The notes under the pieces: model-generated
The model's input: the letters and a program-made list of their open reading frames with translations, nothing else
Database searches by the model: none
Told to the model about the DNA's origin: nothing
Shown: piece by piece, positions 1-64,000 of the stretch
Numbering within the stretch: position 1 is the first letter of the stretch
How the letters are laid out: each line of letters starts with the position of its first letter
Assembly (NCBI GenBank): GCA_963667015.2
Contig: CAXXJJ010000004.1
Coordinates: 3,808,001 to 3,872,000 of the forward strand
Reading direction: 5' to 3'
Source: Desulfatiglandales bacterium
GTDB taxonomy: Bacteria; Desulfobacterota; DSM-4660; Desulfatiglandales; HGW-15
Length of the DNA stretch: 64,000 nucleotides
Made by a program: the position numbers and the translations under genes

Positions 1-1215
1 TCAAACGGAGATCCGGTAAGGATGATCGGCGTTAATTATGATATTACCAGGAACAAGGAAATGGAATCACAGCTGCAGCAGGCCCAGAAGATGGAATCAA
101 TCGGCACACTTGCCGGCGGAATTGCCCACGACTTTAATAATATCCTGTCCCCGATCATGATGCATACTGAAATGGCCATGGAAGACCTGCCGCCGGACCA
201 TCCTTTGCAGCTCGGCATGAAAGAAATTTTTAATTCCTGTAAACGGGCCAGGGATCTTGTAAAACAGATTTTAACCTTTGCCCGCAAGAGATCGGAAAAA
301 CTAATCCTGTTAAAATCCTCCCGGATAATTAACGATGCGGTAAAATTTTTAAGGTCCACCATACCAACCAGCATTAATATTAATTTTGATAACAGAACAG
401 ACAGGGATATAATCCTTGCCGATCCAACCCAGTTGAATCAAATAATAACGAACCTTTGTACAAACGCAGTCTATGCCATGAGGAAAAAAGGAAATCTTCT
501 GGAAATTGTTCTTGATAACGAGAATATTTCCCTCAACAAGGTAAAGAGTGTTTCGACTCTGAATCCGGGGAACTATGTCAGGATATCTGTTAAAGATAAT
601 GGAACAGGCATATCACCGGATATTTTAGACAGGATTTTTGAACCATACTATACAACCAAGAAGTCGGGAGAAGGGACCGGTCTTGGCCTTGCTATTGTTC
701 ACAGCATTGTTCTTAACTATGGAGGAGATATAACTGTTGAGAGTCAAGTAGGTCATGGAACTTCATTTCATGTTTATCTTCCATTAATTAACGAAGAAAT
801 ACCAGGGATAGAAGATAACAGAATTGAGATACAGAAGGGTACCGAAAGAATACTTATTGTTGATGATGAAAAACCGGCAGTAGATATAATGCAAAAAATG
901 CTTGAAAAATTTGGATATAAGGTAACTTCTACAATAAACAGCAGAAACGCGCTGGAAATATTTCAAAAAAACCCGGAAAACTTTGATCTTGTAATTACAG
1001 ATATGACTATGCCCGACATGTCCGGGGAAATTCTCGCGAAGGAAATAATGTCCATAAGACCAGGATTTCCGATTATTTTATGTACCGGCTTCAGTGACAA
1101 TATAAACGAAGAAAAGGCAAATCAGATTGGCATCAGCCATTTTATACTGAAACCGATTGCTATGAGTGAACTGTCAAAATGTATAAGAGACGTGCTGGAT
1201 AAGCTGCAAAGATAA
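1..1215 (+). CDS. Hybrid sensor histidine kinase/response regulator (5' part lies outside the window)
   Basis: H-box LAGGIAHDFNNIL, G-boxes DNGTG and GTGLGL, C-terminal receiver (ILIVDDE, DMTMP, KP); frame open from the window start. Confidence 0.92.
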   Translation, partial: SNGDPVRMIGVNYDITRNKEMESQLQQAQKMESIGTLAGGIAHDFNNILSPIMMHTEMAMEDLPPDHPLQLGMKEIFNSCKRARDLVKQILTFARKRSEKLILLKSSRIINDAVKFLRSTIPTSININFDNRTDRDIILADPTQLNQIITNLCTNAVYAMRKKGNLLEIVLDNENISLNKVKSVSTLNPGNYVRISVKDNGTGISPDILDRIFEPYYTTKKSGEGTGLGLAIVHSIVLNYGGDITVESQVGHGTSFHVYLPLINEEIPGIEDNRIEIQKGTERILIVDDEKPAVDIMQKMLEKFGYKVTSTINSRNALEIFQKNPENFDLVITDMTMPDMSGEILAKEIMSIRPGFPIILCTGFSDNINEEKANQIGISHFILKPIAMSELSKCIRDVLDKLQR

Positions 1216-1218
1216 AAT

Positions 1219-1250
1219 AAAAAAAGGGGATTATGATAATCCCCTTTTTT
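1219..1250. terminator. Bidirectional intrinsic terminator
   Basis: AAAAAAGGGGATTA-TGA-TAATCCCCTTTTTT between convergent genes. Confidence 0.8.
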
Positions 1251-1330
1251 ATTTTCAGATATATAGTGTTATTTCAAACCGCAAAACCTGCTTTTAAAGT
1301 TAAAAATAACAATCTCAACAGGTCATAAAA

Positions 1331-1468
1331 CTATGCTTCCTTTTTGCTGTTCATTTTGTAATCTTCAGGTTCAGTTTCTTCCTTTTTTTCCCAGCAGTTA
1401 TCTTCCCATTTTTTACAAACACCGCACTGATCTTCAATCATTCCATGTTTACATCTTTTTGCGTTCAC
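1331..1468 (-). CDS. 45-aa Cys/His-rich protein MNAKRCKHGMIEDQCGVCKKWEDNCWEKKEETEPEDYKMNSKKEA
   Basis: GTG start after AAGGAAAGGA; C-x-H-G-x5-C-x2-C motif; below the ORF-track cutoff. Confidence 0.55.
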   Translation of the reverse strand: MNAKRCKHGMIEDQCGVCKKWEDNCWEKKEETEPEDYKMNSKKEA

Positions 1469-1500
1469 TTTAAATCCTTTCCTTATCCTCTATATGGGAT

Positions 1501-1537
1501 AAAAAAAGGGCTGTTCGTTTTGAATTGAACAGCCCTT
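1501..1537 (-). terminator. Intrinsic terminator in the leader of the small Cys-rich gene
   Basis: AAGGGCTGTTC...GAACAGCCCTTTTTTT on minus strand, downstream of TTGACA at 1702-1697. Confidence 0.7.
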
Positions 1538-1792
1538 AAATTATTTAATTATACCTTCCCAAAGACACACGGGAAGCGTTATGCCGTTTGGCAGTGTTTT
1601 GAACCTCCGAAAAAACACATAATATTTTTTATTCGATGACTTCATAAAAAAACATTACCTTTCAAGAATTGAGTTAACTATCACTTGATCGGCAGAGTGT
1701 CAAGTATACTTGAAAATATTTTAAAATTTTTCAGTCCCATGGCTTTCGTGGAATAATGGCATCCCCCGGAATCCATGGGAACCTCTTATAGA

Positions 1793-3856
1793 TTAAAACG
1801 TCATCTTCAGGTTAACACCAAAGGCAGTACCGGGCATGGGAAACCCATACACCTCCTGATAATCTTTATCTAAAATATTAGTCGCATACACCCTCAGAAC
1901 TATATTTTCCGAATAGGCATGCTGGAAGCCAACATCAACAGTTGTGAAAGAATCAAGATTCATGACGTTGCCTTCGGTCTTCCTTTTACCTACAAACCGG
2001 ATATCGGATGTAATAAGCGTATTGCTGAACAAACTGTACCTTATACCAAGGTTTGCCTTATGCTTAGGCGCAATATTGATAAGAACTGCCTCGGCAAGAA
2101 TCTTTGACTGGTCATAATGGGTTTTTCTGAAGGTATAATTACCAAACAGCGTCAATTTTTCAAACAAATTGGCATTAAATTCAAGCTCTGTACCGTAAAA
2201 AATCATTTCATCCAGATTGTAGCCATAGGTGCTTGCATTGTGAAATGAGTCGCTCGAATTGGCTACAATATAGTTATCTACATCAATATAGTAAAACGCG
2301 AGTTTTGTATCCAGGTTTTTCATGGGACGATGAAACAATCCAAGATCATAATGCCAGCTTGTTTCATTATGAATTTCATCTCCCTTTTCCGTTGAGCCAA
2401 AACTGGCCCATGCTGAACGGTCTCAACAACCCGGGACATGATAATCCTTGTTTACCGACAGATAGAGCTGTGTGTCATCCGTGAACTTGTATGTAAGTGT
2501 AGACTTTGGAAGGAAAAGCCTTGTATAGATCAAATGCCTGTACTTTTCCGTTGTTCCGGGATCTGCATATGCATAGGTCCTTTCTCTGACATGTGTATAT
2601 CTCAATCCGAGAAATGCGGATAATTTTTCGCTGATGTTCCAGGTATCTTCAGCATAAAGGGCCTGCATACGCCATACATCTTCTGTTGACCCTGTTTCCA
2701 TTCTGCGCTGGTCATAACCTGTAAGAACAGAATGACCATCCCAGAAATCCATCTGGTACTGAAGTCTGCCGCCAATCTGTTTTTCCTCTCTGGCAGGGCC
2801 ACCGCTGTATAGCTGTGTCAGGGCACCACCGCTCAGAGTGTAGTAATAACTGTCTTCAGCACCGGATGTCTCATATATCTGAAACTTAAGTTTTGATTTA
2901 TCAAAAGGCTGCTCAAAGGAGAGATCAATGTGCTGCGCATGTTTATCCTTGTAATTGTCTCCACCGGGAAATGATATTGCACGGTATCTGCGGATGGTAT
3001 CCGCATCTTCAGGTACAATAGGATAGCCCGGATACCAGACATTGGAATATGTACTGTCCGGATCATTTACTACGGCATAGCCTACGTTTATCTGGGAATA
3101 TTTTATTCCCAGTGTAAGGTATCCTTCAAATGGAAAAAGATAGGAAAGCCTCCCTGAATAATCATAGCCGTCATAATCGTTATTTAAGAGATATCCGTCA
3201 GATCTTTTATAGCCATAGTTAAAGAAATAGCCGAGGTTCTTTACGCCGCCATCTACTGCTATTCTTGTTGTAAAGGTTCTGAATTTAGAAAGATCATTTA
3301 CGAAAGTTATCTTCGGCTTCAATGTATCCTTTTCTCTTCCCTTTCTGGTAATAATATTGATTATACCGCCCTGGGAATTCTCATACTGGGCCGAAGCAGC
3401 GCCACGGATAACCTCAATTTTTTCAATATCCGCACTGGTCAGGCTTGACCAGTCCACATATGTGTCCGCACCTGCGGTAGGACCGGTTATCGTCCTCCCG
3501 TCAATTGCTATTGTGAACCTGCTGTCGTCAAAACCCCTCATTAATACCATGGTCTGAGGATCTGCACCGGATGAGCCTCTCAAAACATCAATACCGGTGA
3601 GGTGCATCAGAATGTCTTCAACCCGTTCAACCGCCCCGCTCTTATCAAATGCCTCAATATCGATAACAGTTTTTGTAGGGGTAATTTTAACGGCCCCGCC
3701 ATGAAAGGCGGTAACAACTACCTCATCAAGTGTAAATTCATCCTCATTAAGGCAATCTCGATCCGGACATTCATCGTCAAACTGCCCAAAGGCAACCGGG
3801 CATGTCAGGAATAAGAGTGCACATAAGAAGAATATCAGCCTCCTAATACAATACAT
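1793..3856 (-). CDS. TonB-dependent receptor, 687 aa, with in-frame UGA at codon 478 (HVPGC-U-DRS), putative selenoprotein
   Basis: ORFs 2423..3856 and 1793..2338 share a frame and are separated only by TGA 2425-2423; TonB-box-like TLDEVVVTA, plug motif IEKIEVIRG, terminal Phe found only after read-through. Confidence 0.88.
2389..2420 (-). promoter_or_regulatory. SECIS-like hairpin after the TonB receptor UGA
   Basis: TGGGCCA-GTTT-TGGCTCA stem-loop starts 12 nt after UGA; lower stem CCGT/ACGG. Confidence 0.7.
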
Positions 3857-3880
3857 TAATAATAGCTCCTTTCTCTTTTT

Positions 3881-4837
3881 TTAATTTTCCGGCAGAAAAC
3901 TGTAATCCACTATCTTGTCTATAGATACCTTTTCCGGCAGATAGCCTATCTCCCGCATTATTGCCTGCTGGCGGTAGATGTTCTCTTCCGGTTCCCTGCC
4001 GTCACTGTATTCCCTGAGAGCAGACTTCATGGCCACCTCCATTTCCACTCCCGTATATTTTGGAATCCATTTTCTGGCTTTTTTTTCATTGGCCTTAATA
4101 TATTCAAAGGCCTTTATTAGTCCCCTTAAAAAGGCCCTCGCCTTTTCGGGATTTTTCTTCAGGTATTTATCGGTAAAAAACAATCCGCTGAAAACATACC
4201 CCGGTATTGCATCGTTAAATGATGTCAATAGCCTGCTCGCACCATGCACCTCCAGCATGGTCGCTGTAGGGTCTCAGGCAACTATTACATCAACACCCTT
4301 TGACCTTAAGGCTGCTTCGTGTTTCATGGAATCGTCAAGTTTGATTCCCTTGATTGCCCGGATATCATCTTTTTCCAGGCCGGCCTTTTTTAGTGTTTCA
4401 TTAAGAATCATGGCTGTTGTAATGGAACCGGATTCTGCGATCCTTTTCCCCTTCAGGTCCTCTATATTTTGAATATTGCTTTTCTGGTCAACATGAAGAC
4501 CGCATCTTGTGCCCTTGTGTGAGTGCCCCAGCCAGGCAACGACCTTTACAGGGATATTTCTCAAGCCTGCATGAAAGGCCCCTCCCAGGTCCAGGTGCCC
4601 GGCATCGATATCTTCATGTAATGCCGCTGCAATTATGTTGTGTTCACCAACAAGTCTGACCAGTTCAACCTTGAGGCCTTCCTTTTCCCAAAGGCCTTCT
4701 TCAAGGGCCACATACAAAGGGAGGTCATCAATACCGCGGCTGTATGTTATCTTCATGACATCATCAGCGCTCAATAAACTGGAAAAGAAAACGAGTGCTA
4801 TAAATGTAACCAGAATCGATAAATTCTTCTTTTTCAT
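3881..4837 (-). CDS. SsuA/NMT1-like ABC substrate-binding protein, 318 aa, with in-frame UGA at codon 188 (DVIVA-U-DPTAT), putative selenoprotein
   Basis: ORFs 4274..4837 and 3881..4258 share a frame and are separated only by TGA 4276-4274; signal peptide; DLKGKRIA motif; the joined length is typical for the family. Confidence 0.85.
4241..4261 (-). promoter_or_regulatory. SECIS-like hairpin after the SBP UGA
   Basis: Perfect 7-bp stem ACCATGC-TGGAGGT-GCATGGT starts 12 nt after UGA. Confidence 0.72.
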
Positions 4838-4880
4838 ATTTTTTCCTTAAACCTTATACCTTAAACCGCAAACCGTGCTT

Positions 4881-5657
4881 TTACGCCGATGTCTCAGCAA
4901 AAGAGGCATCCGTGTGCCATGAAAGAGCCTTTTTCTGGACCCATCTTGCTATTCTGTCCAACCCGAAACCCATAAGCGAAATTACAATAATACCGGCAAA
5001 CATCCTTTCTGTTGCAAACACCCTCTGGGCATCTATAACAAGAAACCCTATGCCCGAATCTGCAGCAAGCATCTCAACACCGACTATCGCCGTCATGGAC
5101 ATGGCTGTTGAAACTCTCATACCAGTTATAATCATAGGGAGGGCAGAGGGAATCAGAACCATTGTCCATATCTGGCGACCCCTTGCGCCAAGGGATCTTG
5201 CTGCCTGGATAAGGCGTGAATCAACTCCCTTTATCCCTGCGATGGTGTTCAGGACTATCGGGAAGAAACAGGCCTTTACTATAATGGCTGTTTTAGACCC
5301 GTTACCGATCCCGAACCATACAAACATTATGGGTACAAGGGCGAAGGTTGAGATTGGCCTGATGAGTTCAATAAGGGGATCAATGATTGTTTCACACACC
5401 CTTGACCATGCAACAAGCACCCCGATAGTAAGCCCCAGTACCGCCGCTATCAAATAGCCGCAGACAGCCCTGACAATACTTATCCCAATGTGCGGAAATA
5501 TCTCTCCGGATGCGGTCATTTCCCACAGACTCTTCAGCATGGCACTTGGTGCAGGAAAAAAGAACGGGTCGATAAGCCCACTGCGGCCAATAAGTTCAAA
5601 AATAACTAAAAGGCTTAAAGGGGAAATGAATTTTGAATACCGTTTCAGGGTGCTCAT
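4881..5657 (-). CDS. ABC transporter permease, SsuC/TauC-like
   Basis: EAA-like loop LIQAARSLGA, TM helices; ATG at 5657 overlaps the upstream stop (ATGA). Confidence 0.9.
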   Translation of the reverse strand: MSTLKRYSKFISPLSLLVIFELIGRSGLIDPFFFPAPSAMLKSLWEMTASGEIFPHIGISIVRAVCGYLIAAVLGLTIGVLVAWSRVCETIIDPLIELIRPISTFALVPIMFVWFGIGNGSKTAIIVKACFFPIVLNTIAGIKGVDSRLIQAARSLGARGRQIWTMVLIPSALPMIITGMRVSTAMSMTAIVGVEMLAADSGIGFLVIDAQRVFATERMFAGIIVISLMGFGLDRIARWVQKKALSWHTDASFAETSA

Positions 5658-6412
5658 TCCACCATTACCTCGGACCATATAATTCCCCTTATCTCTTTCT
5701 CATATTCCTTGAATTCAGGAGAAAAGAGCGTCTCCCTTATTCTCGGTCTCGGCAGATCAATCCTCATATCCGATATAATCCTGCCGGGTCTTGAACTCAT
5801 AATTACAACCCTGTCGGACAGAAAAACCGCCTCTGAAATGCTGTGAGTTACAAACAGTACAGTACACTTTTCCATCTGCCATATACGTAAAAGCTCTGCC
5901 TGGAGCATCTCCCGTGTCAGAGCGTCCAGTGCACCGAAGGGTTCGTCCATAAGCAGAACATCGGGATTATTTGCAAGTGCCCTGGCAATGGCCACCCTCT
6001 GTTTCATCCCGCCGCTCAGTTCATGGGGATACCGGTTTTCAAACCCCTGCAGGCCCACAAGGCTGATATAGTGATCAATGATTTTTTTACGTTCATGAGC
6101 AGGGACACCATTTACCCTGGGTCCGAATTCAATATTTTTTCCTACTGTCTGCCATGGAAAGAGCAGATATTCCTGAAAAACAATTGCACGTTTAGGATCA
6201 GGGCCGGTCACGGCCCTGCCATCACAATGAACTTCTCCTGATGTAAGGCTTTCGAGCCCTGCTACAATGAGAAGAAAGGTCGACTTTCCGCACCCGCTGG
6301 GGCCTATTATAGAAACAAACTCGTTGTTTCCTACAGAAAGATCCAGGTTTTCCAGTGCGACCACCTTTGCACGCCGGTTAAATTCCTTTGAGACGCCTCT
6401 GGCAACTATCAA
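5654..6412 (-). CDS. ABC transporter ATP-binding protein, SsuB/TauB-like
   Basis: Walker A GPSGCGKST, LSGGMKQR, LLMDEPFGALD. Confidence 0.93.
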   Translation of the reverse strand: MIVARGVSKEFNRRAKVVALENLDLSVGNNEFVSIIGPSGCGKSTFLLIVAGLESLTSGEVHCDGRAVTGPDPKRAIVFQEYLLFPWQTVGKNIEFGPRVNGVPAHERKKIIDHYISLVGLQGFENRYPHELSGGMKQRVAIARALANNPDVLLMDEPFGALDALTREMLQAELLRIWQMEKCTVLFVTHSISEAVFLSDRVVIMSSRPGRIISDMRIDLPRPRIRETLFSPEFKEYEKEIRGIIWSEVMVE

Positions 6413-6419
6413 AACCGGT

Positions 6420-7574
6420 TTATCTCCCTGCCCTTAACTGTTCCATGAAACCTTCGATTCGCAGCCTTAACTGGCCTGCATCAGACTGTGAATAATCCGT
6501 AACAATATGAAGAAAAGGCAGGCCATGTTTTTCCTTAACAAGTTCGCCAACACGATAGGATTCAATATTAAAGGTATGGCATGACTGCCATGTAAGGTCT
6601 ATTACACCGTCAATATTGAACTCACTGATCATGTAGTCTATATCATCAAACCTCTGATTATTAGGTGTCATACATGAACAGGTAACCCTTAAATAACGGT
6701 CTGCAATTGCATCAAGGGGATCCGTTTCCGTATCAATGGGGTCGTTCAGCCTTGTATATCCGCCGCAACCTTCCTGAGCCACAACAACTCCGCCCAGCTC
6801 CTCAACCATCCTTAAAACCTTATCGCATCCAAGGCTGTTTCCAAGCCCTGTCCAGAGTATTCTGGGCCTGCTCCTGTCGCAGGCATATTCCTGATTCACT
6901 AATCGCCGGTTAAGTTCATTCAATACATCCGATAATCTGGAGGTATATGTGGAACGGTCTATGGAATAACCCATTTTGGTGGTAAGAGACACCAGGTCCA
7001 GCCCCATGATTGGCGGAGGAGAAGATTTTCTGCACTGGTGGATTGCCTTTAGAAGAGCCCTTTCCCTGTTTCCCTGTTCAATTGCCTTTGAAAGCGCATC
7101 ATTCGTTATTTTCGTATCAAGCTGATCCTCAAGGAAGCATTTCATTTTTTCCACTTCACGGCGCCAGTGAGCCTGTGCTTCCTGATCATCAGGCTTTTGA
7201 GGAAGATCCATCACATGCATGGGTTTGTACCTTGATAAAAGCTCATACATCTTTTTTCTTCCGTCACATGTGGTTTCGCTTACGATACAGTCTGCAAGGG
7301 GGAAAATAGGACAGGAATTATTGACAGCCCTTCCGTATGTAGCTTTCACCATTGGGCATTGATCCGCGGGGAGAACCTGTTCGGCCGCCTCAATTGGCCC
7401 CTCGGTCGTCCCGCACAGACCGACAGTAACAGCGCCTGCGGCCCAGGCAATTTCTCTGGGAAAATAGGAACAGAGAGAACCTACAACTTTTTTGCCCTCA
7501 TCCTTTGCCATTTCAAGCTGCTGAGCGAAATCCGTCTTAACTTCATCAATTTTTTCTTTTACAGTCAGGTCCAT
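6420..7574 (-). CDS. Double-cubane-cluster protein (DCCP)-like reductase, 2-hydroxyacyl-CoA dehydratase family
   Basis: LCSYFP, GLCG, QCPMVK, CPIF, ETTCDGRKK, EGCGG, CSCMTPN, WQSCHTF, TDYSQSD. Confidence 0.85.
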   Translation of the reverse strand: MDLTVKEKIDEVKTDFAQQLEMAKDEGKKVVGSLCSYFPREIAWAAGAVTVGLCGTTEGPIEAAEQVLPADQCPMVKATYGRAVNNSCPIFPLADCIVSETTCDGRKKMYELLSRYKPMHVMDLPQKPDDQEAQAHWRREVEKMKCFLEDQLDTKITNDALSKAIEQGNRERALLKAIHQCRKSSPPPIMGLDLVSLTTKMGYSIDRSTYTSRLSDVLNELNRRLVNQEYACDRSRPRILWTGLGNSLGCDKVLRMVEELGGVVVAQEGCGGYTRLNDPIDTETDPLDAIADRYLRVTCSCMTPNNQRFDDIDYMISEFNIDGVIDLTWQSCHTFNIESYRVGELVKEKHGLPFLHIVTDYSQSDAGQLRLRIEGFMEQLRAGR

Positions 7575-7658
7575 GAACAATCCTCGCTTCCACATTCTTT
7601 TTCAGAGACAACTGGTATCTATATTTTTGAAGTGCACACTATTCAGGAAAAGTCAATG

Positions 7659-7710
7659 TGTCAAACTGGATTTTCCTATATATGACAAGCTTATGGTCGG
7701 GCAAACCGAT
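7659..7710 (-). promoter_or_regulatory. Shared operator/promoter, site 1 (DCCP-ABC-TonB operon)
   Basis: ATCGGTTTGCCCGAC-N16-ATAGGAAAATCCAGT-TTGACA. Confidence 0.8.
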
Positions 7711-7840
7711 ATTTGACATATTCTGTGATTTTTTTTTCTATTTAATAGACAATATGTCCTGATCAATCTAATTTACATGAAATATGACTTTAATGCTGCA
7801 AACAGCAAACTAAATATAGATAGTTTAAGATCAACCACCT

Positions 7841-7892
7841 AAAGGATTTTCCTATATATAATACAAAATTCATCGCTTATACCAGTTTGACA
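7841..7892 (+). promoter_or_regulatory. Shared operator/promoter, site 2 (porin-yedE operon)
   Basis: AAAGGATTTTCCTAT-N16-ATCGCTTATACCAGT-TTGACA. Confidence 0.8.
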
Positions 7893-8002
7893 TACCTAGC
7901 TTTCTTAACTAGATCTTATTTACTTTTAAGGATTAAACATAACTTAATCAAAAGAATTAAAAATCGATGAATGATTAATCTTTTTTCCTAAAGGAGGAGA
8001 AA

Positions 8003-9232
8003 ATGAACAGATTTGGCTTTTCTAAAAAATGGTTAATCTGCTTTTTTACTTTGCTGACATTTGGATTATTCTTATCAGTAAATGCATCCGGCGAGGAATC
8101 TTTAGGTGCCTCCATTAAAAATGGAAAGGTAAACGGGGAACTTAAAATCTGGTACCAGACAAATGACAATGATCTCAGTGGCAACAGCTTTCTTGACAAG
8201 GAAAACAGCATATTTGATGCCGGACTAAATCTTGGCTATACAACCGCCGGCTTCAAGGGTTTTAATATTGGGATCAATTTTTATGCAATAAATGACCTGG
8301 GAGCCTACGACAATTTTGCAAATAGCAGTATCCACGGTGTTAACCACAGTGAGACGACATCATGGCTTGGAGAGGCCTTCATAGCCTATAACAAAGAAAA
8401 TACGACAGTAAAACTCGGAAGGCAGAATATAAAATCCCCGCTTATTAACAGCGACGGCTGGGCAGTTTTTCCCAACAGCTTTGAGGCAATATTCTTCCAA
8501 AATAAAAGTTTAAGCGATACCAGTATTGTTGCATCCTATGTCACAAGGGAAAGAACCCTCAAGAGCCATACCTTTGAGGATTTTGTAGATGATGGGGGTT
8601 TTATGCTGGGTGCAGAAAACAAATTCTTTAAGGATCTTGCCCTGAGCGGATATTATTACCATATAAAGGGAGCTTCAGATATAAACTCAATTTATCTTCA
8701 GGCCGTTACAGAATATAAAAAGATAAATGTTTCAACACAGTATATGTTCTTTGACTCGGATGCAGCCAATTCCGACTCAACAAATGCTGTTGGAGTCCTT
8801 GTGTCAACTAAGATAGGAAATGTTGACCTGTCGGGTGCAGTAAGTACTGTTGATAAAGGCACATTAAATGCCGCAAAATTTTCAGATAACGGAATAAAGA
8901 CACCTCTCTACACTGCATCCATTTGTGCTGACGGTGATATTGCCTCTGCCACTGATACCGATGCCCTCAAAGTTTCAATAGGGTTTTCGCCAATGGAAAA
9001 ACTCAGCATAACCGGCACATTCGGCTACTATGACCATGGCAGCCACTCCTCAGCCAGTCCGAACAATGCGTCAACATCCGCAGAACTTGTTCTTAAATAT
9101 ACAGGGTTTAAAAACATGACGATCTTTGCAGCCTATGTAAACTCGGATCACAACGGAGTAGGCGGATGGAAAGGATGCACCTCCGAGGACTCACTTAATA
9201 CTCTAAGGATATGGGCCAGCTATAAATTCTAG
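8003..9232 (+). CDS. Outer-membrane porin, OprD-like
   Basis: Signal peptide, amphipathic beta strands, KLGRQ..SPL motif, C-terminal YKF. Confidence 0.75.
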   Translation: MNRFGFSKKWLICFFTLLTFGLFLSVNASGEESLGASIKNGKVNGELKIWYQTNDNDLSGNSFLDKENSIFDAGLNLGYTTAGFKGFNIGINFYAINDLGAYDNFANSSIHGVNHSETTSWLGEAFIAYNKENTTVKLGRQNIKSPLINSDGWAVFPNSFEAIFFQNKSLSDTSIVASYVTRERTLKSHTFEDFVDDGGFMLGAENKFFKDLALSGYYYHIKGASDINSIYLQAVTEYKKINVSTQYMFFDSDAANSDSTNAVGVLVSTKIGNVDLSGAVSTVDKGTLNAAKFSDNGIKTPLYTASICADGDIASATDTDALKVSIGFSPMEKLSITGTFGYYDHGSHSSASPNNASTSAELVLKYTGFKNMTIFAAYVNSDHNGVGGWKGCTSEDSLNTLRIWASYKF

Positions 9233-9272
9233 ATATCTCTTCTGAAAAACTTGAAAGAAGGAAGGAGCTGTT

Positions 9273-10361
9273 ATGTCACAGATAAAAAATTTTTTTGCAA
9301 CCAGATGGGGAATTATAAGTGTGGGTGCCTTTATAGGTATTCTGGCAGCACTGCTCCAGAAATGGGGAAATCCCGGAAATATGGGAATTTGTGTTGCCTG
9401 TTTTAACAGGGATATTGCAGGCGCTGTCGGGCTTCACAGGGCCGCTGTAGTTCAGTATATGAGACCAGAAATCATCGGTTTTGTTATCGGCTCCCTGGCG
9501 GCTGCACTGATCTTTAATGAATACAAATCAAGGGCAGGATCTGCTCCAATAGTAAGGTTTTTTTTAGGGGCATTTGCAATGATAGGGGCGCTTGTCTTTC
9601 TGGGCTGTCCATGGCGCGGCCTGCTCAGGCTTGCAGGCGGGGACTGGAATGCAATACTGGGCTTAGCCGGCCTGGTGGTGGGTATCTGGATCGGGACCCT
9701 TTTTCTCAAAAACGGCTATAACCTTGGAAGGAGCCAAAAGACATATGCCTCGGTAGGTCTTCTCATGCCAATACTTATGGCAGGATTTCTTGCGCTCATG
9801 TTTATATTTCCACAGGTTGAAGGCCAGGATAAAAACGATATACTCTTTTACAGCCTGAAAGGCCCCGGCGCAATGCATGCCCCGCTCATTGTTGCTCTTG
9901 TTGTAGGTTTTTTTGTCGGCTTTATTGCACAGAGAAGCCGTTTCTGCACAATGGGTGCGTTTCGGGATCTTTTGCTTTTCAGGCAGGCCCATCTGCTGCT
10001 TGGTATTATATCCCTTGTTATAGCCGCATTTGTTGTAAACCTTATAGTAGGCCAGTTTAAACCCGGATTTGAAGGTCAACCCGTTGCCCATACAATGCAT
10101 ATATGGAATTTTGCAGGGATGGTTCTTGCAGGTCTGGCATTCGCACTCGCCGGAGGATGTCCCGGACGCCAGCTATTTCTGGCAGGAGAAGGAGACGGTG
10201 ATGCAGCAGTCTTCGTATTCGGGATGATCACGGGTGCCGCATTTGCTCATAATTTCGGACTGGCCAGTTCACCGAAAGGTGTTGGGGCACACGGGATCGC
10301 GGCTGTAATAATAGGTTTAATAGTCTGCCTGTATATTGGCTTTACAATGAGACAAAAATAA
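9273..10361 (+). CDS. yedE: YedE family putative selenium/sulfur transporter
   Basis: GNPGNMGICVACF, FLGCPWR, QRSRFC, LAGGCPGRQL; multiple TM helices. Confidence 0.88.
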   Translation: MSQIKNFFATRWGIISVGAFIGILAALLQKWGNPGNMGICVACFNRDIAGAVGLHRAAVVQYMRPEIIGFVIGSLAAALIFNEYKSRAGSAPIVRFFLGAFAMIGALVFLGCPWRGLLRLAGGDWNAILGLAGLVVGIWIGTLFLKNGYNLGRSQKTYASVGLLMPILMAGFLALMFIFPQVEGQDKNDILFYSLKGPGAMHAPLIVALVVGFFVGFIAQRSRFCTMGAFRDLLLFRQAHLLLGIISLVIAAFVVNLIVGQFKPGFEGQPVAHTMHIWNFAGMVLAGLAFALAGGCPGRQLFLAGEGDGDAAVFVFGMITGAAFAHNFGLASSPKGVGAHGIAAVIIGLIVCLYIGFTMRQK

Positions 10362-10378
10362 GTAAAAAGGAGGATATT

Positions 10379-10597
10379 ATGGGAACTACAATAGATGCAA
10401 GAGGTTTGAGTTGTCCTCAGCCTGTACTTATGACGCTCGACAATATCAAGAAACAGAATAATGGAGAAATGGAGATTCTTGTTGATACCGAAACCTCAAA
10501 AGAAAATGTAAGCAGGGCTGCTACCAGCAAAGGGTGGCAGGTAACAGATGTAAAAGAAGAAGACGAGTGTTTCAGAATCTCAATAAGCAAGGGTTGA
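10379..10597 (+). CDS. TusA/SirA-like sulfur/selenium carrier protein
   Basis: IDARGLSCPQPV motif. Confidence 0.9.
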   Translation: MGTTIDARGLSCPQPVLMTLDNIKKQNNGEMEILVDTETSKENVSRAATSKGWQVTDVKEEDECFRISISKG

Positions 10598-10599
10598 TT

Positions 10600-11151
10600 T
10601 TGGGTATTTTAAAAGCTCTAAAGAAAAAAATATCAGGGCCTGAAAAAATAACAAAAAATGATCTGGGGCTCTTTGTCTTTGAAAACACCAGCGAGGTAAT
10701 CCGAGCAGAAAAGATATTAAAGGCGAATGGCTGGGAAATAAGAGTAATGGGTCCTCCGCCCGAGATAAGGAGCGGGTGTGACCTTGTTATTGAGTTCCCC
10801 CTGATAGAAGAACTCAACATCATCAGGCTGCTTAATGATAAAAATCTCACACCCATTGAGGTCGTTCCGGTTAACAGTCCACTGTTAAAACCGGTTAATC
10901 TATTTCAGGTAAAGGATTTCGGAAAGCACCTCATGGTGAGGGCAGCCAACATGAAACTGACCATTGACAAGGAAACCCTGATGATAGTCAATATATCCGG
11001 AGGGGGCTGCCCTGACGTCCCCTATCTGGCCCACGAGATGGTGGGAAAAAATTTATCAGACGCCCCCGATCCGGAAGATATCGGGCATACCCTGTGCGGG
11101 TATGCCCTTAAACTCGCCTATGAGGAGATAAAAAAACAATGCTTGCAGTAG
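10600..11151 (+). CDS. DUF3343-domain putative Se/S carrier protein
   Basis: VIRAEKILK, PPPEIRSGCD, SGGGCPDVP, TLCGY; probable TTG start at 10600. Confidence 0.7.
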   Translation: MGILKALKKKISGPEKITKNDLGLFVFENTSEVIRAEKILKANGWEIRVMGPPPEIRSGCDLVIEFPLIEELNIIRLLNDKNLTPIEVVPVNSPLLKPVNLFQVKDFGKHLMVRAANMKLTIDKETLMIVNISGGGCPDVPYLAHEMVGKNLSDAPDPEDIGHTLCGYALKLAYEEIKKQCLQ

Positions 11152-12002
11152 TGGGGACTGTCCCGATAAAGGGTTTTCCTCTTGTAGCAGGAGAAGTGAC
11201 CCTTGAGGATTATTCTATTGTTATAGAAGGACACAAGGTTCCGGTAAACCGCGGCACCCCGGCATTGATAGGGGCATCAATAGAAACCGCCCGGGTAAAG
11301 GGCGATGATAAGATGTTCGCATTTCTTGTGGGGGATATCGGGCTTGGAGACGGAAGCAGGAAACTTTATAAATATCTTTCCGAAAATTTAAGCAAATATG
11401 ATTTTGATGTGATTACCTTTCATTATCTTCAGCCTGATACTGACTGGCATAACAGGGTCCTGTTTTCTTTGGAAGATATGAAAAAGAGACCGTTTCTTAT
11501 TGCTGATGCAGGATTTATGTATGCAGCAAAAATGAGCGGGCAGGCTTCTGAATATGACCTTTTTACCCCGGATGCAGGAGAACTGGCCTTTCTTGCAGAT
11601 GAAGAAGCCCCTCATCCCTTTTATACAAGGGGATTTATCCTCCACGAGGACAATAATACCCCGGACCTGATAAGCCGCGCCTACAGCCATGATAATGCGG
11701 CAAAATATCTCCTGGTAAAAGGAAAAAAAGATTATATTGCAAATAACAAAGGGATTATAGGCCATGTTGAAGAACCCTCGGAAGAGACAATGGAGGCAAT
11801 AGGCGGAACAGGCGATACCCTGACCGGTATAGTCTCTTCCCTTATAGCATCAGGCATGGAAACAGTTGAGGCATCCATATCAGCGGCCAGGATAAACAGG
11901 CTGGCAGGTCATTATACAAAACCTGACCCGTCCACGCAGATCATGGATATCATCAGAAATATTTCCTCTTCCGCAGAGACGGCCGATCGGGCAAAGGTAT
12001 AA
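11139..12002 (+). CDS. Ribokinase-fold, NAD(P)H-hydrate dehydratase-like protein
   Basis: IADAG, FTPDAGEL, LLVKG, IGGTGDTLTG. Confidence 0.72.
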   Translation: MLAVVGTVPIKGFPLVAGEVTLEDYSIVIEGHKVPVNRGTPALIGASIETARVKGDDKMFAFLVGDIGLGDGSRKLYKYLSENLSKYDFDVITFHYLQPDTDWHNRVLFSLEDMKKRPFLIADAGFMYAAKMSGQASEYDLFTPDAGELAFLADEEAPHPFYTRGFILHEDNNTPDLISRAYSHDNAAKYLLVKGKKDYIANNKGIIGHVEEPSEETMEAIGGTGDTLTGIVSSLIASGMETVEASISAARINRLAGHYTKPDPSTQIMDIIRNISSSAETADRAKV

Positions 12003-12006
12003 ATAT

Positions 12007-12231
12007 ATGGAAAAAAATAAAATAAAAATTTCCCCGGATATGACCGTGCTCGATATTGTATCAAACAATAAAAACACAATTGAAATATTCCAAGGCTATG
12101 ATGAACAGGCAGGTGAATGCATATGCTGCGAATCCCTTTTTGAAACCCTTGACAAGGTAGCGGAGAAATATGGTATTGACCATAATAAATTATTAAATGA
12201 CCTTAATGCCGTGTGTCCTGAAGACACTTGA
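12007..12231 (+). CDS. Small DUF1858-like Cys-rich protein
   Basis: ISPDMTVLDIV...CICCESLFETL. Confidence 0.6.
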   Translation: MEKNKIKISPDMTVLDIVSNNKNTIEIFQGYDEQAGECICCESLFETLDKVAEKYGIDHNKLLNDLNAVCPEDT

Positions 12232-12263
12232 TCGGGAGTCGCTACAGGGGATGGAAAAGCAGA

Positions 12264-13070
12264 ATGAAAGATAATAAGATTTTTTTTGCAGGGATTGATA
12301 TCGGTTCCATGACCACAAAGTGTGTAATCATGGGTAACAACGGGGTAACAGGCAGTATTGTCTTACCTACAGATTCAGCACCAAAGGTTTCCGGTGTAAA
12401 TGCGCTGGAAACAGTATTGACTAAAATCGGCATAGACAGATCATCTGTTTCTTATATTGTAGGAACCGGTTACGGCAGGATATCCCTTGACCTTTTTGAC
12501 CATACGGCAACAGAACTTACATGCCATGCAAAGGGCGTAATGCATGTGAACCGTGATGTTTATGGAATCATTGATATCGGCGGCCAGGACAGTAAGGCCA
12601 TAAAGCTTAAACCAGACGGCACCATAATGGATTTTGTTTTAAATGACAGGTGCGCTGCAGGTACCGGTCGTTTTCTTGAGGTAATGGCCAATGCCCTTAA
12701 ACTGGATTTAGATGAATTTGGCGAACTGTACGAAAAGTCCGATAGTCCCTGCCCCATAAACAGTACCTGTATTGTATTTGCCGAATCAGAGGTAATATCA
12801 CTTTCCGCACAGGGTGAATCAAAGACCGACATAGCGGCAGGCCTTCATCAGAGCATTGCAAAACGAGTTGGGAATATGGCAAAAAGACTCGGCATAAAAG
12901 AGAAGATAGCGTTTGTCGGCGGGGTGGCAAAAAACAATGGTATGAGACGCGCGCTTGAGGATTACATGGGGATAAAATTTGTTTCCCTTTCAGGCGATCC
13001 CCAGATTACCGGGGCATTAGGAGCAGCAGTCATTGCACGGAATCAGTTTGTTAAGAGACATGAAAACTAA
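12264..13070 (+). CDS. ATP-dependent [4Fe-4S] activase (acyl-CoA dehydratase activase/DCCP-reductase type)
   Basis: GIDIGS, GTGYGR, DIGGQDSK, NDRCAAGTGRFLE, CIVFAESE, GGVAKN. Confidence 0.9.
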   Translation: MKDNKIFFAGIDIGSMTTKCVIMGNNGVTGSIVLPTDSAPKVSGVNALETVLTKIGIDRSSVSYIVGTGYGRISLDLFDHTATELTCHAKGVMHVNRDVYGIIDIGGQDSKAIKLKPDGTIMDFVLNDRCAAGTGRFLEVMANALKLDLDEFGELYEKSDSPCPINSTCIVFAESEVISLSAQGESKTDIAAGLHQSIAKRVGNMAKRLGIKEKIAFVGGVAKNNGMRRALEDYMGIKFVSLSGDPQITGALGAAVIARNQFVKRHEN

Positions 13071-13094
13071 TAATTTATAAAACGGGATGTCCCA

Positions 13095-14738
13095 TTACTC
13101 AATATCACTATCAAATACTATTGTTCTGTTCCTTCCCTCTTCCTTTGCCTGGTAAAGGGCCTTGTCTGCCTGTTCTATAATTATACCCCTGTCACACTTT
13201 TTATCGCTTTTATACTGGGCTATTCCTATGCTCACAGTAATATTCATGTGTACCGAATTATATGTGAAATCATAAGACTCAACCAGCTCCCGGAATCTTT
13301 CACACATGACACCCGCTTCTTCTATGTTTGTATGGGGCAGTAGAACGGCAAATTCCTCACCACCATAGCGGCAGGCTATATCATTGTCACGAATAGACTC
13401 TTTGAGCAGGTTCCCGATTTTTGAAAGGACTTTATCCCCTGCCAGATGGCCATGGGTGTCATTAACCACCTTAAAATGGTCAATATCAAAAATACACAGG
13501 ACCAGGGCTGTCCTGTATCTTTGAGACCGGGCCATTTCAGTCTCAATGGCATCAATAAAATAACGCCGGTTATACAGTCCGGTCAGTTCATCCCGAACAG
13601 ACATATCTACCATTCTGTTATAGGCTTCCTTTACCTGTCTTTTGAGCTGGGCCTTTTCAAGGGTGTTCATAATGGTTCTTGAAAGGGAATTACTGTTCAG
13701 GCTGTCTTTCGGGAGGTAATCATAGGCACCCGCCTGAATGATCTTCGAGGCGATCACCTCATTACCCTTTCCTGTTATGATAACTGCCGGAATTTCGCAC
13801 TGCTCTTCCTTCATTCTTTCCAGCATTTCAAAGGCATTCCCGTCAGGCAGGTAATAATCCAGCAGCATCAGATCAAGCTGCTTCTTTTTCATGATACTAA
13901 AGGTTTCCTCAATACTTTTTACCCTGTTAATATTGATATTATTGCTTTCCGTTAAAATATTATTGATTAACTCAAAATCATCATCCGCTTCTTCTACTAC
14001 CAGGATATTTATTTTTTGCTCAATATTTATAATTGAGACGCCGCGCGAGTATGGAATTACATCATCATACCTGATTGTCTGAATTTTCTGGACTATCCCT
14101 GATATCCGGTTGGTTGCTTCCTCTATTTTTCCAACATATTCAAGGATTGTATCAGGATTCTTTTCCATTTTTATTAGATCAACCGTTCCCAGAAGTCCCA
14201 TTAAGGGCTGATTGAGTTCATGGGCAGTTGCCCCTGAAAGCTGGAGAAGCACTTTTAATCTTTCTTCTTCAATAATTGACCTCTGCTGATCAAGAATCTT
14301 TCTATTGGCATCCCTCAGCTCTTCATTTGTTATCTCAAGCGCCTTCCTCTGGTTGTACTGTTCCAGGAAAATTTTGACCTTCCCCTTGAGGGTATGAGGA
14401 TTAAAGGGTTTAAAGATATAGTCAACCGCACCGGCTTCATAGCCCCTGAATATATTTTCCGGACTTTTACTGATAGCTGTAACAAAAATAATCGGAATGT
14501 GCTTTGTCTTTGCACTGCCCCGCATTAACTCTGCAGTCTCAAAACCATCCATCTCTGGCATCTGTACGTCCATGAGGACAAGGGCAAAATCATTGTCAAG
14601 CATACAGGAAAGCGCCTCATTACCGGATCTGGCGCTTACTGTTGTGGCGTTAAGGTCTTTAAGAATACCTTCGAGCACCGTAATATTAGTAGACAGGTCA
14701 TCCACAATGAGAATTTTCGGCTTCTCGGAATTTGCCAT
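13095..14738 (-). CDS. Response-regulator diguanylate cyclase (REC-HisKA-REC-GGDEF)
   Basis: Two receiver domains, AHELNQPL, DELTGLYNRR, RYGGEEF. Confidence 0.9.
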   Translation of the reverse strand: MANSEKPKILIVDDLSTNITVLEGILKDLNATTVSARSGNEALSCMLDNDFALVLMDVQMPEMDGFETAELMRGSAKTKHIPIIFVTAISKSPENIFRGYEAGAVDYIFKPFNPHTLKGKVKIFLEQYNQRKALEITNEELRDANRKILDQQRSIIEEERLKVLLQLSGATAHELNQPLMGLLGTVDLIKMEKNPDTILEYVGKIEEATNRISGIVQKIQTIRYDDVIPYSRGVSIINIEQKINILVVEEADDDFELINNILTESNNININRVKSIEETFSIMKKKQLDLMLLDYYLPDGNAFEMLERMKEEQCEIPAVIITGKGNEVIASKIIQAGAYDYLPKDSLNSNSLSRTIMNTLEKAQLKRQVKEAYNRMVDMSVRDELTGLYNRRYFIDAIETEMARSQRYRTALVLCIFDIDHFKVVNDTHGHLAGDKVLSKIGNLLKESIRDNDIACRYGGEEFAVLLPHTNIEEAGVMCERFRELVESYDFTYNSVHMNITVSIGIAQYKSDKKCDRGIIIEQADKALYQAKEEGRNRTIVFDSDIE

Positions 14739-14755
14739 AGCGGCTCCTTTTTTCG

Positions 14756-17700
14756 TTAATAAAGCCATGCTCTAAGTATAGAAAACAACCTCTCCTTTTC
14801 AAAGGGTTTGGAGAGATAATCACTTGCCCCGGCCTCCAGACATTTTGCACGATCGCCCTTCATCGCCTTGGCTGTAAGAGAAATAATGGGCAGGCTTGCA
14901 AAAATTTTCTGTTTCCGGATTTTTTTAATTGCTGTAAAGCCATCCATCTCCGGCATCATCATATCCATTATGACAAGATCAATATCATGGTTATTTCTTA
15001 GACAGTCCAGGGCTTCATAGCCGTTCTTTGCTACAAGAACCCTCATGCCTTTCTGCTCCAGGATATTTGTCACCACGAAAACATTGCGCATATCATCATC
15101 TGTAAGAAGTATCTTTTTATCCTTAAATATTGACTCCTTATCATTGATAAGCCGCAGCATCTTTCTTTTTTCTTCAGGAAGCTTTGATTCTGCCAGATGT
15201 ATGTACAAAGAGACTTCTGCCAATAGTTTTGCAGGGGAATTTACGCCTTTTACGATAATGCTTTCTGTATATTCATCAAGGATTGCCCGTTCATGGGCAG
15301 TGAGTTTTTTTCCAGTGTACACAATAATAGGAGAAGCAAACCTGGACCGGTTATTTTTTATTGCTGAAAGTATCTCAAAACCGGACATGTCCGGAAGCGA
15401 TAGATCCAGAATAACACAATCAAAACCTGTATCTGCGAGCTTTTCCATTGCCTCTTCGCCGGTTGATACGTTGACTATCCTGACACCCGTGCCATCAAAC
15501 AGTTTTTCTATTATTTTTCTTGTAACCAGATTATCTTCAACTAAAAGAATACTTTTATCAGATTTTGAAATTATCTTTTCAATATCTGTGAACAGTTTTT
15601 CCAGGTCTTCCATGCTGACAGGCTTTTGTATAAAATCTGCAGCCCCCATCTTCATGGCTTCACGTGAACTGTCAGACGCCGAAATAAAATAAACCGGTAT
15701 ATGTCTAGTTTCATTATTTTCCTTAAGGCGCGTCATTACGGTCCAGCCGTTGACAACAGGAAGCTTTATATCCAGAATTATAGCAGAAGGTTTATAAATT
15801 TCTGCTAGATGAAGGCCGGCCTTACCGTCCTGTTCAATAACAACTTTTAATCCCTTTTTTCGGAAAAAATCTCTCAGGGCTTCAGTAAACTTTGGATCAT
15901 CATCGATTATCAAAATTGAATTATCATTTTCCGATATTCCATCCCGATCATCAGATACGATCTGACCAGTTTTATCCGTCTTTTCATGTTTTTTTCCTGC
16001 GGCTGTATCCTGTAACGGATCATTTCTATCGGACAACCCATTGATAACATCATCTGTAACCAGAGAGAGCCTCGGTGATTCCGGAAGGTATAAAATAAAG
16101 GTAGCCCCTTTCCCAGACTTGCTTTCAGCCTGTATTTCACCTCCGAGGATGCCGGCAAGCTCCTTTGATATTGATAATCCCAAACCGGTACCTCCATATT
16201 TTCTGCTTGTAGAACCATCTGCCTGCTGAAAGGCGTCAAAAATAAGACTAAGTTTTTCTTTGGGGATGCCAATACCTGTATCGGAAACAGCAAAGGAAAT
16301 GCATTGATCATGCCTTAATCCGCTCAGGGACAGATCTGTTTTTCTGTCCGGCCTGCTGATCCTTAGCTCTATTCCTCCACGCGATGTGAATTTGAATGCA
16401 TTTGATAACAGATTTTTTAAGACCTGTTCAATTCTCTGGCTGTCAGACCGTATTACCGGGGGAAGGCCATCATCTATAGATATAGTGAAACTTATATTTT
16501 TCTCCGCTACAACCGGTTTAAAATTCCTTTCGACCGCGTTTGTTATTTCAATTAACGGAACATCCTCAATATTCAGTTCTACTTTTCCGGATTCAACCTT
16601 TGAAAGATCAAGTATCTCATTTATAAGTTTTAACAGATCATATCCCGAAGACTGAACGGATTTTGCATATTCAACCTGCTTTTCTGTCAGATTTTCATCC
16701 CTGTTGTCTGAAAGAAGCTGAGATAAAAGGATAATGCTGTTGAGCGGAGTTCTTAACTCATGAGACATGTTTGCCAGAAACTGGGATTTATACTGACTTG
16801 CAATCTCAACTTCCTTTGCCCTGTCTTCAAGGAGCCGACGCGCTTCTTCCAGTGCGAGGTTTTTCACTTTCATATCTTCTTTCTGTTTTTCCAGGATCTG
16901 CGTCTGCTCTTTCAGCACCTCATTCTTTTGTTTTAATTCTTCCTGCTGTATCTTGAGCCTTTCCTCAGATTCTTTGTGGGCCTTTGTCTCTTCCTCAAGT
17001 TTTTCATTAGCCTTCCTCAGGTCCTCCTGCTGTTTTTTAAGTTCCTCTGCCTGCGATAGAGTCTTTTCAAGAAATTCATCCATTTTCTGTCGCGACTGGG
17101 CATTATCCAGGGCTATTGCTATACTTTTTGAGAGAAAATCAAATAAATCCCTGATTCTTTCAGGAAAGCCATATATAGTTCCCACCTCAATAATAACCAT
17201 GGTATCTCCATTATCATCAGGGATGGGTACTATTAAGATGTTTCTGGGGACCATTTCTCCCAGGCCTGAACTGATGGTTAAATGATCGTCAGGGACATCC
17301 GTGAGATTAATAATTATTTTTTCAAGTGCTACCTGACCCAGGAGTCCTTCCCCTGGTTTGAACTCTTCGGCATTGCTGTTTTTGCTTCGCGCATATGCGT
17401 AGCTTCCATATAATCTGAATGTACTGTTTTCCCGGATATATATTATACCGGTTTGGGCGTTAACGTATTCGCAAACAAATGTAATTATCCTGCCGCAAAG
17501 ATCAGTGACACCCTGAGCCTTTCTCATCCCCTCAATAAGTGCAAACCGCCCGTTATTAAGCCAGGCCTGATAATCATTTTCTTCCATGGCATCTTTCAAT
17601 TTCAATATTATATCATTGAGAGATAATGCCAGTGCCCCGATCTCATTATCTGTACTGATTTCTATTATCTGGTCAAATTTACCCGATGCCGCCTGTCTGG

Positions 17701-17950
17701 CGCTCCTTAAGAGCTTTTCAATGGGGTCAGAAATACCTTTAGCCGCAATAAAGGCCAGTAAAGTGACAAAAATTATAAGTAGAACAATAAGATATATTGA
17801 AGCATGCGCATAATCGAAATACCGGTCAACAACTATAGGAATTAATGCAATTACCAAAAACCATAACAGAAGAGATTTAAATAATCTACCGGCATAGAAC
17901 AAACTAAAAATTACAGATCTGTCTTTATCATTGCTGTCATTGGCAGTCAT
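14756..17950 (-). CDS. Hybrid histidine kinase (HAMP-GAF-HK with three REC domains)
   Basis: FLANMSHELRTPLN, NLLSNAFKFT, GGTGLGL, three receivers. Confidence 0.93.
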   Translation of the reverse strand: MTANDSNDKDRSVIFSLFYAGRLFKSLLLWFLVIALIPIVVDRYFDYAHASIYLIVLLIIFVTLLAFIAAKGISDPIEKLLRSARQAASGKFDQIIEISTDNEIGALALSLNDIILKLKDAMEENDYQAWLNNGRFALIEGMRKAQGVTDLCGRIITFVCEYVNAQTGIIYIRENSTFRLYGSYAYARSKNSNAEEFKPGEGLLGQVALEKIIINLTDVPDDHLTISSGLGEMVPRNILIVPIPDDNGDTMVIIEVGTIYGFPERIRDLFDFLSKSIAIALDNAQSRQKMDEFLEKTLSQAEELKKQQEDLRKANEKLEEETKAHKESEERLKIQQEELKQKNEVLKEQTQILEKQKEDMKVKNLALEEARRLLEDRAKEVEIASQYKSQFLANMSHELRTPLNSIILLSQLLSDNRDENLTEKQVEYAKSVQSSGYDLLKLINEILDLSKVESGKVELNIEDVPLIEITNAVERNFKPVVAEKNISFTISIDDGLPPVIRSDSQRIEQVLKNLLSNAFKFTSRGGIELRISRPDRKTDLSLSGLRHDQCISFAVSDTGIGIPKEKLSLIFDAFQQADGSTSRKYGGTGLGLSISKELAGILGGEIQAESKSGKGATFILYLPESPRLSLVTDDVINGLSDRNDPLQDTAAGKKHEKTDKTGQIVSDDRDGISENDNSILIIDDDPKFTEALRDFFRKKGLKVVIEQDGKAGLHLAEIYKPSAIILDIKLPVVNGWTVMTRLKENNETRHIPVYFISASDSSREAMKMGAADFIQKPVSMEDLEKLFTDIEKIISKSDKSILLVEDNLVTRKIIEKLFDGTGVRIVNVSTGEEAMEKLADTGFDCVILDLSLPDMSGFEILSAIKNNRSRFASPIIVYTGKKLTAHERAILDEYTESIIVKGVNSPAKLLAEVSLYIHLAESKLPEEKRKMLRLINDKESIFKDKKILLTDDDMRNVFVVTNILEQKGMRVLVAKNGYEALDCLRNNHDIDLVIMDMMMPEMDGFTAIKKIRKQKIFASLPIISLTAKAMKGDRAKCLEAGASDYLSKPFEKERLFSILRAWLY

Positions 17951-18090
17951 TATGTGTCAATTCCTGTCTCAAAGATGTTACAAAAAACTATATTTTAATT
18001 CATTAATAAGACATAATGCTTTATGATAAGGCTTAATTAGTTTCCAATTAGTGCCTCAAAACTGTTTATGGATGGGCACTAATTAAATAT

Positions 18091-18106
18091 AGCAAAATCC
18101 CTGCCA
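18091..18106 (-). promoter_or_regulatory. Sigma-54 -24/-12 promoter for the hybrid kinase operon
   Basis: TGGCAGGGATTTTGCT (GG-N10-GC). Confidence 0.6.
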
Positions 18107-18310
18107 AAATCTTTTTAAGACATTTTTTATGAATTAAATTAACAAGTTATACAAATAACAAAGGCATATTTCAGAAAGAATTGAAAAATATAAACTAATA
18201 GGCATGATTTATGTCAAAATATTGACCTAAAATTAATTAACCTGTTGAGATTACAGAAAAGCCGGTAGATGCTGTCATTCCTGATTAATGAAGAAAGGGT
18301 TGTCTTTATT

Positions 18311-19117
18311 TCAGCCCGAATATTTTTTTGAAATAGCCTCAATTACCGCCCTGGCAATTATTTTTGCCTGAGGTGTAATTTCAAAGCAGATGTCCCTGTC
18401 ATTACCGGGATGAATGTCCCCAAGTTTTTGCCCCTTCCTGACACTGGCCGGAGTCCGTATAAGTCCCCAGACAATACCTGAAATCGGCGAAAGCAGTTTT
18501 ATGTCATCTACATACCCTATTATCCCGCCTTTTTTGACACTGTCTCCAATATCCTTTATCCCGGAGAGGGTGCCTGACCCCGGACTGGTTAAAAGCCTTT
18601 CAAGTGACTTACCCAGTACCTCGGTAGGTATTCCTGTATGCTCTTCAGCACATCCTTCCTCGATAACCTTTCCAAGTTCATGGATGTTCGGGTTTGTTTC
18701 AATAACATAATGGACATCTTTTCCGGCATAAAACCCGGGACCGAGGGCAATAACAAGGGGAGCCTGATCTATATGTGTGCCGGTATTCCTCTTTGCAAGG
18801 ATGCTGTCAACGATTATGTCGGGACAGATACTTTTAATAAGCTCATTATCCGGGGTGATAAGGAGGGGGATGACACCCTTTGACCACAGGGCATTTACAG
18901 AGTCAATCGATGGATCAGCCTTTTCGCAGACAATGCCCTTTACCTCTTTTCTTTGTTCAATTGCAGCTTCGCAAAAACATACACCCCTTCTTTCTGCCAG
19001 GGGATAAGGGAGGTCAGTCATTATAAGTCTTGTGAATCCATTGGAGAAAAGCTCATGAGCAACAGCGCTTGCCTTTTCTCCTGCACCCTTGATTAAAATA
19101 GTAAGTAATTTATTCAT
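18311..19117 (-). CDS. yqeB: Selenium-dependent molybdenum hydroxylase system protein, YqeB family
   Basis: ILIKGAGEKASAVA, DSILAKRNTGT, IALGPGFYAG, HTGIP. Confidence 0.82.
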   Translation of the reverse strand: MNKLLTILIKGAGEKASAVAHELFSNGFTRLIMTDLPYPLAERRGVCFCEAAIEQRKEVKGIVCEKADPSIDSVNALWSKGVIPLLITPDNELIKSICPDIIVDSILAKRNTGTHIDQAPLVIALGPGFYAGKDVHYVIETNPNIHELGKVIEEGCAEEHTGIPTEVLGKSLERLLTSPGSGTLSGIKDIGDSVKKGGIIGYVDDIKLLSPISGIVWGLIRTPASVRKGQKLGDIHPGNDRDICFEITPQAKIIARAVIEAISKKYSG

Positions 19118-19129
19118 TTCTGTTTTTTA

Positions 19130-19840
19130 TCAGCGAATATCCACTTTTACCCTGATTTGTTTGTCCGGATAGATGTCACTGTCTGTCTTCAGTGAAACAT
19201 AGTCGCTGTATTTACCTTTTTCTTTCTTTAAACTTGTGATGGTTACCTTGTATTTACTCGGTTCCGAGCTCTCAATTTCTTCCAGTTTGACAGCTATATT
19301 TCCTTTTTTTGATTCGGCAGAAAGCACGTTTAACGGGTGCCTCCTGTCATGGGAAATAAAAATTTCGGCCTTAAGATTTTCTCCTTCATTGCCCTCAAGG
19401 GTTACCCTGGTCGGTTCAATAATAAGGATTGGATCCACATTGCCCTTTATTGAAAGATCAAAACTCTCTTTGTTCGGATCATTGCTGTCACCCCGCACCT
19501 TATAATCAACCGTCCCGCTCGATCCCTTGCTGTCAAATTCAAGGGTAACAACACCCTTTTCACCGGGCATGATTTTCTCTGTATAGTCTGCAACAGCACA
19601 TGCGCAGTTTGATCTTACCCTCGGGATCAGCAGCGGCTCATCGCCTTTATTCTCAATAATAAAATCACGGGTAATTACTGTACTCTCAAGTATGGTCCCG
19701 AAATCATAGGTGTCTTTTTCAATATAGAGAACAGGGGCGGCTCCGGCTTCAACGGAAAACCCAAGCAACAGGACACCATAATAAAATAAACATGAAACAG
19801 CAAATACTATTCTATGGAGATATTTTTTAACTTTTTTCAT
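19130..19840 (-). CDS. DUF1573-domain exported Ig-like protein (CxC form)
   Basis: YDFGTI, FIIENKGDEPLLI, SNCAC, IMPGEKG. Confidence 0.75.
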   Translation of the reverse strand: MKKVKKYLHRIVFAVSCLFYYGVLLLGFSVEAGAAPVLYIEKDTYDFGTILESTVITRDFIIENKGDEPLLIPRVRSNCACAVADYTEKIMPGEKGVVTLEFDSKGSSGTVDYKVRGDSNDPNKESFDLSIKGNVDPILIIEPTRVTLEGNEGENLKAEIFISHDRRHPLNVLSAESKKGNIAVKLEEIESSEPSKYKVTITSLKKEKGKYSDYVSLKTDSDIYPDKQIRVKVDIR

Positions 19841-19970
19841 AATATTACCCCGACCTTGTTATATTAAAATTTGATCTTTATATATAGTAATTTTCAAAAT
19901 TCATTGCAAGTAGTTGCAAGACATTGGACATCACAGGTAACCGATTTATTCATAAAACAGGCCGGCAACT

Positions 19971-20022
19971 ATCGTTTTATCCAATCCATCCCGAATTATT
20001 TATCGGAATATACAACTTGACA
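19971..20022 (+). promoter_or_regulatory. Shared operator/promoter, site 3 (Mo-hydroxylase operon)
   Basis: ATCGTTTTATCCAAT-N16-ATCGGAATATACAAC-TTGACA. Confidence 0.72.
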
Positions 20023-20088
20023 AATTTGTCGCCCATTTATAAGTAGAATATGTATCATTGAAATATTCAATTTTTTACCGGAGTTTTT

Positions 20089-20148
20089 ATGAAGATATTT
20101 TTCGGCTTTACCTGAGGGATTAACAGGTTATCTACCCGGGTCTGGTAG
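20089..20148 (+). CDS. Leader peptide 1, MKIFFGFT-U-GINRLSTRVW (UGA at 20113-20115)
   Basis: GGAG 5 nt before ATG; paralogue at 35760; hairpin CTA-C-CCGG-GT-CTGG-TAG at 20132-20148. Confidence 0.72.
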
Positions 20149-20350
20149 TCCAGGGAACGGCTGAAGAATAATTATCAACATCATATAACAATCAAAAAAC
20201 ACTTCTCCCTACCCCTGGCCTTTAATTTGTTGCCACCTGCAATCAGGGAAAACCTGTCCCTTCATACTATATTAGTACCAGGCAATAAATAAATCAGCGC
20301 AAAAAAACTCATCCCTTAATGTGCGAAATCGCCAGAAAGGAAGGTTAAAA

Positions 20351-20851
20351 ATGAAATATGTCAAGGTCAGCGCAAGAGTCGAACGCCGTATCAAATCTCT
20401 TGAACAGTCCGACAAAGCTGGAAAGATAATAGCAAAAAAGGCTGAAAGCATTATTGAAGATATAAAATCGGGCGCCACGGCTGAACACCGGGAACAAAAA
20501 GGCATGTTTACAAAATACGGAGAGAAAAGGATCAAGTATTGCAGGAAATATGATTTCGGATGCGGCTATCGCATGATTACCCTGCAACAGGACTCAACGA
20601 TTCTGGTTCCCTTTTTAGGCACCCATGACGAATGTCACCGATGGCTGGAAACCAATAATAAATCAAAACATATCGCTGCAGGAAACGGAACGGTTGTTTC
20701 TGTTCAATATGAAAGACAGGATGAGGAAGATTCCCCCTGTGATGAGATTCCTGAGCTATTTATGGATGAAACCCCACTGGACATAAGCGAACAGGATTTA
20801 CGGGTTGTGTTTCGCGGTCTGGTAGAGGGCGCAAAGAGGAGATCAAGGTAA
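20351..20851 (+). CDS. Hypothetical protein, possibly RelE-like fold
   Basis: RBS GGAAGG; GYRMITL..FLGTHDEC. Confidence 0.6.
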   Translation: MKYVKVSARVERRIKSLEQSDKAGKIIAKKAESIIEDIKSGATAEHREQKGMFTKYGEKRIKYCRKYDFGCGYRMITLQQDSTILVPFLGTHDECHRWLETNNKSKHIAAGNGTVVSVQYERQDEEDSPCDEIPELFMDETPLDISEQDLRVVFRGLVEGAKRRSR

Positions 20852-20861
20852 GAGACCGATT

Positions 20862-21911
20862 ATGACCATGGCATCACAGTGGAAAAACGAATATAAAATT
20901 CTGAAAAACTATATTAAATCAAATCCGGAAATCTCAATTGGTATGTACGAAACCTCCATACCTGAGGATTTTCGCGGGAAATTTTACGCACTCTTTGACA
21001 ATGTGCGAAAGGCCTTCGTTGAGTCATGGGTCAGCTCATTTGATCTCGATTTTCATTCCCTTGGAAAAAACTTTATTGAAGCGGAAAAGACAATCGCCCA
21101 AAGCTTAAACCTCAAGCATATGGATTTACCGGTTGATCTGGCCAGTTTTCTGCATAACCCGGAAAAAGGCATGATGCGTCTTCTATATAATCGCCTTTTT
21201 GAGCTTATTCAGGGTAAAATAGCAGAAGCTGACTTTGAGAAGATGGCTGAAGAGGACCTCAACCCGAGCGCCTACAATTTTTTCCGGCTGGGTTATGAGC
21301 AGTGGGCCGCTGTTTCCATCCTGCTGTTGCTTGAGCCGGATGAAATCCATGGTGTCAGCCTTGATGATGATTATAATCTCTGTATATCGGAACTGAATCA
21401 GATTACTTTCGGAAAACAGTATCATCACCCTGCCAAGCGTATCCCTGAATTTATTATTCACTCAAAAAGACTGGAGAGTTATATAGCCTTTAAAATGCCC
21501 CTGGCAACGTCTGTGGAGTTTTACTGTCTTCCGCCGGAAATTCCCACAAAGAGAATACTGAGAGATCGTACAGGAGATACGTCTCAGGTCCTTGGGTCCA
21601 GAATGCTCTTTCTGGCTGTTGTACCGGACCTGAAAAAACTGCCGGTATTTGCCGATTTACATGAGCGGACAATATGCGGGCCTGATTTAACTTTAGAATT
21701 TTTAACGGGGTATGAGCTCTCTGACCCGGCAGCCCTCCAGAAGGTTCAAACGCATGTGGAAATTATGAAACCACCCCTTGGGGGAAATATAGTGCTTGTT
21801 GACAATAACCCGGATACTGTGCCGGATAAAAGGGAAACAGGTATGGATATATTTTCAGTAAGGCTTGATCAGTCAGGATTACAACCAATTATAGATAAAT
21901 TAGCTAATTAA
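20862..21911 (+). CDS. Hypothetical protein
   Basis: 349-aa ORF inside the operon; no recognised motif. Confidence 0.7.
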   Translation: MTMASQWKNEYKILKNYIKSNPEISIGMYETSIPEDFRGKFYALFDNVRKAFVESWVSSFDLDFHSLGKNFIEAEKTIAQSLNLKHMDLPVDLASFLHNPEKGMMRLLYNRLFELIQGKIAEADFEKMAEEDLNPSAYNFFRLGYEQWAAVSILLLLEPDEIHGVSLDDDYNLCISELNQITFGKQYHHPAKRIPEFIIHSKRLESYIAFKMPLATSVEFYCLPPEIPTKRILRDRTGDTSQVLGSRMLFLAVVPDLKKLPVFADLHERTICGPDLTLEFLTGYELSDPAALQKVQTHVEIMKPPLGGNIVLVDNNPDTVPDKRETGMDIFSVRLDQSGLQPIIDKLAN

Positions 21912-21943
21912 CCTATTACCCATTATACTTCAGGAGGAAAAAA

Positions 21944-22663
21944 ATGGCTGATGAAAAAACCAACGTTAACCGCAGAAGCTTTCTTAAGAATGCGGGCGTC
22001 ATCATCGGCGGCAGCGCTATCGGAGCCGCGGGTATGACTTTAAGACCTGAAATGGCACAGGCCGCAGACGCTGTTAAATCAGTGCCAAAAACCGTTACAC
22101 AGTTCCGTTGCCCGGTGTGTAATAAAAACTTCAGCAGCTTTGCTGAATTGAAGCATCATTTTCAGACCGATCACCCGGAAAATGTTATGCCCACCACCAC
22201 AAAGCTCAATATCAACGGAGAGGATTGCGAGGTCCTGATAGAGCCCCACTGGACTCTTCAGCGTACACTCCAGTTCAAGCTGGGCCTGAGCGGCGCCAAA
22301 CACATGTGCGGCCGGGGTGCATGCGGGTCATGTACTGTAATCATGGATGGCAGGGCAATCCTGTCATGTACTACTCTGGCAGTTGAGTGTGAAGGAAAAG
22401 CAATCCAGACCGTAGAAGGTATTGCGGCTGATCCCAAATGGAGACCCCTCATTGATTCTTACTGTAAGTGGGATGCCATGCAGTGCGGTTACTGTACACC
22501 CGGGATGCTGGTTTCCGCGAAAAACCTTCTTGATAAAACACCCAATCCTACAGCGGAAGACTGTAAACAGGCCCTCGCTGGCAACCTGTGCAGCTGCGGC
22601 ACATATCACCGACACCCCACAGCTATTTTGGAAGCTGCCCAGACAATAAAAGGAGGTGCATAA
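21944..22663 (+). CDS. Molybdenum hydroxylase small (2Fe-2S) subunit with Tat signal and C2H2 finger
   Basis: NRRSFLK; CPVC..HFQTDH; CGRGACGSC, QCGYCTPG, GNLCSC. Confidence 0.9.
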   Translation: MADEKTNVNRRSFLKNAGVIIGGSAIGAAGMTLRPEMAQAADAVKSVPKTVTQFRCPVCNKNFSSFAELKHHFQTDHPENVMPTTTKLNINGEDCEVLIEPHWTLQRTLQFKLGLSGAKHMCGRGACGSCTVIMDGRAILSCTTLAVECEGKAIQTVEGIAADPKWRPLIDSYCKWDAMQCGYCTPGMLVSAKNLLDKTPNPTAEDCKQALAGNLCSCGTYHRHPTAILEAAQTIKGGA

Positions 22664-22664
22664 C

Positions 22665-25022
22665 ATGGCAGATTTAACTGTAAACGGAGACAGAAAAGAA
22701 TTCAAGGTAGTAGGGAAACCACATCTGCCCGGTAAACTGTCATGGGCAGTAGCAACCGGTGTGGCAAAATTCGGAGCAGACTATGTGATTCCGGATATGG
22801 TTGAAGCAAAATTCATGCGCAGCCCCTATGCCCATGCCAAGATAAAAAGCTATAACCTGAAAAAGGCCCTGGCTGTTCCAGGTGTTGTGGACATAGTCAC
22901 ATATGACGATCCGGATATGCAGAAATTTAAACTCAGCGGCCTTATGGGCGGTTCACCATATCCTTTTCTTGACAGTGTTGCCCATGAGGAAAACGGGGTA
23001 GTCGGATTTATAGTCGTTGCGGAAAACGAGGATATCTGCGAAGAGGTGTTAAGGCAGATTGACGTGGAATGGGAAGAACTGCCAAATGTAACTGACATTA
23101 AAAAAGGAAGAGAGAATGATGCCCCGGTAATACGTCCCGAGGATCGAAGCGGCCCCGGTGGATTCAGCAGAGGACCCAGCAATAATCCGCCTAAAAAGGG
23201 AAATGTCGCCTTTTCCAATCAGAACCAGGGTGATGTGGAACAGGGTTTTAAAGAGGCTGACTACATTGTTGAGTACGACCTTAATATGCCTACATACGCA
23301 TCAGCCTCACCAAATCCTCACGGATCAGTAGCGTGGTGGTTTGACGATCCCTACCTGGGCAGGGACAATATCCACATAGAAGGCGCTGTCTGGCATGCCA
23401 GCGGCGGTAAAAATGCAATCGCGCAGCTTTACGGCCTGCCTCCGGAAAAGACGGTACAGGAAGGTCTCTTCCAGGGCGGCAAATACTGCGACTGGACAAT
23501 ACGCAGATCACAGAAAATCACTCCCTTTCTTTCAAAAAGGGTGGGAAGGCCTGTACGCTGTATAAACGAACGCAAGGACACCTTTGACTTTATGGTCTCC
23601 CAGCGTTTTATGCACATGAAGGTCGGATTTAAAAAGGACGGCACAATAACCGCCTTTGATGACTTCTCAATAGCTGACGGCGGAACCCCGGGCAATTCAT
23701 TCTTCGGCACCTCGGGCGACCAGGGCTACAGCCCATACATTGGCACAAAATGTAAGAACATAAGACAGAATATGGATATTGTAGACAGCAACCGCGGTCT
23801 TATGGCCTTCAGCTCACAGTTCTGTCCCTTTAACTGGGATTCAGTCACTATGGCAATACATATGATTGCCGAAAAACTCGGAAAAGACCCCATTGATATC
23901 GCAAGAATCAATCTTCACGGCCCTGACGGTCAGGATGACAACAGACCTGTTCCAAGCTTTGACGCATGCATTGAAGCCGGAAAAAAAATGATGAACTGGA
24001 AATGGCATAAAAACGGCGCAAAGAGGCTTAAAGACGGAAGACTCCACGGCGCCGGCTTCAGATATCAGATGTGCCCTAGACATTCAATGGGTTCGGATTT
24101 TCACGCTGTACTCGAGCTTCGGGACGGTGTAGTGCACCTGCCGATACAGGGCCCCCATGCAGGAGTATTTTCCGTTGAAGGCGTTGCCATGATTGCGGCT
24201 GAAGAACTCGGCCTCAGGTTCGAGGATATCAGCATTGATTACGATCCCAATGCAATGTTCGTATCCATCAGCGGAGGGGCAGACGGGCTTGTAAATACCG
24301 GATGGGTTTTAAAACAATGCGCTCACAAATTAAGGAAGGAAATTTTTGAGGCAGCTATTGCCGAGGCCGAAAAACCTGCCCCCATGGGCTTCGGCTTTGG
24401 ACCACCTCGAAAGGCTGCTCCAAATCCGTTGAAGGGCAAAAAACCCGAAGACCTGGATATAATAGACGGAATGATCGTGCTTAAGTCTGACAACACAAAA
24501 GGAGTACCGCTTAAGAGCCTTACATCAAATGTATATGCGACATTTGCCGGCTGTGCGCCTAATCCAGTATGGCCAAGCAAGTACGATCTTTTAAACACCC
24601 TGTACTGTGAAGTAGCCGTGGATGAAGAAACCGGTGAAGTAGAAGTCCTGAGATACGAAGCGGCTGTTGACTCCGGCAAGGTAATAAGGCTTACCTCCCT
24701 TGAAAGTCAGCTTAACCAGGTTGCGATCTTCAGCCAGGGATGCCAGCTCTATGAGGACTATTTCTATGATCCTAAAACAGGTATTAAACTCAACCATAAT
24801 TATATTGAGTACAAAAAAGCGGGTATGCTGGATGTAACGGACGTTAAGGAGCCGGAATTGATAGAGACCCGCGCCGGCAACGGGGTATACGGTGCAAATG
24901 GCATAAGCCATTCAATGGCGAACACGCACCTTATTATCTGTGCTATCTACAACGCCATTGGCAAATGGGTTGATCCGCCTGCTACACCGGACAAGGTTCT
25001 CGCGGCACTGGGCAAGATATAA
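22665..25022 (+). CDS. Xanthine dehydrogenase-family molybdopterin-binding subunit
   Basis: RSPYAHAKI, EVAVDEETGEV, IYNAIG..PATPDKVL. Confidence 0.88.
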   Translation: MADLTVNGDRKEFKVVGKPHLPGKLSWAVATGVAKFGADYVIPDMVEAKFMRSPYAHAKIKSYNLKKALAVPGVVDIVTYDDPDMQKFKLSGLMGGSPYPFLDSVAHEENGVVGFIVVAENEDICEEVLRQIDVEWEELPNVTDIKKGRENDAPVIRPEDRSGPGGFSRGPSNNPPKKGNVAFSNQNQGDVEQGFKEADYIVEYDLNMPTYASASPNPHGSVAWWFDDPYLGRDNIHIEGAVWHASGGKNAIAQLYGLPPEKTVQEGLFQGGKYCDWTIRRSQKITPFLSKRVGRPVRCINERKDTFDFMVSQRFMHMKVGFKKDGTITAFDDFSIADGGTPGNSFFGTSGDQGYSPYIGTKCKNIRQNMDIVDSNRGLMAFSSQFCPFNWDSVTMAIHMIAEKLGKDPIDIARINLHGPDGQDDNRPVPSFDACIEAGKKMMNWKWHKNGAKRLKDGRLHGAGFRYQMCPRHSMGSDFHAVLELRDGVVHLPIQGPHAGVFSVEGVAMIAAEELGLRFEDISIDYDPNAMFVSISGGADGLVNTGWVLKQCAHKLRKEIFEAAIAEAEKPAPMGFGFGPPRKAAPNPLKGKKPEDLDIIDGMIVLKSDNTKGVPLKSLTSNVYATFAGCAPNPVWPSKYDLLNTLYCEVAVDEETGEVEVLRYEAAVDSGKVIRLTSLESQLNQVAIFSQGCQLYEDYFYDPKTGIKLNHNYIEYKKAGMLDVTDVKEPELIETRAGNGVYGANGISHSMANTHLIICAIYNAIGKWVDPPATPDKVLAALGKI

Positions 25023-25105
25023 TAAAAGCAAGGTTCAAGGTTTAAGGCTTAAGGTTCAGGGTAAAGGCCTTAAATCTAAACCAAAAAGCTAACAAGGAGA
25101 AAAAA

Positions 25106-26082
25106 ATGAAGCCATTTAATCATACAAATGCAACATCAATTGCAGAAATCAAAACAGCCCTTGCCGACGGTAAAACTACGCTTATTGCAGGCGGGACTGA
25201 TCTATTAGGGACACTCAAGGATAATATCCTTCGCGACTACCCTTCTACAGTAATTAATATTAAAACCGTTCCCGGGCTTGATTATATCAAGGAAGAAAAG
25301 GGAATACTCAAAATAGGAGCAACAACACGTCTGGCAGATATTGCGGCTGATCCCACTGTGCAGAAGAAATACACTGCACTGGCCCAGGCAGCGTCACGTG
25401 TAGCTTCACCCCATATCCGGGACATGGGTACCATAGCTGGAAATATTGCACAGCTTCACAGGTGCTGGTATTTTCGCAAACCGGAAAACCGCTTTGACTG
25501 TAAACGAAAGGGAGGATCAACATGCTTTGCCATGAGCGGTGACAACCGTTACCACTCAATCTTTGGTGCAGAAGGCGGGTGCCTTGCGGTTCATCCCAGT
25601 GATACAGCTCCCGCACTTATAGCACTCAACGCAAAGATAGTTACGGACAGCAGGACAATTGAGGCGGATAATTTTTTTGAGGTAAAACAGCCTGGGAATA
25701 CGGTTCTTGCGAAGGATGAAATAATCACTGAAATTCAGATCCCTGAGCCTCCAAAGGGCTGTAAAAGTGCATTTATCAAATTTGCCTCGCAGGGAAGAGC
25801 GTCCGTAAATCCATTGACTTCCCCATTGTAAACTGTGCGGTAATGGTCGGTGGCAAAGAACCAAGGATTTGTCTGAACGCCGTTGCACCCAGGCCTTATC
25901 GTGCAACAAAGGCAGAAGAAGCCATCGCAGGGAAGAGCGTTAAAAAGCTCAATGAAAAGCTGGCTGATGCAGCAGGGGAGGCGGCTGTTTCCGAGGTAAA
26001 ATCATTTCCCAGTGCAGCCCAGTTTAAAAAACAGATAGCTAAAACCATTGTAAAACGGGCAATTCTTATGGCGACAGCCTGA
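25106..26082 (+). pseudogene. FAD-binding subunit of the Mo hydroxylase, frameshifted near 25787-25802
   Basis: IAGGTDL, IRDMGTIAGN, HPSDTAPAL; the expected KFA-x-RKSIDFPIVNCAV continues in another frame. Confidence 0.8.
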
Positions 26083-26159
26083 TAAGGATGATGCAATATT
26101 TAGACTAGGGAAGAACAGATCGTTCTTCCCTGTTGTTTTATATGAATAAGGAGGAAACG

Positions 26160-26477
26160 ATGTTAACAGTAACAGACAAGGCAAACGAAAAGATCACAGA
26201 TTTTCTTAAGGCCCAGAAAGACCCGTCATGCATAAGGTTTTTCCTCTCAGAAGGCGGCTGCTCAGGGCCTTCTATTGGAATGGCTCTTGATGAGCCGTCA
26301 GAAAATGATGAGGTTATAAAAGACAACGGGGTAACCTACTTAATTGACAAAATGCTGCTGGAAAAGGCAAAACCGATAAGTGTTGACTTTATTGAATCTG
26401 AGACCGGTTCGGGTTTTTCAATCTCCTCCAGTTTACCAAAGGGAACAGGGTGCAGCTCTTGCTCAAGCTGCTCCTGA
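26160..26477 (+). CDS. IscA/HesB-like protein, Cys form (GGCSGPSIGMALDE)
   Basis: RBS AGGAGG; family motif; C-terminal CSSCSSC. Confidence 0.85.
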   Translation: MLTVTDKANEKITDFLKAQKDPSCIRFFLSEGGCSGPSIGMALDEPSENDEVIKDNGVTYLIDKMLLEKAKPISVDFIESETGSGFSISSSLPKGTGCSSCSSCS

Positions 26478-26530
26478 TCAGATAAAATACAGGGATTTTC
26501 AATTCAACTTAATACAGAAGGAGAAAAGAG

Positions 26531-27403
26531 ATGAAATATGCCAAATTAATGATTTTGTCGGGTGTATTGCTGTCGATTCTGGCCGCAGGAACTGTTTACG
26601 CAGCGGCCCAGGATCAGTGGGAGGTATTAATACCCAGGGCAATCGACGGGGTGAAGGTGAGAATGGCTGCATTCCACAACGAAAACTTTGGCGTCTGGGG
26701 CGGAGCCGGGGACGAAGGCGCCCAGCACTATACCCTTGACGGAGGCAAGACCTGGACGGCGGCAAAGACCGGAGGCTGCATGTTCTCCGTGGATATCGTG
26801 GATACTGACACAATATGGCAATCCTGTCTGAGCGGTACAAGTCTGACTGTAGACGGCGGGAAAAACTGGAAGGTCATTGCAAAAGATGTCGGCGGTCTGG
26901 CCAGCATCCTTGCCTTTGCGGATGCAAAGACAGGATGGGTAGGTTCCGCAAATAAGTTTAAAGTGACCAGGGACGGCGGGGCAACGTGGAATGAACTGAC
27001 CCTGCCCGAAGGAGTCAACGCTGTTGCTGCAATTTCACTCCGCACTCCGACCGACGGGTACCTGATAGGAAAGGATGGTGTCCTGTACATTACAAATGAC
27101 TGCGGCAAGTCCTGGAAGTCCGGTTCACTGGGCCTTGAAAACCCTGTTATTTCCGGGTTCGACAACGATTGGGTCGAGACTCCGCAGGCTGCCGTGCGTT
27201 TTACCGACGCCAAAAATGGCCTGGTCGTTCTGGGACTTTCAGGCAATGAGAATATGATTGCCCTGCGAACAGAAGACGGCGGGAAATCCTGGAAAAAAGA
27301 AAACGTACCCGCTAAACCGGGGAAACCCTTTATCTCCCGTGACGGAAAATTTTTGACGATAAGCAAATGGCAGGTAGGGCTTACACTCCTCAAAGCCAAC
27401 TAG
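26531..27403 (+). CDS. Exported YCF48/BNR-repeat beta-propeller protein
   Basis: Signal peptide; repeated T-x-DGG-x-T/SW Asp-boxes. Confidence 0.8.
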   Translation: MKYAKLMILSGVLLSILAAGTVYAAAQDQWEVLIPRAIDGVKVRMAAFHNENFGVWGGAGDEGAQHYTLDGGKTWTAAKTGGCMFSVDIVDTDTIWQSCLSGTSLTVDGGKNWKVIAKDVGGLASILAFADAKTGWVGSANKFKVTRDGGATWNELTLPEGVNAVAAISLRTPTDGYLIGKDGVLYITNDCGKSWKSGSLGLENPVISGFDNDWVETPQAAVRFTDAKNGLVVLGLSGNENMIALRTEDGGKSWKKENVPAKPGKPFISRDGKFLTISKWQVGLTLLKAN

Positions 27404-27414
27404 GTGTTCCTTTT

Positions 27415-27924
27415 ATGATCACAGGTATTATGCAATGGCTTTTCCCGTGTTTTCTTTCACTTAAGAAGCATAATACCTGTATTCATATCCCGTGCGTTCT
27501 GCACTGGCTGTTTCGATTCATTCTGTCCGGCATCTTTTTATACAGCGGCTATGTCAAATGGAAAAGTCCGTTGCGGTTCGAGGCGGTGCTTTATGCATAT
27601 GACCTGTTTCCGGACGTATATATTCCTGCCATAGCCCTGTATTTCCCCTGGGTTGAAATAATTCTTGGCCTGTTACTCCTGATTGGATTCAGACGAAAGA
27701 TCCGATATCTGGCCGGAGCCTCCACCATGCTGCTGCTTTTTTTTATAACCATTATAATCATCACCTATTTCCGGGGGATTGAAGTAGATTGCGGATGCCT
27801 GGGCTTCGACGATCCGATCTCTCCCTGGACAATCGCCCGCGATACCCTGATGCTCATTCCTGCCATTTATCTGCTGTTCGCAGACCCTCTGCTTCGCAGA
27901 AGCCTTAAGAGTCCAACCCCTTAA
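27415..27924 (+). CDS. MauE/DoxX family membrane protein (start uncertain)
   Basis: RFILSGIFLYSG, PWVEIILG, DCGCLG. Confidence 0.78.
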   Translation: MITGIMQWLFPCFLSLKKHNTCIHIPCVLHWLFRFILSGIFLYSGYVKWKSPLRFEAVLYAYDLFPDVYIPAIALYFPWVEIILGLLLLIGFRRKIRYLAGASTMLLLFFITIIIITYFRGIEVDCGCLGFDDPISPWTIARDTLMLIPAIYLLFADPLLRRSLKSPTP

Positions 27925-27935
27925 AAAAGAATCAA

Positions 27936-27987
27936 ACCGGCTTTTCCGGTACTACATAGTCTTTTTATCGATATTTCCAGTTTGACA
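27936..27987 (+). promoter_or_regulatory. Shared operator/promoter, site 4 (UshA-like cytochrome)
   Basis: ACCGGCTTTTCCGGT-N16-ATCGATATTTCCAGT-TTGACA. Confidence 0.8.
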
Positions 27988-28246
27988 CACAAGAGGATTT
28001 ATTGAAATTATAGGCACATTCACAATCAAGGGTCGTGATGTGCTTGTCCGAAGACGGTAAGAGCTTCAGCCGCATAGTAGAAAGCAAAGACGCTCAGGGC
28101 AATGATATCAGGGTTATTCAGTTTTTTGAAAAGCAGTAAAGCCGTTTGTCACGGTTGTTCCCTTTAAAATCAATTCAATTGCCTGCCTGCAATCATTACA
28201 GGCATTGCGGCGCAGGCGCATTTAATGCATATTCCGGGAGGCTAAA

Positions 28247-29605
28247 ATGAAGAAAATATCAGTTTATATCCTTATTCCACTGCTTGCGGCAGTCATCCTT
28301 TCAACCTTATCTCATACAGAAGATTCAAATGCGGCTGATAACCCGGAGATCACCATTGTCTACAGCAGTAATGTTCTGGGTTATTATCAGCCATGCGGCT
28401 GCAGTGAAGGCGAACAGCTTGGCGGATTGTACAAAAGGTCCACATACCTTAACAATTTTAGAAAAGAACATGGCGAGGTTATCATAGTCGATTCCGGTGA
28501 TCTGCTAAATGAGAATGAAGATCTTTCCGACAAAGTACTTGAATCGGCAAAACTTAAAGCTAAGCTCATAGCTCAGATATACAATACAACAGGAATCGAT
28601 GCAGTGGCTGTCGGTGAACTGGACCTGGTTTTAGGTATTGATTTTCTTAAAGAGCTGCAGGGAAAATATAATTTCCCTTTCATTTCCGCCAACCTGGTTG
28701 ATGAGAAGAACATCCCCTTTTTTAAGCCCTACATTATTAAAAAAATAAACGGAAAGAATGTTGGTATATTCGGGCTTATAGGAAGCAGTTCCGAGATGGG
28801 TTCGAAAATAGAAAAGCTTACAGGCGGTAAAGCAAAGGTTCTGGATACTTTAAAGACCGCAGAAACCATTATTAATGAACTGTCAGGGAAAGTCGATTAC
28901 ATGGTTGCAGTTGCTCATCAGCGAACCAACAGAAACTGGGTAATGGCAAAAAAGGTACCGGGAATAGATTTGATTGTCGTAGGTCATGATAAGCTCAAAA
29001 CAGAGAAACCAAGTAAGGCCGGTAATTCCCTTATTGTACAGGCAGGAGAAAAGGCCCAGCACCTTGGAGTGCTGGAGGTTACAATAAATGATTCTCAAAC
29101 TGAGCATAACATGCTGGTCCCCCTTGGCAACAAAATAGAAGATGATCAGAAGATCAAGGATATGATAGGTGAGTATGAACACAGTGTCGCATCTATGTAT
29201 AATAACCAGGTTCAGGAAAATGCCGCCACTAAAAATGTTGTATCAAGAGTTGCTGTGTGTGAAGCCTGCCATGAAGATCAGGTAAAGGCATGGGACGCCA
29301 CGGACCATGCCCATGCATACGATACGCTGGTCCAAAAATCAAAGCAGCTTGACCCTGACTGCCTGAACTGTCACACAACCCGTTTCGAGCAGCCCGAAGG
29401 CTTTACTATGCAACTTAAGCAGATGGAACTGGCAAATGTTCAGTGCGAAAATTGTCATGGGTTTGCAAAGGAACACCTGAATGACGGAACGCCGATTCCT
29501 GTGGCAAAGCCTGGTATGGATCTATGCCTTAAATGCCACAGCCCCTATCGGTCACCTGATTTTGAAAAGAATGCTGCTGAGATTTTTGAGAAAATAAAAC
29601 ACTAG
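28247..29605 (+). CDS. UshA-like metallophosphoesterase domain fused to a tetraheme cytochrome c; Cys form (PCGCS)
   Basis: QPCGCS..LGG, VDSGDL, ISANL, IVVGH; CEACH, CLNCH, CENCH, CLKCH. Confidence 0.85.
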   Translation: MKKISVYILIPLLAAVILSTLSHTEDSNAADNPEITIVYSSNVLGYYQPCGCSEGEQLGGLYKRSTYLNNFRKEHGEVIIVDSGDLLNENEDLSDKVLESAKLKAKLIAQIYNTTGIDAVAVGELDLVLGIDFLKELQGKYNFPFISANLVDEKNIPFFKPYIIKKINGKNVGIFGLIGSSSEMGSKIEKLTGGKAKVLDTLKTAETIINELSGKVDYMVAVAHQRTNRNWVMAKKVPGIDLIVVGHDKLKTEKPSKAGNSLIVQAGEKAQHLGVLEVTINDSQTEHNMLVPLGNKIEDDQKIKDMIGEYEHSVASMYNNQVQENAATKNVVSRVAVCEACHEDQVKAWDATDHAHAYDTLVQKSKQLDPDCLNCHTTRFEQPEGFTMQLKQMELANVQCENCHGFAKEHLNDGTPIPVAKPGMDLCLKCHSPYRSPDFEKNAAEIFEKIKH

Positions 29606-29619
29606 TCAATGTAATTTTT

Positions 29620-29646
29620 GTAGAGACAGGTTTCAAACCTGTCTCT
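29620..29646 (+). repeat. REP-like palindrome
   Basis: GTAG followed by AGACAGGTTT-C-AAACCTGTCT. Confidence 0.5.
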
Positions 29647-29668
29647 GATTTTTCATTCCAACATTTTA

Positions 29669-30808
29669 CTATAGCATTTCGATATAGGCCTCTATTCTAA
29701 CCCGGAGCTGTCCGGTATCGCTCTCGGAATAATCCGTTTCCAGGTGCAGCGACGGAACGCCCAGGAGCTCCTGGACCAGCTCATCCACCATAAAGGCTTC
29801 AATGTTGTAGGTGTGGCAGGCCTGCCAGGTGAGATCGATTACGCCGTCAACAGAGAAATCCCTGATTATTTCGGAAAGGAGATCAAACCTGCCATTATTG
29901 GGACTCATAACCGAGCAGGGGGTCCTAAGATACTGTTCGGCCAGGGCATCCATGGGGTCTTTATCCTCTGCGACCTGGAAGGCCTGCTTGTAACCGGAAC
30001 AGCTCTCAAAGGCAACCACGTCTGCCCCGATCTGCTCAACTATCCTGATAACCTTTTCACTCCCGATTCCGACCGGAACACCGGTAAGGAGAATTCTTTT
30101 TTTATTGTTGCCGCTTTCCACCGGGGAGGCTGTTTCATGGTGCTTTATAACTTCCTGCATCAGATCGATACCTTTTTCCTTGTTCGCCAGAAACCCAACC
30201 TTTAAAGAGGACCTCGAGCAGTTGCGTAAACCTGGAAGCGGCGCGGGTATTGGCTTTATTGATAGGTCCATCAGGGCCTTTCTTGTCATGCGTTCCCTGT
30301 TCATCAGCCCTATGGCATCCTTTAGTTTATCCTGAGTGTAATCGTTACACCGGTCAGTTGTTCCACAATGGCCTTGAAATGATGCAGCTCATTTTTCCAT
30401 GCTGCAAGCGCCAGTGTCATCATCCTGCAGTGAAGGCAATTGCATCACGTGGGTTGTCTTGGTTCGGTTCAACAGTTCGAACATCTTCTTTTTACCGTCG
30501 CAGGTAGTGTCACCTATGATAATATCGGAAAAGGCGAAAAAAGGGCAGGTATCAGTAATTGCAAATCCATAGCTCGATTTGATCAGCGGGCATAGGTTGC
30601 GCGGAAGCACATCTTCGGCTGCGGTTATGGGGTTGTTGCTGGTGCCGCACAGGGGCAATGGAATAGCGCCGGCGGCAACGGCTATCTCCATGGGAGAATA
30701 GAGGCAGTAGTATCCTACAGCGGCTCTGCCGTCCTTTTTCATCTGTTCAATATCCTCAGGATTCTGATCCATGGCCTGCTGGAGTCTTGTCATCAGTTTT
30801 TCAGTCAT
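29669..30808 (-). pseudogene. Second DCCP-like reductase, frameshifted around 30300-30400
   Basis: N-part YCLYSP, LCPLIKSSYG, TTCDGKKK; C-part ESCSG, WQACHTY, ETDYSESD in a separate ORF. Confidence 0.82.
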
Positions 30809-30901
30809 ATCTGCACCTTTCGCAACCGGTTATTTTCAAGAGAAATTTGTTAACTGATTTTATGAATAAGTCAGATGGAATTTTAATTGAGGAGAAAGGA
30901 A

Positions 30902-30953
30902 TGTCAAACAAGAGTTTCCGATCTATTTAAGTTATCTCATAGACACACCCTAT
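30902..30953 (-). promoter_or_regulatory. Shared operator/promoter, site 5 (second DCCP)
   Basis: ATAGGGTGTGTCTAT-N16-ATCGGAAACTCTTGT-TTGACA. Confidence 0.8.
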
Positions 30954-31334
30954 TTATCTATGCCATTTAACGGTTTATTTTCTTTCCTAACAGCCTTCTT
31001 TGATTTTTTCCTTCCCACAATAACATTCCTACACGTAACACCCAGTATCTTTTTATTCTGCATTGCAGAAACAGTCCCACCCTGAAACCTCTAGGATGAC
31101 ATTGGAGCCTGCATGACATGAGAAACTGCCCATCCCGCTTTTCTCATCAAATTACCCTAATTATTTATAAGGGTGGCCGCTTCACAAGTTGTTGTCTTGT
31201 GAAAGGGGCAGTTATCATGTTATTAGATAAAATAGTTTCAACCTTATAATAGGACATGTGCTGTTTTTCCATACCAAAGGTGCATGTAAACTGCGCGAAC
31301 AACGGCATCCCAAATATCATTAAGGAGTAAAAAT

Positions 31335-31883
31335 ATGAAAACCGCTATTATCCTTCTTATTGCAGTCTTGTCATTCTGTTGTATTCCTGAAGCATCAGCA
31401 CTTGACAGGATTATCATTACAAATAACAAAGAACTTATCACCTTTGATGACATCATAGCTGAGTATAAAGGATTAAAAAGAGATTTGGAATCTGAGCGTA
31501 ATAATTTTGAAGAAACAGACGCATATATAAATCGAATAAAAAAGAGTAAAGAAAAATTATCTTCGTTTTTAAATACAGTATATGAAGGGCAATTCAATTT
31601 AGATAATGTTTCAATGGATTGGAGCAGTAATCGATTAATTACAACAAGGGAACTTCCCGTTGAATTTACAGGGGGAGAAGATGGATGCAAAGAACTTTTA
31701 ATATCAACAGTCTTGCCACATCTAAGGCTTAGAGAACTCATCACCTTTAAAAAACATATTAGCTACTTTATCACTTTTAAGTTAAATGAAAATTGCGTCA
31801 TGCAATTCATAAATATAAAGGTGGTTTATAGAGGAGAGGAAATCCTTAATGAGATGAGTATACAGGAAAAGGGACATCTTTAA
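31335..31883 (+). CDS. Hypothetical exported protein
   Basis: RBS AAGGAG, signal peptide, AT-rich. Confidence 0.65.
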   Translation: MKTAIILLIAVLSFCCIPEASALDRIIITNNKELITFDDIIAEYKGLKRDLESERNNFEETDAYINRIKKSKEKLSSFLNTVYEGQFNLDNVSMDWSSNRLITTRELPVEFTGGEDGCKELLISTVLPHLRLRELITFKKHISYFITFKLNENCVMQFINIKVVYRGEEILNEMSIQEKGHL

Positions 31884-31942
31884 TCATTTAAAGATGCCCC
31901 TGTTTATATTCAACAGGGAAAGATCCCTCGCCGGGATGGATC

Positions 31943-32290
31943 TTAGTTTAAAAGGTTTTCTGACTTCAGGCGGCCAATGATTTCCGTTGTGGATTTAAGC
32001 CGATCCATGGTGTAAAAGTGAAGTCCGGGAACCCCTTTTTCAAGCAATCCCCGACACTGCTCAACGGCAAAGTCAATTCCCAGATCCAGTACAGCATCTT
32101 TATCTTCCGGGTCCACTGCATCGAGTTTTTGCTGAAGTGCTTCAGGTATAGACGACCTGCAGACTTTGGACAGCATCTGGGTCATCTTTACCGTATACAC
32201 CGGCATAATGCCCGGAATGATCGGAACATTGATCCCCATAGCCCGGCATTTATCGACAAAATTAAAGTAGTAGTCATTGTCGTAGCAATT
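31943..32290 (-). pseudogene. metF: C-terminal remnant of methylenetetrahydrofolate reductase
   Basis: YDNDYY, VPIIPGIMP, GLHFYTMDR; N-terminal part missing. Confidence 0.8.
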
Positions 32291-32367
32291 AGGAGACACA
32301 GGTAAAAAGGCAACTTAAACTGGCTGACCTCATGCCTTTTTACTCCTGCTCTTACTCCAACAATTAA

Positions 32368-32721
32368 TCACGATATGGCATTCCTTAAGCTCTGCCTGTA
32401 ATAATAACCCTCAACCGTTTTAAAAAATGTTTCCACATTATCAAGGTCAACGTTGGGAGCCAGGTCGCATCCTGAAGAAATTACAAAATTATTAAACATG
32501 GCACATTTATTTAAAAGTTTGAGAGTTTCAATCCTTACAAAATCCGAATTACTGGAATTAAAAACCTTGGCAGGACTTATATTCCCCATCACAAGATAAT
32601 TCCTTGGCAGATGTTCAAGCATCGGAAGTATATCCACAGAATCCCCCGGGAATGTTAAGATGGGTAATGCTTTTTTTCTTTCTGTATATATAATCTGTTC
32701 AATCCAATTGTACATATTCAT
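32368..32721 (-). pseudogene. Internally deleted UroD/MtaA-family methyltransferase
   Basis: N-terminal LPILTFPG joined to C-terminal VMGNISP and ISSGCDL; only 117 aa. Confidence 0.7.
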
Positions 32722-32794
32722 AATGCTGTCTTCCTTTAATATTTTTGATTCTGTTTTGCTGATATCAGCATTTAAAAAATTTGAAATTCAGAAG

Positions 32795-32810
32795 TGCACG
32801 GCCCGTGCCA
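32795..32810 (-). promoter_or_regulatory. Sigma-54 -24/-12 promoter
   Basis: TGGCACGGGCCGTGCA. Confidence 0.55.
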
Positions 32811-33019
32811 TGATATGCAGTAAGGATATTTAATACCTGTTCAGGGAGGACATGGTTCACGCTGATTAAAGCCAGATAATTCAATGGGATAACAACGCGA
32901 TAAAAAATTGGATCAATCAAAAAAGAAAGATCGGCAACAGGTTTGAAGTCTTGGTGTGTATTGATTTTTTACACTGTGGAAAATTTGGAAAGAATATAAA
33001 TTGAGCCCTCTACTGATTT

Positions 33020-33241
33020 TTAATCAACACCTAATGCCTCTAAATCAGCAAGATCCTTTTTTCTTCCTACTGATTTTTTGTTTTGTATGAGTCGGTCTAA
33101 TCCAATATAGCTTACAGGTATATCTCCAGTATATCTTGGCGCTCCATGAAATGCCAGGGCATAGCCTCCAACTATCAAATATTCAACTTTATGTGCGTTC
33201 AGTAACTCTAGCAACTCTTTGAAGTCTGTCTGAATTTCCAT
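33020..33241 (-). pseudogene. Internally deleted nucleotidyltransferase-family gene
   Basis: YLIVGGYALAFHGAPRYTGD joined to LIQNKKSVGRKKDLADL. Confidence 0.65.
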
Positions 33242-33371
33242 GTAACTGCCTTCTTAAGTATTCAACTGCAAGTATTCTTTCGTTTGGATCTTTACTAAGC
33301 CAGTATTTAAGATCCTCACGGATGGAATCATCTTTATTCATGTCTGCTATTTTTACTACTTTGGCTATCAT
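33189..33371 (-). CDS. Small hypothetical protein, probable partner of the nucleotidyltransferase
   Basis: DLKYWLSKDPNERILAVEYLR...RLQRVARV; overlaps the downstream gene. Confidence 0.55.
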   Translation of the reverse strand: MIAKVVKIADMNKDDSIREDLKYWLSKDPNERILAVEYLRRQLHGNSDRLQRVARVTERT

Positions 33372-33480
33372 ATAAATTGACCTGTTTTTATTTAACATCA
33401 GTTTGTTTTCGCAACATTATAAAACAAGTTATTAATAAAGTTAAGTCTATTTTAAATCCGTTTCTATTTGTACCCCTTGA

Positions 33481-33603
33481 TTACTCCTTTTCCAGTCGAA
33501 CAGCACAGGCCTTGAATTCCGCGGTTTTGGAAACCGGATCAAATGCCGGATTGGTTATCCAGTTAGCGCACCCTTCCCTGAAATGAAAATCCATCCAGAC
33601 CAG
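33481..33603 (-). pseudogene. C-terminal remnant of a formate dehydrogenase alpha subunit
   Basis: LVWMDFHFREGCANWITNPAFDPVSKTAEFKACAVRLEKE-stop, no start; absent from the ORF track. Confidence 0.75.
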
Positions 33604-33643
33604 TGCGGAGACAGTGACTGGGAGACTGGGATGCCTTTACTTA

Positions 33644-33697
33644 TTTACCCTGTTAAATGCTGTTTCGCAGCCAGCTTTGCGGATTTAACAGGATAAA
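33644..33697. repeat. Palindromic element related to the hairpin at 35641-35670
   Basis: TACCCTGTTAAAT...TAACAGG arms at both sites. Confidence 0.55.
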
Positions 33698-33744
33698 CTT
33701 GCCATTCCTATTCTAACATCATTTAAAAAAATTCAATAAAATTT

Positions 33745-34185
33745 TTAGGCGGCAATTTTCTGTTTCCATCCATATACCGGCCCCAGTGTTCTGATTATTT
33801 CAGTAAATTTTTTGCATGTTTCAGCAAACTGAGGTCCCATGGAAGCAGAGTTATAATAGATATTGACCCTTTCAGGCTCTATTCCTATTTCTTTGAATAA
33901 TGTCTTTGCATATTTAATAAGGGTTGTGGCCTTTTCATTCCCTGACACATAATGACAGTCACCTATCAGGCAGCCTGATAGGAATACTCCGTCCGCGCCA
34001 TTCTCTATAGCCTGCAGCAGGTTGATAAGGGCGATTCTTCCGGTGCATGGAATTTTTATTATTTTAACATTGGCCGGATATCCCAGCCTCAGTGATCCTG
34101 CCAGATCTGCAGCCGCATATGAGCACCACTGGCAGCAGAAGGCTATTATATTCGGCTCAAAATCGTTAATATTTTTCCCGTTCAA
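33745..34185 (-). CDS. mvhD: MvhD-like hydrogenase iron-sulfur subunit, Cys form
   Basis: IIAFCCQWCSYAAADLAG, PCTGRI, GADGV..GCLIGDCHY; probable TTG start at 34185. Confidence 0.88.
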   Translation of the reverse strand: MNGKNINDFEPNIIAFCCQWCSYAAADLAGSLRLGYPANVKIIKIPCTGRIALINLLQAIENGADGVFLSGCLIGDCHYVSGNEKATTLIKYAKTLFKEIGIEPERVNIYYNSASMGPQFAETCKKFTEIIRTLGPVYGWKQKIAA

Positions 34186-34208
34186 CTTATAAATCCTTTG
34201 TATTAAAA

Positions 34209-35492
34209 TTAAAGCCCAAACTCTGCAAGATCCGGCCCCAGGTATGTACGCTCGTTTTCTCCGAGCATTCCCATTGCAAGGCATATTATTGTCCATAGAT
34301 GAACAACATGATAGTCTCCACCAAAATGCTCTCCAATATCATGTATCTGGGCGTGGCAGTTATGGCATGGTACTGCCACATAATTTGCCCCTGTCGCAAT
34401 TATCTGATCAAATTTTATTTTTCCATAGGACTGTCTCTCATCCCTGAAACCGGCCTGAAGTGAGCCTCCTCCACCACCGCAGCAGAAGTTGTTCGACCTG
34501 TTGGGAGTAATGTCCACGAAATTTTCTTCGCCCACAACGGACTTTACTACAAACCGAAGGTCCTCGGCCATTGGATCTCCTATGGACTTCCTTACAATAT
34601 TACATGGGTCCTGGACCGTAAACTTGATCTTGAGGTCTTTGTTCCACTCGGAGTTGACTTTGAGTTTCCCCTCCCTGATCCATTTTGCATAAAGCTGCAC
34701 AACGCTTATGAATTCAAAATTGTGAGGGATATTGAATTTTTTAAGTGCTGCCCATACAGCATAAAATGAGTGCCCGCATTCGGTATTTACAAAATATTTG
34801 CAGCCCAGTTTATCTATATGCTCTGCCTGTGCCCGGACTATATACTCCCAGCTTTCATCATCGGCCAGGAACATGCAGTAGTTTTCTCCGGCCCACATAT
34901 CGGAATAGTATGTCCAGTCTGCCCCTGCTTTATGAAGTATCTTCCACAAAGGAAGGAGTTCATCAGGTTCGGTAACAGGCTCCCTGGAATTCTGGTTAAA
35001 GCAGTACATGGCCCCTTCCCTGTCTATTGAGGCCTGAAAATCCTCAAATCCTTCCTGCTCACGAAGTTCTTCGGCCAGGTCTTCAATTACAAATTTATAA
35101 TCATCAAGAGGAACACCCATTGCACCTCCCCTGGACTTTACATGATGATCACAGGAGCCGAGTATTCCCTTTGGTCTTTCCTCCCTGGGCCACTGGGACC
35201 GGAGATAATAGATGATATTTGGAATATCGATATCCATGGGGCATGCATGCTGGCACCGTTTGCACATTGTACATACCCATAACCATGGATTGCGCTCAAC
35301 CTCTTCATCCAGACCAAAAGCAATCATTCTGAGCAGTTTTCTCGGGTCCATGTCCATCTGGCCTGTAGCCGGACAACCCCCTGAACATGTACCGCAGGTC
35401 AGGCAGAGATTGAGATTTGCTCCATTAAGCAAATGATTGATTTCTTTTCGGATATTTCCTTTTGCTTTTGTTAAATCTATAGCTTCGCTCAT
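34209..35492 (-). CDS. HdrC/HdrD-like Fe-S oxidoreductase (CCG domain)
   Basis: CLTCGTCSGGCP, CTMCKRCQHACP, ECGH, QDPC, CCGGGGG, PCHNC. Confidence 0.85.
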   Translation of the reverse strand: MSEAIDLTKAKGNIRKEINHLLNGANLNLCLTCGTCSGGCPATGQMDMDPRKLLRMIAFGLDEEVERNPWLWVCTMCKRCQHACPMDIDIPNIIYYLRSQWPREERPKGILGSCDHHVKSRGGAMGVPLDDYKFVIEDLAEELREQEGFEDFQASIDREGAMYCFNQNSREPVTEPDELLPLWKILHKAGADWTYYSDMWAGENYCMFLADDESWEYIVRAQAEHIDKLGCKYFVNTECGHSFYAVWAALKKFNIPHNFEFISVVQLYAKWIREGKLKVNSEWNKDLKIKFTVQDPCNIVRKSIGDPMAEDLRFVVKSVVGEENFVDITPNRSNNFCCGGGGGSLQAGFRDERQSYGKIKFDQIIATGANYVAVPCHNCHAQIHDIGEHFGGDYHVVHLWTIICLAMGMLGENERTYLGPDLAEFGL

Positions 35493-35676
35493 ACTTTAAT
35501 CTCCATTTTGATAAGGGATATGTAATTTTTCTGCTCAAACTGCACTCCTGGATCAGGGTCAGTCTGCCACAGTAAAAATTAACCTCGGGATAGTCGAAAA
35601 TTGACAACAGGCTGGTAACAAGTAATCAACTGCATGGGGATACCCTGTTAAATAGAAAAATAACAGGGTATTAGTA

Positions 35677-35760
35677 TCAGTTTTCGACCATGACCAAATG
35701 ACGACCAGTCCAGGTGTCATATGATGCAACAATTCATGTAAAGCCGAAAACCTTTTTCAT
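35677..35760 (-). CDS. Leader peptide 2, MKKVFGFT-U-IVASYDTWTGRHLVMVEN (UGA at 35736-35734)
   Basis: Paralogue of leader 1; hairpin ATGAC-ACC-TGGACT-GGT-C-GTCAT starts 13 nt after UGA; ends TGA-TAC-TAA. Confidence 0.72.
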
Positions 35761-35822
35761 TTGGATGCGCCTTCTTCCGGTTAAGTGGATAGAGTATAAA
35801 GATTAAGCAATACACATTTATA

Positions 35823-35874
35823 AGTCAAACAGGAAAACCCGATATAGAAAACATTTCATTAAACATATTCCGAT
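35823..35874 (-). promoter_or_regulatory. Shared operator/promoter, site 6 (hdrD-like/mvhD operon)
   Basis: ATCGGAATATGTTTA-N16-ATCGGGTTTTCCTGT-TTGACT. Confidence 0.77.
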
Positions 35875-36020
35875 TTCAGAAAATTCTATATTCTTCTTCC
35901 TGAAAACAAGAAGGGGGGCTGCAGTATCGGTGAAACGCCCTGCTATATTGAGCCTGCAGGGAAAAATCCCAGCGCCAATAATTGGCCTTAATCAAACCCT
36001 GCAGGCGGCTTCTATTTTGA

Positions 36021-36296
36021 TTACCTCCACACCGGTGCATCGGGGATGATTTTCATCAGACAGATATCGTCCCCCATCTTGACACTCTTTAAAAGTGCAA
36101 CTTCGACATTGCATTGGAAGGCTCTTTCAAAAAGGACTTTACTGTATCCCGCGGAGCACTGACACCATGTGTCGTTGTCCTCGGATGCTGCCTCCCCGTT
36201 CTCCCCGTATACAATTGCCTCTGCTATTTCAGCATTACTTACCGCGGCAATACTATATGAAATTATCTGTTCCTGAATTTTTCTTATATTAAACAT
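36021..36296 (-). pseudogene. Short Cys-containing hypothetical gene, probably internally deleted
   Basis: TWCQCSAGY..FE..VKMGDDIC resembles the C-terminus of a longer family. Confidence 0.4.
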
Positions 36297-36526
36297 GCTG
36301 TTACCTCAATCTTTCATCTTAAATTTTTAAAGCTGCATTTTGCACGCATGATGGCCTTTGTTTCCATACAAATACACAAATGGCCTGGTTACATGCTCAT
36401 TATACACACGTCTCCCGAAGCCGGCATTTACACTCCTATGCCAGCGGACGACCATGCTTGACGCGATAGTCCTTATCAATACATTTCGTTAAAAATTACC
36501 AAACTGTTAGATATTTTGACCCCGAA

Positions 36527-36578
36527 ATAGGTTATGCCCATTATTTGATCAATCTATATCGATTTTTCCTGTTTGACC
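36527..36578 (+). promoter_or_regulatory. Shared operator/promoter, site 7 (third DCCP and its activase)
   Basis: ATAGGTTATGCCCAT-N16-ATCGATTTTTCCTGT-TTGACC. Confidence 0.8.
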
Positions 36579-36642
36579 GGCTAACTTCATTCATGCAACA
36601 TAACGATATGTTATTAACAATATAATTAAGGAGATTAATACC

Positions 36643-37920
36643 ATGAGTGAAGACTACAGATCCATGTGGACAGATTTAGGGCTTGATCTTGAAGCACATG
36701 ACGCACTGCTGGCTGTCCTTGGACAGGCATATAAGGATATTTACCTCTCCCAGGAAGACCGGCCCGAGGAGATGAGTTATTTTGATTTCGTTATAAGCAA
36801 TGTACACAGTCTCCGGATAAAAGAACTGCTTGATGAAAAAAAGGAAGGACGTAAAATTATCGGCTCCTACTGTGTGTTTGTTCCCGAAGAGATCGTACTT
36901 GCTGCAAACGCCACACTTATCGGACTCTGCTCGGGCGCTGACTTTGCCATGGAGGAGGTAGAAAAATATCTGCCCAGGAACACATGCGCACTTATCAAAT
37001 CCTCTTTCGGTTTCAAGCTTGGGAAGGTATGTCCTTACCTGGAAAGCGCAGACATGATAGTTGGTGAAAATACATGTGACGGCAAGAAAAAGGCCTATGA
37101 AACCCTGGGAGGCCTTGTCAACAACCTCTATGTAATGGATATTCCACAGGTAAAATCGGTTCAGGGCAGAGAGCTGCTTAAACAGGAATATGCCCGTTTT
37201 AAAGAGAGTGTGGAGAACCTTACCGGCAGAAAAATAACAATAGAATCCCTGAAAGAGGCAATAAAAACAGTAAATGCAAAGCGTGCGGCAATGCACAGGC
37301 TGTCATCACTGAGAAAATATGATCCGGCCCCCATATCCGGACTGGATGCACTGCTTGCAAACCAGGTATTTTTTTATGATAACCCCGGTCGATTTACTGC
37401 ATCTGTGAACAGGATATGCGACGAACTTGAAAAACGTATTGAGGACAAAAAGGGTGTGTTTCCTGAAAAGACTCCCAGGATTTTAATTTCCGGATGCCCC
37501 CAGGCAGTGCCCAACTGGAAACTTCCCTATCTTATTGAAACATCAGGGGCCGTCATCGTTGGCGAGGAATCATGTGTAGGAGAAAGAGGAGTAAGAAACC
37601 TTACAGATGACTCAGGACAAACAATAGATGAAATGATGGAAGCGATTGTAGACAGGTACTTCAAGGTTGACTGCGCTATCTTTACCCCCAACCAGGAAAG
37701 ATGCGACCATGTGAAAGAGATGTTCAACGAATATAACGCAGATGGCGTTATCCATTACGGGCTTCAGTTCTGCCAGCCCTATATCATGGAATCCATCCCT
37801 GTAGAAAAGGCCCTTGAAGACAGTGAGATTCCGACACTCCGAATAGAAACGGATTATAACATGGAAGATGCAGGTCAGCTGAAGACAAGGATCGAGGCAT
37901 TTATTGAGCAATTGAAGTAG
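36643..37920 (+). CDS. Double-cubane-cluster-containing anaerobic reductase, long form
   Basis: YCVFVPEE, GLCSG, RNTCALIKS, CPY, ENTCDGKKK, EESCVG, DCAIFTPN, LQFCQPY. Confidence 0.88.
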   Translation: MSEDYRSMWTDLGLDLEAHDALLAVLGQAYKDIYLSQEDRPEEMSYFDFVISNVHSLRIKELLDEKKEGRKIIGSYCVFVPEEIVLAANATLIGLCSGADFAMEEVEKYLPRNTCALIKSSFGFKLGKVCPYLESADMIVGENTCDGKKKAYETLGGLVNNLYVMDIPQVKSVQGRELLKQEYARFKESVENLTGRKITIESLKEAIKTVNAKRAAMHRLSSLRKYDPAPISGLDALLANQVFFYDNPGRFTASVNRICDELEKRIEDKKGVFPEKTPRILISGCPQAVPNWKLPYLIETSGAVIVGEESCVGERGVRNLTDDSGQTIDEMMEAIVDRYFKVDCAIFTPNQERCDHVKEMFNEYNADGVIHYGLQFCQPYIMESIPVEKALEDSEIPTLRIETDYNMEDAGQLKTRIEAFIEQLK

Positions 37921-37942
37921 CTTAAAAAAGCAAAAACTAATA

Positions 37943-38066
37943 TCTCGCCCGCTTCGCTAGAGTCCGCAGAGATCGCAGAGAAAAGCAAAAATATTTTTTT
38001 ATTTTTTCTTTAAAACATAAATCGTTTTTCTCTGTGTCCTCTGTGAGCGCAGCGAATGGGCGAGAG
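37943..38066. repeat. MITE-like palindromic element, copy 1
   Basis: TCTCGCCC...GGGCGAGA ends with internal CGCAGAG/CTCTGTG arms; related copy at 60802-60925. Confidence 0.65.
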
Positions 38067-38086
38067 AAAATTTTATAAGGATTACA

Positions 38087-38839
38087 ATGAATTTTGCAGG
38101 AATAGATATAGGCTCACGCACAATTGAGCTGGTTGTAATAAATGAGGCAGGGAAGATAATACAAAGCCTTCAGGCAGATACCGGATTTGACCCAGCCATG
38201 ACAGCAAAAGAACTTTTAGTTCAGGCTCCGCATGACCATATCATGGCAACAGGTTATGGCCGAAATCTTTTTGAAATCAACTTTGATGCCCCTACTGTAA
38301 CAGAAATAAAGGCCCATGCCACAGGTGCAAGGGCCTTTTTTCCTGACATCCGCACGGTTATCGATATCGGCGGACAGGACAGCAAGGCAATATCTTTATT
38401 TGAAAACGGCAGGGTAAAAAAATTTGAAATGAATGACAGGTGTGCTGCGGGCACCGGCAAGTTTCTTGAAATCATGGCAAAGACACTTGGTTTTGATATT
38501 GATGAGTTTGGGGATGAAGCACTCAAGGCTGAAGAGAATGTAAGTATATCCAGCATGTGCACTGTATTTGCCGAATCCGAAGTAACATCACTTATAGCAA
38601 AGGGACAAAACAGAAGAAACATAGCAAAAGGGCTCCATGCAAGTGTAGTTAACAGGGCCTTCGGAATGATAAACCGCATTTCATCGGAGGGTGATATCGT
38701 GTTTACCGGCGGTGTTGCCAAAAATCCCTGCATGAGAGAACTGCTTTCAAAAAAACTGGGCAGAAAGGTAGTTGTGCCTGATGACCCACAGCTTGTAGGA
38801 GCCTATGGCGCAGCATTAATTGTAATGAATTCCGATTAA
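38087..38839 (+). CDS. ATP-dependent activase (DCCP-reductase type)
   Basis: GIDIGS, TGYGR, DIGGQDSK, NDRCAAGTGKFLE, CTVFAESE. Confidence 0.9.
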   Translation: MNFAGIDIGSRTIELVVINEAGKIIQSLQADTGFDPAMTAKELLVQAPHDHIMATGYGRNLFEINFDAPTVTEIKAHATGARAFFPDIRTVIDIGGQDSKAISLFENGRVKKFEMNDRCAAGTGKFLEIMAKTLGFDIDEFGDEALKAEENVSISSMCTVFAESEVTSLIAKGQNRRNIAKGLHASVVNRAFGMINRISSEGDIVFTGGVAKNPCMRELLSKKLGRKVVVPDDPQLVGAYGAALIVMNSD

Positions 38840-38867
38840 AACCATTGTAGATACCGCATAAAAAATC

Positions 38868-39098
38868 TTTAATGAAAGCAGCGAGGTTGTTAATGATTTT
38901 GTCAGCTTAATATCCCTTGCCCCGGATCACGTTCATGTACTGGTAGCGTCGAATGGAGAATTATCGGTTGATGAGCTGATAAACAGGATAAAAGAATTTA
39001 CAGGCAGGGGATTGTTAAGTGAATGCCCCAAATTAAAAAAATCATTTGAAAATGATTCAATCTGGGATGATGCCTATTTTGTAGAGACAATGGATTAA
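38868..39098 (+). pseudogene. IS200/Y1 transposase-like C-terminal remnant
   Basis: LAPDHVHVLV (HUH motif)...IWDDAYFVETMD-stop; no start. Confidence 0.6.
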
Positions 39099-39164
39099 TA
39101 TAATTCTGATGTTTCGCAAATACATGAAGATTTGTGAATCATTGATTCTGCCTTCTCACCTTTC

Positions 39165-39194
39165 GTCATTACCCGGCTCGACCGGGTAATCCAG
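39165..39194. repeat. REP-like palindrome
   Basis: ATTACCCGG-CTCGA-CCGGGTAAT. Confidence 0.45.
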
Positions 39195-39327
39195 TTTTTT
39201 GATAACAGAATAAAGTTGAACAATACTTCAAGATTCCATCTCATATAAAGCAATTGCCCGGCTACCATTTTTCTGTTACAACAAATCCTCAAATAATAAA
39301 TAACTCACCGATATTTTAGAAAAATTT

Positions 39328-40074
39328 ATGAATAAACAAGAATTAAAACAACTCGAAGATGATCTATGGCGCAGTGCTGATACATTACGCGCCAACTCAG
39401 ACCTCAAAGCCAGTGAATACTCCACCCCGGTCCTTGGGCTTATATTTCTTAAATTTGCAGACAACCGATACCGTCAGAGTGAAAAAGAGATAATGGCGGA
39501 ATATGCCAAGCTAAAAGGTACACGAAGAGAAAAACCCCTTTCAGAAATAGCCATAGAAAAATGCGGTTTTTATCTGCCTGATCATGCAAGGTATACTTAT
39601 CTGCTTAATCTACCGGAAAAAGAAGAGATCGACAAGGCTATAAAAAAAGCCATGGAGGCAATAGAGGAATATAAATCCGAACTCCAGGGAGTGCTTCCGC
39701 AGGATGAATATTTCAGGCTAACACGCACTGATAAAAGCATACCAAAGCAGCTTTTAAAAAACTTCTCCAATATTCCTGAAGATGCAAGCGGTGATATGTT
39801 CGGCCAGATTTATGAATATTTCCTGAGCAAGTTTGCCATGGCAGAAGGACAGGGAGGAGGAGAATTCTTCACTCCAAGATCGGTTGTTCGTCTCATGGTA
39901 GAAATTATCGAACCCCATTCCCGAACAAAAATAATTGTGCGTTCCACAGTTGAAAAGGTACAGGATGAAAACCTGCCAAAAAGTTATGACCGGATTCTGT
40001 TCAAGAAGAAGTGTGAAAATGTCTATGACCTGATTTTTGATTATGCCAGCAGAGGTGTTAAATGGGCGGCATAA
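39328..40074 (+). pseudogene. hsdM: Collapsed type I R-M locus: HsdM N-terminus fused to an HsdR-like C-terminal tail
   Basis: LWRSADTLR, YEYFL, GEFFTPRSVV; SAM-binding and NPPF motifs absent. Confidence 0.78.
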
Positions 40075-40487
40075 ATACTGACTGGTGGTAGCCTGATGTA
40101 TAAATGGGGACGCTTCTTTTTCGAACTTATAAGGAATTCTTACAAGTTCGAAAGGAGAGCAGTCGGGACGTTAAGCGCCATTTGAAATATGGGGGGCGCA
40201 GGTAAAAATGTAAAACTTGTCGATTTCGACCTGATTAAGTCTCTCGAATTCGAGTGGTTTAGAAATGGAGGGACACGCTGGGAACGGGTATTATTTTCGC
40301 CTGGCTCCCACAGTCGCTGTTGGAACCTATTTTTAAACGCTCAGTGTTGAATTTTGATAAAGGTAAAAATGTCAATTCGTTGAAAGCCTGTTACCAAACA
40401 TTTCGGTATCTGGGCTACCCAACGACTGAAAGAATATATTAAAAGTTTTGCACTGAATGACAGCTGCTTTAAAAGCGGTAATTCAAT

Positions 40488-40838
40488 TTATAGCAAATCA
40501 AATCCTTCAATAATTTTATTTTTATGTTTTAAGGGAATAATTATCCAGAGAAAATAGTCTATGGGATTTTCCATAGAACGAAAACCTACTTCAAGATAAG
40601 GTTTTTCTCCCTTAAACAGCATCTGCTGACGTTGTATGACAACCATTTTTGCACTTTTAACAAAATGATTCATGGCTTCTTCGAAGGAAATATTTTCTAT
40701 ACGTTGCCTTGCAAAACTTTCCCGACAGTCCAGTTTATCAAACCACCATTTTTCGCATATGGCGTATGCTTTCCGCAGAAGGTTCTCCTGCTCTGCGTCT
40801 ATCAATTTGTCTGTGTCATAAAAGATATCCCGTTCCAC
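40488..40838 (-). CDS. Hypothetical protein
   Basis: 116-aa ORF with GTG start. Confidence 0.55.
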   Translation of the reverse strand: MERDIFYDTDKLIDAEQENLLRKAYAICEKWWFDKLDCRESFARQRIENISFEEAMNHFVKSAKMVVIQRQQMLFKGEKPYLEVGFRSMENPIDYFLWIIIPLKHKNKIIEGFDLL

Positions 40839-41010
40839 AATATCTCTTTCTATAGTTTCGGCGGCAATAAATTATTCCGCGGGTTTTTCTGATATGGTAT
40901 TCAATTTAACCGGTGGCCTTGACCAGTAAAATTGCAAGCTACAATATTTAGAAAGAATGTGACTGAAATTTGAACATGAGGGAAACCCAATCTGAAAACC
41001 TTAATTTCTA

Positions 41011-41571
41011 TCATAATGGTGCAGGCTCATTGAAGAGCCGTTCATAATCCTTTTTATAGCTTTTAGGGGTATCGTTTAAATATACCCAGTATGAAGCAAT
41101 CTCTTTGACTTTCCTTTTACTAATATGGCCGGCTTTATACATTAAGTGCAATAGTTCGAGAGATTTAAAAACAACTATATCATACTCTTTTGCCAGCGCT
41201 ATCATATCAGAATCATCAGTAACAATCGGAATTCCCAGGACATTGGCATATGAAAGAGCGGTTATATCAACTTTTGACACTCCCAATTCTTCTTCTCTTG
41301 CAGTGTCTCTCATAAAGTAAAAAGCATTATTAATGACGCTTTTTTGTTCCTGAGTCAGGGAGAAACATCTTTTTCTATTTTCAGCGTATTCAGGGTCATC
41401 AACCCAATAAAATTTATTCTGAAGTGTTGGACTTTTCTTATATTCTTTTTGAAGTTCCTGAATAACCCCCAGTTTATATTTTTCTTCACCGAACTCAACA
41501 TTTAGTAAGGGATGGATGCTATGAGCAAGGCGGAAATATGAACATGAATCTACGAGGATATTGCAGGCCAT
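41011..41571 (-). CDS. PIN-domain-like protein
   Basis: ILVDSC, SKVD, IVTDD acidic tetrad pattern. Confidence 0.7.
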   Translation of the reverse strand: MACNILVDSCSYFRLAHSIHPLLNVEFGEEKYKLGVIQELQKEYKKSPTLQNKFYWVDDPEYAENRKRCFSLTQEQKSVINNAFYFMRDTAREEELGVSKVDITALSYANVLGIPIVTDDSDMIALAKEYDIVVFKSLELLHLMYKAGHISKRKVKEIASYWVYLNDTPKSYKKDYERLFNEPAPL

Positions 41572-42695
41572 TGGAATATGTCTTCATATAATGTATGGGC
41601 ATCAACTGGTGTCAGGTTTAAAATAGTCTGCACGAATCCAACAGATTTTCTTTCAGTAACCAGGAATTCTTTCAAGGCATTAAAAAATGGGCTTATAAAA
41701 ACTTCGGTTGCTACTGAAAAATATTTCTTTGATGGAGCAGGCAAAGTAGTAAATAAGACATTTGCAATAGTTGTGTAATTATTCTGAAAATTTGTATTAG
41801 CTTTATAGATTAACTTATCAGTTTCAAGATTAATTTTTTGCTTCCCTTCATGCCTGGCATACTTGTTAATCTCGTAATAAACAGTTAATGGTGAAACAAC
41901 TAATTGCTCTGCCAATTCCATTATTCTGCTCAATTGTGAAGACTCGCTTGTTAACCTCCTTAATTGAATATATTCTTCCTCTGCAAGCTCTGAATTGAAT
42001 AGTAAAGCTCCCGCAAATAAATCTGCAAAGTCTTCAGCTTCATCACCTTTTAATTCGGGTGATTTCACATGGCCAAGTTCATGGGCCATCCAGAATTTGA
42101 AATCATGTATTTTGCTGTCAAGATTTAAGTAAATCCATGTTGTCATCGATCTTGGTAAAAATACATGTAAAGCGTTTTCATGATTTTTCTTATTGCCCCA
42201 GAAAACAGGAATTAACACTGCATGATGCTTATTAAAGAAATTGATCAAATCGGTAAATTCGATTTTTGAATCACTTAATTTACATATTTCTTTTCTTGCG
42301 GCCCTCGCAACATCCTGAACATATTCATAATCCAACTTAGGTTCTTTTAAAGATGGAGGTAATGATAAATTATCAAAAGGTAAGTATGGTACAAGGCTAT
42401 TCAAGAGAAAGCCTTTATCCTTAGCTTCTTCGATGTATTCTTCTGATATCTTATGTCTACCTTTTTTTCTGAATGCAACAACAGGATCATTAGATGTGTC
42501 TTCTTTGATAACTAATTCATTAAACGAAAGTTTTAAAAGCTGAGCAAGCTTTAATAATTTACCAGGGCGCGGAAATTTATTATTTTTAAACCATTGTGAT
42601 ACTGTCTCTCTCGAAATATCCAATGCTTTAGCAATCTCGGCTTGAGACAAACCAAGTGTTTCAATCTTTTGCTCAATGTTTTTTATGTTGAGCAT
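41550..42695 (-). CDS. XRE HTH fused to ImmA/IrrE (M78) metallopeptidase
   Basis: LSQAEIAKALDISRETVSQW; AHELGH; EDFADLFAG. Confidence 0.85.
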   Translation of the reverse strand: MLNIKNIEQKIETLGLSQAEIAKALDISRETVSQWFKNNKFPRPGKLLKLAQLLKLSFNELVIKEDTSNDPVVAFRKKGRHKISEEYIEEAKDKGFLLNSLVPYLPFDNLSLPPSLKEPKLDYEYVQDVARAARKEICKLSDSKIEFTDLINFFNKHHAVLIPVFWGNKKNHENALHVFLPRSMTTWIYLNLDSKIHDFKFWMAHELGHVKSPELKGDEAEDFADLFAGALLFNSELAEEEYIQLRRLTSESSQLSRIMELAEQLVVSPLTVYYEINKYARHEGKQKINLETDKLIYKANTNFQNNYTTIANVLFTTLPAPSKKYFSVATEVFISPFFNALKEFLVTERKSVGFVQTILNLTPVDAHTLYEDIFQWPAISS

Positions 42696-43215
42696 TTTAT
42701 TCCCTCCAAGGATTCGCATATTTATAAGATAATGAAGATGTCAACTTTTGTCAACTTTAATGTTGATAATTGTTAACGCGGTTTAAAACGAAGGGAGAAG
42801 TCTCATTTGCGAAGGTTGATTCGACTTTTAATGACGAGTAATTTAGAAGTAGTTATGCTATCGGAAATGTTAATATTGGCAAATCCGATATATAGCATTA
42901 CGAAAAATCAAAATCCGTGAAAATTAAAATTTATTCGTTATATTAAAGTGTTATTGTAAAGGGTGACGCTGTTAAGTTTTAAAGTTTATGAAAACTACAG
43001 GACACAGGTAAACCTAATTATTTTATATCGTTTATCAGTGGGAGCGTAACGCTCTAAGGTTATTAAGTTATTCAAATACGAACCTTAGAATTTAACAGCA
43101 ACCTGTATTTCACTGTTTCCAATATCTAAAAACTCTGGCAAAAAACCGGGCGCTACAAATAAGCAAAAGATGATCGCAGATATCAGATCAAACAAGGAAA
43201 AGAGCATACTGGCAT

Positions 43216-44157
43216 TCATAAATCTTCCTTTTTAAGCTTTTCCATGTATCGATCCCTGTAGTAATCAACAGACTCAAAAATATCATCTCCCGGCATTTCG
43301 CCATCCTCCATAGATTCAAAAGCTGCTCTATTAATAATAGCAGGTTCATAATTCGGATCGATTTCAATTGCCTTATCAAAGGCTTCCATTGCATCTTTTT
43401 TCCGTCCCAGTTTTACGTAGCATAATCCAAGGTTACCATAACTTTGAGGATGATTTTTAATCATGCTTGTACACTCCTTAAAAGCAATAGCAGCCTTTTC
43501 CCACTCCTTCTTTTCCATCAGCGAGAAAGCCTTTTGAAAAATCTCCTGGCCTTTTAGATACTGATCAAGCAAAACACCGTTTGTTTTCATAACCTGTGCC
43601 TCAAGTCCGGAGATAAACTCACTGGCTATAACAACTGTTTTATCTTCTGGCTCGCCTATTTCAATTACTCTTTTGAATGATTTTACAGCATTGTAAATAT
43701 CCAGTTTTCGTCTGTATGCCTCTCCAAGGTTAAAATGTGCTTCCTGCAGATAGGGAAACGCATCTATGGCTTTTTTAAAATAGTAAATAGCCTTATCAAT
43801 GTCATTTTTTGAACCGTAGGCTACACCCATGGCATAATTAAGCAGATAATAGTCAGGATAGGTTATTAATAGTCTTTCAAGAAGCGCTCCGCCTTCATCA
43901 TACCGGCCTCTTTCCATCAATTCCAGCGCTCTGTCAATTTCATTCTCAAGCTCTTCATTAATTTCAATTATAAAAGACCTGTTTTTTTGGCTTCTTTCCG
44001 CTTCATACTGTATGGCCTTATCGAAATGCTGGCACCCTTCACAGGCAATGTCCCTTATTTCTGCACAACATACGGAACATATCATTTCGTCATTATGTCT
44101 TTTACACTTCCTCCGAGCCTTTCCTTTGGAGCAAAGAAAACATTTTTTCTTTTTCAT
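43216..44157 (-). CDS. TPR protein with N-terminal Cys-rich domain
   Basis: CFLC..C..CSVCC..CEGC; TPR repeats. Confidence 0.8.
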   Translation of the reverse strand: MKKKKCFLCSKGKARRKCKRHNDEMICSVCCAEIRDIACEGCQHFDKAIQYEAERSQKNRSFIIEINEELENEIDRALELMERGRYDEGGALLERLLITYPDYYLLNYAMGVAYGSKNDIDKAIYYFKKAIDAFPYLQEAHFNLGEAYRRKLDIYNAVKSFKRVIEIGEPEDKTVVIASEFISGLEAQVMKTNGVLLDQYLKGQEIFQKAFSLMEKKEWEKAAIAFKECTSMIKNHPQSYGNLGLCYVKLGRKKDAMEAFDKAIEIDPNYEPAIINRAAFESMEDGEMPGDDIFESVDYYRDRYMEKLKKEDL

Positions 44158-44352
44158 TTTTATTCCTTTTTCAACAGCCTGCATGTTTCTTCATAAATGC
44201 ATACCCTTGGGTCTTTTTTACCCGTAACTTGATCCCCATTATAGTAGACCTGATTTTTGGTCGTTATAATCATTTTGCAAAAACGAGTCAATTGTTCTAT
44301 TTTTAAAAGAGCGTATATTTAAAAACGATTATGGGTAAATAGGGATCATTCT

Positions 44353-46035
44353 ATGGCAATAAAAGTAATTGGAATTGATGTTGGCGGAACCCATGCCGAT
44401 GGCGTTCTGCTTGATGGCAAAAAGCTTGTCACCAAGGCAAAGCTCCTTGTAAACCAGGACAATCTCAGCGAAACGGTTATTGCCCTGTTGAGGCAGCTTC
44501 TGAAGGATTCATCGGCTGCTGACGTGGACCGTGTTCATCTCAGCTCCACCCTCTGCACCAACGCTATTGCATGCGGAAATATTGATCAGGTGGGAATGCT
44601 GGTGCAGGCAGGACCTGGGATGAATCCCGGTTTTCTGCGCTGTGGAGATTTCCTGCATTTTCTTGACGGGTCAATAGATCATCGGGGAACTATTATAAAA
44701 GAACCTTCGAGGGATCAGGTTCGGGAGGCGCTGGAAGAATTTGCCGAAGCAGGGATTGAATCAGTGGGAATCGTCTGTAAATTTTCCCACCGGAACCCGG
44801 AGATAGAACATAAACTTGCTGAAAAAGCTAAGTCCATGGGTTTTCGCCATATCAGCTGCGGTTCCGCTATCTCCGGACTGCCGAATTTCCCGCGCCGGAT
44901 TTACACGACATGGATAAACGCCGCACTTAAGAACCGCTTTATGACCTTTGCCAAGGCAATCGTTAATGGGGCGTCCGAACTGGGTATTACCGCGCCGCTT
45001 TTGGTGCTTAAGGCGGATGGCGGTACAATGCCACTTGAGCGGTCTGTGCATCTGCCATGTGAATCCATACATTCCGGTCCTTCGGCAAGCGTTATGGGGG
45101 CGCTGGCGCTTTCGCCTCTTGGTGATGATTATGCGGTGGTTGATATTGGCGGCACAACCACGGATATCGGTCTCTTTATCTCGGATCAGCCCCTGATGGA
45201 GCCATATGGAGTGACCGTCATGGGCAGACCGACTCTCATACGCGCACTTGCAACAAAAAGCGTTGGTCTTGGCGGCAACAGCAAAATTACAGCAGAAGGT
45301 GAAGGCTACCGCATAGGACCAGAAAATCTTGGGATTCCGGCGGCCTTTGGTCACGGGGAGATACGTGGAGCGACCCTTTCCGATGCACTGGTTGTGATCG
45401 GCTCAATGGAGGGAAATCGCGAGCGTGCAGAGAAGGCATTAAGACATTTGCATCCGGCAAAGGAGCCTCAACATCTCGCAGAAGAACTTGCCATGAGTTT
45501 TGCTGTCAGTGTCAGAAAGGCAATGGATGAGATGATAGAAGAGGTCTATACCAGACCTGTGTATACTGTTTCAGCCTTTCTCGGTCGTTTCAGACCAGAT
45601 CCGGCAAAGGTCATTGCCGTTGGTGGTCCCAGCAAGGCATTACAGGCAAAGCTTGGCGAGGCATTTAAGCTCCCCTGCATTGTCCCTCCCGATTTTGAGG
45701 TGGCCAATGCCATAGGGGCAGCACGAACACGATCGACACTTTCGGCCACCCTCTATGCCAACAGCGGCGATGGAAAACTTTCAATCCCAGAAATCGGTCT
45801 GCACGAGCGTATAAAGCCAGGGTTTACCATGAAAGACGCCGAAGAAAAACTTACAGAGGCCATAAGTCTACAGGCAAAAGAGTCAAAAATAGCAGGGCAG
45901 TATGAGATCGATTTTATTGAACGTGAAGAGATGAACACGGTGAGGGGATTTTCTTCTACCGGAAGGGTCATTTCCCTGAAGGCACAGGTCAGGCCGGGCC
46001 TGGAACATGCAAACCTGGACAGGCAGGAGGTGTAA
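44353..46035 (+). CDS. Hydantoinase/oxoprolinase family protein
   Basis: GIDVGGTHAD, SGPSAS, DIGGTTTD, ANAIGAA. Confidence 0.87.
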   Translation: MAIKVIGIDVGGTHADGVLLDGKKLVTKAKLLVNQDNLSETVIALLRQLLKDSSAADVDRVHLSSTLCTNAIACGNIDQVGMLVQAGPGMNPGFLRCGDFLHFLDGSIDHRGTIIKEPSRDQVREALEEFAEAGIESVGIVCKFSHRNPEIEHKLAEKAKSMGFRHISCGSAISGLPNFPRRIYTTWINAALKNRFMTFAKAIVNGASELGITAPLLVLKADGGTMPLERSVHLPCESIHSGPSASVMGALALSPLGDDYAVVDIGGTTTDIGLFISDQPLMEPYGVTVMGRPTLIRALATKSVGLGGNSKITAEGEGYRIGPENLGIPAAFGHGEIRGATLSDALVVIGSMEGNRERAEKALRHLHPAKEPQHLAEELAMSFAVSVRKAMDEMIEEVYTRPVYTVSAFLGRFRPDPAKVIAVGGPSKALQAKLGEAFKLPCIVPPDFEVANAIGAARTRSTLSATLYANSGDGKLSIPEIGLHERIKPGFTMKDAEEKLTEAISLQAKESKIAGQYEIDFIEREEMNTVRGFSSTGRVISLKAQVRPGLEHANLDRQEV

Positions 46036-46036
46036 A

Positions 46037-47359
46037 ATGACCACAACCCAATTTATGCCCAAAGCGCCTCGAAAAACCGGAATCATTCTTTTTCCTGCCT
46101 TTGACTGGTGCATCAGCCCAAGTCATCCCGAGCGCGAGGAAAGACTGCTCTATACACGGGATCAGCTTTTGGAAGAGGGGCTAGGGGATGTGGAAAACAT
46201 CTTTTTTTTCAACCCCGAACTTGCAGATTACAGGGATATCGAAATGGTGCATCTCTGCGCCTTTCCGCCGCAGGATCTCATGAGTGAATCCCACCTTATC
46301 TCTGCAGGCGGCGCTGTCCTGGCAGCAAAGAAGGTGATGGAGGGAGAGGTGGAGCGGGCCTTTGCCATTGTCCGTCCCCCGGGTCATCACGCCATGCAGA
46401 CGGTCTTTGGCGACCGGGGTTTCTGTATCGTCAATATAGAAGCTATTATGGTTGAGTTTATCCGGAGACATTACGGTGTGCGTAAAATTGCCATTGTTGA
46501 CACAGACTGCCACCATGGAGACGGAACACAGGATATCTTTTACAATGATCCGGACACACTTTTCATTTCGCTGCACCAGGATGGCCGAACCCTCTATCCG
46601 GGCACAGGTTTCCAGGATGAGTTTGGCGGACCGGCGGCCCAGGGCTACAACATCAACATACCTCTACCGCCGGAGACAGGGGAGGAGGGGTTTGACATGG
46701 TCACTGAACGTGTGATTCTCCCCATTCTTGAGGAATTTCAGCCGGAGCTTATCCTTAACTCTGCGGGTCAGGACAATCACTATACCGACCCCATTACCAA
46801 CATGAATTTTACAGCCCAGGGCTATGCACGGCTCAATCAGGCAATCAATCCTCATATCTGTGTGCTTGAAGGGGGGTATTCCATTGAAGGGGCGCTGCCC
46901 TATACAAATCTTGGCATTATCCTGGCAATGGCCGGACTCGATACCAGTCATGTTAAAGAACCGGATTACGACCCTGCAAGGTTTGTGCAGTCCGGTAAGA
47001 TGAATGCCTATATAGAAAGCATTTGCAGCAATGCCCTTGATATCTTTGCCAATCGAAAAAAATGGCAAAAGGTTACACGCAGTGAGATTGTTGAAGAGAG
47101 AAAATCAATTTATTACGATACCATAGGCATTGGAGTTGAACAGCTTCGACGATACCATCTCTGCCCTGATTGCCCGGGTTATACCGAAGTGGCTGCATAC
47201 GGTGATGGAAGTGTTGTTTCAGGCTTTTCTGTTCCCTTTAATGCCTGCCCGAAGTGTGGACAACTTGCAAGGGACGGCTATGCAAAGGCAGCAAAAAGAA
47301 AGAAAGATGAAAGGATCATTCTGCAGGATCGTTTTAACGACCTGTTTGAAATCGCATAG
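46037..47359 (+). CDS. Histone deacetylase-family protein
   Basis: RPPGHHA, DTDCHHGDGTQ, YPGTG, SAGQD, LEGGY. Confidence 0.9.
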   Translation: MTTTQFMPKAPRKTGIILFPAFDWCISPSHPEREERLLYTRDQLLEEGLGDVENIFFFNPELADYRDIEMVHLCAFPPQDLMSESHLISAGGAVLAAKKVMEGEVERAFAIVRPPGHHAMQTVFGDRGFCIVNIEAIMVEFIRRHYGVRKIAIVDTDCHHGDGTQDIFYNDPDTLFISLHQDGRTLYPGTGFQDEFGGPAAQGYNINIPLPPETGEEGFDMVTERVILPILEEFQPELILNSAGQDNHYTDPITNMNFTAQGYARLNQAINPHICVLEGGYSIEGALPYTNLGIILAMAGLDTSHVKEPDYDPARFVQSGKMNAYIESICSNALDIFANRKKWQKVTRSEIVEERKSIYYDTIGIGVEQLRRYHLCPDCPGYTEVAAYGDGSVVSGFSVPFNACPKCGQLARDGYAKAAKRKKDERIILQDRFNDLFEIA

Positions 47360-47378
47360 GGCTTAAAATCAAAAATTA

Positions 47379-48743
47379 TTAAAGGCCTCCAAGCCTTGGA
47401 AGCAGCATAGACGCAAAACTCAGGACAAAAAAGAAACCGCACATGTCCGTGACGGTTGTCAGTAAAGGACTGGAAACCAGCGCCGGATCAAGTTTTAACC
47501 GCCTGAGGATAAGGGGCAGCATTCCGCCTATAGTAACTGAAACCAGTGTATTGGCTGCCAGTGCACCACCTACTACAACTCCGAGCCAGGGATTTCCCTT
47601 CCATAGGAAAGCAACACCGCCAAGAAGCAGACCAAGGGTAAGGCCGTTAATGATACCCAGCCTGGCTTCCTTTGCAAGTACCCATAATAGTTCTCCCGGG
47701 CGTACCAGACCAAGGGATAGTTCACGCATTGAAACTGCAACCGCCTGATTACCAGAGCAGCCGCTCATGTCGCTGACCATAGGGAGAAAAACCGCAAGTG
47801 TAATAACCGCGGCAAGGGTATCCTGATACAATGCAATTACAGTCGCTGCGATGATATTTAACACAATATTCATGCTCAGCCATGAGAGGCGGCGTCCGGA
47901 GCGGGACAACAGCGGCATTGTTCGAAACTCCTCCCCTCCAATGATACCGCTTAACCGAAGAAAGGTTTTTGTCTTTCTTTTATTGACAGCTTCTTCAACT
48001 GCATTTGGCAGCACCACACCGACCAGTTTATTATCATCGTCAACAACAGGCACACCAAAAAGATGATGCTCCTCAAAAAATTCCTGAAGATCCTTAAGTG
48101 AAGAATTATCGGAAACACAAAGAGGAGAAGAGAGCATGACCTGACTGAGCAGTGTCTCTTTATTTAAAAAAAGCAGATCATGAATTCGAAGAACGCCTAC
48201 CAGTTTATTCTCCGGATCAACCACATAAAAATATTGCACATGATAATCAATATATTCTTTCCTGTTCGCCCTCAGGTCATCCAGGACATTTTTGATTGTT
48301 CTATCAAATCTATATGCAAGGAACTCGGAAATCATAATCCCTCCGGCACAGTCAGGAGAGTACTCCAGCATCATCCTGGCTTCATCTGCATCTTCCCGGT
48401 CCATTTTATCCAGAATCGCCTCACTGGACTCATCATCCATTTCTCCGAGCACATCAGCAAGGTGATCGCTTGCCAACTCCTCCATAATGGCTGCGGCCTG
48501 TTCAATAGGCATATCTTCAACCAAATCCGCGGCCTGGATTTCAGGGATATCTTCAATTACATCAGCCGCATCTGCCGGCAGGAGAAGGCTTAAAACCTGC
48601 TGCTGTTTTTCCTCGGTTAGCCTTGACATCGCCCAGGCTGTCTCGGATGGACTGAGGGAATTGATGAAGGATGTCAATTCAACACGATCTTTTTTATCAA
48701 TTAACTCACTTAGTTTTTCCATTGAGAGATTTAATTCACTCAT
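47379..48743 (-). CDS. mgtE: Magnesium transporter MgtE
   Basis: Acidic N-domain, CBS pair, RRLSWL, SGNQA, DPALVSSPLLTTVTD. Confidence 0.92.
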   Translation of the reverse strand: MSELNLSMEKLSELIDKKDRVELTSFINSLSPSETAWAMSRLTEEKQQQVLSLLLPADAADVIEDIPEIQAADLVEDMPIEQAAAIMEELASDHLADVLGEMDDESSEAILDKMDREDADEARMMLEYSPDCAGGIMISEFLAYRFDRTIKNVLDDLRANRKEYIDYHVQYFYVVDPENKLVGVLRIHDLLFLNKETLLSQVMLSSPLCVSDNSSLKDLQEFFEEHHLFGVPVVDDDNKLVGVVLPNAVEEAVNKRKTKTFLRLSGIIGGEEFRTMPLLSRSGRRLSWLSMNIVLNIIAATVIALYQDTLAAVITLAVFLPMVSDMSGCSGNQAVAVSMRELSLGLVRPGELLWVLAKEARLGIINGLTLGLLLGGVAFLWKGNPWLGVVVGGALAANTLVSVTIGGMLPLILRRLKLDPALVSSPLLTTVTDMCGFFFVLSFASMLLPRLGGL

Positions 48744-48758
48744 AATTTGCCTCTTCTG

Positions 48759-50318
48759 CTATTCCGTCCGGATAATTTCAATCTTGTTTTTGGCTTTTAA
48801 ATCATACAGGTCAAGCCTTCTGTCATGGAGAGGGCGTACTGTTGCCACATGTCTCTGTTGCGCCAGGGCAAACAGGGCAAGCTCTGAAACCACTACTGCC
48901 TCAACATTTGGATCGGCTATTCCCTCAATACCCTGCTCGGGGAAGGAAAAATCACTCGGGGCAAGTATTGCCGCCTGACTGTAATTCATAAAAGAGCCAA
49001 TCTTTGTTCTCATGTTTCCAACATTTCCGGTCATTGCTACATATACGAAATTTTCAACTGCCCTTGCATGTGCACAATGCCTTACACGATAATATGCCTT
49101 TTTTTCTTCAGTATAAAAGGGGACAAAAATGACCTCAACTCCGGCCAGTGTAAGCAGCCTTGAAAGCTCGGGGAACTCTATGTCATAGCATATCTGTATG
49201 GCAATCCTTGCAAAGGGTGTCTGAAATATCTTTAAACCGGTTCCCGGCTCAATATCACACTCTTCCCGTTCAACCGGTGTAATGTGCAGCTTATCCTGTG
49301 TATAAACATGACCGGTTGGTGTAAAAAGGTGTGCAGTATTATACAGGAGACCATCCCTCATTGTCGGATGAGAGCCGCCTATAATATATATATTATACTT
49401 CCCGGCAAATCGTGTGAACATCTCCACATACCTGTCGGTCATCCCGGCCAGCATCCTGATCATTTCTTTCATATCATTTCCATCAAGACCGCTTATCATC
49501 TGATGCGTAAAATTCTCAGGAAACATAAGAAAATGACAGTGGTATGAATCCGCAGTATTCACAAAAAACTCAACGCTGTCTTCCATCTCCTGCCAGTCCC
49601 TGATAGGACACATCAAATACTGGGCGCCGCAGATCCTTAAACGCCTTACTGCACGCTTGGGTACATATGCTGACGTAATCCGCTTTTTAGCGATGTTATA
49701 ATCCGGATTCATCATTTCAAGGTATGTTGAATAATTAAGGCTCGACGCATCCTCAGTAATATCGAGCTGAACCTTTTTTACCTGAAACCCTGCCTTTAAA
49801 TGGGCATTAAGTGCGGAATCTCTTAAATCTCCTGCAATTACCTTCTTTACATACTGGTCGGCAGACATCCTGCCCGCATAATCCTTATAACCCGGGATAC
49901 GGCCATAGGCGATCATTCGCCGGAGGTTAAACCGCTGCAGGACGCTCTTCCTTTTTTTATATAGAAGCATTGCGATCCCTCGCTGTCTATATTCGGGATC
50001 AACTGCGATATCCGCGCCATAAAGGGTATCTCCGTCAGGATTATGAGTACTGAAGGTTCCGGCTCCGGTTATCTCGTCAACATTATACCAGAAGTCATCT
50101 TCTATATTTACGATAACAGATGTAGCATAGCCCGCAACCCTGCCGTCAACAATCGCTACAAACTGGCCGGCGGGAAATACCGCAAGCTGCATCTCGTAAT
50201 GCCTTGGAGTAAAGATATATTCTTCGGTATAGTCAGAATAGGCCCTTCTGCTGCATTCAATAATGCCGGGAATATCTTCTTTCTTCCATCTCCGGACGGT
50301 TATTTTTGATTTTGCCAT
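48759..50318 (-). CDS. GNAT acetyltransferase fused to a carbon-nitrogen hydrolase
   Basis: VDPEYRQRGIA; FPE, QDKLH, ICYDIEFPE. Confidence 0.88.
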   Translation of the reverse strand: MAKSKITVRRWKKEDIPGIIECSRRAYSDYTEEYIFTPRHYEMQLAVFPAGQFVAIVDGRVAGYATSVIVNIEDDFWYNVDEITGAGTFSTHNPDGDTLYGADIAVDPEYRQRGIAMLLYKKRKSVLQRFNLRRMIAYGRIPGYKDYAGRMSADQYVKKVIAGDLRDSALNAHLKAGFQVKKVQLDITEDASSLNYSTYLEMMNPDYNIAKKRITSAYVPKRAVRRLRICGAQYLMCPIRDWQEMEDSVEFFVNTADSYHCHFLMFPENFTHQMISGLDGNDMKEMIRMLAGMTDRYVEMFTRFAGKYNIYIIGGSHPTMRDGLLYNTAHLFTPTGHVYTQDKLHITPVEREECDIEPGTGLKIFQTPFARIAIQICYDIEFPELSRLLTLAGVEVIFVPFYTEEKKAYYRVRHCAHARAVENFVYVAMTGNVGNMRTKIGSFMNYSQAAILAPSDFSFPEQGIEGIADPNVEAVVVSELALFALAQQRHVATVRPLHDRRLDLYDLKAKNKIEIIRTE

Positions 50319-50713
50319 CTTAAAAAAATCTCCTGGATTTTTCGTTTATCTGCTCGAGGCTTGCTTCATTCACAGTATCCTGAGAAACATCTACAGTCAC
50401 TGAAAGGGAAGGGAATCAGGCCTGAAACCCTCGGGATACAGGAAGTCATCACCCAGAGCCGTGAGTATAGCACATCAATGTACTGTGTGGGTTATTTTTC
50501 TATCTGCGGCCGGTCGGTTGATGAAACAACTGGGAAAATGATATCAAAGGGAAATATTTTTTCGGTTCCCTCATACCGGCCATAAACATTGTCAGTTATT
50601 ATATAGAAAGGAAAACACTTTATATCAGGGCACATTAAAGGTTCATTGAGAAAATAAAAGCCGGCATATCATTAAAATATACCGGCCTGTAATTATGATC
50701 TTTTATAAAACCT

Positions 50714-52444
50714 TTAAACCTCCATCACCCTGTCAAGCTCCTCTCCGGGGATATCAAATACGGTGTCATGGGGAGGCAGCTTCTCTTCCAGGAAAAATTC
50801 CGGCAAACGATCATGGACCGATGTAAAGCCCGCGCCTGTATTAAAATCCTTTTCCATTTTAAGGATCTTTCGTCCCAGGGCGAAGATATCGTCTCCTGTG
50901 ATTGACCATCCATATTTTGCATTTACCATATCCACAACAGCCTCAAAGGCATCGGGTATGTCCAGGGCGGCAAACGCCACGAAAAGACAAAGACCCGCCG
51001 CATCCACCGCCGCTGTAACTGCCTGCAGGGCCTTTGATGTCTCCACCTGGCCTTCAGGTTTCAGAGGATCAACATTTCCTCCGACCTTGAGGATATTCTG
51101 GCAAACCGCATATCCTGCAGTATGATCGGCTCCCATTGTTGATGTTGCATATGTGACGCCCTGGCCCTTGACGGCCCTTGGGTCATATGCCGGCATTGCC
51201 TGTCCCTTTACTACAGGCACCCTTCTTACACCAAAGACCTTGCCTGTTACAGCCGCCCCTGATCCAAGTATCCTGCCCAGGGGGCTTCCCTTTCCTATCT
51301 CGGCAAGCAGTTCCTCTGCCCCTGCAGCATCACCGAATGACTTTACTCCTCCGTCCATGGCCACGGCCACGGCATTTCCTGTTTCTATTGTATCAAGACC
51401 GATATCATCGCACCCGTAATCAAGCCTGGCAATGGCATCAAGATCATCTATGCCGCAGTTCGGGCCCCATGCCCAGACTGTCTCATACTCGGGCCATTTG
51501 GAGACAAACTCACCCTCCTTATTATTATAGGTACCCGAACATCTTATGACACACCCTGACATGCACCCTACCGAGACCTCACCTTTTCTTTCCTGGGTAA
51601 GTTTGTTGAGGGTTTCCCCGGACACATTCTCTGCCTGTTCAAATCGGCCTGAACTGAAATTCCGGACAGGAAGCCCCCCTGCCTCGTTGATGATATTTAC
51701 CAGGATATCGGTGCCGTAGGATGGCAATCCCTGACCCGATACAGGATGATCCATAAGGGCCTTTGCAAAACGTTTTGAGGCATCCTTGAATTTTTCCGTG
51801 TCTTTGACAGGGGCAGCCGCACCACCGGTTGGATCTATTATTATGGCCTTAAGTCCTTTTGAACCCATAACCGCTCCGAGCCCTCCGCGGCCTGCATGCC
51901 TTGATGGCCTGAGTTCCCTGTCGGTGAGTGCAACGCTTGACCCTGCAAGCTTCCATTCCCCTGCCTGGCCTATACTGACATATCCTGCCTTGTCTCCGAA
52001 CTCCTTTACAAGGGCATCCACGGTATCATAGTTACCGAGACCCTTAAGATTATCGGCCGGGGACAATTCCGCCTTGTCTCTTCCGATAAACAGCTTGTAG
52101 AGCCTTCCGTCCTCTATGATTCCTTCAATGATTATTGCCGAGATATCCAGCCTGGCCATATAACCGCCTGCCTGGCCTCCGGAGTTTGCCTCCTTGATTC
52201 CGCCAGTTAAGGGGCTTTTCCCTCCCACCGAGATCCTGCCGGAGTTTGCGCAGTTGGTTCCGGATAAAAGTCCCGGCGCAAAAACCAGCTTGTTATGCGG
52301 CCCTATGGCATTGCAAGCAGGCTCAACCTCCGAGGAAATAACCGCCGAGGTGAGCCCTCTGCCTCCCATACCTGTATAGGCCTCGGGAAGCTCTTCATTC
52401 TTCACAGTAAGATCAGACATATTAACCCTGATAATTTTAGGCAT
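50714..52444 (-). CDS. aor: Aldehyde:ferredoxin oxidoreductase
   Basis: KSPLTGGIKEAN, GRGGLGAVMGSK, CMSGCVIRC, PEYET, DTIETG. Confidence 0.9.
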   Translation of the reverse strand: MPKIIRVNMSDLTVKNEELPEAYTGMGGRGLTSAVISSEVEPACNAIGPHNKLVFAPGLLSGTNCANSGRISVGGKSPLTGGIKEANSGGQAGGYMARLDISAIIIEGIIEDGRLYKLFIGRDKAELSPADNLKGLGNYDTVDALVKEFGDKAGYVSIGQAGEWKLAGSSVALTDRELRPSRHAGRGGLGAVMGSKGLKAIIIDPTGGAAAPVKDTEKFKDASKRFAKALMDHPVSGQGLPSYGTDILVNIINEAGGLPVRNFSSGRFEQAENVSGETLNKLTQERKGEVSVGCMSGCVIRCSGTYNNKEGEFVSKWPEYETVWAWGPNCGIDDLDAIARLDYGCDDIGLDTIETGNAVAVAMDGGVKSFGDAAGAEELLAEIGKGSPLGRILGSGAAVTGKVFGVRRVPVVKGQAMPAYDPRAVKGQGVTYATSTMGADHTAGYAVCQNILKVGGNVDPLKPEGQVETSKALQAVTAAVDAAGLCLFVAFAALDIPDAFEAVVDMVNAKYGWSITGDDIFALGRKILKMEKDFNTGAGFTSVHDRLPEFFLEEKLPPHDTVFDIPGEELDRVMEV

Positions 52445-52720
52445 ATATTCCTCCTTTGCATTTATTTCCGGTTTACTACGCCTGCAGCGCAGACGGCTGA
52501 TTAATAAGTCTCCATATAGGGATTATACTACGCCTGACGACACGCATACAAGTTAAATTATCAATAATATTAAATAGTTATGTCGACATTGATATAATAA
52601 AAACTATTCGGAACATTGACACGAAACAAACTATCCGGGATAATATCTTAATTTATGTAGCGATTTCCTGCAGGTTTAATCCAGCAGAAGATGTTAATAC
52701 CGAAGGAAAAGGACGCAGCA

Positions 52721-52954
52721 TTGAAAATATTTTTAAGTTCAATTTTAAGAAAGCATATACCCGATTATGACCCGAACAAAGGCCATGATGCAGAAATTCA
52801 ACAGGGTACAACTGTCTCAGAACTGTGCGGGAAGATTAATGTCCCGGTTGAACAGGTGACGATCGTTATGGTGGATGGTAAGATACAGGGTCATGATTAT
52901 ATTTTGAATGGAACTGAACGAATCTACCTCTTTCCTTCCATAGGAGGGGGCTGA
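52721..52954 (+). CDS. MoaD/ThiS family protein
   Basis: Ubiquitin-like size; C-terminal FPSIGGG. Confidence 0.8.
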   Translation: MKIFLSSILRKHIPDYDPNKGHDAEIQQGTTVSELCGKINVPVEQVTIVMVDGKIQGHDYILNGTERIYLFPSIGGG

Positions 52955-52955
52955 T

Positions 52956-53261
52956 ATGAATGAAGCCACAGCAGGTATGCCGGTTGAGATCCGTGTATTT
53001 GGCGCCCTAAGGAAACATCTGGATCGCCAGAACCTTCCGTATCTTATCAAAAAGCAGATATCTCCCGATATATGCACTCCGATGACCATAGCCGAAGAGC
53101 TGGTACTTCCTCAAGATGAGATTGAGGCGGTCTTTGTAAACGGCAAAATAGCTGACAGGGACACAGTATTGTCTCCAGGTGACAGGATAGCCTTTTTACC
53201 ATATGGCACCCCGGGCCCTTACAGGGTGTTCCTGGGGATTGTCAATAGTGAACATACTTAA
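52956..53261 (+). CDS. MoaD/ThiS-like protein lacking the terminal GG
   Basis: AVFVNG..LSPGDRIAFLPYGTPGPYR. Confidence 0.7.
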   Translation: MNEATAGMPVEIRVFGALRKHLDRQNLPYLIKKQISPDICTPMTIAEELVLPQDEIEAVFVNGKIADRDTVLSPGDRIAFLPYGTPGPYRVFLGIVNSEHT

Positions 53262-53348
53262 CAGGTTCAATCAGTCATAACAAAAAAGGCCGGCATACTA
53301 AAAAATATGCCGGCCTTTGATATTATTTATATCTATATCTGAAATCTG

Positions 53349-54317
53349 TTAGCCCCCGGCCTTTTCTTCAAGCTCATCAAGCTTATCAGGGTCGGAAACG
53401 GCTATATCAACCAGAACCTTGGGGATCTTACTCTGTTCGCACATTATTCGGATATCCTTTTCCTGGTCTGAAAAATAAAGAATCTCTCGGATACCCTCAA
53501 TATATTCAAGCATCTGGTCAGGTTCGATCTGATCCAGCGAAGGTCCTGCTGCCTCTGCCGCCTTTTGGGCTGCAGCATCTTCTTCAAGGCGTTTCTTTTC
53601 TGCCAGCTCTTCTTCCATTGCCTTTTTAACACGGTCAATGGCAGCCGAATCAAAACCGCCGATTTCAATTATGAGCTCATTAGCTACATTGTTATTGAGC
53701 AGATATTTGATTTTTTCATCATCTGACTTGCCTGCAACCTTACCGATAAGATCCTTTACCCTGGCCTTTTCTGCAGCTTCCGCATCTACCTTTGCCTTGA
53801 CACCCTTATACTCGTCTTCTGAAATACCCAATAATTCGACGATCTTAGCAGGTTCAAATTCCTTAGCTATAAGATAGCGGATACCTTCTTCTCCGCCAAG
53901 CTCCTTGGCCTTTGCAACAATCAGATCTGTTTTTCTATCTGTAATCATTTTTTCAAAATCAGGCCTGTTTTCAGAAGCCAGGGCTGAAGGCCAGTCATTA
54001 CCCAGATCAGCCGCAATCTTCATGGCATCAAAGTATGTATCTGTAATATTATCCAGGGTCAGTGCAGAAATCGATTTATCAAGATCCTGCATAAACGGCC
54101 TGCCCACTTTGAAGCGTGCCTTTAATGCAGCCTTAAGCCGCAGCCAGTTACCACCGCTTTTTGACACGTTATACCCTGATTCATCAAGGGCTGCAGCTAT
54201 TTCTTTAGCCGTGCTGAGGCTGTTGCTTTCGGAAAAATCATCATCATTATACCCTGTGATCTGCTTTTCGATGAGCATCCATAAAGGTTCCAATCCTTCT
54301 TTTCGATTTTCTGCCAT
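53349..54317 (-). CDS. Hypothetical helical protein
   Basis: Long ORF followed by a terminator hairpin at 53283-53318. Confidence 0.75.
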   Translation of the reverse strand: MAENRKEGLEPLWMLIEKQITGYNDDDFSESNSLSTAKEIAAALDESGYNVSKSGGNWLRLKAALKARFKVGRPFMQDLDKSISALTLDNITDTYFDAMKIAADLGNDWPSALASENRPDFEKMITDRKTDLIVAKAKELGGEEGIRYLIAKEFEPAKIVELLGISEDEYKGVKAKVDAEAAEKARVKDLIGKVAGKSDDEKIKYLLNNNVANELIIEIGGFDSAAIDRVKKAMEEELAEKKRLEEDAAAQKAAEAAGPSLDQIEPDQMLEYIEGIREILYFSDQEKDIRIMCEQSKIPKVLVDIAVSDPDKLDELEEKAGG

Positions 54318-54519
54318 ATCTATTCCTTCCAAATTTGATTTAGTTGAAAACGATCCTCTTTTTCAAAAGTGAAACTATAGGTAAATTTATCTTCATCGTC
54401 AAGTGGCAATAGCAGGGCCTTCATATAAAATTTATGATATTTTTCAACACATTAAAAAATAAAAAGATAAAAAGGTAAAAATCCAACAATTAGTATTTAA
54501 TCGGATGCCGCATACACAA

Positions 54520-54955
54520 AATATGGAAGATTTTTAAAAAACCTGAAGGTCGATTCAGAATATTTGACTTTCATAGCCGGTTTTCACAGGTGTTTTAAAC
54601 ATCTATAACATTGACATTACTGGATTAATGCACTAAGAAGTTTTAACAAAATATACGTTTGCTGGTACGTCAGGATGATTGATCTTATTCGGGAAGTATC
54701 AGATGTCCCCAACAACACATATTACCAGCGGATTGAGTAATATTTCCGTCGGCCTGCCTGAAGGAAAATATATTAACCAGGCATTTCCTGTACAGGCAAT
54801 GAACGAATGAACGTCGGAATGGACAGCGCTATAATGAGCCCGGGAAAAAGATGCACCTGGACTCCTTTATGCGGCTGAGGTATTACTTAAGAAGGAAAAT
54901 TTTGTCTGGAATATATAGGCGCTTAAAGGGATGAATTGTTCAGCGTCAAGAAAAA
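54520..54955 (+). pseudogene. Decayed paralogue of the methyl-THF:corrinoid methyltransferase at 58121
   Basis: Frame-broken fragments MIDLIREVSDVP, THITSGLSNISVGLP, MNVGMDSAIMSP, LLYAAEVLL match the intact gene in order. Confidence 0.72.
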
Positions 54956-54986
54956 AATATAAATAAAAATAAAAGGGAGGCAGTAA

Positions 54987-55619
54987 ATGTCTAAATTAGA
55001 TGAAGTAAAAGAATTAACCGAAAAAGGTAAACAGAAACTTATAACTGAAGCTGTTCAGGGCGCTCTTGATGAAGGCGCCGCTCCTACAGCAGTTCTCGAC
55101 ACCATGATAGATGCAATGGCTGTCGTTGGCGATAAATTTAAAAGATCAGAAATATTTGTTCCCGAAATGCTGATGGCCGCACACACAATGAAAAAGGGCG
55201 TTGAGGTATTACAGCCTCTTCTTGCCGGAGGAGCATCAACCTCTCTTGGAACATGTGTAATCGGCACCGTTGCCGGTGACCTTCATGATATAGGCAAGAA
55301 CCTCGTATCTCTTATGATCGAATCTGCCGGTTTTACAATGGTCGACCTTGGCGTTGATGTATCTACAGACAAGTTTATCGAAGCAATCAACTCTACCCCG
55401 GAATGCAAGATTGTAGCTCTGTCCTGTCTTCTCACAACAACAATGCCCGCTCTTTCGGATTCAGTAAAGGGCCTTATTGATGCAGGGATGAAAGATAAGG
55501 TTAAAATTATAATCGGTGGCGCACCTATTACCCAGGATTATGCCAGCGAAATCGGTGCTGACGGTTATGCTGAAGATGCAGCCTCGGCAGCCGAACTTGC
55601 AAAAAGCATTATTGCTTAA
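54987..55619 (+). CDS. Corrinoid (B12-binding) protein, copy 1
   Basis: EIFVPEML, GDLHDIGKNLV, LSCLLTTTM, IGGAP. Confidence 0.93.
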   Translation: MSKLDEVKELTEKGKQKLITEAVQGALDEGAAPTAVLDTMIDAMAVVGDKFKRSEIFVPEMLMAAHTMKKGVEVLQPLLAGGASTSLGTCVIGTVAGDLHDIGKNLVSLMIESAGFTMVDLGVDVSTDKFIEAINSTPECKIVALSCLLTTTMPALSDSVKGLIDAGMKDKVKIIIGGAPITQDYASEIGADGYAEDAASAAELAKSIIA

Positions 55620-55712
55620 TCATTATCAGTCAGGTTAAAATTCCTGGCCCCGCTAAAAAGCGGGGTCTGGAATTCTGTCATTCCTTATTTTATTTCTTTC
55701 AATTTAGAGTAA

Positions 55713-57731
55713 TTATCCGGTCTTGCGCTTAGCAAGCAGCAGGTCAGGTCTTCCTTTAAGTCCGGCCGATATAGTCCGTTTTACAAAAACCGGCTTGCCG
55801 TCCGCCCTTACAGGTGTTTTATCTGTTGTTTCAAATGTGATTTTCCTGCTGCTTGTCCCTGCTTCAACGGCCAGTTTATGAATCATATCCGTCAGTGTTT
55901 CTCTCGCAAAACGATCTGCTTCATCAAAATCTTTAAAGTGGCGGGAACCTGAAACCCCCTCAATAATAAAACCGCTGTAATGGCCGGGCACTATCCCCAG
56001 CTGTCGGCGTATAAAAACATGGCTGGTAACAGCACCAATGGCATTGGCAACATCAGCATTCTCGGGAATAACGGCCTTTGTTTTAAGCGGCATTACTGCC
56101 TTTGGAAGAAAATATTTTATGGGTGCGCCAATACCGATCACCGGGTGTTTCAGATTGATTGCGACTTCATAATTCGGATGCTGGCCGTCTAAAAGATGGT
56201 GAATCAGGGTTCTGCATGCCTGGCAGTCATCAAACCTGTCTGACTCCACATCATCAAGCCTGTGTTTAAGCAGTTCCATGGAAAGCTGTCTGGCACCCAT
56301 ATCCATGAGAATATCAGCCATCTCAAAGAGAGGTATTCCGCTTAAGGTCGAATAGAATCCCGCATATCGTTCTGCGGTTTCGGTATCCCATTTTCTAAAC
56401 CTGCCGCTGATATGGAGAAGATCTGTGAATGTGAGGCCGCATCTCTGTATAGTAAAATTTTCCTCGAGACGATCCAGAGGTAAAGTCCATTCCGAAAGCA
56501 CCTCGGTTGACTGAACCAGTTCGCCTATGGAATATGGTCTTTTCTCCAGTAGTGATATAATTTGCTCTTCAACCGGCGTAGGTCTTAAAGCTTTGATATC
56601 TCCGGTTTTGGCAAGTATCTGCATACAGAGGGTGGAGTGCCCGTATGGCTCAAGGCTGTCGCCTAAAAAATCAAGGGCAGTATTCACTCCTGAATAATAT
56701 TGCCCGAGCCATGCTATTGGCGCAACCCGTTTGGGACCGATAAAAAATTTTCTGTTTTTATACAGAATAAAACTGTCACCGCCAAGACCGGATGTTCTGA
56801 TATCCAGGGCCTTTACATGGGTTCTGTGCCCGCCGACCTTTGATCCATGCTCATTAATACTGACCATTCCATGTGACAGGGCCGCGGTATCGGTTGTTGT
56901 GCCGCCCACATCCACAACCATTGCATCATCAATGCCTGTTAAATGTTTTGCGCCTGCTACACTGGCCGCGGGTCCCGAGAGGATTGTTTCAACAGGTCGG
57001 TTTTTAGCCATTTCAGCGCTCATGAGGGTTCCGTCCCCTTTAACCACAACGACCGGTGCATCAATGCCGTATCCGCTCATCACCTTTTCAAGATCCAGCA
57101 GCAGGCTGGTAAGTCTGGGGATAATTCTTGCATTGAGCATGGCAGTTGTTGCCCTGGTCCGAAAATCGAGGGTATCGGATAATTCATGGCCACAGGACAC
57201 AAAAAACCCTGTTGATTCCATTATTATTTTTTTTACCTGCAGTTCATGTTCAGGATTAATCGAACCTGCATAGCCCGATACTGCAAAGGCTGTAACATGA
57301 TGTTTTTTAATCATTTTATCAATTTCGGACTTAATTTGCTCCGGATTGACAGGAGCGATCTCATTTCCTGAAATTTCCAGCTGCCCCATTACAATTGCTT
57401 TGGGCTGGTAAGGGATATCACCTGTTACATCAAACCCATAGGGCGGCATAAGTATCAAACCGACCTTCTGCCCTTCATTTTCAACTATGGCATTTGTAGC
57501 AAGAGTTGTTGACAGTGAAACCAGCTCAACCTTTTTAAGACAGTTCTGATCCAGTTCATCAAGCGCCCTGCTGATACCTATGGTAAAATTCCATCTGGTG
57601 GTAAGCGCCTTTGCCTTATATAGTGTAACGTTTTTTTCCAGGTCATAGATCACCGCATCTGTGTATGTTCCACCCGCATCAATACCTAAACCGGTTTTTA
57701 TATATTCCTCAGCTGAGTTCTTTTTTGTCAA
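55713..57731 (-). CDS. Hydantoinase/oxoprolinase family protein
   Basis: GIDAGGTYTD, STTLATNA, SGPAAS, DVGGTTTD. Confidence 0.87.
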   Translation of the reverse strand: MTKKNSAEEYIKTGLGIDAGGTYTDAVIYDLEKNVTLYKAKALTTRWNFTIGISRALDELDQNCLKKVELVSLSTTLATNAIVENEGQKVGLILMPPYGFDVTGDIPYQPKAIVMGQLEISGNEIAPVNPEQIKSEIDKMIKKHHVTAFAVSGYAGSINPEHELQVKKIIMESTGFFVSCGHELSDTLDFRTRATTAMLNARIIPRLTSLLLDLEKVMSGYGIDAPVVVVKGDGTLMSAEMAKNRPVETILSGPAASVAGAKHLTGIDDAMVVDVGGTTTDTAALSHGMVSINEHGSKVGGHRTHVKALDIRTSGLGGDSFILYKNRKFFIGPKRVAPIAWLGQYYSGVNTALDFLGDSLEPYGHSTLCMQILAKTGDIKALRPTPVEEQIISLLEKRPYSIGELVQSTEVLSEWTLPLDRLEENFTIQRCGLTFTDLLHISGRFRKWDTETAERYAGFYSTLSGIPLFEMADILMDMGARQLSMELLKHRLDDVESDRFDDCQACRTLIHHLLDGQHPNYEVAINLKHPVIGIGAPIKYFLPKAVMPLKTKAVIPENADVANAIGAVTSHVFIRRQLGIVPGHYSGFIIEGVSGSRHFKDFDEADRFARETLTDMIHKLAVEAGTSSRKITFETTDKTPVRADGKPVFVKRTISAGLKGRPDLLLAKRKTG

Positions 57732-58120
57732 TTTTACATCTTCTTTCTTAAAATTATGAAACCTTCTATAATCCGATTAGTTTTGTATTTTTAAATTTTT
57801 ATAAAGTCAACAAACCTTATATGATTATAGAAGCCTGTGATAATTAAATGTTATATTTCAGGTGTTACCCGGATTTTGCAGCAGAGATTATTCCGGAATT
57901 TAAAAAACCTTAGAAAAACGCGACGTTGGAAGGATTTTGGTTTGACATCCTTCATCAGAATTTCTATACTGCAATGCTTACAAAAGTAGGAACAGGAAGC
58001 CTTTAAAGGCCTCTTGAAAGGCTAATGATTTCCAGGAACAGGTTCATAAAATCATTAGTCGCATGTTTAATTTTTAATGTTTTATGATTGTTTAATTTAA
58101 AAGAAAACGGAGAAATAACA

Positions 58121-58930
58121 ATGATTATTATTGCAGAAAAAATAAACGGATCCATTCCTTCTGTAGCCAAGGCCATAGAAGCGAAGGACGCTGATTTTAT
58201 TAAGAATCTGGCAAAGGTTCAATCAGAGGTAAATTCTGATTTTATTGATGTGTGTGCTTCAGTTGAACCGGATGTTGAATTTGAAACCCTGAAATGGATG
58301 ATAGAACTGGTTCAGGAAGTTACTGATACTCCTATAGCTGTAGACAGCCCAAATGCCAAACTTTGTGCCGACATGATACAGTTTTGTAAAAAACCAGGCC
58401 TGATCAATTCAGTATCAATGGAAGGAACCAAGGTAGAAGATGTCTTTCCTGTTATTGCAGATACTGACTGGCAGGTAGCTGCTCTGCTGTGTGACGATGA
58501 AAATGGAATTCCAAAGACCGCTGAAATTCGCCTCAAAATTCTCGAAGACCTCATGGCAAAGGCAAAGGAATACAATATTGATCCTTCCCGCATACACATC
58601 GACCCTCTGGTTGAAATGCTTTGCACATCAGAAGATGGCATAAACATGCTTGTTGAAGTAATTAAAGAGATCAAAAAACGCTATCCCACCATTCATGTGA
58701 CCGGTGCAGCAAGCAATATTTCATTTAATCTGCCTGCCCGAAAGATGGTGAACATGGCATTTGTTGTTCTGGCAATGAACGCTGGCATGGACAGCGTAAT
58801 CCTTGATCCACTGAACAGGGATATGAGAGGCCTGATTTACGCTACCGAAGCCCTGCTGGGCGAGGATATGATGTGTATGGAATTTATAGGCGCCTTCAGA
58901 GAAGGTCTGTTTGGTGTTCAGAAAAAATAA
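58121..58930 (+). CDS. Methyltetrahydrofolate:corrinoid methyltransferase (pterin-binding, AcsE/MT2-like)
   Basis: IIIAEKING, IAVDS, LINSVS, IDPLV, SNISFNLP. Confidence 0.9.
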   Translation: MIIIAEKINGSIPSVAKAIEAKDADFIKNLAKVQSEVNSDFIDVCASVEPDVEFETLKWMIELVQEVTDTPIAVDSPNAKLCADMIQFCKKPGLINSVSMEGTKVEDVFPVIADTDWQVAALLCDDENGIPKTAEIRLKILEDLMAKAKEYNIDPSRIHIDPLVEMLCTSEDGINMLVEVIKEIKKRYPTIHVTGAASNISFNLPARKMVNMAFVVLAMNAGMDSVILDPLNRDMRGLIYATEALLGEDMMCMEFIGAFREGLFGVQKK

Positions 58931-59006
58931 ACTCATTTACAAACGAAACGGTGTCAAAACTTAAGAACCGGCACCGTTTATTTCTATACTAAAAGGGAGA
59001 CAGTAA

Positions 59007-59639
59007 ATGTCAAAAATAGACGAAGTAAAAGAATTAACCGAAAAGGGAAAACAGAAACTCATAGCTGAAGCTGTTCAGGGTGCTCTTGATGAAGGCGCCG
59101 CTCCTACAGCAGTTCTCGACACCATGATAGATGCAATGGCTGTCGTTGGCGATAAATTTAAAAGATCAGAAATATTTGTTCCCGAAATGCTGATGGCCGC
59201 ACATACCATGAAAAAGGGCGTTGAGGTATTACAGCCTCTTCTTGCCGGAGGAGCATCAACCTCTCTTGGAACATGTGTAATCGGGACCGTTGCCGGTGAC
59301 CTTCATGATATAGGCAAGAACCTCGTATCTCTTATGATCGAATCTGCCGGTTTTACAATGGTCGACCTTGGCGTTGATGTATCTACAGACAAGTTTATCG
59401 AAGCAATCAACTCTACCCCGGAATGCAAGATTGTAGCTCTGTCCTGTCTTCTCACAACAACAATGCCCGCTCTTTCGGACTCAGTAAAAGGCCTTATTGA
59501 TGCAGGGATGAAAGATAAGGTTAAAATTATAATCGGTGGCGCACCTATTACCCAGGATTATGCCAGCGAAATCGGTGCTGACGGTTATGCTGAAGATGCA
59601 GCTTCTGCAGCCGAGCTTGCAAAAAGCATTATTGCTTAA
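59007..59639 (+). CDS. Corrinoid (B12-binding) protein, copy 2
   Basis: Differs from copy 1 at only 2 residues. Confidence 0.93.
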   Translation: MSKIDEVKELTEKGKQKLIAEAVQGALDEGAAPTAVLDTMIDAMAVVGDKFKRSEIFVPEMLMAAHTMKKGVEVLQPLLAGGASTSLGTCVIGTVAGDLHDIGKNLVSLMIESAGFTMVDLGVDVSTDKFIEAINSTPECKIVALSCLLTTTMPALSDSVKGLIDAGMKDKVKIIIGGAPITQDYASEIGADGYAEDAASAAELAKSIIA

Positions 59640-59753
59640 TCATAATTATACCAAAAAAGCAGTCCCGCTTTTTTACGCGGGACTGTTTTCCTCACAAACC
59701 TGATTTATCCACCTTTTTCCCAGTAGAATCCTGACAAATGAAGGAGATTATAC

Positions 59754-60794
59754 ATGGGTAAAATTCCCTTTTCCGAAGATGAACTGAAAATAGTTGGAGA
59801 ATACCCGGGGCCTTTTCCCGGAATGCCGCCACTTAGCAGATACAACACGCCCATAACCCCCGCTGAAAATTATGAGCTGGTAATCAGGGGTGAAAGACCT
59901 TTATGGCTTCCCGGCATGAGTGATATAAATATGGTTATGGGAAAGTTTCTACCCGATAACGAGGCCCGAATGAAGGGCGGAAAAGATTTTTTCGGCCTTG
60001 AATGGGTCTATGTTCCTGTTGCCACAGGGGCCACACGTAAGCCAGGTGCTCCATATATCACGGACATGAATACCTGGAAGGAAAAAATAACATTCCCTGA
60101 CCTGGGCACCTACCAGTGGGAAGAACTGAAAGACTCCATAAAACCCGATGATGACCGCGTACCCTTTGTAACCATCCTTAACGGTATATTTGAGCGTCTT
60201 ATTTCATTTATGGATTTTGATGGTGCAGCAATGGCATTAATTGATGAGGACCAGGAAGATGCAATTCTGGAATTCTTTGACGCGCAGGCAGATTTTTACT
60301 GCAGACTTGTTGATAAGTATGTTGAACACGGAAATCCGAGAATCATCTCCTTTCATGATGACTGGGGCTCCCAGAGGGCACCGTTCTTCTCTCCAGCTAC
60401 AGTAAGAAAAATGATTCTCCCTTCTCTTAAGAAGGTCCTTTCCCATATTCGCAGCAAAGGTGTGTTTGTAGATATGCACTCCTGTGGAAAAAATGAGATG
60501 CTTGCATCAATCTATGTTGAGGCAGGCGTTCAGTCATGGACCCCGCAGCCCATGAACGACCTGAAAATGCTCTATGAAAATTATGGAGACAAGCTGCTCC
60601 TTGGGGTCACACCGCCGGATATAGATCCGGAGGCATCAGAGGAAGAACTGTATGCAGGTCTCAGGGAATTTATAGATTATTACTGTCAGCCGGGAAAACC
60701 GCCCGTCTCAATATTTGTCTCAATGCAGAAAAAAACTCATCCCAGGCTGAGTGAAGCCATATATAAGTTAAGCAGAATCGCGCTGAGCCGATAA
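59754..60794 (+). CDS. UroD-fold substrate:corrinoid methyltransferase (MT1-like)
   Basis: KDFFGLEW, GIFERL, FHDDWGSQ, MHSCGK. Confidence 0.82.
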   Translation: MGKIPFSEDELKIVGEYPGPFPGMPPLSRYNTPITPAENYELVIRGERPLWLPGMSDINMVMGKFLPDNEARMKGGKDFFGLEWVYVPVATGATRKPGAPYITDMNTWKEKITFPDLGTYQWEELKDSIKPDDDRVPFVTILNGIFERLISFMDFDGAAMALIDEDQEDAILEFFDAQADFYCRLVDKYVEHGNPRIISFHDDWGSQRAPFFSPATVRKMILPSLKKVLSHIRSKGVFVDMHSCGKNEMLASIYVEAGVQSWTPQPMNDLKMLYENYGDKLLLGVTPPDIDPEASEEELYAGLREFIDYYCQPGKPPVSIFVSMQKKTHPRLSEAIYKLSRIALSR

Positions 60795-60801
60795 TTATTA
60801 A

Positions 60802-60925
60802 TCTCTCGCCCGTTCCCTTCGGTCACTAGAGCTCACAGAGAACGCAGAGAAGAAAATATAAAAATGTTTTTTAAAAACTAATCGTTTTTGTTTTTCTCTG
60901 TGATCTCTGCGGGCTCTGCGAGAGA
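60802..60925. repeat. MITE-like palindromic element, copy 2
   Basis: TCTCTCGC...GCGAGAGA ends; arms related to 37943-38066. Confidence 0.65.
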
Positions 60926-60946
60926 CATGTTTTTTAGCTTTTGCAG

Positions 60947-62587
60947 TTACTCCTCCGCTTCGCTGAATCCAGTATTCTCAACAAACCTTTCCATGAACTC
61001 AGGCTGTTCAGCAAGATTCATATACTGTGTCTCATGCTTTATTACCTCGGCTTCTTTGCGGGCATCCTTATCCAGAAGGGCCATTACTGCCCCTTCTCCT
61101 GCAAGATTATCCCTTGAAATTACCTTGCCAAGCGTATCTTCATCCGGAAGCATACCTATGGTAACCGCGCTTTTCCAGTCAAAGGCATTGCCAAAGGCCC
61201 CGGTCAGTATGGTGCGGTCTATCTTCTCAATGCCTGCTTTTTCCATGAGAAACCTTATTCCGGTTATTACCGCAGCCTTTGCGAGCTGAACCTGCCTGAT
61301 ATCATGCTGGGATACAAATATCTCCACATGGGCAGGATTGTTTTCTTCCGGTAAAAGTACCATTTTGGCGACCCCGTTATCCCCATCCGCTGTAAATCCG
61401 GGAAAATCCTTATTGAAATTGCCCCCGGCCTTTACTGCCCCTGTTCTGATCATAGTGGCCACAAGATCAAGTATCCCTGATCCGCAAAAGCCCAGCGGCG
61501 GCTCCTGGTTATTTTCTCCTATGGTTGTGTAGCTAAACTGGCATGAATCCTGATCAATGGAACATGCACTGATGGCTCCAAGGGTTGCCCTCATTCCGCA
61601 TGAAAGCTGGGCTCCTTCAAGGGCGGGGCCGGTTGCACAGCTTGTTGACCACATGCCATCCCTGTTTCCAAGGACCAGTTCGCCGTTGGTTCCCAGGTCA
61701 ACTATCAGGGTCATCTCATCACGTTTGTATGGTTTATCCGCAAGTACACAGGCAAGTGTATCTCCTCCGATAAAGGCCGCGATTATGGGAAGGATGGTAA
61801 ATCCGGTGCCCGGCGTGAAATCCAGGCCCAGGTCATCTGTCTTAAGTTTAATTTCAGACAGTGTTGCAGGTTTAAAAGGTGTCCTTCCAAGGCCGCTTAC
61901 ATCTAGACCTGCAAGGATGTGCTCCATGGTAGTATTGCCTGCAATTGTAAATCCATAGAGATCATCACGGGAGGCCTTTATCTCCCTGAGGCAGGAGTCC
62001 GCAAGATAGGAGATGGCATCCAGTGCAAGTCCCTGCAGTTTTTTGAGATTATTTTCTCCCTTTCCGGCATAGTTGATCCTGCTTATTACATCATCACCAT
62101 ATCTCCTCTGCGGGTTGATGGTCGCGGAAGAGGTAAGGATCTCACCTGTCCTGAGGTCACAGAGGTACCCGGCAATTGTTGTTGTCCCCAGGTCAACCGC
62201 AAGGCCAAAACACTGTTTATCTTCCGGCAGGGTTATATGAGAGTTTACAGGATAGGGTCCGGGAAATACCTTTTTTGCCTCAACATGTCCACGGTCCTGC
62301 CCTGCATCGGAGGATCGGACAGTCATTGGTCTGTCAACGGGAACCTGGCATGCAAGCCGATAACCTGATGCAATAAGCCCCGGAGAGAGCTGATCCTTTT
62401 CAACATCGGTCAGGTCGGGGGTATCCTTTGTCTCAACTATTATACGGCATTTTCCGCAAACACCTCTTCCTCCGCAGGCCGCCCTGATCGGGATATGATC
62501 AATCAGGTTGTCCATAAGGGTTTTGCCCGCCTCTGCCTTTATTTTTCTGCCTTCGGGCAGAATCGTAATCTCGTGATGATCTGGCAT
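60947..62587 (-). CDS. Reductive activator of corrinoid enzymes (2Fe-2S plus ASKHA/DUF4445)
   Basis: CGGRGVCGKC, RLAC, VDLGTTT, DLGTNGE, ATGPALEG, QLAKAA. Confidence 0.88.
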   Translation of the reverse strand: MPDHHEITILPEGRKIKAEAGKTLMDNLIDHIPIRAACGGRGVCGKCRIIVETKDTPDLTDVEKDQLSPGLIASGYRLACQVPVDRPMTVRSSDAGQDRGHVEAKKVFPGPYPVNSHITLPEDKQCFGLAVDLGTTTIAGYLCDLRTGEILTSSATINPQRRYGDDVISRINYAGKGENNLKKLQGLALDAISYLADSCLREIKASRDDLYGFTIAGNTTMEHILAGLDVSGLGRTPFKPATLSEIKLKTDDLGLDFTPGTGFTILPIIAAFIGGDTLACVLADKPYKRDEMTLIVDLGTNGELVLGNRDGMWSTSCATGPALEGAQLSCGMRATLGAISACSIDQDSCQFSYTTIGENNQEPPLGFCGSGILDLVATMIRTGAVKAGGNFNKDFPGFTADGDNGVAKMVLLPEENNPAHVEIFVSQHDIRQVQLAKAAVITGIRFLMEKAGIEKIDRTILTGAFGNAFDWKSAVTIGMLPDEDTLGKVISRDNLAGEGAVMALLDKDARKEAEVIKHETQYMNLAEQPEFMERFVENTGFSEAEE

Positions 62588-62726
62588 TTTTCTCCAATCC
62601 TGTAGTGTAATTATTATGGACAGATACAATATCCTCCATGAACAAGGGGTGTCAATGGAAAATGAGTCTTGACAGGGTTGTGTGTATAAACTATCAGTTC
62701 AGCATTAATTAAAGAAAGGGATAAAG

Positions 62727-63020
62727 ATGTTCTCCACCGAATTTTTACTTACCTCACTGGTTGTGGTGCTTATACCCGGTACAGGGGTTATCTATACCAT
62801 ATCCAACGGGCTTTTTCTGGGCAGAAAGGCAAGTATTGCCGCGGCTGCCGGATGCACGGCAGGAATAATACCTCATCTTACAGCAAGCATTCTTGGTCTT
62901 TCTGCCAATCTTGTCAGAAGTCGTGTGGCAGGTTTACCTAAACTGATTTTGATTCTTCAGAGATCCTTTGCTGCCGTTTTTGCAGCCATGGGGATTAAAC
63001 TGGCTATGACTTCCAGATAG
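62727..63020 (+). pseudogene. LysE/RhtB translocator, internally deleted
   Basis: VLIPGTGV N-terminus joined to the last helix; 97 aa, about half the family length. Confidence 0.7.
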
Positions 63021-63044
63021 CAGGGACCGTTTACGAATGGAAAC

Positions 63045-64000
63045 TAGTATTTCGAATCATAAAAAGGGTAACGGATTATTTGGCAAAATCGAATTTTTTC
63101 CAGCTATATACAACTGGCGCTTCATTTACTTCAGAAACCCATTTAAGGATTCTTTCTTTTAGTTCAGCCTTAGATTCAACCCTTATGTACTTGAGAAACG
63201 TTCGTGCCATTTTGGAAAACAGGGATTCAACCAGATTTAACCATGAACCGTGTTTTGGCGTGTGAACGTATATGAACCTGTTGGGAACCGTTTTCAAATA
63301 GGCCATGGTTTCTTTAGAAATATGAGCCGAATGATTATCCAGAATTAAGCGTATGCTACAGTTTTGGGGATATGTTTGATCAATTTCCTTTAAAAAACTG
63401 ATAAATTCGCGACTTCGATGTCTATCATGGACTTGAGCAATTACCTTGCCGGTGTGAAGATCCAAACCGGCTAATATTGAAACCGTTCCCAATCGTTTAT
63501 ATTCGTAGTCTCTCTGGATTTGTTTGTAACCTTTTTCAAGATTCGGTTTTAAATCAGGTGCAATGTTTTTAATAGCCTGAACGCCCGGTTTTTCATCAAC
63601 AGAAACTGTGACAATATCGGGTGAAATATCAGGCGACATTTTGTTTTGTAAATTAACTTCTTTATAAACACATAGAACTTCCTGCATTACTTTTTCAAAT
63701 TCAGGATCTCGCTTTTCAAGGTAGTATTTAACTTTGTGAGGCTGTAACGATTGATCCTTCAGAATTCGTTGAATGGTCGCTTTTGCAGCTTTTTTCAAGC
63801 AATCATGGCCTGCTGCTGGAGCGTATTTTCTGGTATGCTCGGCCAATTTACTATGCGTCCATATTTCAGCGGCATATCCAAACTCTTTGGGCTTTGTACA
63901 GGCAACATTGACAACCCATGCTTTAGCCTCAAGGGTAATAACTGGTAATTTGGGTGAATGATATTGATCTTGTGTTCCAGTTTCTATTCCTCGGGCCAAA
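63045..64000 (-). mobile_element. IS630-family element, partial; transposase 63076..>63999
   Basis: DDE motifs SVDEK, EYKRLGT, ILDNHSAH, SWLNLVE; candidate TA target at 63045-63046. Confidence 0.88.

What the first reader, a model, noticed from the sequence alone, without database searches (positions are those of the whole stretch)
1793..38839. Candidate two-tier selenium-sensing regulon: shared LysR-type operators plus UGA leader peptides controlling Sec-bearing importers and Cys backup enzymes
Seen: seven promoters with one operator layout; two of them carry a paralogous MKxxFGFT-UGA leader with a SECIS-like hairpin; targets include two UGA-containing transport proteins, yedE/tusA/DUF3343, three DCCP-like reductases, and Cys forms of MvhD, HesB-like and UshA-like proteins. 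Established: YedE, YqeB and SirA-like proteins co-occur with selenium-utilisation traits, and in Methanococcus the LysR-type regulator HrsM controls Cys isoforms of selenoenzymes in response to selenium. Inference: this is a bacterial selenium-starvation programme that scavenges Se and switches to Cys isoforms, using both a DNA-binding regulator and ribosome sensing of Sec-tRNA. I know of no description of this combination, but I cannot search the literature.
Basis: partly seen in the sequence, partly recalled or inferred. Interest (0 to 1): 0.95.

Follow-up and report, generated by a model that had tools for sequence, protein, structure and literature searches.

The report
Selenium-starvation regulon with selenocysteine-sensing leaders
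A 35-kb gene island in a sulfate-reducer-type bacterium puts selenium importers and cysteine stand-ins for selenium enzymes behind one shared DNA control site, and two of its operons also start with a tiny gene that stops at a selenocysteine codon, which probably lets the ribosome itself report whether selenium is running short.

Summary
Seven sigma-70-type promoters (window 7659-36578) share one fixed layout, ATCG-N11-TTGAC. They are the seven best matches to their own matrix in the 7.19-Mb genome. Two of them are followed by a translated 8-codon leader (MxxxFGFT-UGA) that sits inside a SECIS-like RNA fold.

The selenium reading is largely supported.
- The genome has tRNA-Sec, selA, selB and selD.
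- The leader occurs in 67 of 209 genomes of the order, against 1 control match. Its fold shows compensatory base changes.
- In other genomes the leader sits upstream of yedE, selB, selD and double-cubane reductases. In 15 of 26 loci tested it sits directly before the tRNA-Sec gene, so its output must act on transcription.
- The operator accompanies 66 of 77 foreign leaders. It also lies within about 1.5 kb of 20 of 29 foreign LysR_Se genes.
- Five island genes (MvhD, HdrD-like, HesB, UshA-like, BNR) are Cys forms whose paralogues elsewhere in the genome carry TGA at that cysteine.

Not shown: that the regulator binds the operator, the sign of the regulation, and the termination mechanism. No canonical terminator was found, and an alternative fold gets only partial support.

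My five literature searches found no published description. This scan has noted both elements before on other DNA.

The parts
7659..7681 (-). Operator-promoter 1 (ATAG-N11-TTGACA). It drives DCCP1, the ABC ATPase, the permease, the binding protein (U) and the TonB receptor (U).
   Evidence: 30.7 bits, core matrix
7870..7892 (+). Operator-promoter 2. It drives the porin, yedE, tusA, DUF3343, a Carb_kinase-like gene, DUF1858 and a DCCP activase.
   Evidence: 27.7 bits
20000..20022 (+). Operator-promoter 3, upstream of leader 1.
   Evidence: 25.8 bits; leave-one-out only 11.4
27965..27987 (+). Operator-promoter 4. It drives the UshA-like (Cys form)-cytochrome gene.
   Evidence: 33.2 bits
30902..30924 (-). 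Operator-promoter 5. It drives DCCP2.
   Evidence: 28.1 bits; leave-one-out 11.9
35823..35845 (-). Operator-promoter 6, upstream of leader 2.
   Evidence: 31.0 bits
36556..36578 (+). Operator-promoter 7. It drives DCCP3 and activase 2.
   Evidence: 31.0 bits
20077..20193 (+). Leader 1 RNA element. The ORF runs 20089-20148, with UGA at 20113-20115 and the second stop, UAG, at 20146-20148. P1 pairs codons 4-7 with a strand about 50 nt after the UGA. P2 is a SECIS-like hairpin.
   Evidence: (covariance model 88.2 bits)
20199..20230 (+). Leader 1 alternative partner (seg3, 20199-22) followed by a U-rich tract (20223-30).
   Evidence: -19.1 kcal/mol duplex; favoured in the full-length minimum-energy fold
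35656..35772 (-). Leader 2 RNA element. The ORF runs 35760-35677, with UGA at 35736-35734.
   Evidence: 61.2 bits; z -3.06
35575..35606 (-). Leader 2 alternative partner (seg3, 35606-35583) followed by a U-rich tract (35582-35575).
   Evidence: -16.2 kcal/mol
1793..3856 (-). TonB-dependent receptor, CU-motif selenoprotein type (..PGCU..).
   Evidence: NF049946, 1099.8 bits, cut-off 700
3881..4837 (-). SsuA-family periplasmic binding protein with one in-frame TGA (..VIVAUDP..). A hairpin follows 17 nt after the UGA.
   Evidence: z -2.46
4881..6412 (-). ABC permease and ATPase (SaoP/SaoA-like, both below cut-off).
6420..7595 (-). Double-cubane-cluster reductase 1.
   Evidence: NF040772, 472 bits
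8003..13070 (+). Operon of Opr-type porin, YedE (TIGR04112), TusA, DUF3343, a Carb_kinase-like gene, DUF1858 and a BcrAD-type activase.
18311..19840 (-). YqeB (TIGR03309) and an OS_HP2-like DUF1573 protein, divergent from promoter 3.
20321..27924 (+). Leader-1 operon. It holds two unknown genes, molybdenum hydroxylase subunits (2Fe-2S, MoCo, FAD), HesB (Cys form), a BNR protein (Cys form) and MauE.
28247..29605 (+). UshA-like (seleno)protein family member, Cys form (PCGC), fused to c-type cytochrome motifs.
29669..30808 (-). Double-cubane reductase 2 with an in-frame TGA of uncertain meaning.
33745..35492 (-). Leader-2 operon: HdrD/HmcF-like (Cys form) and MvhD (Cys form).
36643..38839 (+). 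Double-cubane reductase 3 and its activase.

Best explanation
The island is the core of a bacterial selenium-limitation regulon with two layers of control.

Layer 1 (transcription initiation). Each of the seven promoters carries up to three direct copies of an ATCGGAAnTTCC-type box. One lies about 31 bp upstream of the proximal box, one abuts the -35 hexamer, and one lies between -35 and -10. The most likely ligand is the genome's single LysR_Se-family regulator. It is encoded outside the window, next to an eighth such promoter that drives yedF.

Layer 2 (after initiation). At two promoters the transcript begins with an 8-codon leader that ends at UGA. That UGA sits in the lower stem of a SECIS-like structure. 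A ribosome translating the leader therefore samples the cell's capacity to insert selenocysteine (SelB.GTP.Sec-tRNA).
- The 5' strand of the long helix P1 is the leader's own codons 4-7.
- The 3' half of the fold can pair instead with a segment 50-100 nt further on, which is followed by a U-rich tract.
- While a ribosome pauses on the UGA during slow Sec recoding, that alternative helix can form and transcription is cut short.
- When Sec-tRNA is lacking, RF2 releases the ribosome, P1 re-forms, and transcription reads on.

The output is selenium scavenging (porin, TonB receptor, ABC importer, YedE/TusA/DUF3343, probably the double-cubane reductases) plus cysteine versions of enzymes that the cell otherwise makes as selenoproteins.

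Shown here: the elements, their conservation, the RNA covariation and the gene associations. Inferred: who binds the boxes, that SelB acts on the leader, the termination step and the sign of the response.
For: Operator.
- It has fixed spacing at 7 of 7 sites, and these sites hold the top seven genome-wide scores.
- The matrix from the window sites alone finds a hit of at least 12 bits upstream of 66 of 77 leaders in other genomes, against 0 of 77 control stretches.
- The consensus of 67 aligned promoters shows the three-box layout.

Regulator link.
- The genome has only 2 LysR_substrate genes.
- One passes NF040786 (275.3 bits, cut-off 250). It is followed by a moeB-like gene and then by an operator (23.1-26.9 bits) plus yedF, which ends in ..LUG.
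- Its own upstream region holds a half-box.
- LysR_Se scores over the cut-off in 52 of 61 genomes of the family.
- An operator hit lies inside 20 of 29 foreign LysR_Se loci (104 kb in total). About 0.8 would be expected at the own-genome rate.

Leader.
- It occurs in 67 of 209 genomes of the order, with 1 hit to the reversed-pattern control. It occurs in 26 of 401 genomes sampled from the phylum, with 0 control hits.
- In the fold, 92.5% of cells are paired, against 32-55% when the partners are slid. Nine pairs show changes on both sides, and 0 of 500 shuffles reach the observed values for 4 of the 5 measures (6 of 500 for further pair types).
- An SD-like motif precedes 69 of 84 leaders.
- The base after the UGA is G 40, C 35, A 8, T 1.
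- The P2 hairpin matches the geometry of this genome's own SECIS elements: a stem starting 17-20 nt after the UGA and a GG in the loop.

Genes behind the leader. A downstream gene was picked for 62 of 85 leaders. The tally is yedE 16, selB 10, double-cubane 7, Cys-form UshA-like 4, HdrD-like 4 and selD 1, with other families or no family match making up the remaining 20, listed in the full report. A tRNA-SeC gene lies directly after the leader in 15 of 26 loci tested.

Cys back-ups. Five island genes have 9 paralogues with TGA at the aligned Cys. None of those paralogues, nor selA, selB or selD, has an operator positioned to drive it.

Alternative fold.
- It is favoured in the full-length minimum-energy fold of both window leaders.
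- A duplex of -15 kcal/mol or better ending at a U-rich tract occurs in 21 of 68 loci. Controls give 11 (reversed strand) and 8.9 (shuffled strand).

Published kinetics. Sec recoding causes a long pause at UGA, and without Sec-tRNA RF2 releases all ribosomes (PMC4513850, passages read).
Against: - No expression data exist. No RNA run holds the region.
- No canonical intrinsic terminator follows either leader.
- The alternative helix encloses a loop of 30-100 nt. It is enriched only about two-fold over controls and is absent or weak in about two thirds of loci.
- In this genome selA, selB, selC and selD carry neither element.
- The leader-1 operon holds a molybdenum hydroxylase next to yqeB, a marker of the selenium-dependent cofactor. 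That would fit induction by selenium sufficiency rather than by shortage.
- The regulon contains proteins that themselves need Sec (the receptor, the binding protein, YedF), which is awkward for a starvation response.
- The boxes are direct repeats with only an imperfect dyad, so the classical T-N11-A test is not clearly met.
- The search pattern fixed FGFT, so conservation of the peptide is partly built in. One model-found copy reads FAFT.
Confidence: 0.6

Rival explanations
1. The elements are the same but the sign is opposite. Successful Sec insertion at the leader switches the operon on, so that selenium-consuming functions are made only when selenium is available.
For: - The leader-1 operon encodes a molybdenum hydroxylase beside yqeB, a marker of the selenium-dependent cofactor.
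- In Treponema primitia, translation through the UGA/SECIS increases transcription of fdhF-Sec (PMC3892789, abstract and section headings read).
- A ribosome that reads on to the second stop would cover part of the 3' strand and could block the alternative helix.
Against: - In relatives the same leader precedes the tRNA-Sec gene, selB and selD. If these genes needed their own products to be expressed, the system could not start up.
- The leader-2 operon and part of the leader-1 operon are Cys replacements of selenoproteins.
- The second stop follows only 10 codons after the UGA in 50 of 83 leaders, so reading on relieves little polarity.
Confidence: 0.17
2. The RNA is a SelB-binding operator that works without translation, like the SECIS-like element in the E. 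coli selAB leader. On this view the short ORF is incidental.
For: - The P2 hairpin resembles local SECIS elements.
- Much of the 'peptide' conservation can be explained by the P1 and P1b pairing.
- The E. coli precedent is summarised in PMC13449736 (passage read).
Against: - An ATG exactly 8 codons before the UGA is present by construction in the pattern hits. However, it is preceded by an SD-like motif in 69 of 84 leaders.
- The copy found by the model alone also keeps the ATG, the 8 codons and the UGA.
- The element lies 150-550 nt from the next start codon, or before a tRNA gene. It therefore cannot occlude a ribosome-binding site as it does in E. coli.
Confidence: 0.08
3. The leaders encode real small selenopeptides (about 19 residues) with a function of their own.
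For: - The ORF has an SD, an ATG, a UGA and a SECIS-like hairpin.
- A fixed length of 19 codons is seen in 50 of 83 leaders.
Against: - Residues after U are not conserved, except those encoded by the P2 stem.
- The length ranges from 11 to 36 codons.
- The position is always 5' of selenium-related operons and behind the same promoter.
Confidence: 0.04
4. The shared boxes are bound by a regulator other than LysR_Se, or the regulon answers to sulfur or redox state rather than to selenium.
For: - The boxes are direct repeats and not a clean T-N11-A dyad.
- YedE/TusA relatives move thiosulfate; TsuA models give weak hits.
- The ABC system is SsuA/Tau-like.
- A hybrid kinase and a receiver-GGDEF protein sit inside the island.
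Against: - The operator is enriched beside LysR_Se genes: 20 of 29 loci against about 0.8 expected.
- The organism has only two LysR genes.
- The targets are selenium-specific equivalogs (TIGR04112, TIGR03527, TIGR03309, NF049946) and Cys/Sec pairs.
- In relatives the promoter drives selC, selB and selD.
Confidence: 0.1

Closest known systems
Leader-peptide transcription attenuators (trp, his, thr leaders; tnaC) - recalled textbook knowledge
   Same: A short translated leader whose ribosome position at a diagnostic codon selects between mutually exclusive RNA folds upstream of the regulated genes. As with tnaC, the decisive event happens at a UGA.
   Different: - The sensed event is recoding of a stop codon by SelB/Sec-tRNA at a SECIS, not the supply of a standard aminoacyl-tRNA or a free amino acid.
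- The sensing codon lies inside the structure that recruits the factor.
- No canonical 3:4 terminator is seen.
- In relatives the regulated genes include the tRNA itself.
SECIS-like element in the E. coli selAB 5' UTR (Thanbichler and Bock 2002, known here only through the summary in PMC13449736)
   Same: A SECIS-type hairpin placed in a leader reports the state of the SelB/Sec-tRNA complex back to the selenium machinery genes.
   Different: In E. coli the element is untranslated, sits 3 nt from the selA SD and represses translation initiation. Here it follows a UGA in a translated mini-ORF, lies far from the next start, and precedes tRNA genes in relatives.
HrsM (archaeal LysR_Se) selenium regulon of Methanococcus (as described in PMC5322559, passages read; abstract of PMC11097638 seen in the listing)
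   Same: A LysR_Se-family regulator linked to Cys isoforms of selenoenzymes that are used when selenium is scarce.
   Different: This case is bacterial. The box sequence and layout differ, the regulon adds importers and double-cubane reductases, and a second, ribosome-based layer is present.
LysR_Se, YedE, YedF, DUF3343 predictions (Lin et al. 2015, PMC5322559)
   Same: The same protein families are predicted there to act in selenium uptake and regulation.
   Different: That paper's main text has no occurrence of 'binding site' or 'promoter'. The operator, the regulon membership and the leader are not described there.
Translation-coupled selenium control of fdhF-Sec in Treponema primitia (PMC3892789, abstract read)
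   Same: Decoding of UGA/SECIS by the ribosome sets how far transcription proceeds.
   Different: There the UGA lies inside the regulated structural gene and control is by polarity. Here a dedicated 8-codon leader is detached from the regulated genes.

Membership tests
Bacterial SECIS element | In-frame UGA followed at a short fixed distance by a stem-loop with a G-containing apical loop (criteria recalled, not taken from a call) | tested here: met
   The P2 stem starts 17-20 nt after the UGA and its loop holds GG. This genome's own Sec genes show the same geometry.
Bacterial SECIS element | Binds SelB and directs Sec insertion | not testable with these tools
   This needs binding or 75Se-labelling experiments.
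Leader-peptide attenuator | Short ORF with its own ribosome-binding site and a diagnostic codon | tested here: met
   An ATG lies 8 codons before the UGA in all 85 leaders (this was required by the search pattern). An SD-like motif precedes 69 of 84. The copy found by the model alone also keeps the frame.
Leader-peptide attenuator | Two mutually exclusive RNA folds, one involving the translated segment | tested here: inconclusive
   P1 is well supported. The alternative helix is favoured in both window leaders. Across loci it is only about two-fold enriched: 21 of 68 against 9-11 in controls.
Leader-peptide attenuator | Intrinsic terminator before the structural genes | tested here: not met
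   The scan found 0 canonical terminators after either leader. There are only long-range helices ending at U-rich tracts. The 80 nt after P1 are G-poor and C-rich (mean G 13.0, C 21.9), which would suit Rho.
LysR-type (LTTR) operator | Distal recognition site plus activation sites near -35, on one face of the helix (layout recalled from BenM/CbnR-type promoters) | tested here: met
   Boxes start 31 bp upstream of, at, and 22 bp downstream of the proximal box, which abuts -35.
LysR-type (LTTR) operator | T-N11-A interrupted dyad | tested here: inconclusive
   The consensus TATCGGAATTTCCAGT is only an imperfect palindrome (ATCGGAA-T-TTCCAGT). The ATCGG half is much better conserved.
LysR-type (LTTR) operator | Genomic linkage to the regulator gene | tested here: met
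   In the own genome the gene lies 1.2 kb from an operator and has a half-box upstream. Of 29 foreign LysR_Se loci, 20 hold an operator hit, against about 0.8 expected.
LysR_Se (NF040786) | Score over the curated equivalog cut-off | tested here: met
   275.3 bits against a cut-off of 250 for the gene at contig 4, 2766077-2766985. The genome's other LysR scores 184.3.
Selenium-free isoenzyme set (Methanococcus vhc/frc type) | A Cys paralogue of a Sec enzyme in the same genome, with the Cys copy under the selenium regulator | tested here: met
   There are five Cys genes behind operators. Nine Sec paralogues lie elsewhere with no operator positioned to drive them. Differential expression was not testable.
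E. coli selAB-type SECIS-like translational operator | Untranslated SECIS-like hairpin adjoining the SD of the regulated gene | tested here: not met
   The element is translated and lies 150-550 nt from the next start, or before a tRNA gene.
Any Rfam family | Match at the gathering score | tested here: not met
   0 matches in the 64-kb window.

The most novel reading that the evidence does not exclude
The leader is a new class of ribosome-based sensor that reads the outcome of a genetic-code recoding event (UGA read as Sec or as stop). With that reading it sets transcription of the tRNA-Sec gene, selB, selD, selenium importers and Cys replacement enzymes across a bacterial phylum. It is layered on the first defined DNA target of the predicted selenium regulator LysR_Se. 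Within the same regulon, the ATP-dependent double-cubane reductases would be the missing enzymes that reduce scavenged selenium compounds to the selenide that SelD needs.
Probability: 0.45. Interest if true: 0.92.

Novelty: new variant of a known kind. Interest (0 to 1): 0.85.

Why it matters
How bacteria sense selenium and decide between selenocysteine enzymes and their cysteine substitutes is an open question. The only worked example is the archaeal HrsM system.

This island offers several concrete, testable parts:
- a box sequence for the predicted regulator LysR_Se;
- a defined regulon of importers, carriers, reductases and Cys back-ups;
- a leader that would make the ribosome's success at recoding UGA the regulatory signal, including for the tRNA-Sec gene itself in relatives.

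It also gives a physiological context (selenium scavenging) to double-cubane reductases, CU-motif TonB receptors and several unnamed proteins.

Tried and rejected
- Rfam scan of the whole window: no family matched.
- Search for RNA-seq runs: no RNA holder is listed, only DNA contig holders from 3 studies.
- Covariance-model search of the own genome and of the selA, selB, selD and yedF loci. It found only the two window leaders, plus a 19.3-bit hit (E 0.05) antisense inside the receptor gene, which I treat as noise.
- Canonical terminator scan after both leaders: nothing found.
- Simple duplex test of the P1 3' strand against the downstream 130 nt. The signal is weak overall: mean z -0.64, and 9 of 69 loci with z below -2.
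- The idea that the pyrimidine tract after P1 hides the leader's own SD was considered by eye but not tested.
- DCCP2 as a selenoprotein: the aligned residue in its paralogues is not Cys and no SECIS-like hairpin follows the TGA. I leave this open.
- ESM Atlas look-up of the 349-aa unknown protein: only unnamed clusters came back.
- A literature 'find' on the 2022 review PMC9312934 failed on a term-format error and was not repeated.
- Literature searches for a published description of the leader or the operator returned nothing relevant by title or abstract. Subscription journals are not covered.

Full report
WHAT IS THERE

The window is contig 4, 3808001-3872000, of a 7.19-Mb genome of about 42% G+C. 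Between 1793 and 38839 the genes form seven transcription units.

(1) 7595 to 1793, minus strand:
- double-cubane reductase DCCP1;
- ABC ATPase and permease;
- an SsuA-type binding protein with one in-frame TGA;
- a TonB-dependent receptor with one in-frame TGA. It belongs to the curated CU-motif selenoprotein family (NF049946, 1099.8 bits, cut-off 700).

(2) 8003-13070:
- Opr-type porin;
- YedE (TIGR04112, 493.7 bits);
- TusA;
- DUF3343;
- a Carb_kinase-like protein;
- DUF1858;
- a BcrAD-type activase.

(3) 20089-27924:
- leader 1;
- two unknown genes;
- 2Fe-2S, MoCo and FAD subunits of a molybdenum hydroxylase;
- HesB (NF038090);
- a BNR protein;
- MauE.

(4) 28247-29605: an UshA-like (seleno)protein family member (NF041198) fused to c-type cytochrome motifs.

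(5) 30808-29669: DCCP2.

(6) 35760-33745: leader 2, an HdrD/HmcF-like protein, and MvhD.

(7) 36643-38839: DCCP3 and a second activase.

YqeB (TIGR03309, 261.8 bits, cut-off 220) and an OS_HP2-like protein are transcribed divergently from unit 3.

THE SHARED PROMOTER

When the sites are aligned on TTGAC, all seven units show ATCG (ATAG once) exactly 11 nt upstream of the hexamer. A weaker copy of the box lies about 31 nt further upstream.

A 32-nt matrix from the seven sites scores them 30.2-37.8 bits. In 14.4 Mb of sequence scanned (both strands) the next best sites score 26.9, 24.7 and 23.1, and after those 19.0 or less. Leave-one-out scores are 20.7, 18.7, 11.4, 22.0, 11.9, 26.7 and 19.1. 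The sites at 20017 and 30907 therefore rest partly on their context.

The 26.9-bit site lies outside the window. It precedes yedF (TIGR03527, 223.5 bits), whose product ends in ..LUG.

THE REGULATOR

The genome has only two LysR-type genes. One passes the LysR_Se equivalog model NF040786 (275.3 bits against a cut-off of 250), while the other scores 184.3. The LysR_Se gene is followed by a moeB-like gene and then by the yedF operator. A half-box lies about 40 nt before its own start codon.

Three results from other genomes bear on the link.
- A 23-nt matrix made only from the seven window sites finds a hit of at least 12 bits within 160 nt upstream of 66 of 77 leaders in other genomes. It finds 0 of 77 in control stretches. 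The -35 hexamer lies 57-84 nt before the leader ATG in most cases.
- LysR_Se scores over the cut-off in 52 of 61 genomes of the family.
- An operator hit lies inside 20 of 29 foreign LysR_Se loci, 104 kb in all. The own-genome rate of 55 hits per 7.19 Mb predicts about 0.8.

The consensus of 67 aligned promoters reads TATCGGAATTTCCAGT-TTGACA-aATcGgaa, with a distal AT.GG..TT.CC and a TA...t -10 region. This gives three boxes, at -31, 0 and +22 relative to the proximal box. The layout matches what I recall for LysR-type promoters such as benA. That comparison is recalled knowledge and does not come from a call. Binding itself is not shown.

THE LEADERS

Two copies are present:
- 20089-20115(+), MKIFFGFT-UGA;
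- 35760-35734(-), MKKVFGFT-UGA.

The pattern ATG-N9-TTYGGNTTYACNTGA occurs in 67 of 209 genomes of the order. The loci I fetched, plus the window, hold 85 distinct copies. The reversed control pattern gave 1 hit. In an even sample of the phylum the pattern occurs in 26 of 401 genomes, with 0 control hits.

I aligned 31 copies: the 2 window leaders plus 29 of the first 30 loci, dropping one duplicate. The alignment shows three helices.
- P1 pairs codons 4-7 with a strand about 50 nt after the UGA.
- P1b pairs CCUG, which includes the U and G of the UGA, with CAGG.
- P2 is a 5-6-bp hairpin that starts 17-20 nt after the UGA. Its 3' arm usually contains the second stop, UAG.

On this structure 92.5% of cells pair, against 32-55% when the partners are slid by 1-3 columns. 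Nine pairs carry changes on both sides (31 cells, against 6-15 in the slid versions). 0 of 500 shuffles reach the observed values for 4 of the 5 measures (6 of 500 for further pair types).

Other features:
- An SD-like motif precedes 69 of 84 leaders.
- The base after the UGA is G 40, C 35, A 8, T 1.
- 50 of 83 leaders have 19 codons in all.
- P2 has the same placement and GG-containing loop as the hairpins after the UGA codons of this genome's own selenoprotein genes.

A covariance model finds no further copy in this genome. It does find one copy in another genome that the pattern had missed, and that copy reads FAFT. The pattern therefore undercounts the family, and the apparent invariance of the peptide is partly built in.

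WHAT THE LEADER CONTROLS ELSEWHERE

For 62 of the 85 leaders I could pick a first downstream gene. The tally is as follows.

| Downstream gene | Loci |
|---|---|
| yedE | 16 |
| selB | 10 |
| double-cubane reductase | 7 |
| UshA-like, all PCGC (Cys) forms | 4 |
| HdrD/HmcF-like | 4 |
| the unknown 349-aa family | 4 |
| HoxE/NuoE-like | 3 |
| TsoB-like | 2 |
| selD (with U) | 1 |
| yedF | 1 |
| HdrA | 1 |
| MvhD | 1 |
| OS_HP2 | 1 |
| porin | 1 |
| TonB receptor | 1 |
| ABC ATPase | 1 |
| LptA (probably a chance pattern match) | 1 |
| no family match | 3 |

For the other 23 leaders no downstream gene was picked. The contig ended, or my ORF filter (at most one U, start within 800 nt) found nothing.

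In 15 of 26 loci tested with ARAGORN, a tRNA-SeC gene lies between the leader and selB or yedE. A tRNA gene cannot be regulated through its translation. The leader's output must therefore act on transcription or on RNA fate.

CYS BACK-UPS

tblastn of the island proteins against the genome gave these results.

| Island protein | Motif with the Cys | Paralogues with TGA at that Cys |
|---|---|---|
| MvhD | CCQWCSY | 2 |
| HdrD-like | NTECGH | 4 (60-64% identity) |
| HesB | SEGGCSG | 1 (80% identity) |
| UshA-like | PCGC | 1 |
| BNR protein | GGC | 1 |

None of these nine Sec genes has an operator positioned to drive it within 5 kb, and none of selA, selB or selD has one either. The only hit within 5 kb of any of them is a 12.3-bit hit near the BNR paralogue, and it points away from the gene. 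This pattern of Cys copies under the regulator and Sec copies outside it is the one described for Methanococcus (PMC5322559, passages read).

HOW IT MAY WORK

In the full-length leader transcripts of both window copies, the minimum-energy fold does not keep P1. Instead it pairs the 3' half of the SECIS-like structure with a downstream segment.
- Leader 1: segment 20199-20222, followed directly by the U-rich tract 20223-20230.
- Leader 2: segment 35606-35583, followed directly by the U-rich tract 35582-35575.

The duplex energies are -19.1 and -16.2 kcal/mol.

Across loci, a duplex of this kind at -15 kcal/mol or better, ending within 3 nt of a U-rich 8-mer, occurs in 21 of 68. Controls give 11 with the strand reversed and 8.9 with it shuffled. 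At -20 kcal/mol the figures are 7 against 2 and 1.2. The support is real but partial.

Subfamilies with different 3' strands carry matching downstream partners:
- CCGAAAAA with UUUUUCAG;
- GUCGAAAA with UUUUCGAC;
- CCGGAAAA with UUUUCCUG.

No canonical hairpin-plus-U terminator is present. The 80 nt after P1 are G-poor and C-rich (mean G 13.0, C 21.9, n = 84). This composition would also suit Rho.

Published kinetics supply the timing. Sec recoding causes a long pause at the UGA, and without Sec-tRNA RF2 releases all ribosomes (PMC4513850, passages read). From this I infer the following sequence.
- With Sec available, the ribosome dwells on P1's 5' strand. The alternative, terminator-like helix forms and the operon is attenuated.
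- Without Sec, the ribosome is released, P1 re-forms and transcription continues.

The sign is inferred from two things. First, the gene content is importers, Sec machinery and Cys substitutes. Second, selC and selB could not depend positively on their own products.

The opposite sign is not excluded. Three observations favour it: the yqeB-linked molybdenum hydroxylase, the Sec-containing transport proteins, and the Treponema fdhF precedent (PMC3892789, abstract read).

WHAT IS KNOWN

Lin et al. 2015 predicted YedE, YedF, DUF3343 and LysR_Se from gene context. The main text of that paper has no occurrence of 'binding site' or 'promoter'.

The E. coli selAB SECIS-like element is an untranslated operator beside the SD (PMC13449736, passage read).

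Five full-text searches returned no paper describing a UGA/SECIS leader or a bacterial LysR_Se operator. Subscription journals and supplements were not searched.

Earlier notes of this scan report both the leader and the operator on other DNA, and they too found no publication. I re-tested their central claims here on independent data. They are not independent evidence.

VERDICT

The selenium-regulon reading is well supported by comparative evidence. The two-layer design is conserved. Regulator binding, the termination mechanism and the sign of the response remain inference.

Noticed in passing
L004, L007, L011, L026, L028, L061, L085 and others (for example L004:1663-1754): In relatives the leader is followed within about 85-100 nt by the tRNA-SeC gene and then by selB or yedE. 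Several yedE loci (L095, L064, L044, L060) keep tRNA-Sec-like remnants that ARAGORN does not call.
   Followed up: partly
window 29669-30808 (-): DCCP2 has an in-frame TGA (..SMEKUAASF..). Its paralogues have no Cys at that position and no SECIS-like hairpin follows. It may be a split or decaying gene, or an unusual readthrough.
   Followed up: partly
window 25106-26082 (+): The FAD-binding subunit of the molybdenum hydroxylase is split into a 241-aa ORF and a 79-aa CO_deh_flav_C ORF by a stop codon that is not TGA. Near-identical FAD subunits (83-85% identity) lie elsewhere in the genome.
   Followed up: no
window 31943-32721 (-): Only C-terminal fragments of an MTHFR-like gene and a URO-D-like gene remain here. 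This looks like gene debris between two regulon units.
   Followed up: no
window 20321-21911 (+): Two proteins (176 and 349 aa) with no Pfam or NCBIfam match come directly after leader 1. The 349-aa family follows a leader in 3 other genomes of the genus. It has a 48%-identical paralogue beside another hydroxylase FAD subunit. The ESM Atlas gives only unnamed clusters for it.
   Followed up: partly
window 18311-19840 (-) and 19995-20023: yqeB and an OS_HP2-like gene diverge from promoter 3. A promoter-like site on the minus strand overlaps the operator, so the box may control both directions.
   Followed up: no
window 13095-17950 (-): A hybrid histidine kinase (HAMP-GAF-HisKA with three receiver domains) and a receiver-GGDEF protein sit in the middle of the island. 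Neither has an operator.
   Followed up: no
window 27988-28246: In four genomes of the same genus the UshA-like Cys gene has a leader (MHHFFGFT-UGA). Here the 260-nt 5' region behind the operator has none that the covariance model can detect.
   Followed up: partly
own genome, contig 4 near 438243 and 3776402: Two further strong operator matches lie outside the window. One precedes a thiolase-like gene. The other is followed by about 2 kb without a clear ORF and then by ferredoxin and aldehyde-oxidoreductase-like genes.
   Followed up: partly
L133:2541-2656: A leader found only by the covariance model reads M-F-Y-L-F-A-F-T-UGA (Ala in place of Gly). It precedes a porin gene. The FGFT search pattern therefore undercounts the family.
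   Followed up: partly

Follow-up and report, generated by a model that had tools for sequence, protein, structure and literature searches.

A TonB receptor operon with predicted selenocysteine in a Desulfatiglandales genome as a candidate system for selenium uptake

The window (the whole stretch of 64,000 nucleotides of Desulfatiglandales DNA analysed here) carries on its reverse strand a five-gene operon, in the order double-cubane reductase (DCCP), ABC ATPase, ABC permease, substrate-binding protein and TonB-dependent receptor, the receptor coming last. Two of the five genes contain an in-frame TGA codon.

1793..3856, reverse strand: TonB-dependent receptor of the CU motif type, 687 aa with predicted Sec478 (NF049946, Pfam, structure model)
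2393..2410, reverse strand: SECIS-like hairpin following the receptor TGA by 12 nt, with a 7-bp stem and a GTTT loop
2423..2428, reverse strand: codons TGT TGA for Cys477 and predicted Sec478, placed by the model in extracellular loop 7, directly after strand 13
3881..4837, reverse strand: ABC substrate-binding protein of the SsuA/NMT1 fold, 318 aa, predicted Sec188 in VIVAUDP (Pfam, alignments)
4241..4261, reverse strand: SECIS-like hairpin with a 7-bp stem, following the binding-protein TGA by 12 nt
4274..4276, reverse strand: in-frame TGA of the binding protein, in the column of SaoX T-C/U-D-P and of SsuA W185
4881..5657, reverse strand: ABC permease, SsuC/TauC/SaoP-like, with Gly and not Cys or Sec at the SaoP gate
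5654..6412, reverse strand: ABC ATPase, SaoA/NrtD-like, below cut-offs
6420..7574, reverse strand: double-cubane [8Fe-9S] cluster reductase, DCCP (NF040772, 472 bits for a cut-off of 350)

With translation table 11, the receptor is split into two frames, 2423..3856 (477 aa) and 1793..2338 (181 aa). The first-pass annotation had proposed that one TGA directly after a Cys codon interrupts an otherwise intact receptor, and a single frame of 687 codons was indeed found at 1793..3856 when the lone TGA at 2423-2425 (U478), immediately 3′ of TGT (C477), is read through. As also proposed, the 28 codons between the TGA and the next called frame are open (84 nt without a stop), and a 7 bp hairpin with a G-first loop, GTTT, begins 12 nt after the TGA; its stem, TGGGCCA/TGGCTCA, contains one G-U pair. 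The local peptide reads NKDYHVPGC-U-DRSAW, so that the Cys-Sec pair follows the barrel Pro motif (PGCU, 475-478). Among the 82 closest homologues, the receptor's own record counted, 79 end exactly at C477; of the other three, one is full-length with Cys-Cys and two are partial. Cys-Cys was seen in 3 rows among 90 alignable cluster representatives, and C477 in 68 of 68 aligned rows. In a survey of 401 genomes of the phylum and 209 of the class, CU receptors above cut-off were found as 10 genes in 9 genomes, each with one TGA, at the column next to C477, and 6 more distant receptors of the PCPU type have a TGA at the identical column. Down to about 28% identity, the codon in the U478 column was always TGA, with homology continuing beyond it.

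The binding-protein gene, 24 nt upstream of the receptor gene, presents the same picture. Of 81 homologous records 80 stop at residue 187, meaning that the family is still annotated as truncated, and one reads TCDP; all 11 full-length genomic copies contain one TGA. An isolated fragment of such a gene, ending just past the TGA, lies in G338 (L050, C1:1448669). The protein scores below every NCBIfam cut-off (SaoX, NF040735, 61.8 for 300; SsuA, 117 for 163.5), and by this sequence measure it is an uncatalogued family of predicted Sec proteins. Its fold neighbours are SsuA, TauA, and the thiamine/HMP and PQQ binders. By our own residue count on the alignment, U188 falls in the column of W185 of Xanthomonas SsuA, a residue described as facing the pocket (PMC3839906, in the part on that site), and Sec188 is accordingly predicted, by analogy, to face the ligand pocket. 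The same column aligns with the Cys/Sec of T-x-D-P in SaoX, published as ATUDP. The N-terminal Cys and the CC motif of SaoX are absent, GIDDLP and YVFSG standing at those columns, and an invariant C112 lies away from the SaoX Cys columns.

Taken alone, the two hairpins are modest: a z of −1.86 for the receptor, with 10 of 200 shuffles folding equally well, and −1.5 for the binding protein. Under a SECIS-like rule of our own, written after the sites had been inspected, 17 of 17 distinct receptor sites pass (3.0 expected from synonymous shuffles), one of them, L006, by way of a different hairpin; so do 11 of 11 distinct binding-protein sites (1.1 expected). Among 781 ordinary TGA stops, 17 pass. 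The window yielded no additional convincing Sec gene, the 3 other passes sitting in frames that look non-coding. The source genome encodes SelA, SelB, SelD and tRNA-Sec. Both TGAs are unchanged in the spanning contigs of runs X1, X3 and X5, of which X3 and X5 are two further studies, each with 11 other differences over 2.3 kb, and X1 is possibly the source; run X11 covers pieces of the region. Conservation, Cys homologues, SECIS-like hairpins and Sec machinery together support read-through, and the receptor TGA is likely read as selenocysteine; on the evidence of its homologues, the binding-protein TGA likely codes for selenocysteine as well.

The receptor matches the NCBIfam model NF049946, TonB_dep_CU, with 1099.8 bits for a cut-off of 700, over positions 4-682 of a 683-position profile. 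This model has three sisters that are also Sec receptors, NF049944 (PUIUD), NF049945 (FCYXU) and NF049947 (PCPU). A TonB-dependent selenoprotein was reported by deep-Sep in 2025 (PMC12013277, in the portion concerned), and a table of a 2026 review names the FCYXU type alone among TonB Sec receptors (PMC13188914). Sec in an outer-membrane barrel, first thought an unusual single case, thus has curated precedents, and by its sequence the receptor alone is an ordinary new member of an already catalogued family. A near-cut-off receptor of the FCYXU type, at C3:123399 (819 of 825), has no TGA.

Pfam recognizes Plug and barrel domains, and the AlphaFold2 model (pLDDT 88) shows an N-terminal plug and a 22-strand barrel with an aromatic last residue, as in TonB-dependent transporters; its Foldseek matches are TonB receptors without exception. 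The best sequence match among solved structures is YncD/PqqU (E 4e-14). The model places the Cys-Sec pair immediately past strand 13 by our own strand count, in extracellular loop 7, in line with the surface loop suggested at first; it is the sole conserved extracellular chalcogen pair. No conserved Met track or plug Cys was found in the receptor alignment. A second Cys pair, C30 and C35 (window 3752..3769, reverse strand), lies in the periplasmic N-terminal tail, as CxxC or CxxxxC in most homologues (43 of the 50 that were parsed, the other 32 of the 82 being unparsed). It was set aside as a functional element, since the tail is acidic and of low confidence and several homologues do not have the pair.

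Within the operon, the ATG of the permease (5657) and the stop of the ATPase overlap as ATGA, and the DCCP start is likely at 7574, the longest frame beginning at 7595. The cluster Cys residues of the DCCP align with those of the solved DCCP 7yyl; a regular expression for the published Cys spacing did not match. The five-gene order is kept in the window and in L033, L031, L034, L027 and L028, two more loci (L032, L003) being cut by contig ends, and DCCP, ATPase and permease precede the binding protein in 8 of 8 loci of sufficient length. Of 11 genomes with the binding protein 10 also have the receptor (one of them partial), the exception being G206, and all 9 genomes with a receptor above cut-off have the binding protein. 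There is none near the second receptor copy of G242 (L030) or the sub-cut-off receptor of G552. The permease gate is Gly in 10 of 10 loci; in two SAO loci it is Cys or a stop at the Sec position. With Rfam, neither a riboswitch nor a leader was detected: window 1-14000 yielded 4 chance matches below threshold, and the 8 loci scanned gave a single tRNA.

The operon genes of G338 and G533 form part of a longer island, together with a second DCCP and an activase, with ExbB/ExbD/TonB, and with both a Tat-type Mo/W enzyme and an acidic repeat protein. The acidic repeat protein (about 600 aa; L027:10468-12273, homologues in L028, L029, L030, L034, L035 and L036) has no Pfam or NCBIfam match and always adjoins TonB/ExbBD genes near CU receptors; none was found in G000 with the L027 query. 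The Tat-type Mo/W-bisPGD enzyme (L027:14235-16418, also L029, L035, L036 and L030) has acetylene hydratase as its best solved match, is accompanied in some loci by NapG/NapH-like genes or a multi-rhodanese, and could prepare the cargo in the periplasm.

Upstream of the operon, a promoter motif is shared with a divergent operon of selenium-related genes and with other genes of the window.

7657..7710, reverse strand: promoter motif, two boxes 31 bp apart, presumably of LysR type, then CCAGTTTGACA, ahead of the operon
7841..7894, forward strand: second motif copy, preceding porin-yedE, the divergent operon
8003..9232, forward strand: Opr-family porin-like protein, below cut-off
9273..10361, forward strand: YedE, putative selenium transporter (TIGR04112, 493.7 bits for a cut-off of 200)
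10379..10597, forward strand: TusA/SirA-like sulfurtransferase (Pfam)
10534..11151, forward strand: DUF3343 putative Se/S carrier (PF11823)
11139..12002, forward strand: YjeF/carbohydrate-kinase-fold protein (family profiles)
12228..13070, forward strand: ATP-dependent activase of the HgdC/BadFG type (TIGR00241, 260.7 bits for a cut-off of 125.4), likely the partner of the operon's DCCP
27936..27989, forward strand: motif copy, preceding the UshA-like gene in its Cys form (28247..29605)
36527..36580, forward strand: motif copy, preceding a second DCCP gene (36643..37920)

Only in the genus of the window is the yedE cluster found next to the receptor, and an adjacency confined to one genus was rejected as evidence for selenium on its own. 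The motif block, which is common to six upstream regions, was followed with a matrix built from four orthologous sites, the window's own site being left out. It gave 9 sites above 20 bits in the 7.2-Mb genome, and 12 column-shuffled matrices gave 0. Seven of these sites precede this operon, porin-yedE, yedF, two other DCCP genes, the Cys-form UshA-like gene and a periplasmic-binding-like ORF; for the remaining 2 the target is not clear. The yedF site is about 1.1 kb from a LysR_Sec_metab gene (275 bits for a cut-off of 250). We took the boxes as LysR-type from their shape, and by this shape and the proximity of that gene we infer that the motif may be tied to the LysR_Se regulator. The periplasmic-binding-like ORF (L074:3194-4060, G000 C1:2769193) is of Tat type, contains WSCGG, looks ModA-like by eye and has no NCBIfam match.

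Untrained sites were detected ahead of receptor operons in L029 (28.5 bits), L035 (38.5) and L036 (40.2). The motif is absent near the CU-receptor loci L030 and L028 (the L028 contig begins close upstream), reaches only 15 bits at G206, and was found at 0 of 6 PCPU-receptor loci and 0 of 5 Co/Ni-type receptor loci of the source genome. A strict pattern, written after the sites had been inspected, gave 9 matches in three of five genomes, 4 of them previously known, and none in G242 and G034. One more, in L076, likewise known before, precedes masked DNA. In G338 the new matches stand before selD, before porin-yedE and before a TIM-barrel gene; in G549 the new match precedes yedF, and in G553 the UshA-like gene. 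Of the UshA-like pair in the source genome, the Cys copy has a motif of 31.7 bits and the Sec copy scores −4.8. None of 19 other Sec-candidate genes, many of which may be operon-internal, has the motif within 600 bp, nor was it found at the Cys-form HesB gene or at selD of the source genome. A generic sigma-70 scan stayed at chance level (29 for 26.9 expected).

Under adequate Se, the archaeal LysR_Se regulator HrsM represses Cys isoforms; upon Se depletion, yedE rises (passages of PMC11097638 and PMC5322559). In Slackia, a dehydratase-family subunit and an activase are linked to yedE, yedF and LysR_Se (PMC5322559, in the passage on that genus). Given this behaviour, and the motif on yedE, on yedF, on selD in one relative and, of the UshA-like pair, on the Cys copy alone, we infer that the shared motif marks a selenium-limitation regulon.

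Other loci of the window and the genome touch on the same families. The Cys-form HesB (26133..26477) and UshA-like (28247..29605) genes each have a TGA-bearing paralogue, at C4:3051140 and C4:2273568, so that the window resembles a selenium-backup island. YqeB, a selenium-dependent Mo cofactor gene over cut-off (18311..19117, reverse strand), diverges from a xanthine-dehydrogenase-like cluster (21944..25831, forward strand), and a weaker motif copy of 19-24 bits lies by these genes, at 19971. A third DCCP-like gene (29669..30808, reverse strand), with a motif copy near 30953, has an internal TGA in a stretch that looks frame-shifted, probably degeneration or an assembly error and not Sec. Elsewhere, a MerB/SaoL-like protein (L055:1258-2019, reverse strand; G000 C4 near 1505600) has two in-frame TGAs (YGAU, DSFU), falls below the SaoL cut-off and has no NCBIfam match at 1e-30. 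TonB-receptor loci (L066-L070; G000 C1, C3 and C4) contain three further DCCP-like/activase pairs, adjoining CobN chelatases, DUF4198, TP-methylase and cobalamin genes.

Taking these data together, we hold it somewhat probable that the operon scavenges and imports selenium, which would be released by reduction in the cytoplasm. A selenium-bearing species, be it reduced or organic Se or an oxyanion, would be caught on the receptor Cys-Sec, where the first-pass annotation had suggested the capture of a thiophilic ligand; the bond would be Se-Se or Se-S. TonB would draw this species into the periplasm. The binding protein would then receive the cargo on its Sec and pass it to the ABC transporter, the ATP-driven DCCP would free selenide for SelD, and a regulator of the LysR_Se/HrsM type would turn the operon on in selenium limitation. 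The cargo is taken as selenium rather than a metal because the promoter motif is common to selenium genes. The fuller version, a dedicated import route spanning the envelope, in which the Cys-Sec loop and the Sec binding protein relay cargo, under a LysR_Se starvation regulon, to a DCCP whose natural job is to free selenide, is plausible, with somewhat less than an even chance of being right. DCCPs track SelD in 955 of 970 cases (10.1101/2022.07.06.499078, in the part on co-occurrence). For yedE itself, the deletion results given in PMC11097638 or PMC5322559 for Methanococcus indicate no clear role in uptake.

That the TGA is a true stop (split gene or pseudogene), a sequencing error or a case of Trp read-through seems to us very improbable. 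It is true that the operon's ATPase ends in a genuine TGA stop, that SsuA-type proteins carry Trp at the TGA column of the binding protein, and that the hairpins alone reach z values of just −1.9 and −1.5. However, the same TGA persists at the same column in distant relatives, full-length close homologues show Cys and never Trp, the codon is identical in contigs of three studies, and a barrel cut after strand 13 of 22 would, on the model, be unable to close. Sequencing error, pseudogene and TGA as Trp were thus rejected on column conservation, Cys homologues and unchanged contigs. More weight attaches to an uptake in which Sec would ligate the cargo, either a soft metal or a metal complex (Co, Ni, Cu, a Mo/W thio-anion or an organomercurial), an organometallic Gram-negative route resembling SAO in which the DCCP would release or reduce the metal, and in which the motif would tie the operon to Se supply only because two of its parts need Sec. 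We consider it rather unlikely. The PCPU sisters, with Sec at the identical column, have tetrapyrrole-methylase genes as neighbours in 6 of 6 loci and also lie beside DUF4198 and FmdE genes, and three other DCCP-like genes of the source genome lie in Co/Ni/corrinoid receptor loci, with activases, CobN chelatases and cobalamin genes; Sec and DCCP chemistry is therefore tied to metals too, which speaks against the selenium reading. CU dipeptides mark metal-handling selenoproteins (SaoL, SaoB and HgcA; 10.1101/2022.07.06.499078, in part), OprC is a TonB receptor that takes bare soft metal through a Cys site (PMC8610252, in the part on copper), and the Tat-type Mo/W enzyme is part of the island in other lineages. 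Two further points count against selenium: an importer that needs Sec would be most difficult to produce at the very time when selenium runs short, and G206 has the inner module without a CU receptor. But the binding protein has the SsuA/TauA fold and not that of BtuF/FecB, the receptor has neither a conserved Met track nor a plug Cys, Rfam found no metal riboswitch in window 1-14000 or 8 loci, and the motif is carried by selenium genes without Sec and by a Cys isoform, with 0 of the 19 other Sec candidates (many perhaps operon-internal) having it within 600 bp.

The import of an organosulfur compound or other small organic substrate, or of a cofactor for the DCCP, with Sec as a reactive thiol substitute, appears less probable still. 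A comparable pair for PQQ is the TonB receptor PqqU with PqqT, a binder of the SsuA fold. The YncD/PqqU match of the receptor and the fold neighbours of the binding protein go in this direction, as does the position of Sec where SsuA has a Trp packing the alkane chain. These matches are, however, weak (<25% identity) and generic, and a motif common to yedE, yedF and selD is left unexplained. We retain selenium import as the preferred reading. The operon bears on two questions: whether a dedicated Se transporter exists, as, according to a passage of a 2024 paper, no selenium species has a known transmembrane transporter dedicated to it (PMC11097638); and what the natural substrate of double-cubane proteins is, the preprint leaving both this and the reason for their co-occurrence with SelD unexplained where it treats them (10.1101/2022.07.06.499078). 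It offers for this purpose one soluble protein for ligand identification and one promoter motif with a measurable response.

In the literature searched, no description of the operon of the CU-type receptor or of its promoter motif was found, and neither 'TonB' nor 'substrate-binding' occurs in the main text of BSepDB. At the protein level the receptor is identical in kind to NF049946, a model that names no cargo or gene context. Among the closest known systems is SAO, with which the operon shares Sec-bearing ABC uptake parts, an SsuA-type ATPase and permease, a link to double-cubane proteins, and Sec at the SaoX UxP column. It differs from this nine-gene cassette by the absence of SaoB, L, T, C and E, by a binding protein that remains at 61.8 of 300 on SaoX and has no CC motif, by its permease gate, and by possessing an outer-membrane Sec receptor and a DCCP as first gene. 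An assignment to SAO/SaoX was therefore rejected: SaoX is below cut-off, SaoB, SaoL and SaoT are absent from the operon, and the gate is Gly. Genome-wide, there was no SaoX at 1e-40, SaoL reached just 41 of 140 bits, elsewhere than in the operon, and a SaoB search, run without a positive control, was blank. 'TonB' is nowhere in the text of the SAO preprint (10.1101/2022.07.06.499078), whose supplements may bear on the breadth of SaoX. With the LysR_Se/HrsM regulon the operon and its surroundings have in common the gene families YedE, YedF and DUF3343, the regulator family, present in the source genome, and the motif, found here on a Cys isoform and on yedE and yedF; the passages concerned in PMC5322559 and PMC11097638 give no bacterial binding motif, TonB receptor or Sec-bearing ABC importer. 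The copper receptor OprC resembles ours as a TonB receptor with a sulfur-type ligand on its outer face, but it uses CxxxM-HxM and a Met track, whereas the CU receptor has only the Cys-Sec of loop 7 (PMC8610252, in the part on the binding site). We conclude that, as a system, the operon is a variant, found in Gram-negatives, of uptake assisted by Sec; its binding protein is an uncatalogued, predicted Sec protein, and the regulon to which it belongs is a putative selenium regulon.

Follow-up and report, generated by a model that had tools for sequence, protein, structure and literature searches.

A candidate selenium-acquisition island in a Desulfatiglandales bacterium: a DCCP importer operon beside a conserved YedE cassette

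Results

Two back-to-back operons

The window, i.e. the complete 64-kb stretch of DNA that was analysed, contains two back-to-back operons, the left one on the minus strand and the right one on the plus strand (Table 1). All twelve genes that an earlier note had named here were found in place, and each fits its family. The window as a whole is an island of selenium-related genes, which also comprises YqeB, OS_HP2, IscA_HesB_Se, a UshA-like selenoprotein family and two further double-cubane cluster proteins (DCCPs). In the 407-nt spacer between the operons, the 16-nt sequence GGATTTTCCTATATAT is directly repeated without mismatch (7668-7683 and 7844-7859); a search of this spacer for sigma-70 consensus sites found 0, with 2.8 expected. 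It aligns poorly with the two orthologous spacers of the same genus (G003, G008). These results do not confirm the shared operator that the note had placed between the operons.

Table 1. Genes and features of the divergent locus, with profile scores (bits) and the respective cut-offs.
Feature	Position	Strand	Evidence
TonB-dependent outer-membrane receptor, CU-motif type	1793..3856	-	NF049946 TonB_dep_CU 1099.8 vs cut-off 700; Plug and barrel Pfam domains
Binding protein, periplasmic, NMT1/SsuA type	3881..4837	-	SsuA_fam 117 (<163.5); SaoX 61.8 (<300)
ABC permease, TauC/SaoP-like	4881..5678	-	PF00528; SaoP model 168.7 (<295)
ABC ATPase, best family SaoA	5654..6412	-	NF040729 270.9 (<360)
Double-cubane cluster protein DCCP1, predicted [8Fe-9S] reductase	6420..7595	-	NF040772 472 vs 350
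Divergent intergenic region	7596..8002		16-nt direct repeat inside
Opr-family outer-membrane porin	8003..9232	+	NF033923 76, below cut-off; OprD Pfam weak
YedE-family putative selenium channel	9273..10361	+	TIGR04112 493.7 vs 200
TusA-like carrier	10379..10597	+	PF01206 69.4
Extended DUF3343 (Se/S carrier; Se_S_carrier) protein	conserved part ~10654..11151, ORF opens 10534	+	PF11823 77.3
Ribokinase-fold (YjeF_C/Carb_kinase-like) protein	11139..12002	+	PF01256 48.3
DUF1858 / hybrid-cluster-protein-associated redox-disulfide domain protein	12007..12231	+	TIGR03980 41.4 and PF08984 27, both just below cut-offs
HgdC/DCCP-R-type ATP-dependent activase	12228..13070	+	TIGR00241 260.7 vs 125.4

DCCP1 and the activase

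DCCP1 matches the PDB entries 7yyl_C and 6eno_A with E ~1e-81 over 362 residues and keeps all seven cluster cysteine columns (C42, 61, 80, 110, 277, 306 and 339). In the DCCP tree it falls into a clade of six ABC-linked DCCPs with 100% support. The activase matches the PDB entries 1hux (E 2e-56) and 7yyl_E (E 2e-50). Since the two proteins match the structures of DCCP and DCCP-R, they are predicted to form an ATP-driven low-potential reductase. The activase likely starts at the ATG at 12264, because homologues align only from residue 12-20 on; from the DUF1858 gene to this start the gap in the window is only ~30 nt.

Selenocysteine in the receptor and binding protein of module L

The left operon, here module L, encodes two selenoproteins. 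The TonB receptor gene contains a single in-frame TGA at 2423-2425 (U478, motif PGCU), the binding-protein gene one at 4274-4276 (U188, motif A-U-D-P), and there is none in the permease gene. These codons are kept as TGA in all 10 relatives of the receptor and all 8 orthologues of the binding protein examined, at 33-86% protein identity, and in both proteins homology extends beyond the codon. A SECIS-like hairpin at ~4239-4264 of the binding-protein gene (-14.5 kcal/mol) is invariant in 8/8. In P0005, the sole full-length homologue of the binding protein, Cys replaces Sec188; of the 83 database relatives of the binding protein, about 80 end at the Sec codon. Judged by its sequence, the binding protein is a distant SaoX relative, and this Sec-bearing form looks undescribed so far.

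TonB_dep_CU is above cut-off in only 4 of the 401 sampled genomes of the phylum, with 5 loci in total, and four of these five have a DCCP within 4 kb. G275 and G402 have the complete gene order DCCP-ATPase-permease-SBP(U)-TonB(CU), G402 with an activase immediately upstream. Six weaker TGA-bearing TonB receptors either do not adjoin a DCCP or belong to genomes without one (G046 was left aside). Module L with both TGA codons, adjoining a DCCP, is present in three other families. In G369 and at one G275 locus (C112), its flanking genes are polyferredoxins and TonB/ExbBD and no selenium genes.

Besides Sec, the binding protein has a conserved GHSHKGTxCG stretch. Combined with Sec, this stretch is as compatible with a soft metal as with selenium, and so is the CU pair of the receptor; the cargo of the left importer may be such a metal and not selenium. 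Module L would then import a soft metal, metalloid or organometallic, as in the selenocysteine-assisted organometallic (SAO) system, with Sec and Cys as metal ligands and DCCP1 reducing or cleaving the import, and the YedE cassette would be adjacent only for the selenium supply of the module's own selenoproteins or by island formation. We consider this unlikely. His-x-His...Cys with Sec and the CU pair are indeed typical soft-metal ligand sets, as is argued for SAO in the accessible part of the preprint of Haft & Gwadz (2022), and a review table gives the UxP Sec motif for SaoX too. SaoA, SaoP and SaoX are the families on which the ABC parts reach their highest or nearly highest scores, and four genomes have module L without the YedE cassette, including the two with polyferredoxin flanks. 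Such a role is opposed by the absence from the locus of SaoL (MerB-like), SaoB, an efflux pump and other SAO markers, by a search of the own genome in which SaoB was not found and SaoX stayed below cut-off, by the head-to-head arrangement of module L and the selenium cassette in three genomes of the genus, and by the DCCP family tracking SelD and YedF.

The right operon contains a widespread selenium cassette

The right operon contains a fixed-order cassette (module R: porin, YedE, TusA-like, extended DUF3343, ribokinase-fold and DUF1858 proteins) present in hundreds of genomes, with at least 580 loci among the genome contigs searched. YedE is the sole TIGR04112 match above cut-off in its genome, which encodes SelD elsewhere in a gene that itself contains a TGA. 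The porin also precedes YedE in G003, G004, G008 and L134. The TusA-like protein has Cys12 inside a CPxP motif and matches the N-terminal third of YedF only (TIGR03527 58.9 bits, <110, positions 1-68 of 194). The DUF3343 protein has an extra conserved C-terminal domain with two cysteines; numbered on the trimmed protein, three of its cysteines (42, 119 and 148) are invariant in alignment A3. A structural search with its model (pLDDT 88) gave no clear match. The signature gene of the cassette encodes the ribokinase-fold protein with its GGTGDT motif (alignment A1), the fold being confirmed on a model of pLDDT 91 with the YjeF family as best match (6efx, E 2e-8). The DUF1858 protein has cysteines 38, 40, 41 and 70.

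Neighbourhoods were counted around the kinase-fold gene, which served as anchor in 80 loci. DUF3343 is present in 78 of them, TusA in 73, YedE in 66 (54/56 where there is room upstream) and DUF1858, after the kinase-fold gene, in 34; in L019, L026, L040 and L053 a DUF1858 gene lies upstream of a DCCP. The cassette is adjoined by selD in 27/80 loci, by YedF in 15/80 and by the selenium LysR regulator (LysR_Sec_metab) in 12/80. The earlier note had proposed a selenium or sulfur compound as substrate; selenium as the context of the locus is well supported by these neighbours, the sulfur half of the proposal fared poorly. It is highly improbable that the substrate is a sulfonate, thiosulfate or polysulfide that enters through the SsuA-like ABC system and a YeeE-like channel, with TusA and DUF3343 carrying it as persulfide. 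The binding protein does belong to the SsuA/NMT1 family, YedE has thiosulfate transporters among its relatives and gives weak TsuA matches, and no selenium-specific DUF3343 branch is reported in the accessible text of Lin et al. (2015, PMC5322559). YedE, however, reaches 493.7 bits on the selenium-linked TIGR04112 versus ~41 on the TsuA model, selD, yedF and the selenium LysR regulator are cassette neighbours, and both uptake proteins, receptor and binding protein, are selenoproteins.

The two modules are joined in one lineage

Within the genus, module L is found in G003, G006 and G008 and partially in G002, and in three genomes it and the selenium cassette adjoin head to head. It is present without an adjacent cassette in G006, G275, G369 and G402. 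Thus, what had been described as one coupled divergent locus is instead a junction, specific to this lineage, between two modules that are separate elsewhere. Reductase and activase do lie in opposite operons here, as the note had stated, but the activase ends the right operon in only two of the six genomes of the genus (G000 and G003). Its orthologue in the other four (G002, G004, G006, G008) adjoins a GGDEF/HK/YqeB block with neither module near, and one of these genomes, G004, yielded neither a DCCP1-type nor a CU-type TonB match. The activase shares 56-58% identity with the activases that neighbour DCCP1-type genes in G275 and G369, versus 36-43% with other activases; by sequence, a pairing with DCCP1 is plausible.

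DCCPs recur beside selenium genes

The neighbourhood of DCCP and yedE, the check proposed with the note, gave a mixed picture. Both genes lie within 10 kb of each other in 10 of the 62 sampled genomes that have both (8 genera, 8 families), versus ~0.5 genomes expected by chance in a rough estimate. Full-length YedF was found in 6 of 20 further DCCP loci not adjoining YedE, and all ten 'second TusA' genes tested exceed the TIGR03527 cut-off. The YedE-linked DCCPs are scattered on the DCCP tree, which needs 4 changes, and the link therefore arose repeatedly. DCCP/activase pairs of several different clades are repeatedly placed beside YedE cassettes or YedF. Other counts speak against a tight coupling: 52 of the 62 genomes keep both genes apart, co-occurrence at genome level is absent across the 401 genomes (62 with both, 101 with YedE only, 82 with DCCP only, 156 with neither; odds ratio 1.17, p 0.52), and 74 of the 80 cassette loci are without DCCP and activase. 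Either is present in only 6/80; among the 25 loci whose flanks are long at both ends, the count is only 2.

Cassette, module L and stand-alone activase might be functionally unrelated neighbours, joined by rearrangement in a selenium-rich island without a common pathway. This fits the missing genome-level correlation, the fluid positions in the genus (G006 has only module L there, G004 and G001 only the cassette), the activase lying elsewhere in 4/6 genomes and the island around the locus. It is nevertheless quite unlikely, given that at least 8 families and several DCCP clades independently have DCCP or activase genes next to a YedE cassette or YedF, and given the short gap in front of the activase.

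The accessible part of the Haft & Gwadz preprint counts 955 of 970 high-scoring DCCPs in SelD genomes and proposes a role of DCCPs in processing selenium compounds. In the material available from Lin et al. (2015, PMC5322559), YedE, YedF and DUF3343 of Slackia are accompanied in a STRING table by an activase and HGD subunits. DCCPs could also need selenium themselves, for instance in a selenium-bridged variant of the [8Fe-9S] cluster, with YedE, TusA and DUF3343 delivering selenium for cofactor maturation instead of accepting a reduced product. The preprint, in the same part, lists this as a formal possibility to explain the SelD count, and DCCPs do recur beside the carriers YedF and DUF3343 without an obvious substrate role. 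It is very unlikely, since the solved structures that DCCP1 matches are described, in the accessible accounts, as Fe8S9 clusters and since TIGR04112 YedE is absent from 82 of the 144 sampled DCCP genomes.

Discussion

A tentative model of selenium acquisition

We favour, with slightly less than even confidence, a selenium-acquisition island of two separately conserved modules, in which DCCP1 and its activase would reduce selenium, whether imported or bound to carriers, to the level of selenide for SelD. A scarce selenium species would be captured by the Cys/Sec pairs of the TonB receptor and binding protein and imported through the ABC system, while a small selenium anion would enter via the porin and be admitted by YedE. 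The selenium would be held on the cysteine carriers TusA-like and DUF3343. The activase would reduce DCCP1 at the cost of ATP, and the very low-potential electrons of DCCP1 may then release selenide for SelD. Strong reductants are required to bring elemental selenium to selenide (PMC9820544, accessible text). That an imported compound of selenium is reduced here is an inference, and the idea is already in print (Haft & Gwadz, 2022). In the note, the compound would be reduced first and then passed to the TusA/DUF3343 carriers. If true, the DCCP enzyme gains its long-sought natural role, the reduction of imported selenium.

Comparison with known systems

The YeeE/YeeD (TsuA/TsuB) thiosulfate uptake pair likewise combines a YeeE/YedE-family membrane protein with a following TusA-like Cys protein, a comparison of family relation alone, given the weak TsuA matches. 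This pair handles sulfur, and to our knowledge it comes without a kinase-fold gene, DUF3343 or reductase.

DCCP1 and the activase resemble DCCP/DCCP-R of Carboxydothermus hydrogenoformans (6ENO, 7YYL; Jeoung & Dobbek) in the cluster Cys columns and the matching activase. No natural substrate is known for the characterised enzyme, nor are transporters described with it, whereas the DCCP1 gene comes first in an importer operon that also encodes two selenoproteins, and the activase gene lies in the opposite operon.

The SAO system shares, as far as the accessible account goes, an ABC importer, a SaoX-type Sec binding protein (UxP), CU motifs and an adjacent DCCP with activase (Haft & Gwadz, 2022). 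Unlike SAO, the locus has SaoA, SaoP and SaoX scores that are all below the curated cut-offs, lacks SaoL, SaoB, SaoC, SaoD, SaoE and SaoT, has a permease without in-frame TGA and adds a TonB-dependent Sec receptor; TonB, YedE and DUF3343 each occur 0 times in the SAO preprint.

The candidate selenium genes YedE, YedF, DUF3343 and LysR_Se belong, in the accessible text of Lin et al. (2015, PMC5322559), to the same families and the same type of neighbourhood. That text does not discuss a reductase, the ribokinase-fold gene, DUF1858 or a fixed cassette order, and, compared with the genes it covers, our TusA-like protein equals the N-terminal third of YedF and our DUF3343 protein has the extra two-Cys domain.

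NF049946, to which the receptor belongs as a full member, is one of the families of TonB receptor selenoproteins (NF049944-NF049947; deep-Sep 2025, PMC12013277). The accessible deep-Sep account is confined to a Sec/Cys alignment of TonB receptors, with no DCCP link; in our sample, the CU-type receptor adjoins a DCCP in four of five loci.

Gene content of the divergent locus

An earlier note had described a double-cubane cluster protein (DCCP) and its activase in two divergent operons, together with two import routes and selenium or sulfur carriers. ORF listing and HMM scans bore out this gene content exactly, and the observation as a whole was confirmed. On the minus strand the DCCP gene (DCCP1) is followed by genes for an ABC ATPase, a permease, an NMT1/SsuA-type binding protein and, as the last gene, a TonB receptor (module L). 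The plus-strand genes encode, in order, an Opr-type porin, YedE, a TusA-like protein of 72 amino acids, a DUF3343 protein, a Carb_kinase-fold protein, a DUF1858 Cys protein and an HgdC-type activase; the core of this operon is referred to as the cassette. DCCP and activase are a textbook pair.

In the HMM scan DCCP1 scored 472 bits with NF040772, over the cut-off of 350, and it aligned with the solved DCCP structures 6eno_A and 7yyl_C at an E value of about 1e-81. Residues C42, C61, C80, C110, C277, C306 and C339 correspond to Cys columns of both structures, and the cluster-binding set of seven is complete. By family membership DCCP1 is a predicted [8Fe-9S] ATP-dependent reductase. The literal Cys motif given for DCCPs in the available text of a preprint, CX19CX18-19CX29CX166-170CX32-34CX32C (Haft and Gwadz, bioRxiv 2022), did not match DCCP1 when used as a regular expression, because the first and fifth of its Cys spacers (18, 18, 29, 166, 28 and 32) are somewhat shorter.

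All three over-cut-off DCCPs of the 7.2-Mb genome sit inside the 64-kb window. DCCP3 (476.8 bits) has its own activase directly after it, and its closest relatives elsewhere adjoin a YedE cassette (genome G116) or DUF1858 (genome G240). DCCP2 consists of two ORFs joined by one TGA. It was rejected as a selenoprotein since the region around the TGA (residues 133-165) fails to align with a 63%-identical orthologue; this region looks like a local frameshift or a pseudogene. Beside DCCP2, short ORFs match methylenetetrahydrofolate reductase and a methylcobalamin:CoM methyltransferase-like protein over the C-terminal parts of these proteins alone; the ORFs are perhaps broken genes, or belong to a cluster of the mlp type (methyl-selenide). 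The window also holds a run of selenium-related genes. Two of them encode YqeB (selenium-dependent molybdenum cofactor maturation) and a (seleno)protein of the OS_HP2 family; others encode a three-subunit molybdenum hydroxylase, a selenium-associated type of IscA/HesB protein and a UshA-like PCGU (seleno)protein with a cytochrome-like tail fused to it.

Locations of the features discussed (plain positions refer to the window; C, contig; G, sampled genome; L, fetched locus)
Feature	Location	Strand
Divergent locus	1793-13070	
DCCP1	6420-7595	-
Hybrid histidine kinase gene	14756-17950	
Third copy of the spacer 16-mer	18085-18100	-
Run of selenium-related genes	18311-29605	
DCCP2	29669-30808	-
Short ORFs beside DCCP2	31943-32721	-
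DCCP3 with its activase	36643-38839	+
Activase after DCCP3	38087-38839	+
Activase of the divergent locus	12228-13070	+
SelD, own genome	C1:1618368-1619294	
Full-length YedF, own genome	C4:2768238	
YedE orthologue with in-frame TGA	G299:C108:11885-12916	
DUF1858-TIM barrel fusion	L066:2447-3514	
Stand-alone TIM barrel (G275)	L041:2608-3435	
Roughly 600-aa protein (G275)	L041:10468-12270	
Roughly 600-aa protein (G402)	L137:7649-9457	
706-aa protein (G369)	L042:572-2692	

The YedE cassette has a selenium context

YedE was identified with TIGR04112 (493.7 bits, over the cut-off of 200). The TusA-like gene was tried as YedF and rejected, as it reached 58.9 bits with TIGR03527 (cut-off 110) over model positions 1-68 of 194; a full-length YedF is encoded elsewhere in the genome. 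The DUF3343 (Se_S_carrier) protein matched PF11823 with 77.3 bits (gathering threshold 25) and has an invariant Cys in the stretch PPPE.R.GCDL. An extra C-terminal domain is kept in this protein, which has three invariant Cys in total and a model pLDDT of 88. Foldseek returned nothing for the fold of this domain at E <= 0.001, and the best match in a wide structure comparison, IscU (Z 6.1 over 79 residues), lay within the noise level.

The kinase-fold protein matched PF01256 with 48.3 bits (threshold 27), and its GGTGDT motif (nucleotide-binding GxGD) is invariant in the alignment. The top Foldseek match of its model (pLDDT 91) was the YjeF family (E 2e-8, TM 0.59), and within the ribokinase-like superfamily the protein is a divergent representative with YjeF as the nearest family. 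Scores for the YjeF_C and ThiM equivalogs, which would point to a shared substrate, were below the cut-offs (TIGR00196, 42.6 bits against 129.85; NF006830, 27.6 bits against 180), and the protein is a separate, unnamed subfamily.

Twenty YedE loci were compared out of a phylum sample of 401 genomes: six chosen for a nearby DCCP, six with an unlisted DCCP position, seven top-scoring controls and one from the same genus. The order YedE, TusA-like, DUF3343 and kinase-fold gene was present in 14 of them. A search of GTDB species genomes with the kinase-fold alignment gave at least 580 confirmed loci. Among the best 80 of these, which carry mostly delta-proteobacterial or Desulfobacterota titles besides some from Nitrospirae and a single one from Omnitrophota, DUF3343 was found in 78, TusA in 73, YedE in 66 (54 of the 56 with upstream room) and DUF1858 in 34; 17 loci have a second TusA-like gene. 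The other ORFs of these 80 loci were clustered and one representative was annotated per cluster, which showed that the commonest neighbours are SelD (27), YedF (15), a selenium-associated LysR regulator (12) and an ABC ATPase (10). The SelD, YedF and LysR neighbours therefore support selenium, not sulfur, as the context of the cassette. The five-gene YedE cassette is present in hundreds of genomes, and no NCBIfam equivalog is matched by its kinase-fold protein or by its extended DUF3343 protein.

At four cassette loci, including L066, the gene right behind the kinase-fold gene encodes a fusion of DUF1858 with a TIM barrel that is xylose-isomerase-like (CbiR-like); in genome G275 a barrel from this Pfam family stands alone between DCCP and activase. 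One YedE orthologue of the phylum sample (G299) has an in-frame TGA, which fits the Sec-containing form of YedE listed in the accessible part of a 2026 review.

Predicted selenocysteine codons in the binding protein and the TonB receptor

The binding protein gene contains one in-frame TGA (U188, motif A-U-D-P), as does the receptor gene (U478), where TGC-TGA encodes Cys-Sec at residues 477-478 (PGC-U). The receptor scored 1099.8 bits with NF049946 ('TonB-dependent receptor, CU motif-type', cut-off 700) and has plug and barrel domains (PF07715, PF00593). Ten of ten receptors examined (33-79% identity) and eight of eight orthologues of the binding protein (46-86% identity) have TGA at this codon, and homology extends past it in both directions.

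In a collection of 5.8 billion proteins, 83 relatives of the binding protein were found, about 80 of which are fragments of 177-229 amino acids covering the first 49-59% of the query. These fragments end at the Sec codon, thus the gene calls stopped there, and the family, which no NCBIfam equivalog covered in the HMM scan, is misannotated almost everywhere. At the Sec position, Cys is present in the only close homologue of full length (P0005, 53% identical). A 7-bp SECIS-like hairpin begins 12 nt past the TGA and is invariant in all eight orthologues, including synonymous sites, down to 46% protein identity; compensatory changes are absent among the eight, and taken alone the hairpin is not exceptional (z -0.5). 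The kept TGA, the Cys homologue and the SECIS-like hairpin make the binding protein a predicted selenoprotein. For the receptor, the ten sequences aligned poorly and RNAalifold gave a 4-pair helix at most (single-sequence fold z -1.1); the Sec call for the receptor is therefore based on the kept TGA and the NCBIfam model. SelD of the same genome has one in-frame TGA and is itself a predicted selenoprotein.

Module L is rare and carries its own DCCP

Of the 401 sampled genomes, four have NF049946 over the cut-off, each receptor with one TGA: our genome (G000), G275 (twice), G369 and G402. In G275 and G402 the genes for DCCP, ATPase, permease, TGA-containing binding protein and TGA-containing receptor follow each other as in the window; the DCCPs of both modules are 67% identical to DCCP1, and an activase is located upstream in each. 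In G369 the ABC part and the receptor each adjoin a DCCP, and at the fifth CU-receptor locus (G275:C112) activase fragments only were found beside the receptor. Within the genus, module L is present in G003, G006 and G008 and partially in G002. A quick maximum-likelihood tree of 40 DCCPs placed DCCP1 in a clade of six with 100% support, all of them beside the ABC system of module L. The module occurs without a cassette alongside in G006, G275, G369 and G402.

Elsewhere, module L is followed by TonB/ExbB/ExbD, a protein of roughly 600 amino acids of no known family, and polyferredoxins. In G275 and G402 the roughly 600-aa protein, for which no Pfam family reached its cut-off, lies after the CU receptor, and a 706-aa protein in G369 has no Pfam family either; no counterpart is found beside the receptor in the window.

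A serious rival explanation for the left importer is that it carries a soft metal rather than selenium. The divergent locus contains no MerB-like, efflux, DsrE-like or thioredoxin-like gene.

Linkage of DCCPs to selenium genes

Using thresholds of E <= 1e-40 for YedE and E <= 1e-95 for DCCP, we found YedE in 163, DCCP in 144 and both in 62 of the 401 genomes. The two are at most 10 kb apart in ten of the 62 (G000, G070, G108, G116, G126, G128, G153, G155, G190 and G354), where roughly 0.5 genomes would be expected by chance. These ten belong to eight genera in eight families, and the DCCP-activase pair is usually located directly before or after the cassette. Seven genomes with unlisted positions (G086, G150, G288, G053, G169, G314 and G363) were checked and showed no linkage; in the other 45 the listed positions of YedE and DCCP are on separate contigs or far apart. 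On a quick tree the YedE-linked DCCPs are dispersed (4 changes, with 204 of 500 shuffles giving as low a number). The linkage thus had several origins instead of marking a single clade, and a YedE-specific DCCP clade was rejected.

Other results speak against a tight coupling, as does the occurrence of module L without a cassette: presence of the two across the 401 genomes is uncorrelated (odds ratio 1.17, p 0.52), and among the best 80 cassette loci DCCP is present in only five and the activase cluster in four (either one in six). Twenty further high-scoring DCCP loci, chosen for not adjoining YedE, were inspected: full-length YedF adjoins the DCCP or activase in six, kinase-fold and DUF1858 genes are present in one, DUF1858 in one and a Sao-like ABC system in three. 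YedF-DCCP is a tighter recurring pair than YedE-DCCP. YedF (TIGR03527, 151-237 bits) was seen directly beside DCCP/activase pairs, YedE not being nearby, at loci L038, L040, L043, L045, L047 and L054, and at L017-L020.

Location of the activase and the divergent spacer

The activase (TIGR00241, 260.7 bits) is encoded 4.6 kb from DCCP1 in the opposite operon. Among all fetched loci it is most similar to the activases of G275 (56%) and G369 (58%), both beside DCCP1-type genes; identity is 36-43% to those beside YedE-linked DCCPs and 37% to that of G402. An orthologue (71-77%) is present in all five same-genus genomes searched and follows the cassette in G003 only. In G002, G004 and G008 it is convergent to the block of GGDEF regulator, histidine kinase and YqeB that the window also contains, and about 10 kb around it hold neither cassette nor DCCP; in G006 its immediate neighbour is YqeB. 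G004 has kept the orthologue, the sole DCCP found there being of the DCCP3 type, and shows no TonB_dep_CU over the cut-off. Pairing the reductase with a partner from the opposite operon is thus plausible for our genome but does not reflect a conserved design, the activase orthologue being located away from the cassette in four of six genomes of the genus.

The shared operator proposed for the two operons is unproven. A sigma-70 scan of the divergent spacer returned 0 sites, and the spacer aligns poorly with its counterparts in G003 and G008. A third copy of the 16-nt repeat of the spacer, with 2 mismatches, was detected upstream of the gene for the hybrid histidine kinase, at a distance of about 135 nt. 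This copy hints at a common regulator of the kinase/GGDEF pair and the divergent locus; at least three matches occurred in 15 of 100 shuffles, and the third copy is not statistically significant alone.

A proposed role in selenium acquisition

The Se(0)/selenide potential is about -0.7 V. Our preferred reading of the locus is an island for selenium acquisition, where a rare TonB/ABC importer that is armed with Sec and has a DCCP of its own was joined to a common YedE cassette, importer module and cassette being head to head in only part of one genus. In the most economical mechanism, the DCCP would reduce imported or carrier-bound selenium species, which fits the strong reductant that, according to the part of PMC9820544 consulted, is needed to reach selenide. 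A more far-reaching proposal, which we consider rather unlikely, is that DCCPs perform the low-potential step still missing from selenium assimilation in bacteria, an ATP-driven conversion of carrier-bound or elemental selenium to selenide for SelD, and that the TonB receptor and the binding protein, both armed with Sec, make up the first route dedicated to scavenging selenium with high affinity and capture the ligand via Se-Se or Se-S bonds. The locus and its relatives supply named proteins with which two open questions can be tested, one being the natural substrate of double-cubane reductases; these proteins are the reductase with its activase, the binding protein and receptor with Sec at the kept positions, and the members of the five-gene YedE cassette.

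Comparison with known selenium systems

The available text of the preprint that built NF040772 (Haft and Gwadz, bioRxiv 2022) reports 955 of 970 high-scoring DCCPs in SelD genomes and a DCCP within 5 kb at 21 of 52 SAO (selenocysteine-assisted organometallic system) loci. Processing of selenium compounds is one of several options proposed there, the natural substrate is still called unknown, and TonB, YedE and DUF3343 are unmentioned in that text. The consulted part of Lin et al. (2015) contains a STRING table for Slackia YedE/YedF/DUF3343 that includes an activase and HGD subunits, which are not mentioned there beyond this table. As far as the accessible sections go, a 2023 preprint on mlp clusters draws DCCP and its reductase in selenium gene clusters, and deep-Sep (2025) reports a TonB-receptor selenoprotein. 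We found no paper on the module of DCCP, ABC system, Sec-containing binding protein and CU receptor or on the five-gene cassette; supplementary profiling tables of the preprint may include YedE, YedF or TonB families.

Among the closest known systems is SAO (saoTECXLBPAD). SaoA and SaoP are the best or near-best NCBIfam families for the ABC ATPase and permease, yet all scores are below the curated SAO cut-offs (SaoA 270.9 against 360, SaoP 168.7 against 295, SaoX 61.8 against 300). The genome has no SaoX over the cut-off, and a SaoB search gave no match in it or in control genomes and is thus a weak search. Membership of the locus in the SAO system was rejected on the basis of these sub-cut-off scores and of the missing matches to SaoX, SaoB and other genes of the SAO cassette. 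In the table of the 2026 review, as far as available, SaoX and SaoB are the only Sec-bearing ABC substrate-binding subunits listed, SaoX with the same UxP motif. We read the binding protein as a Sao-like paralogue that stands outside the SAO system.
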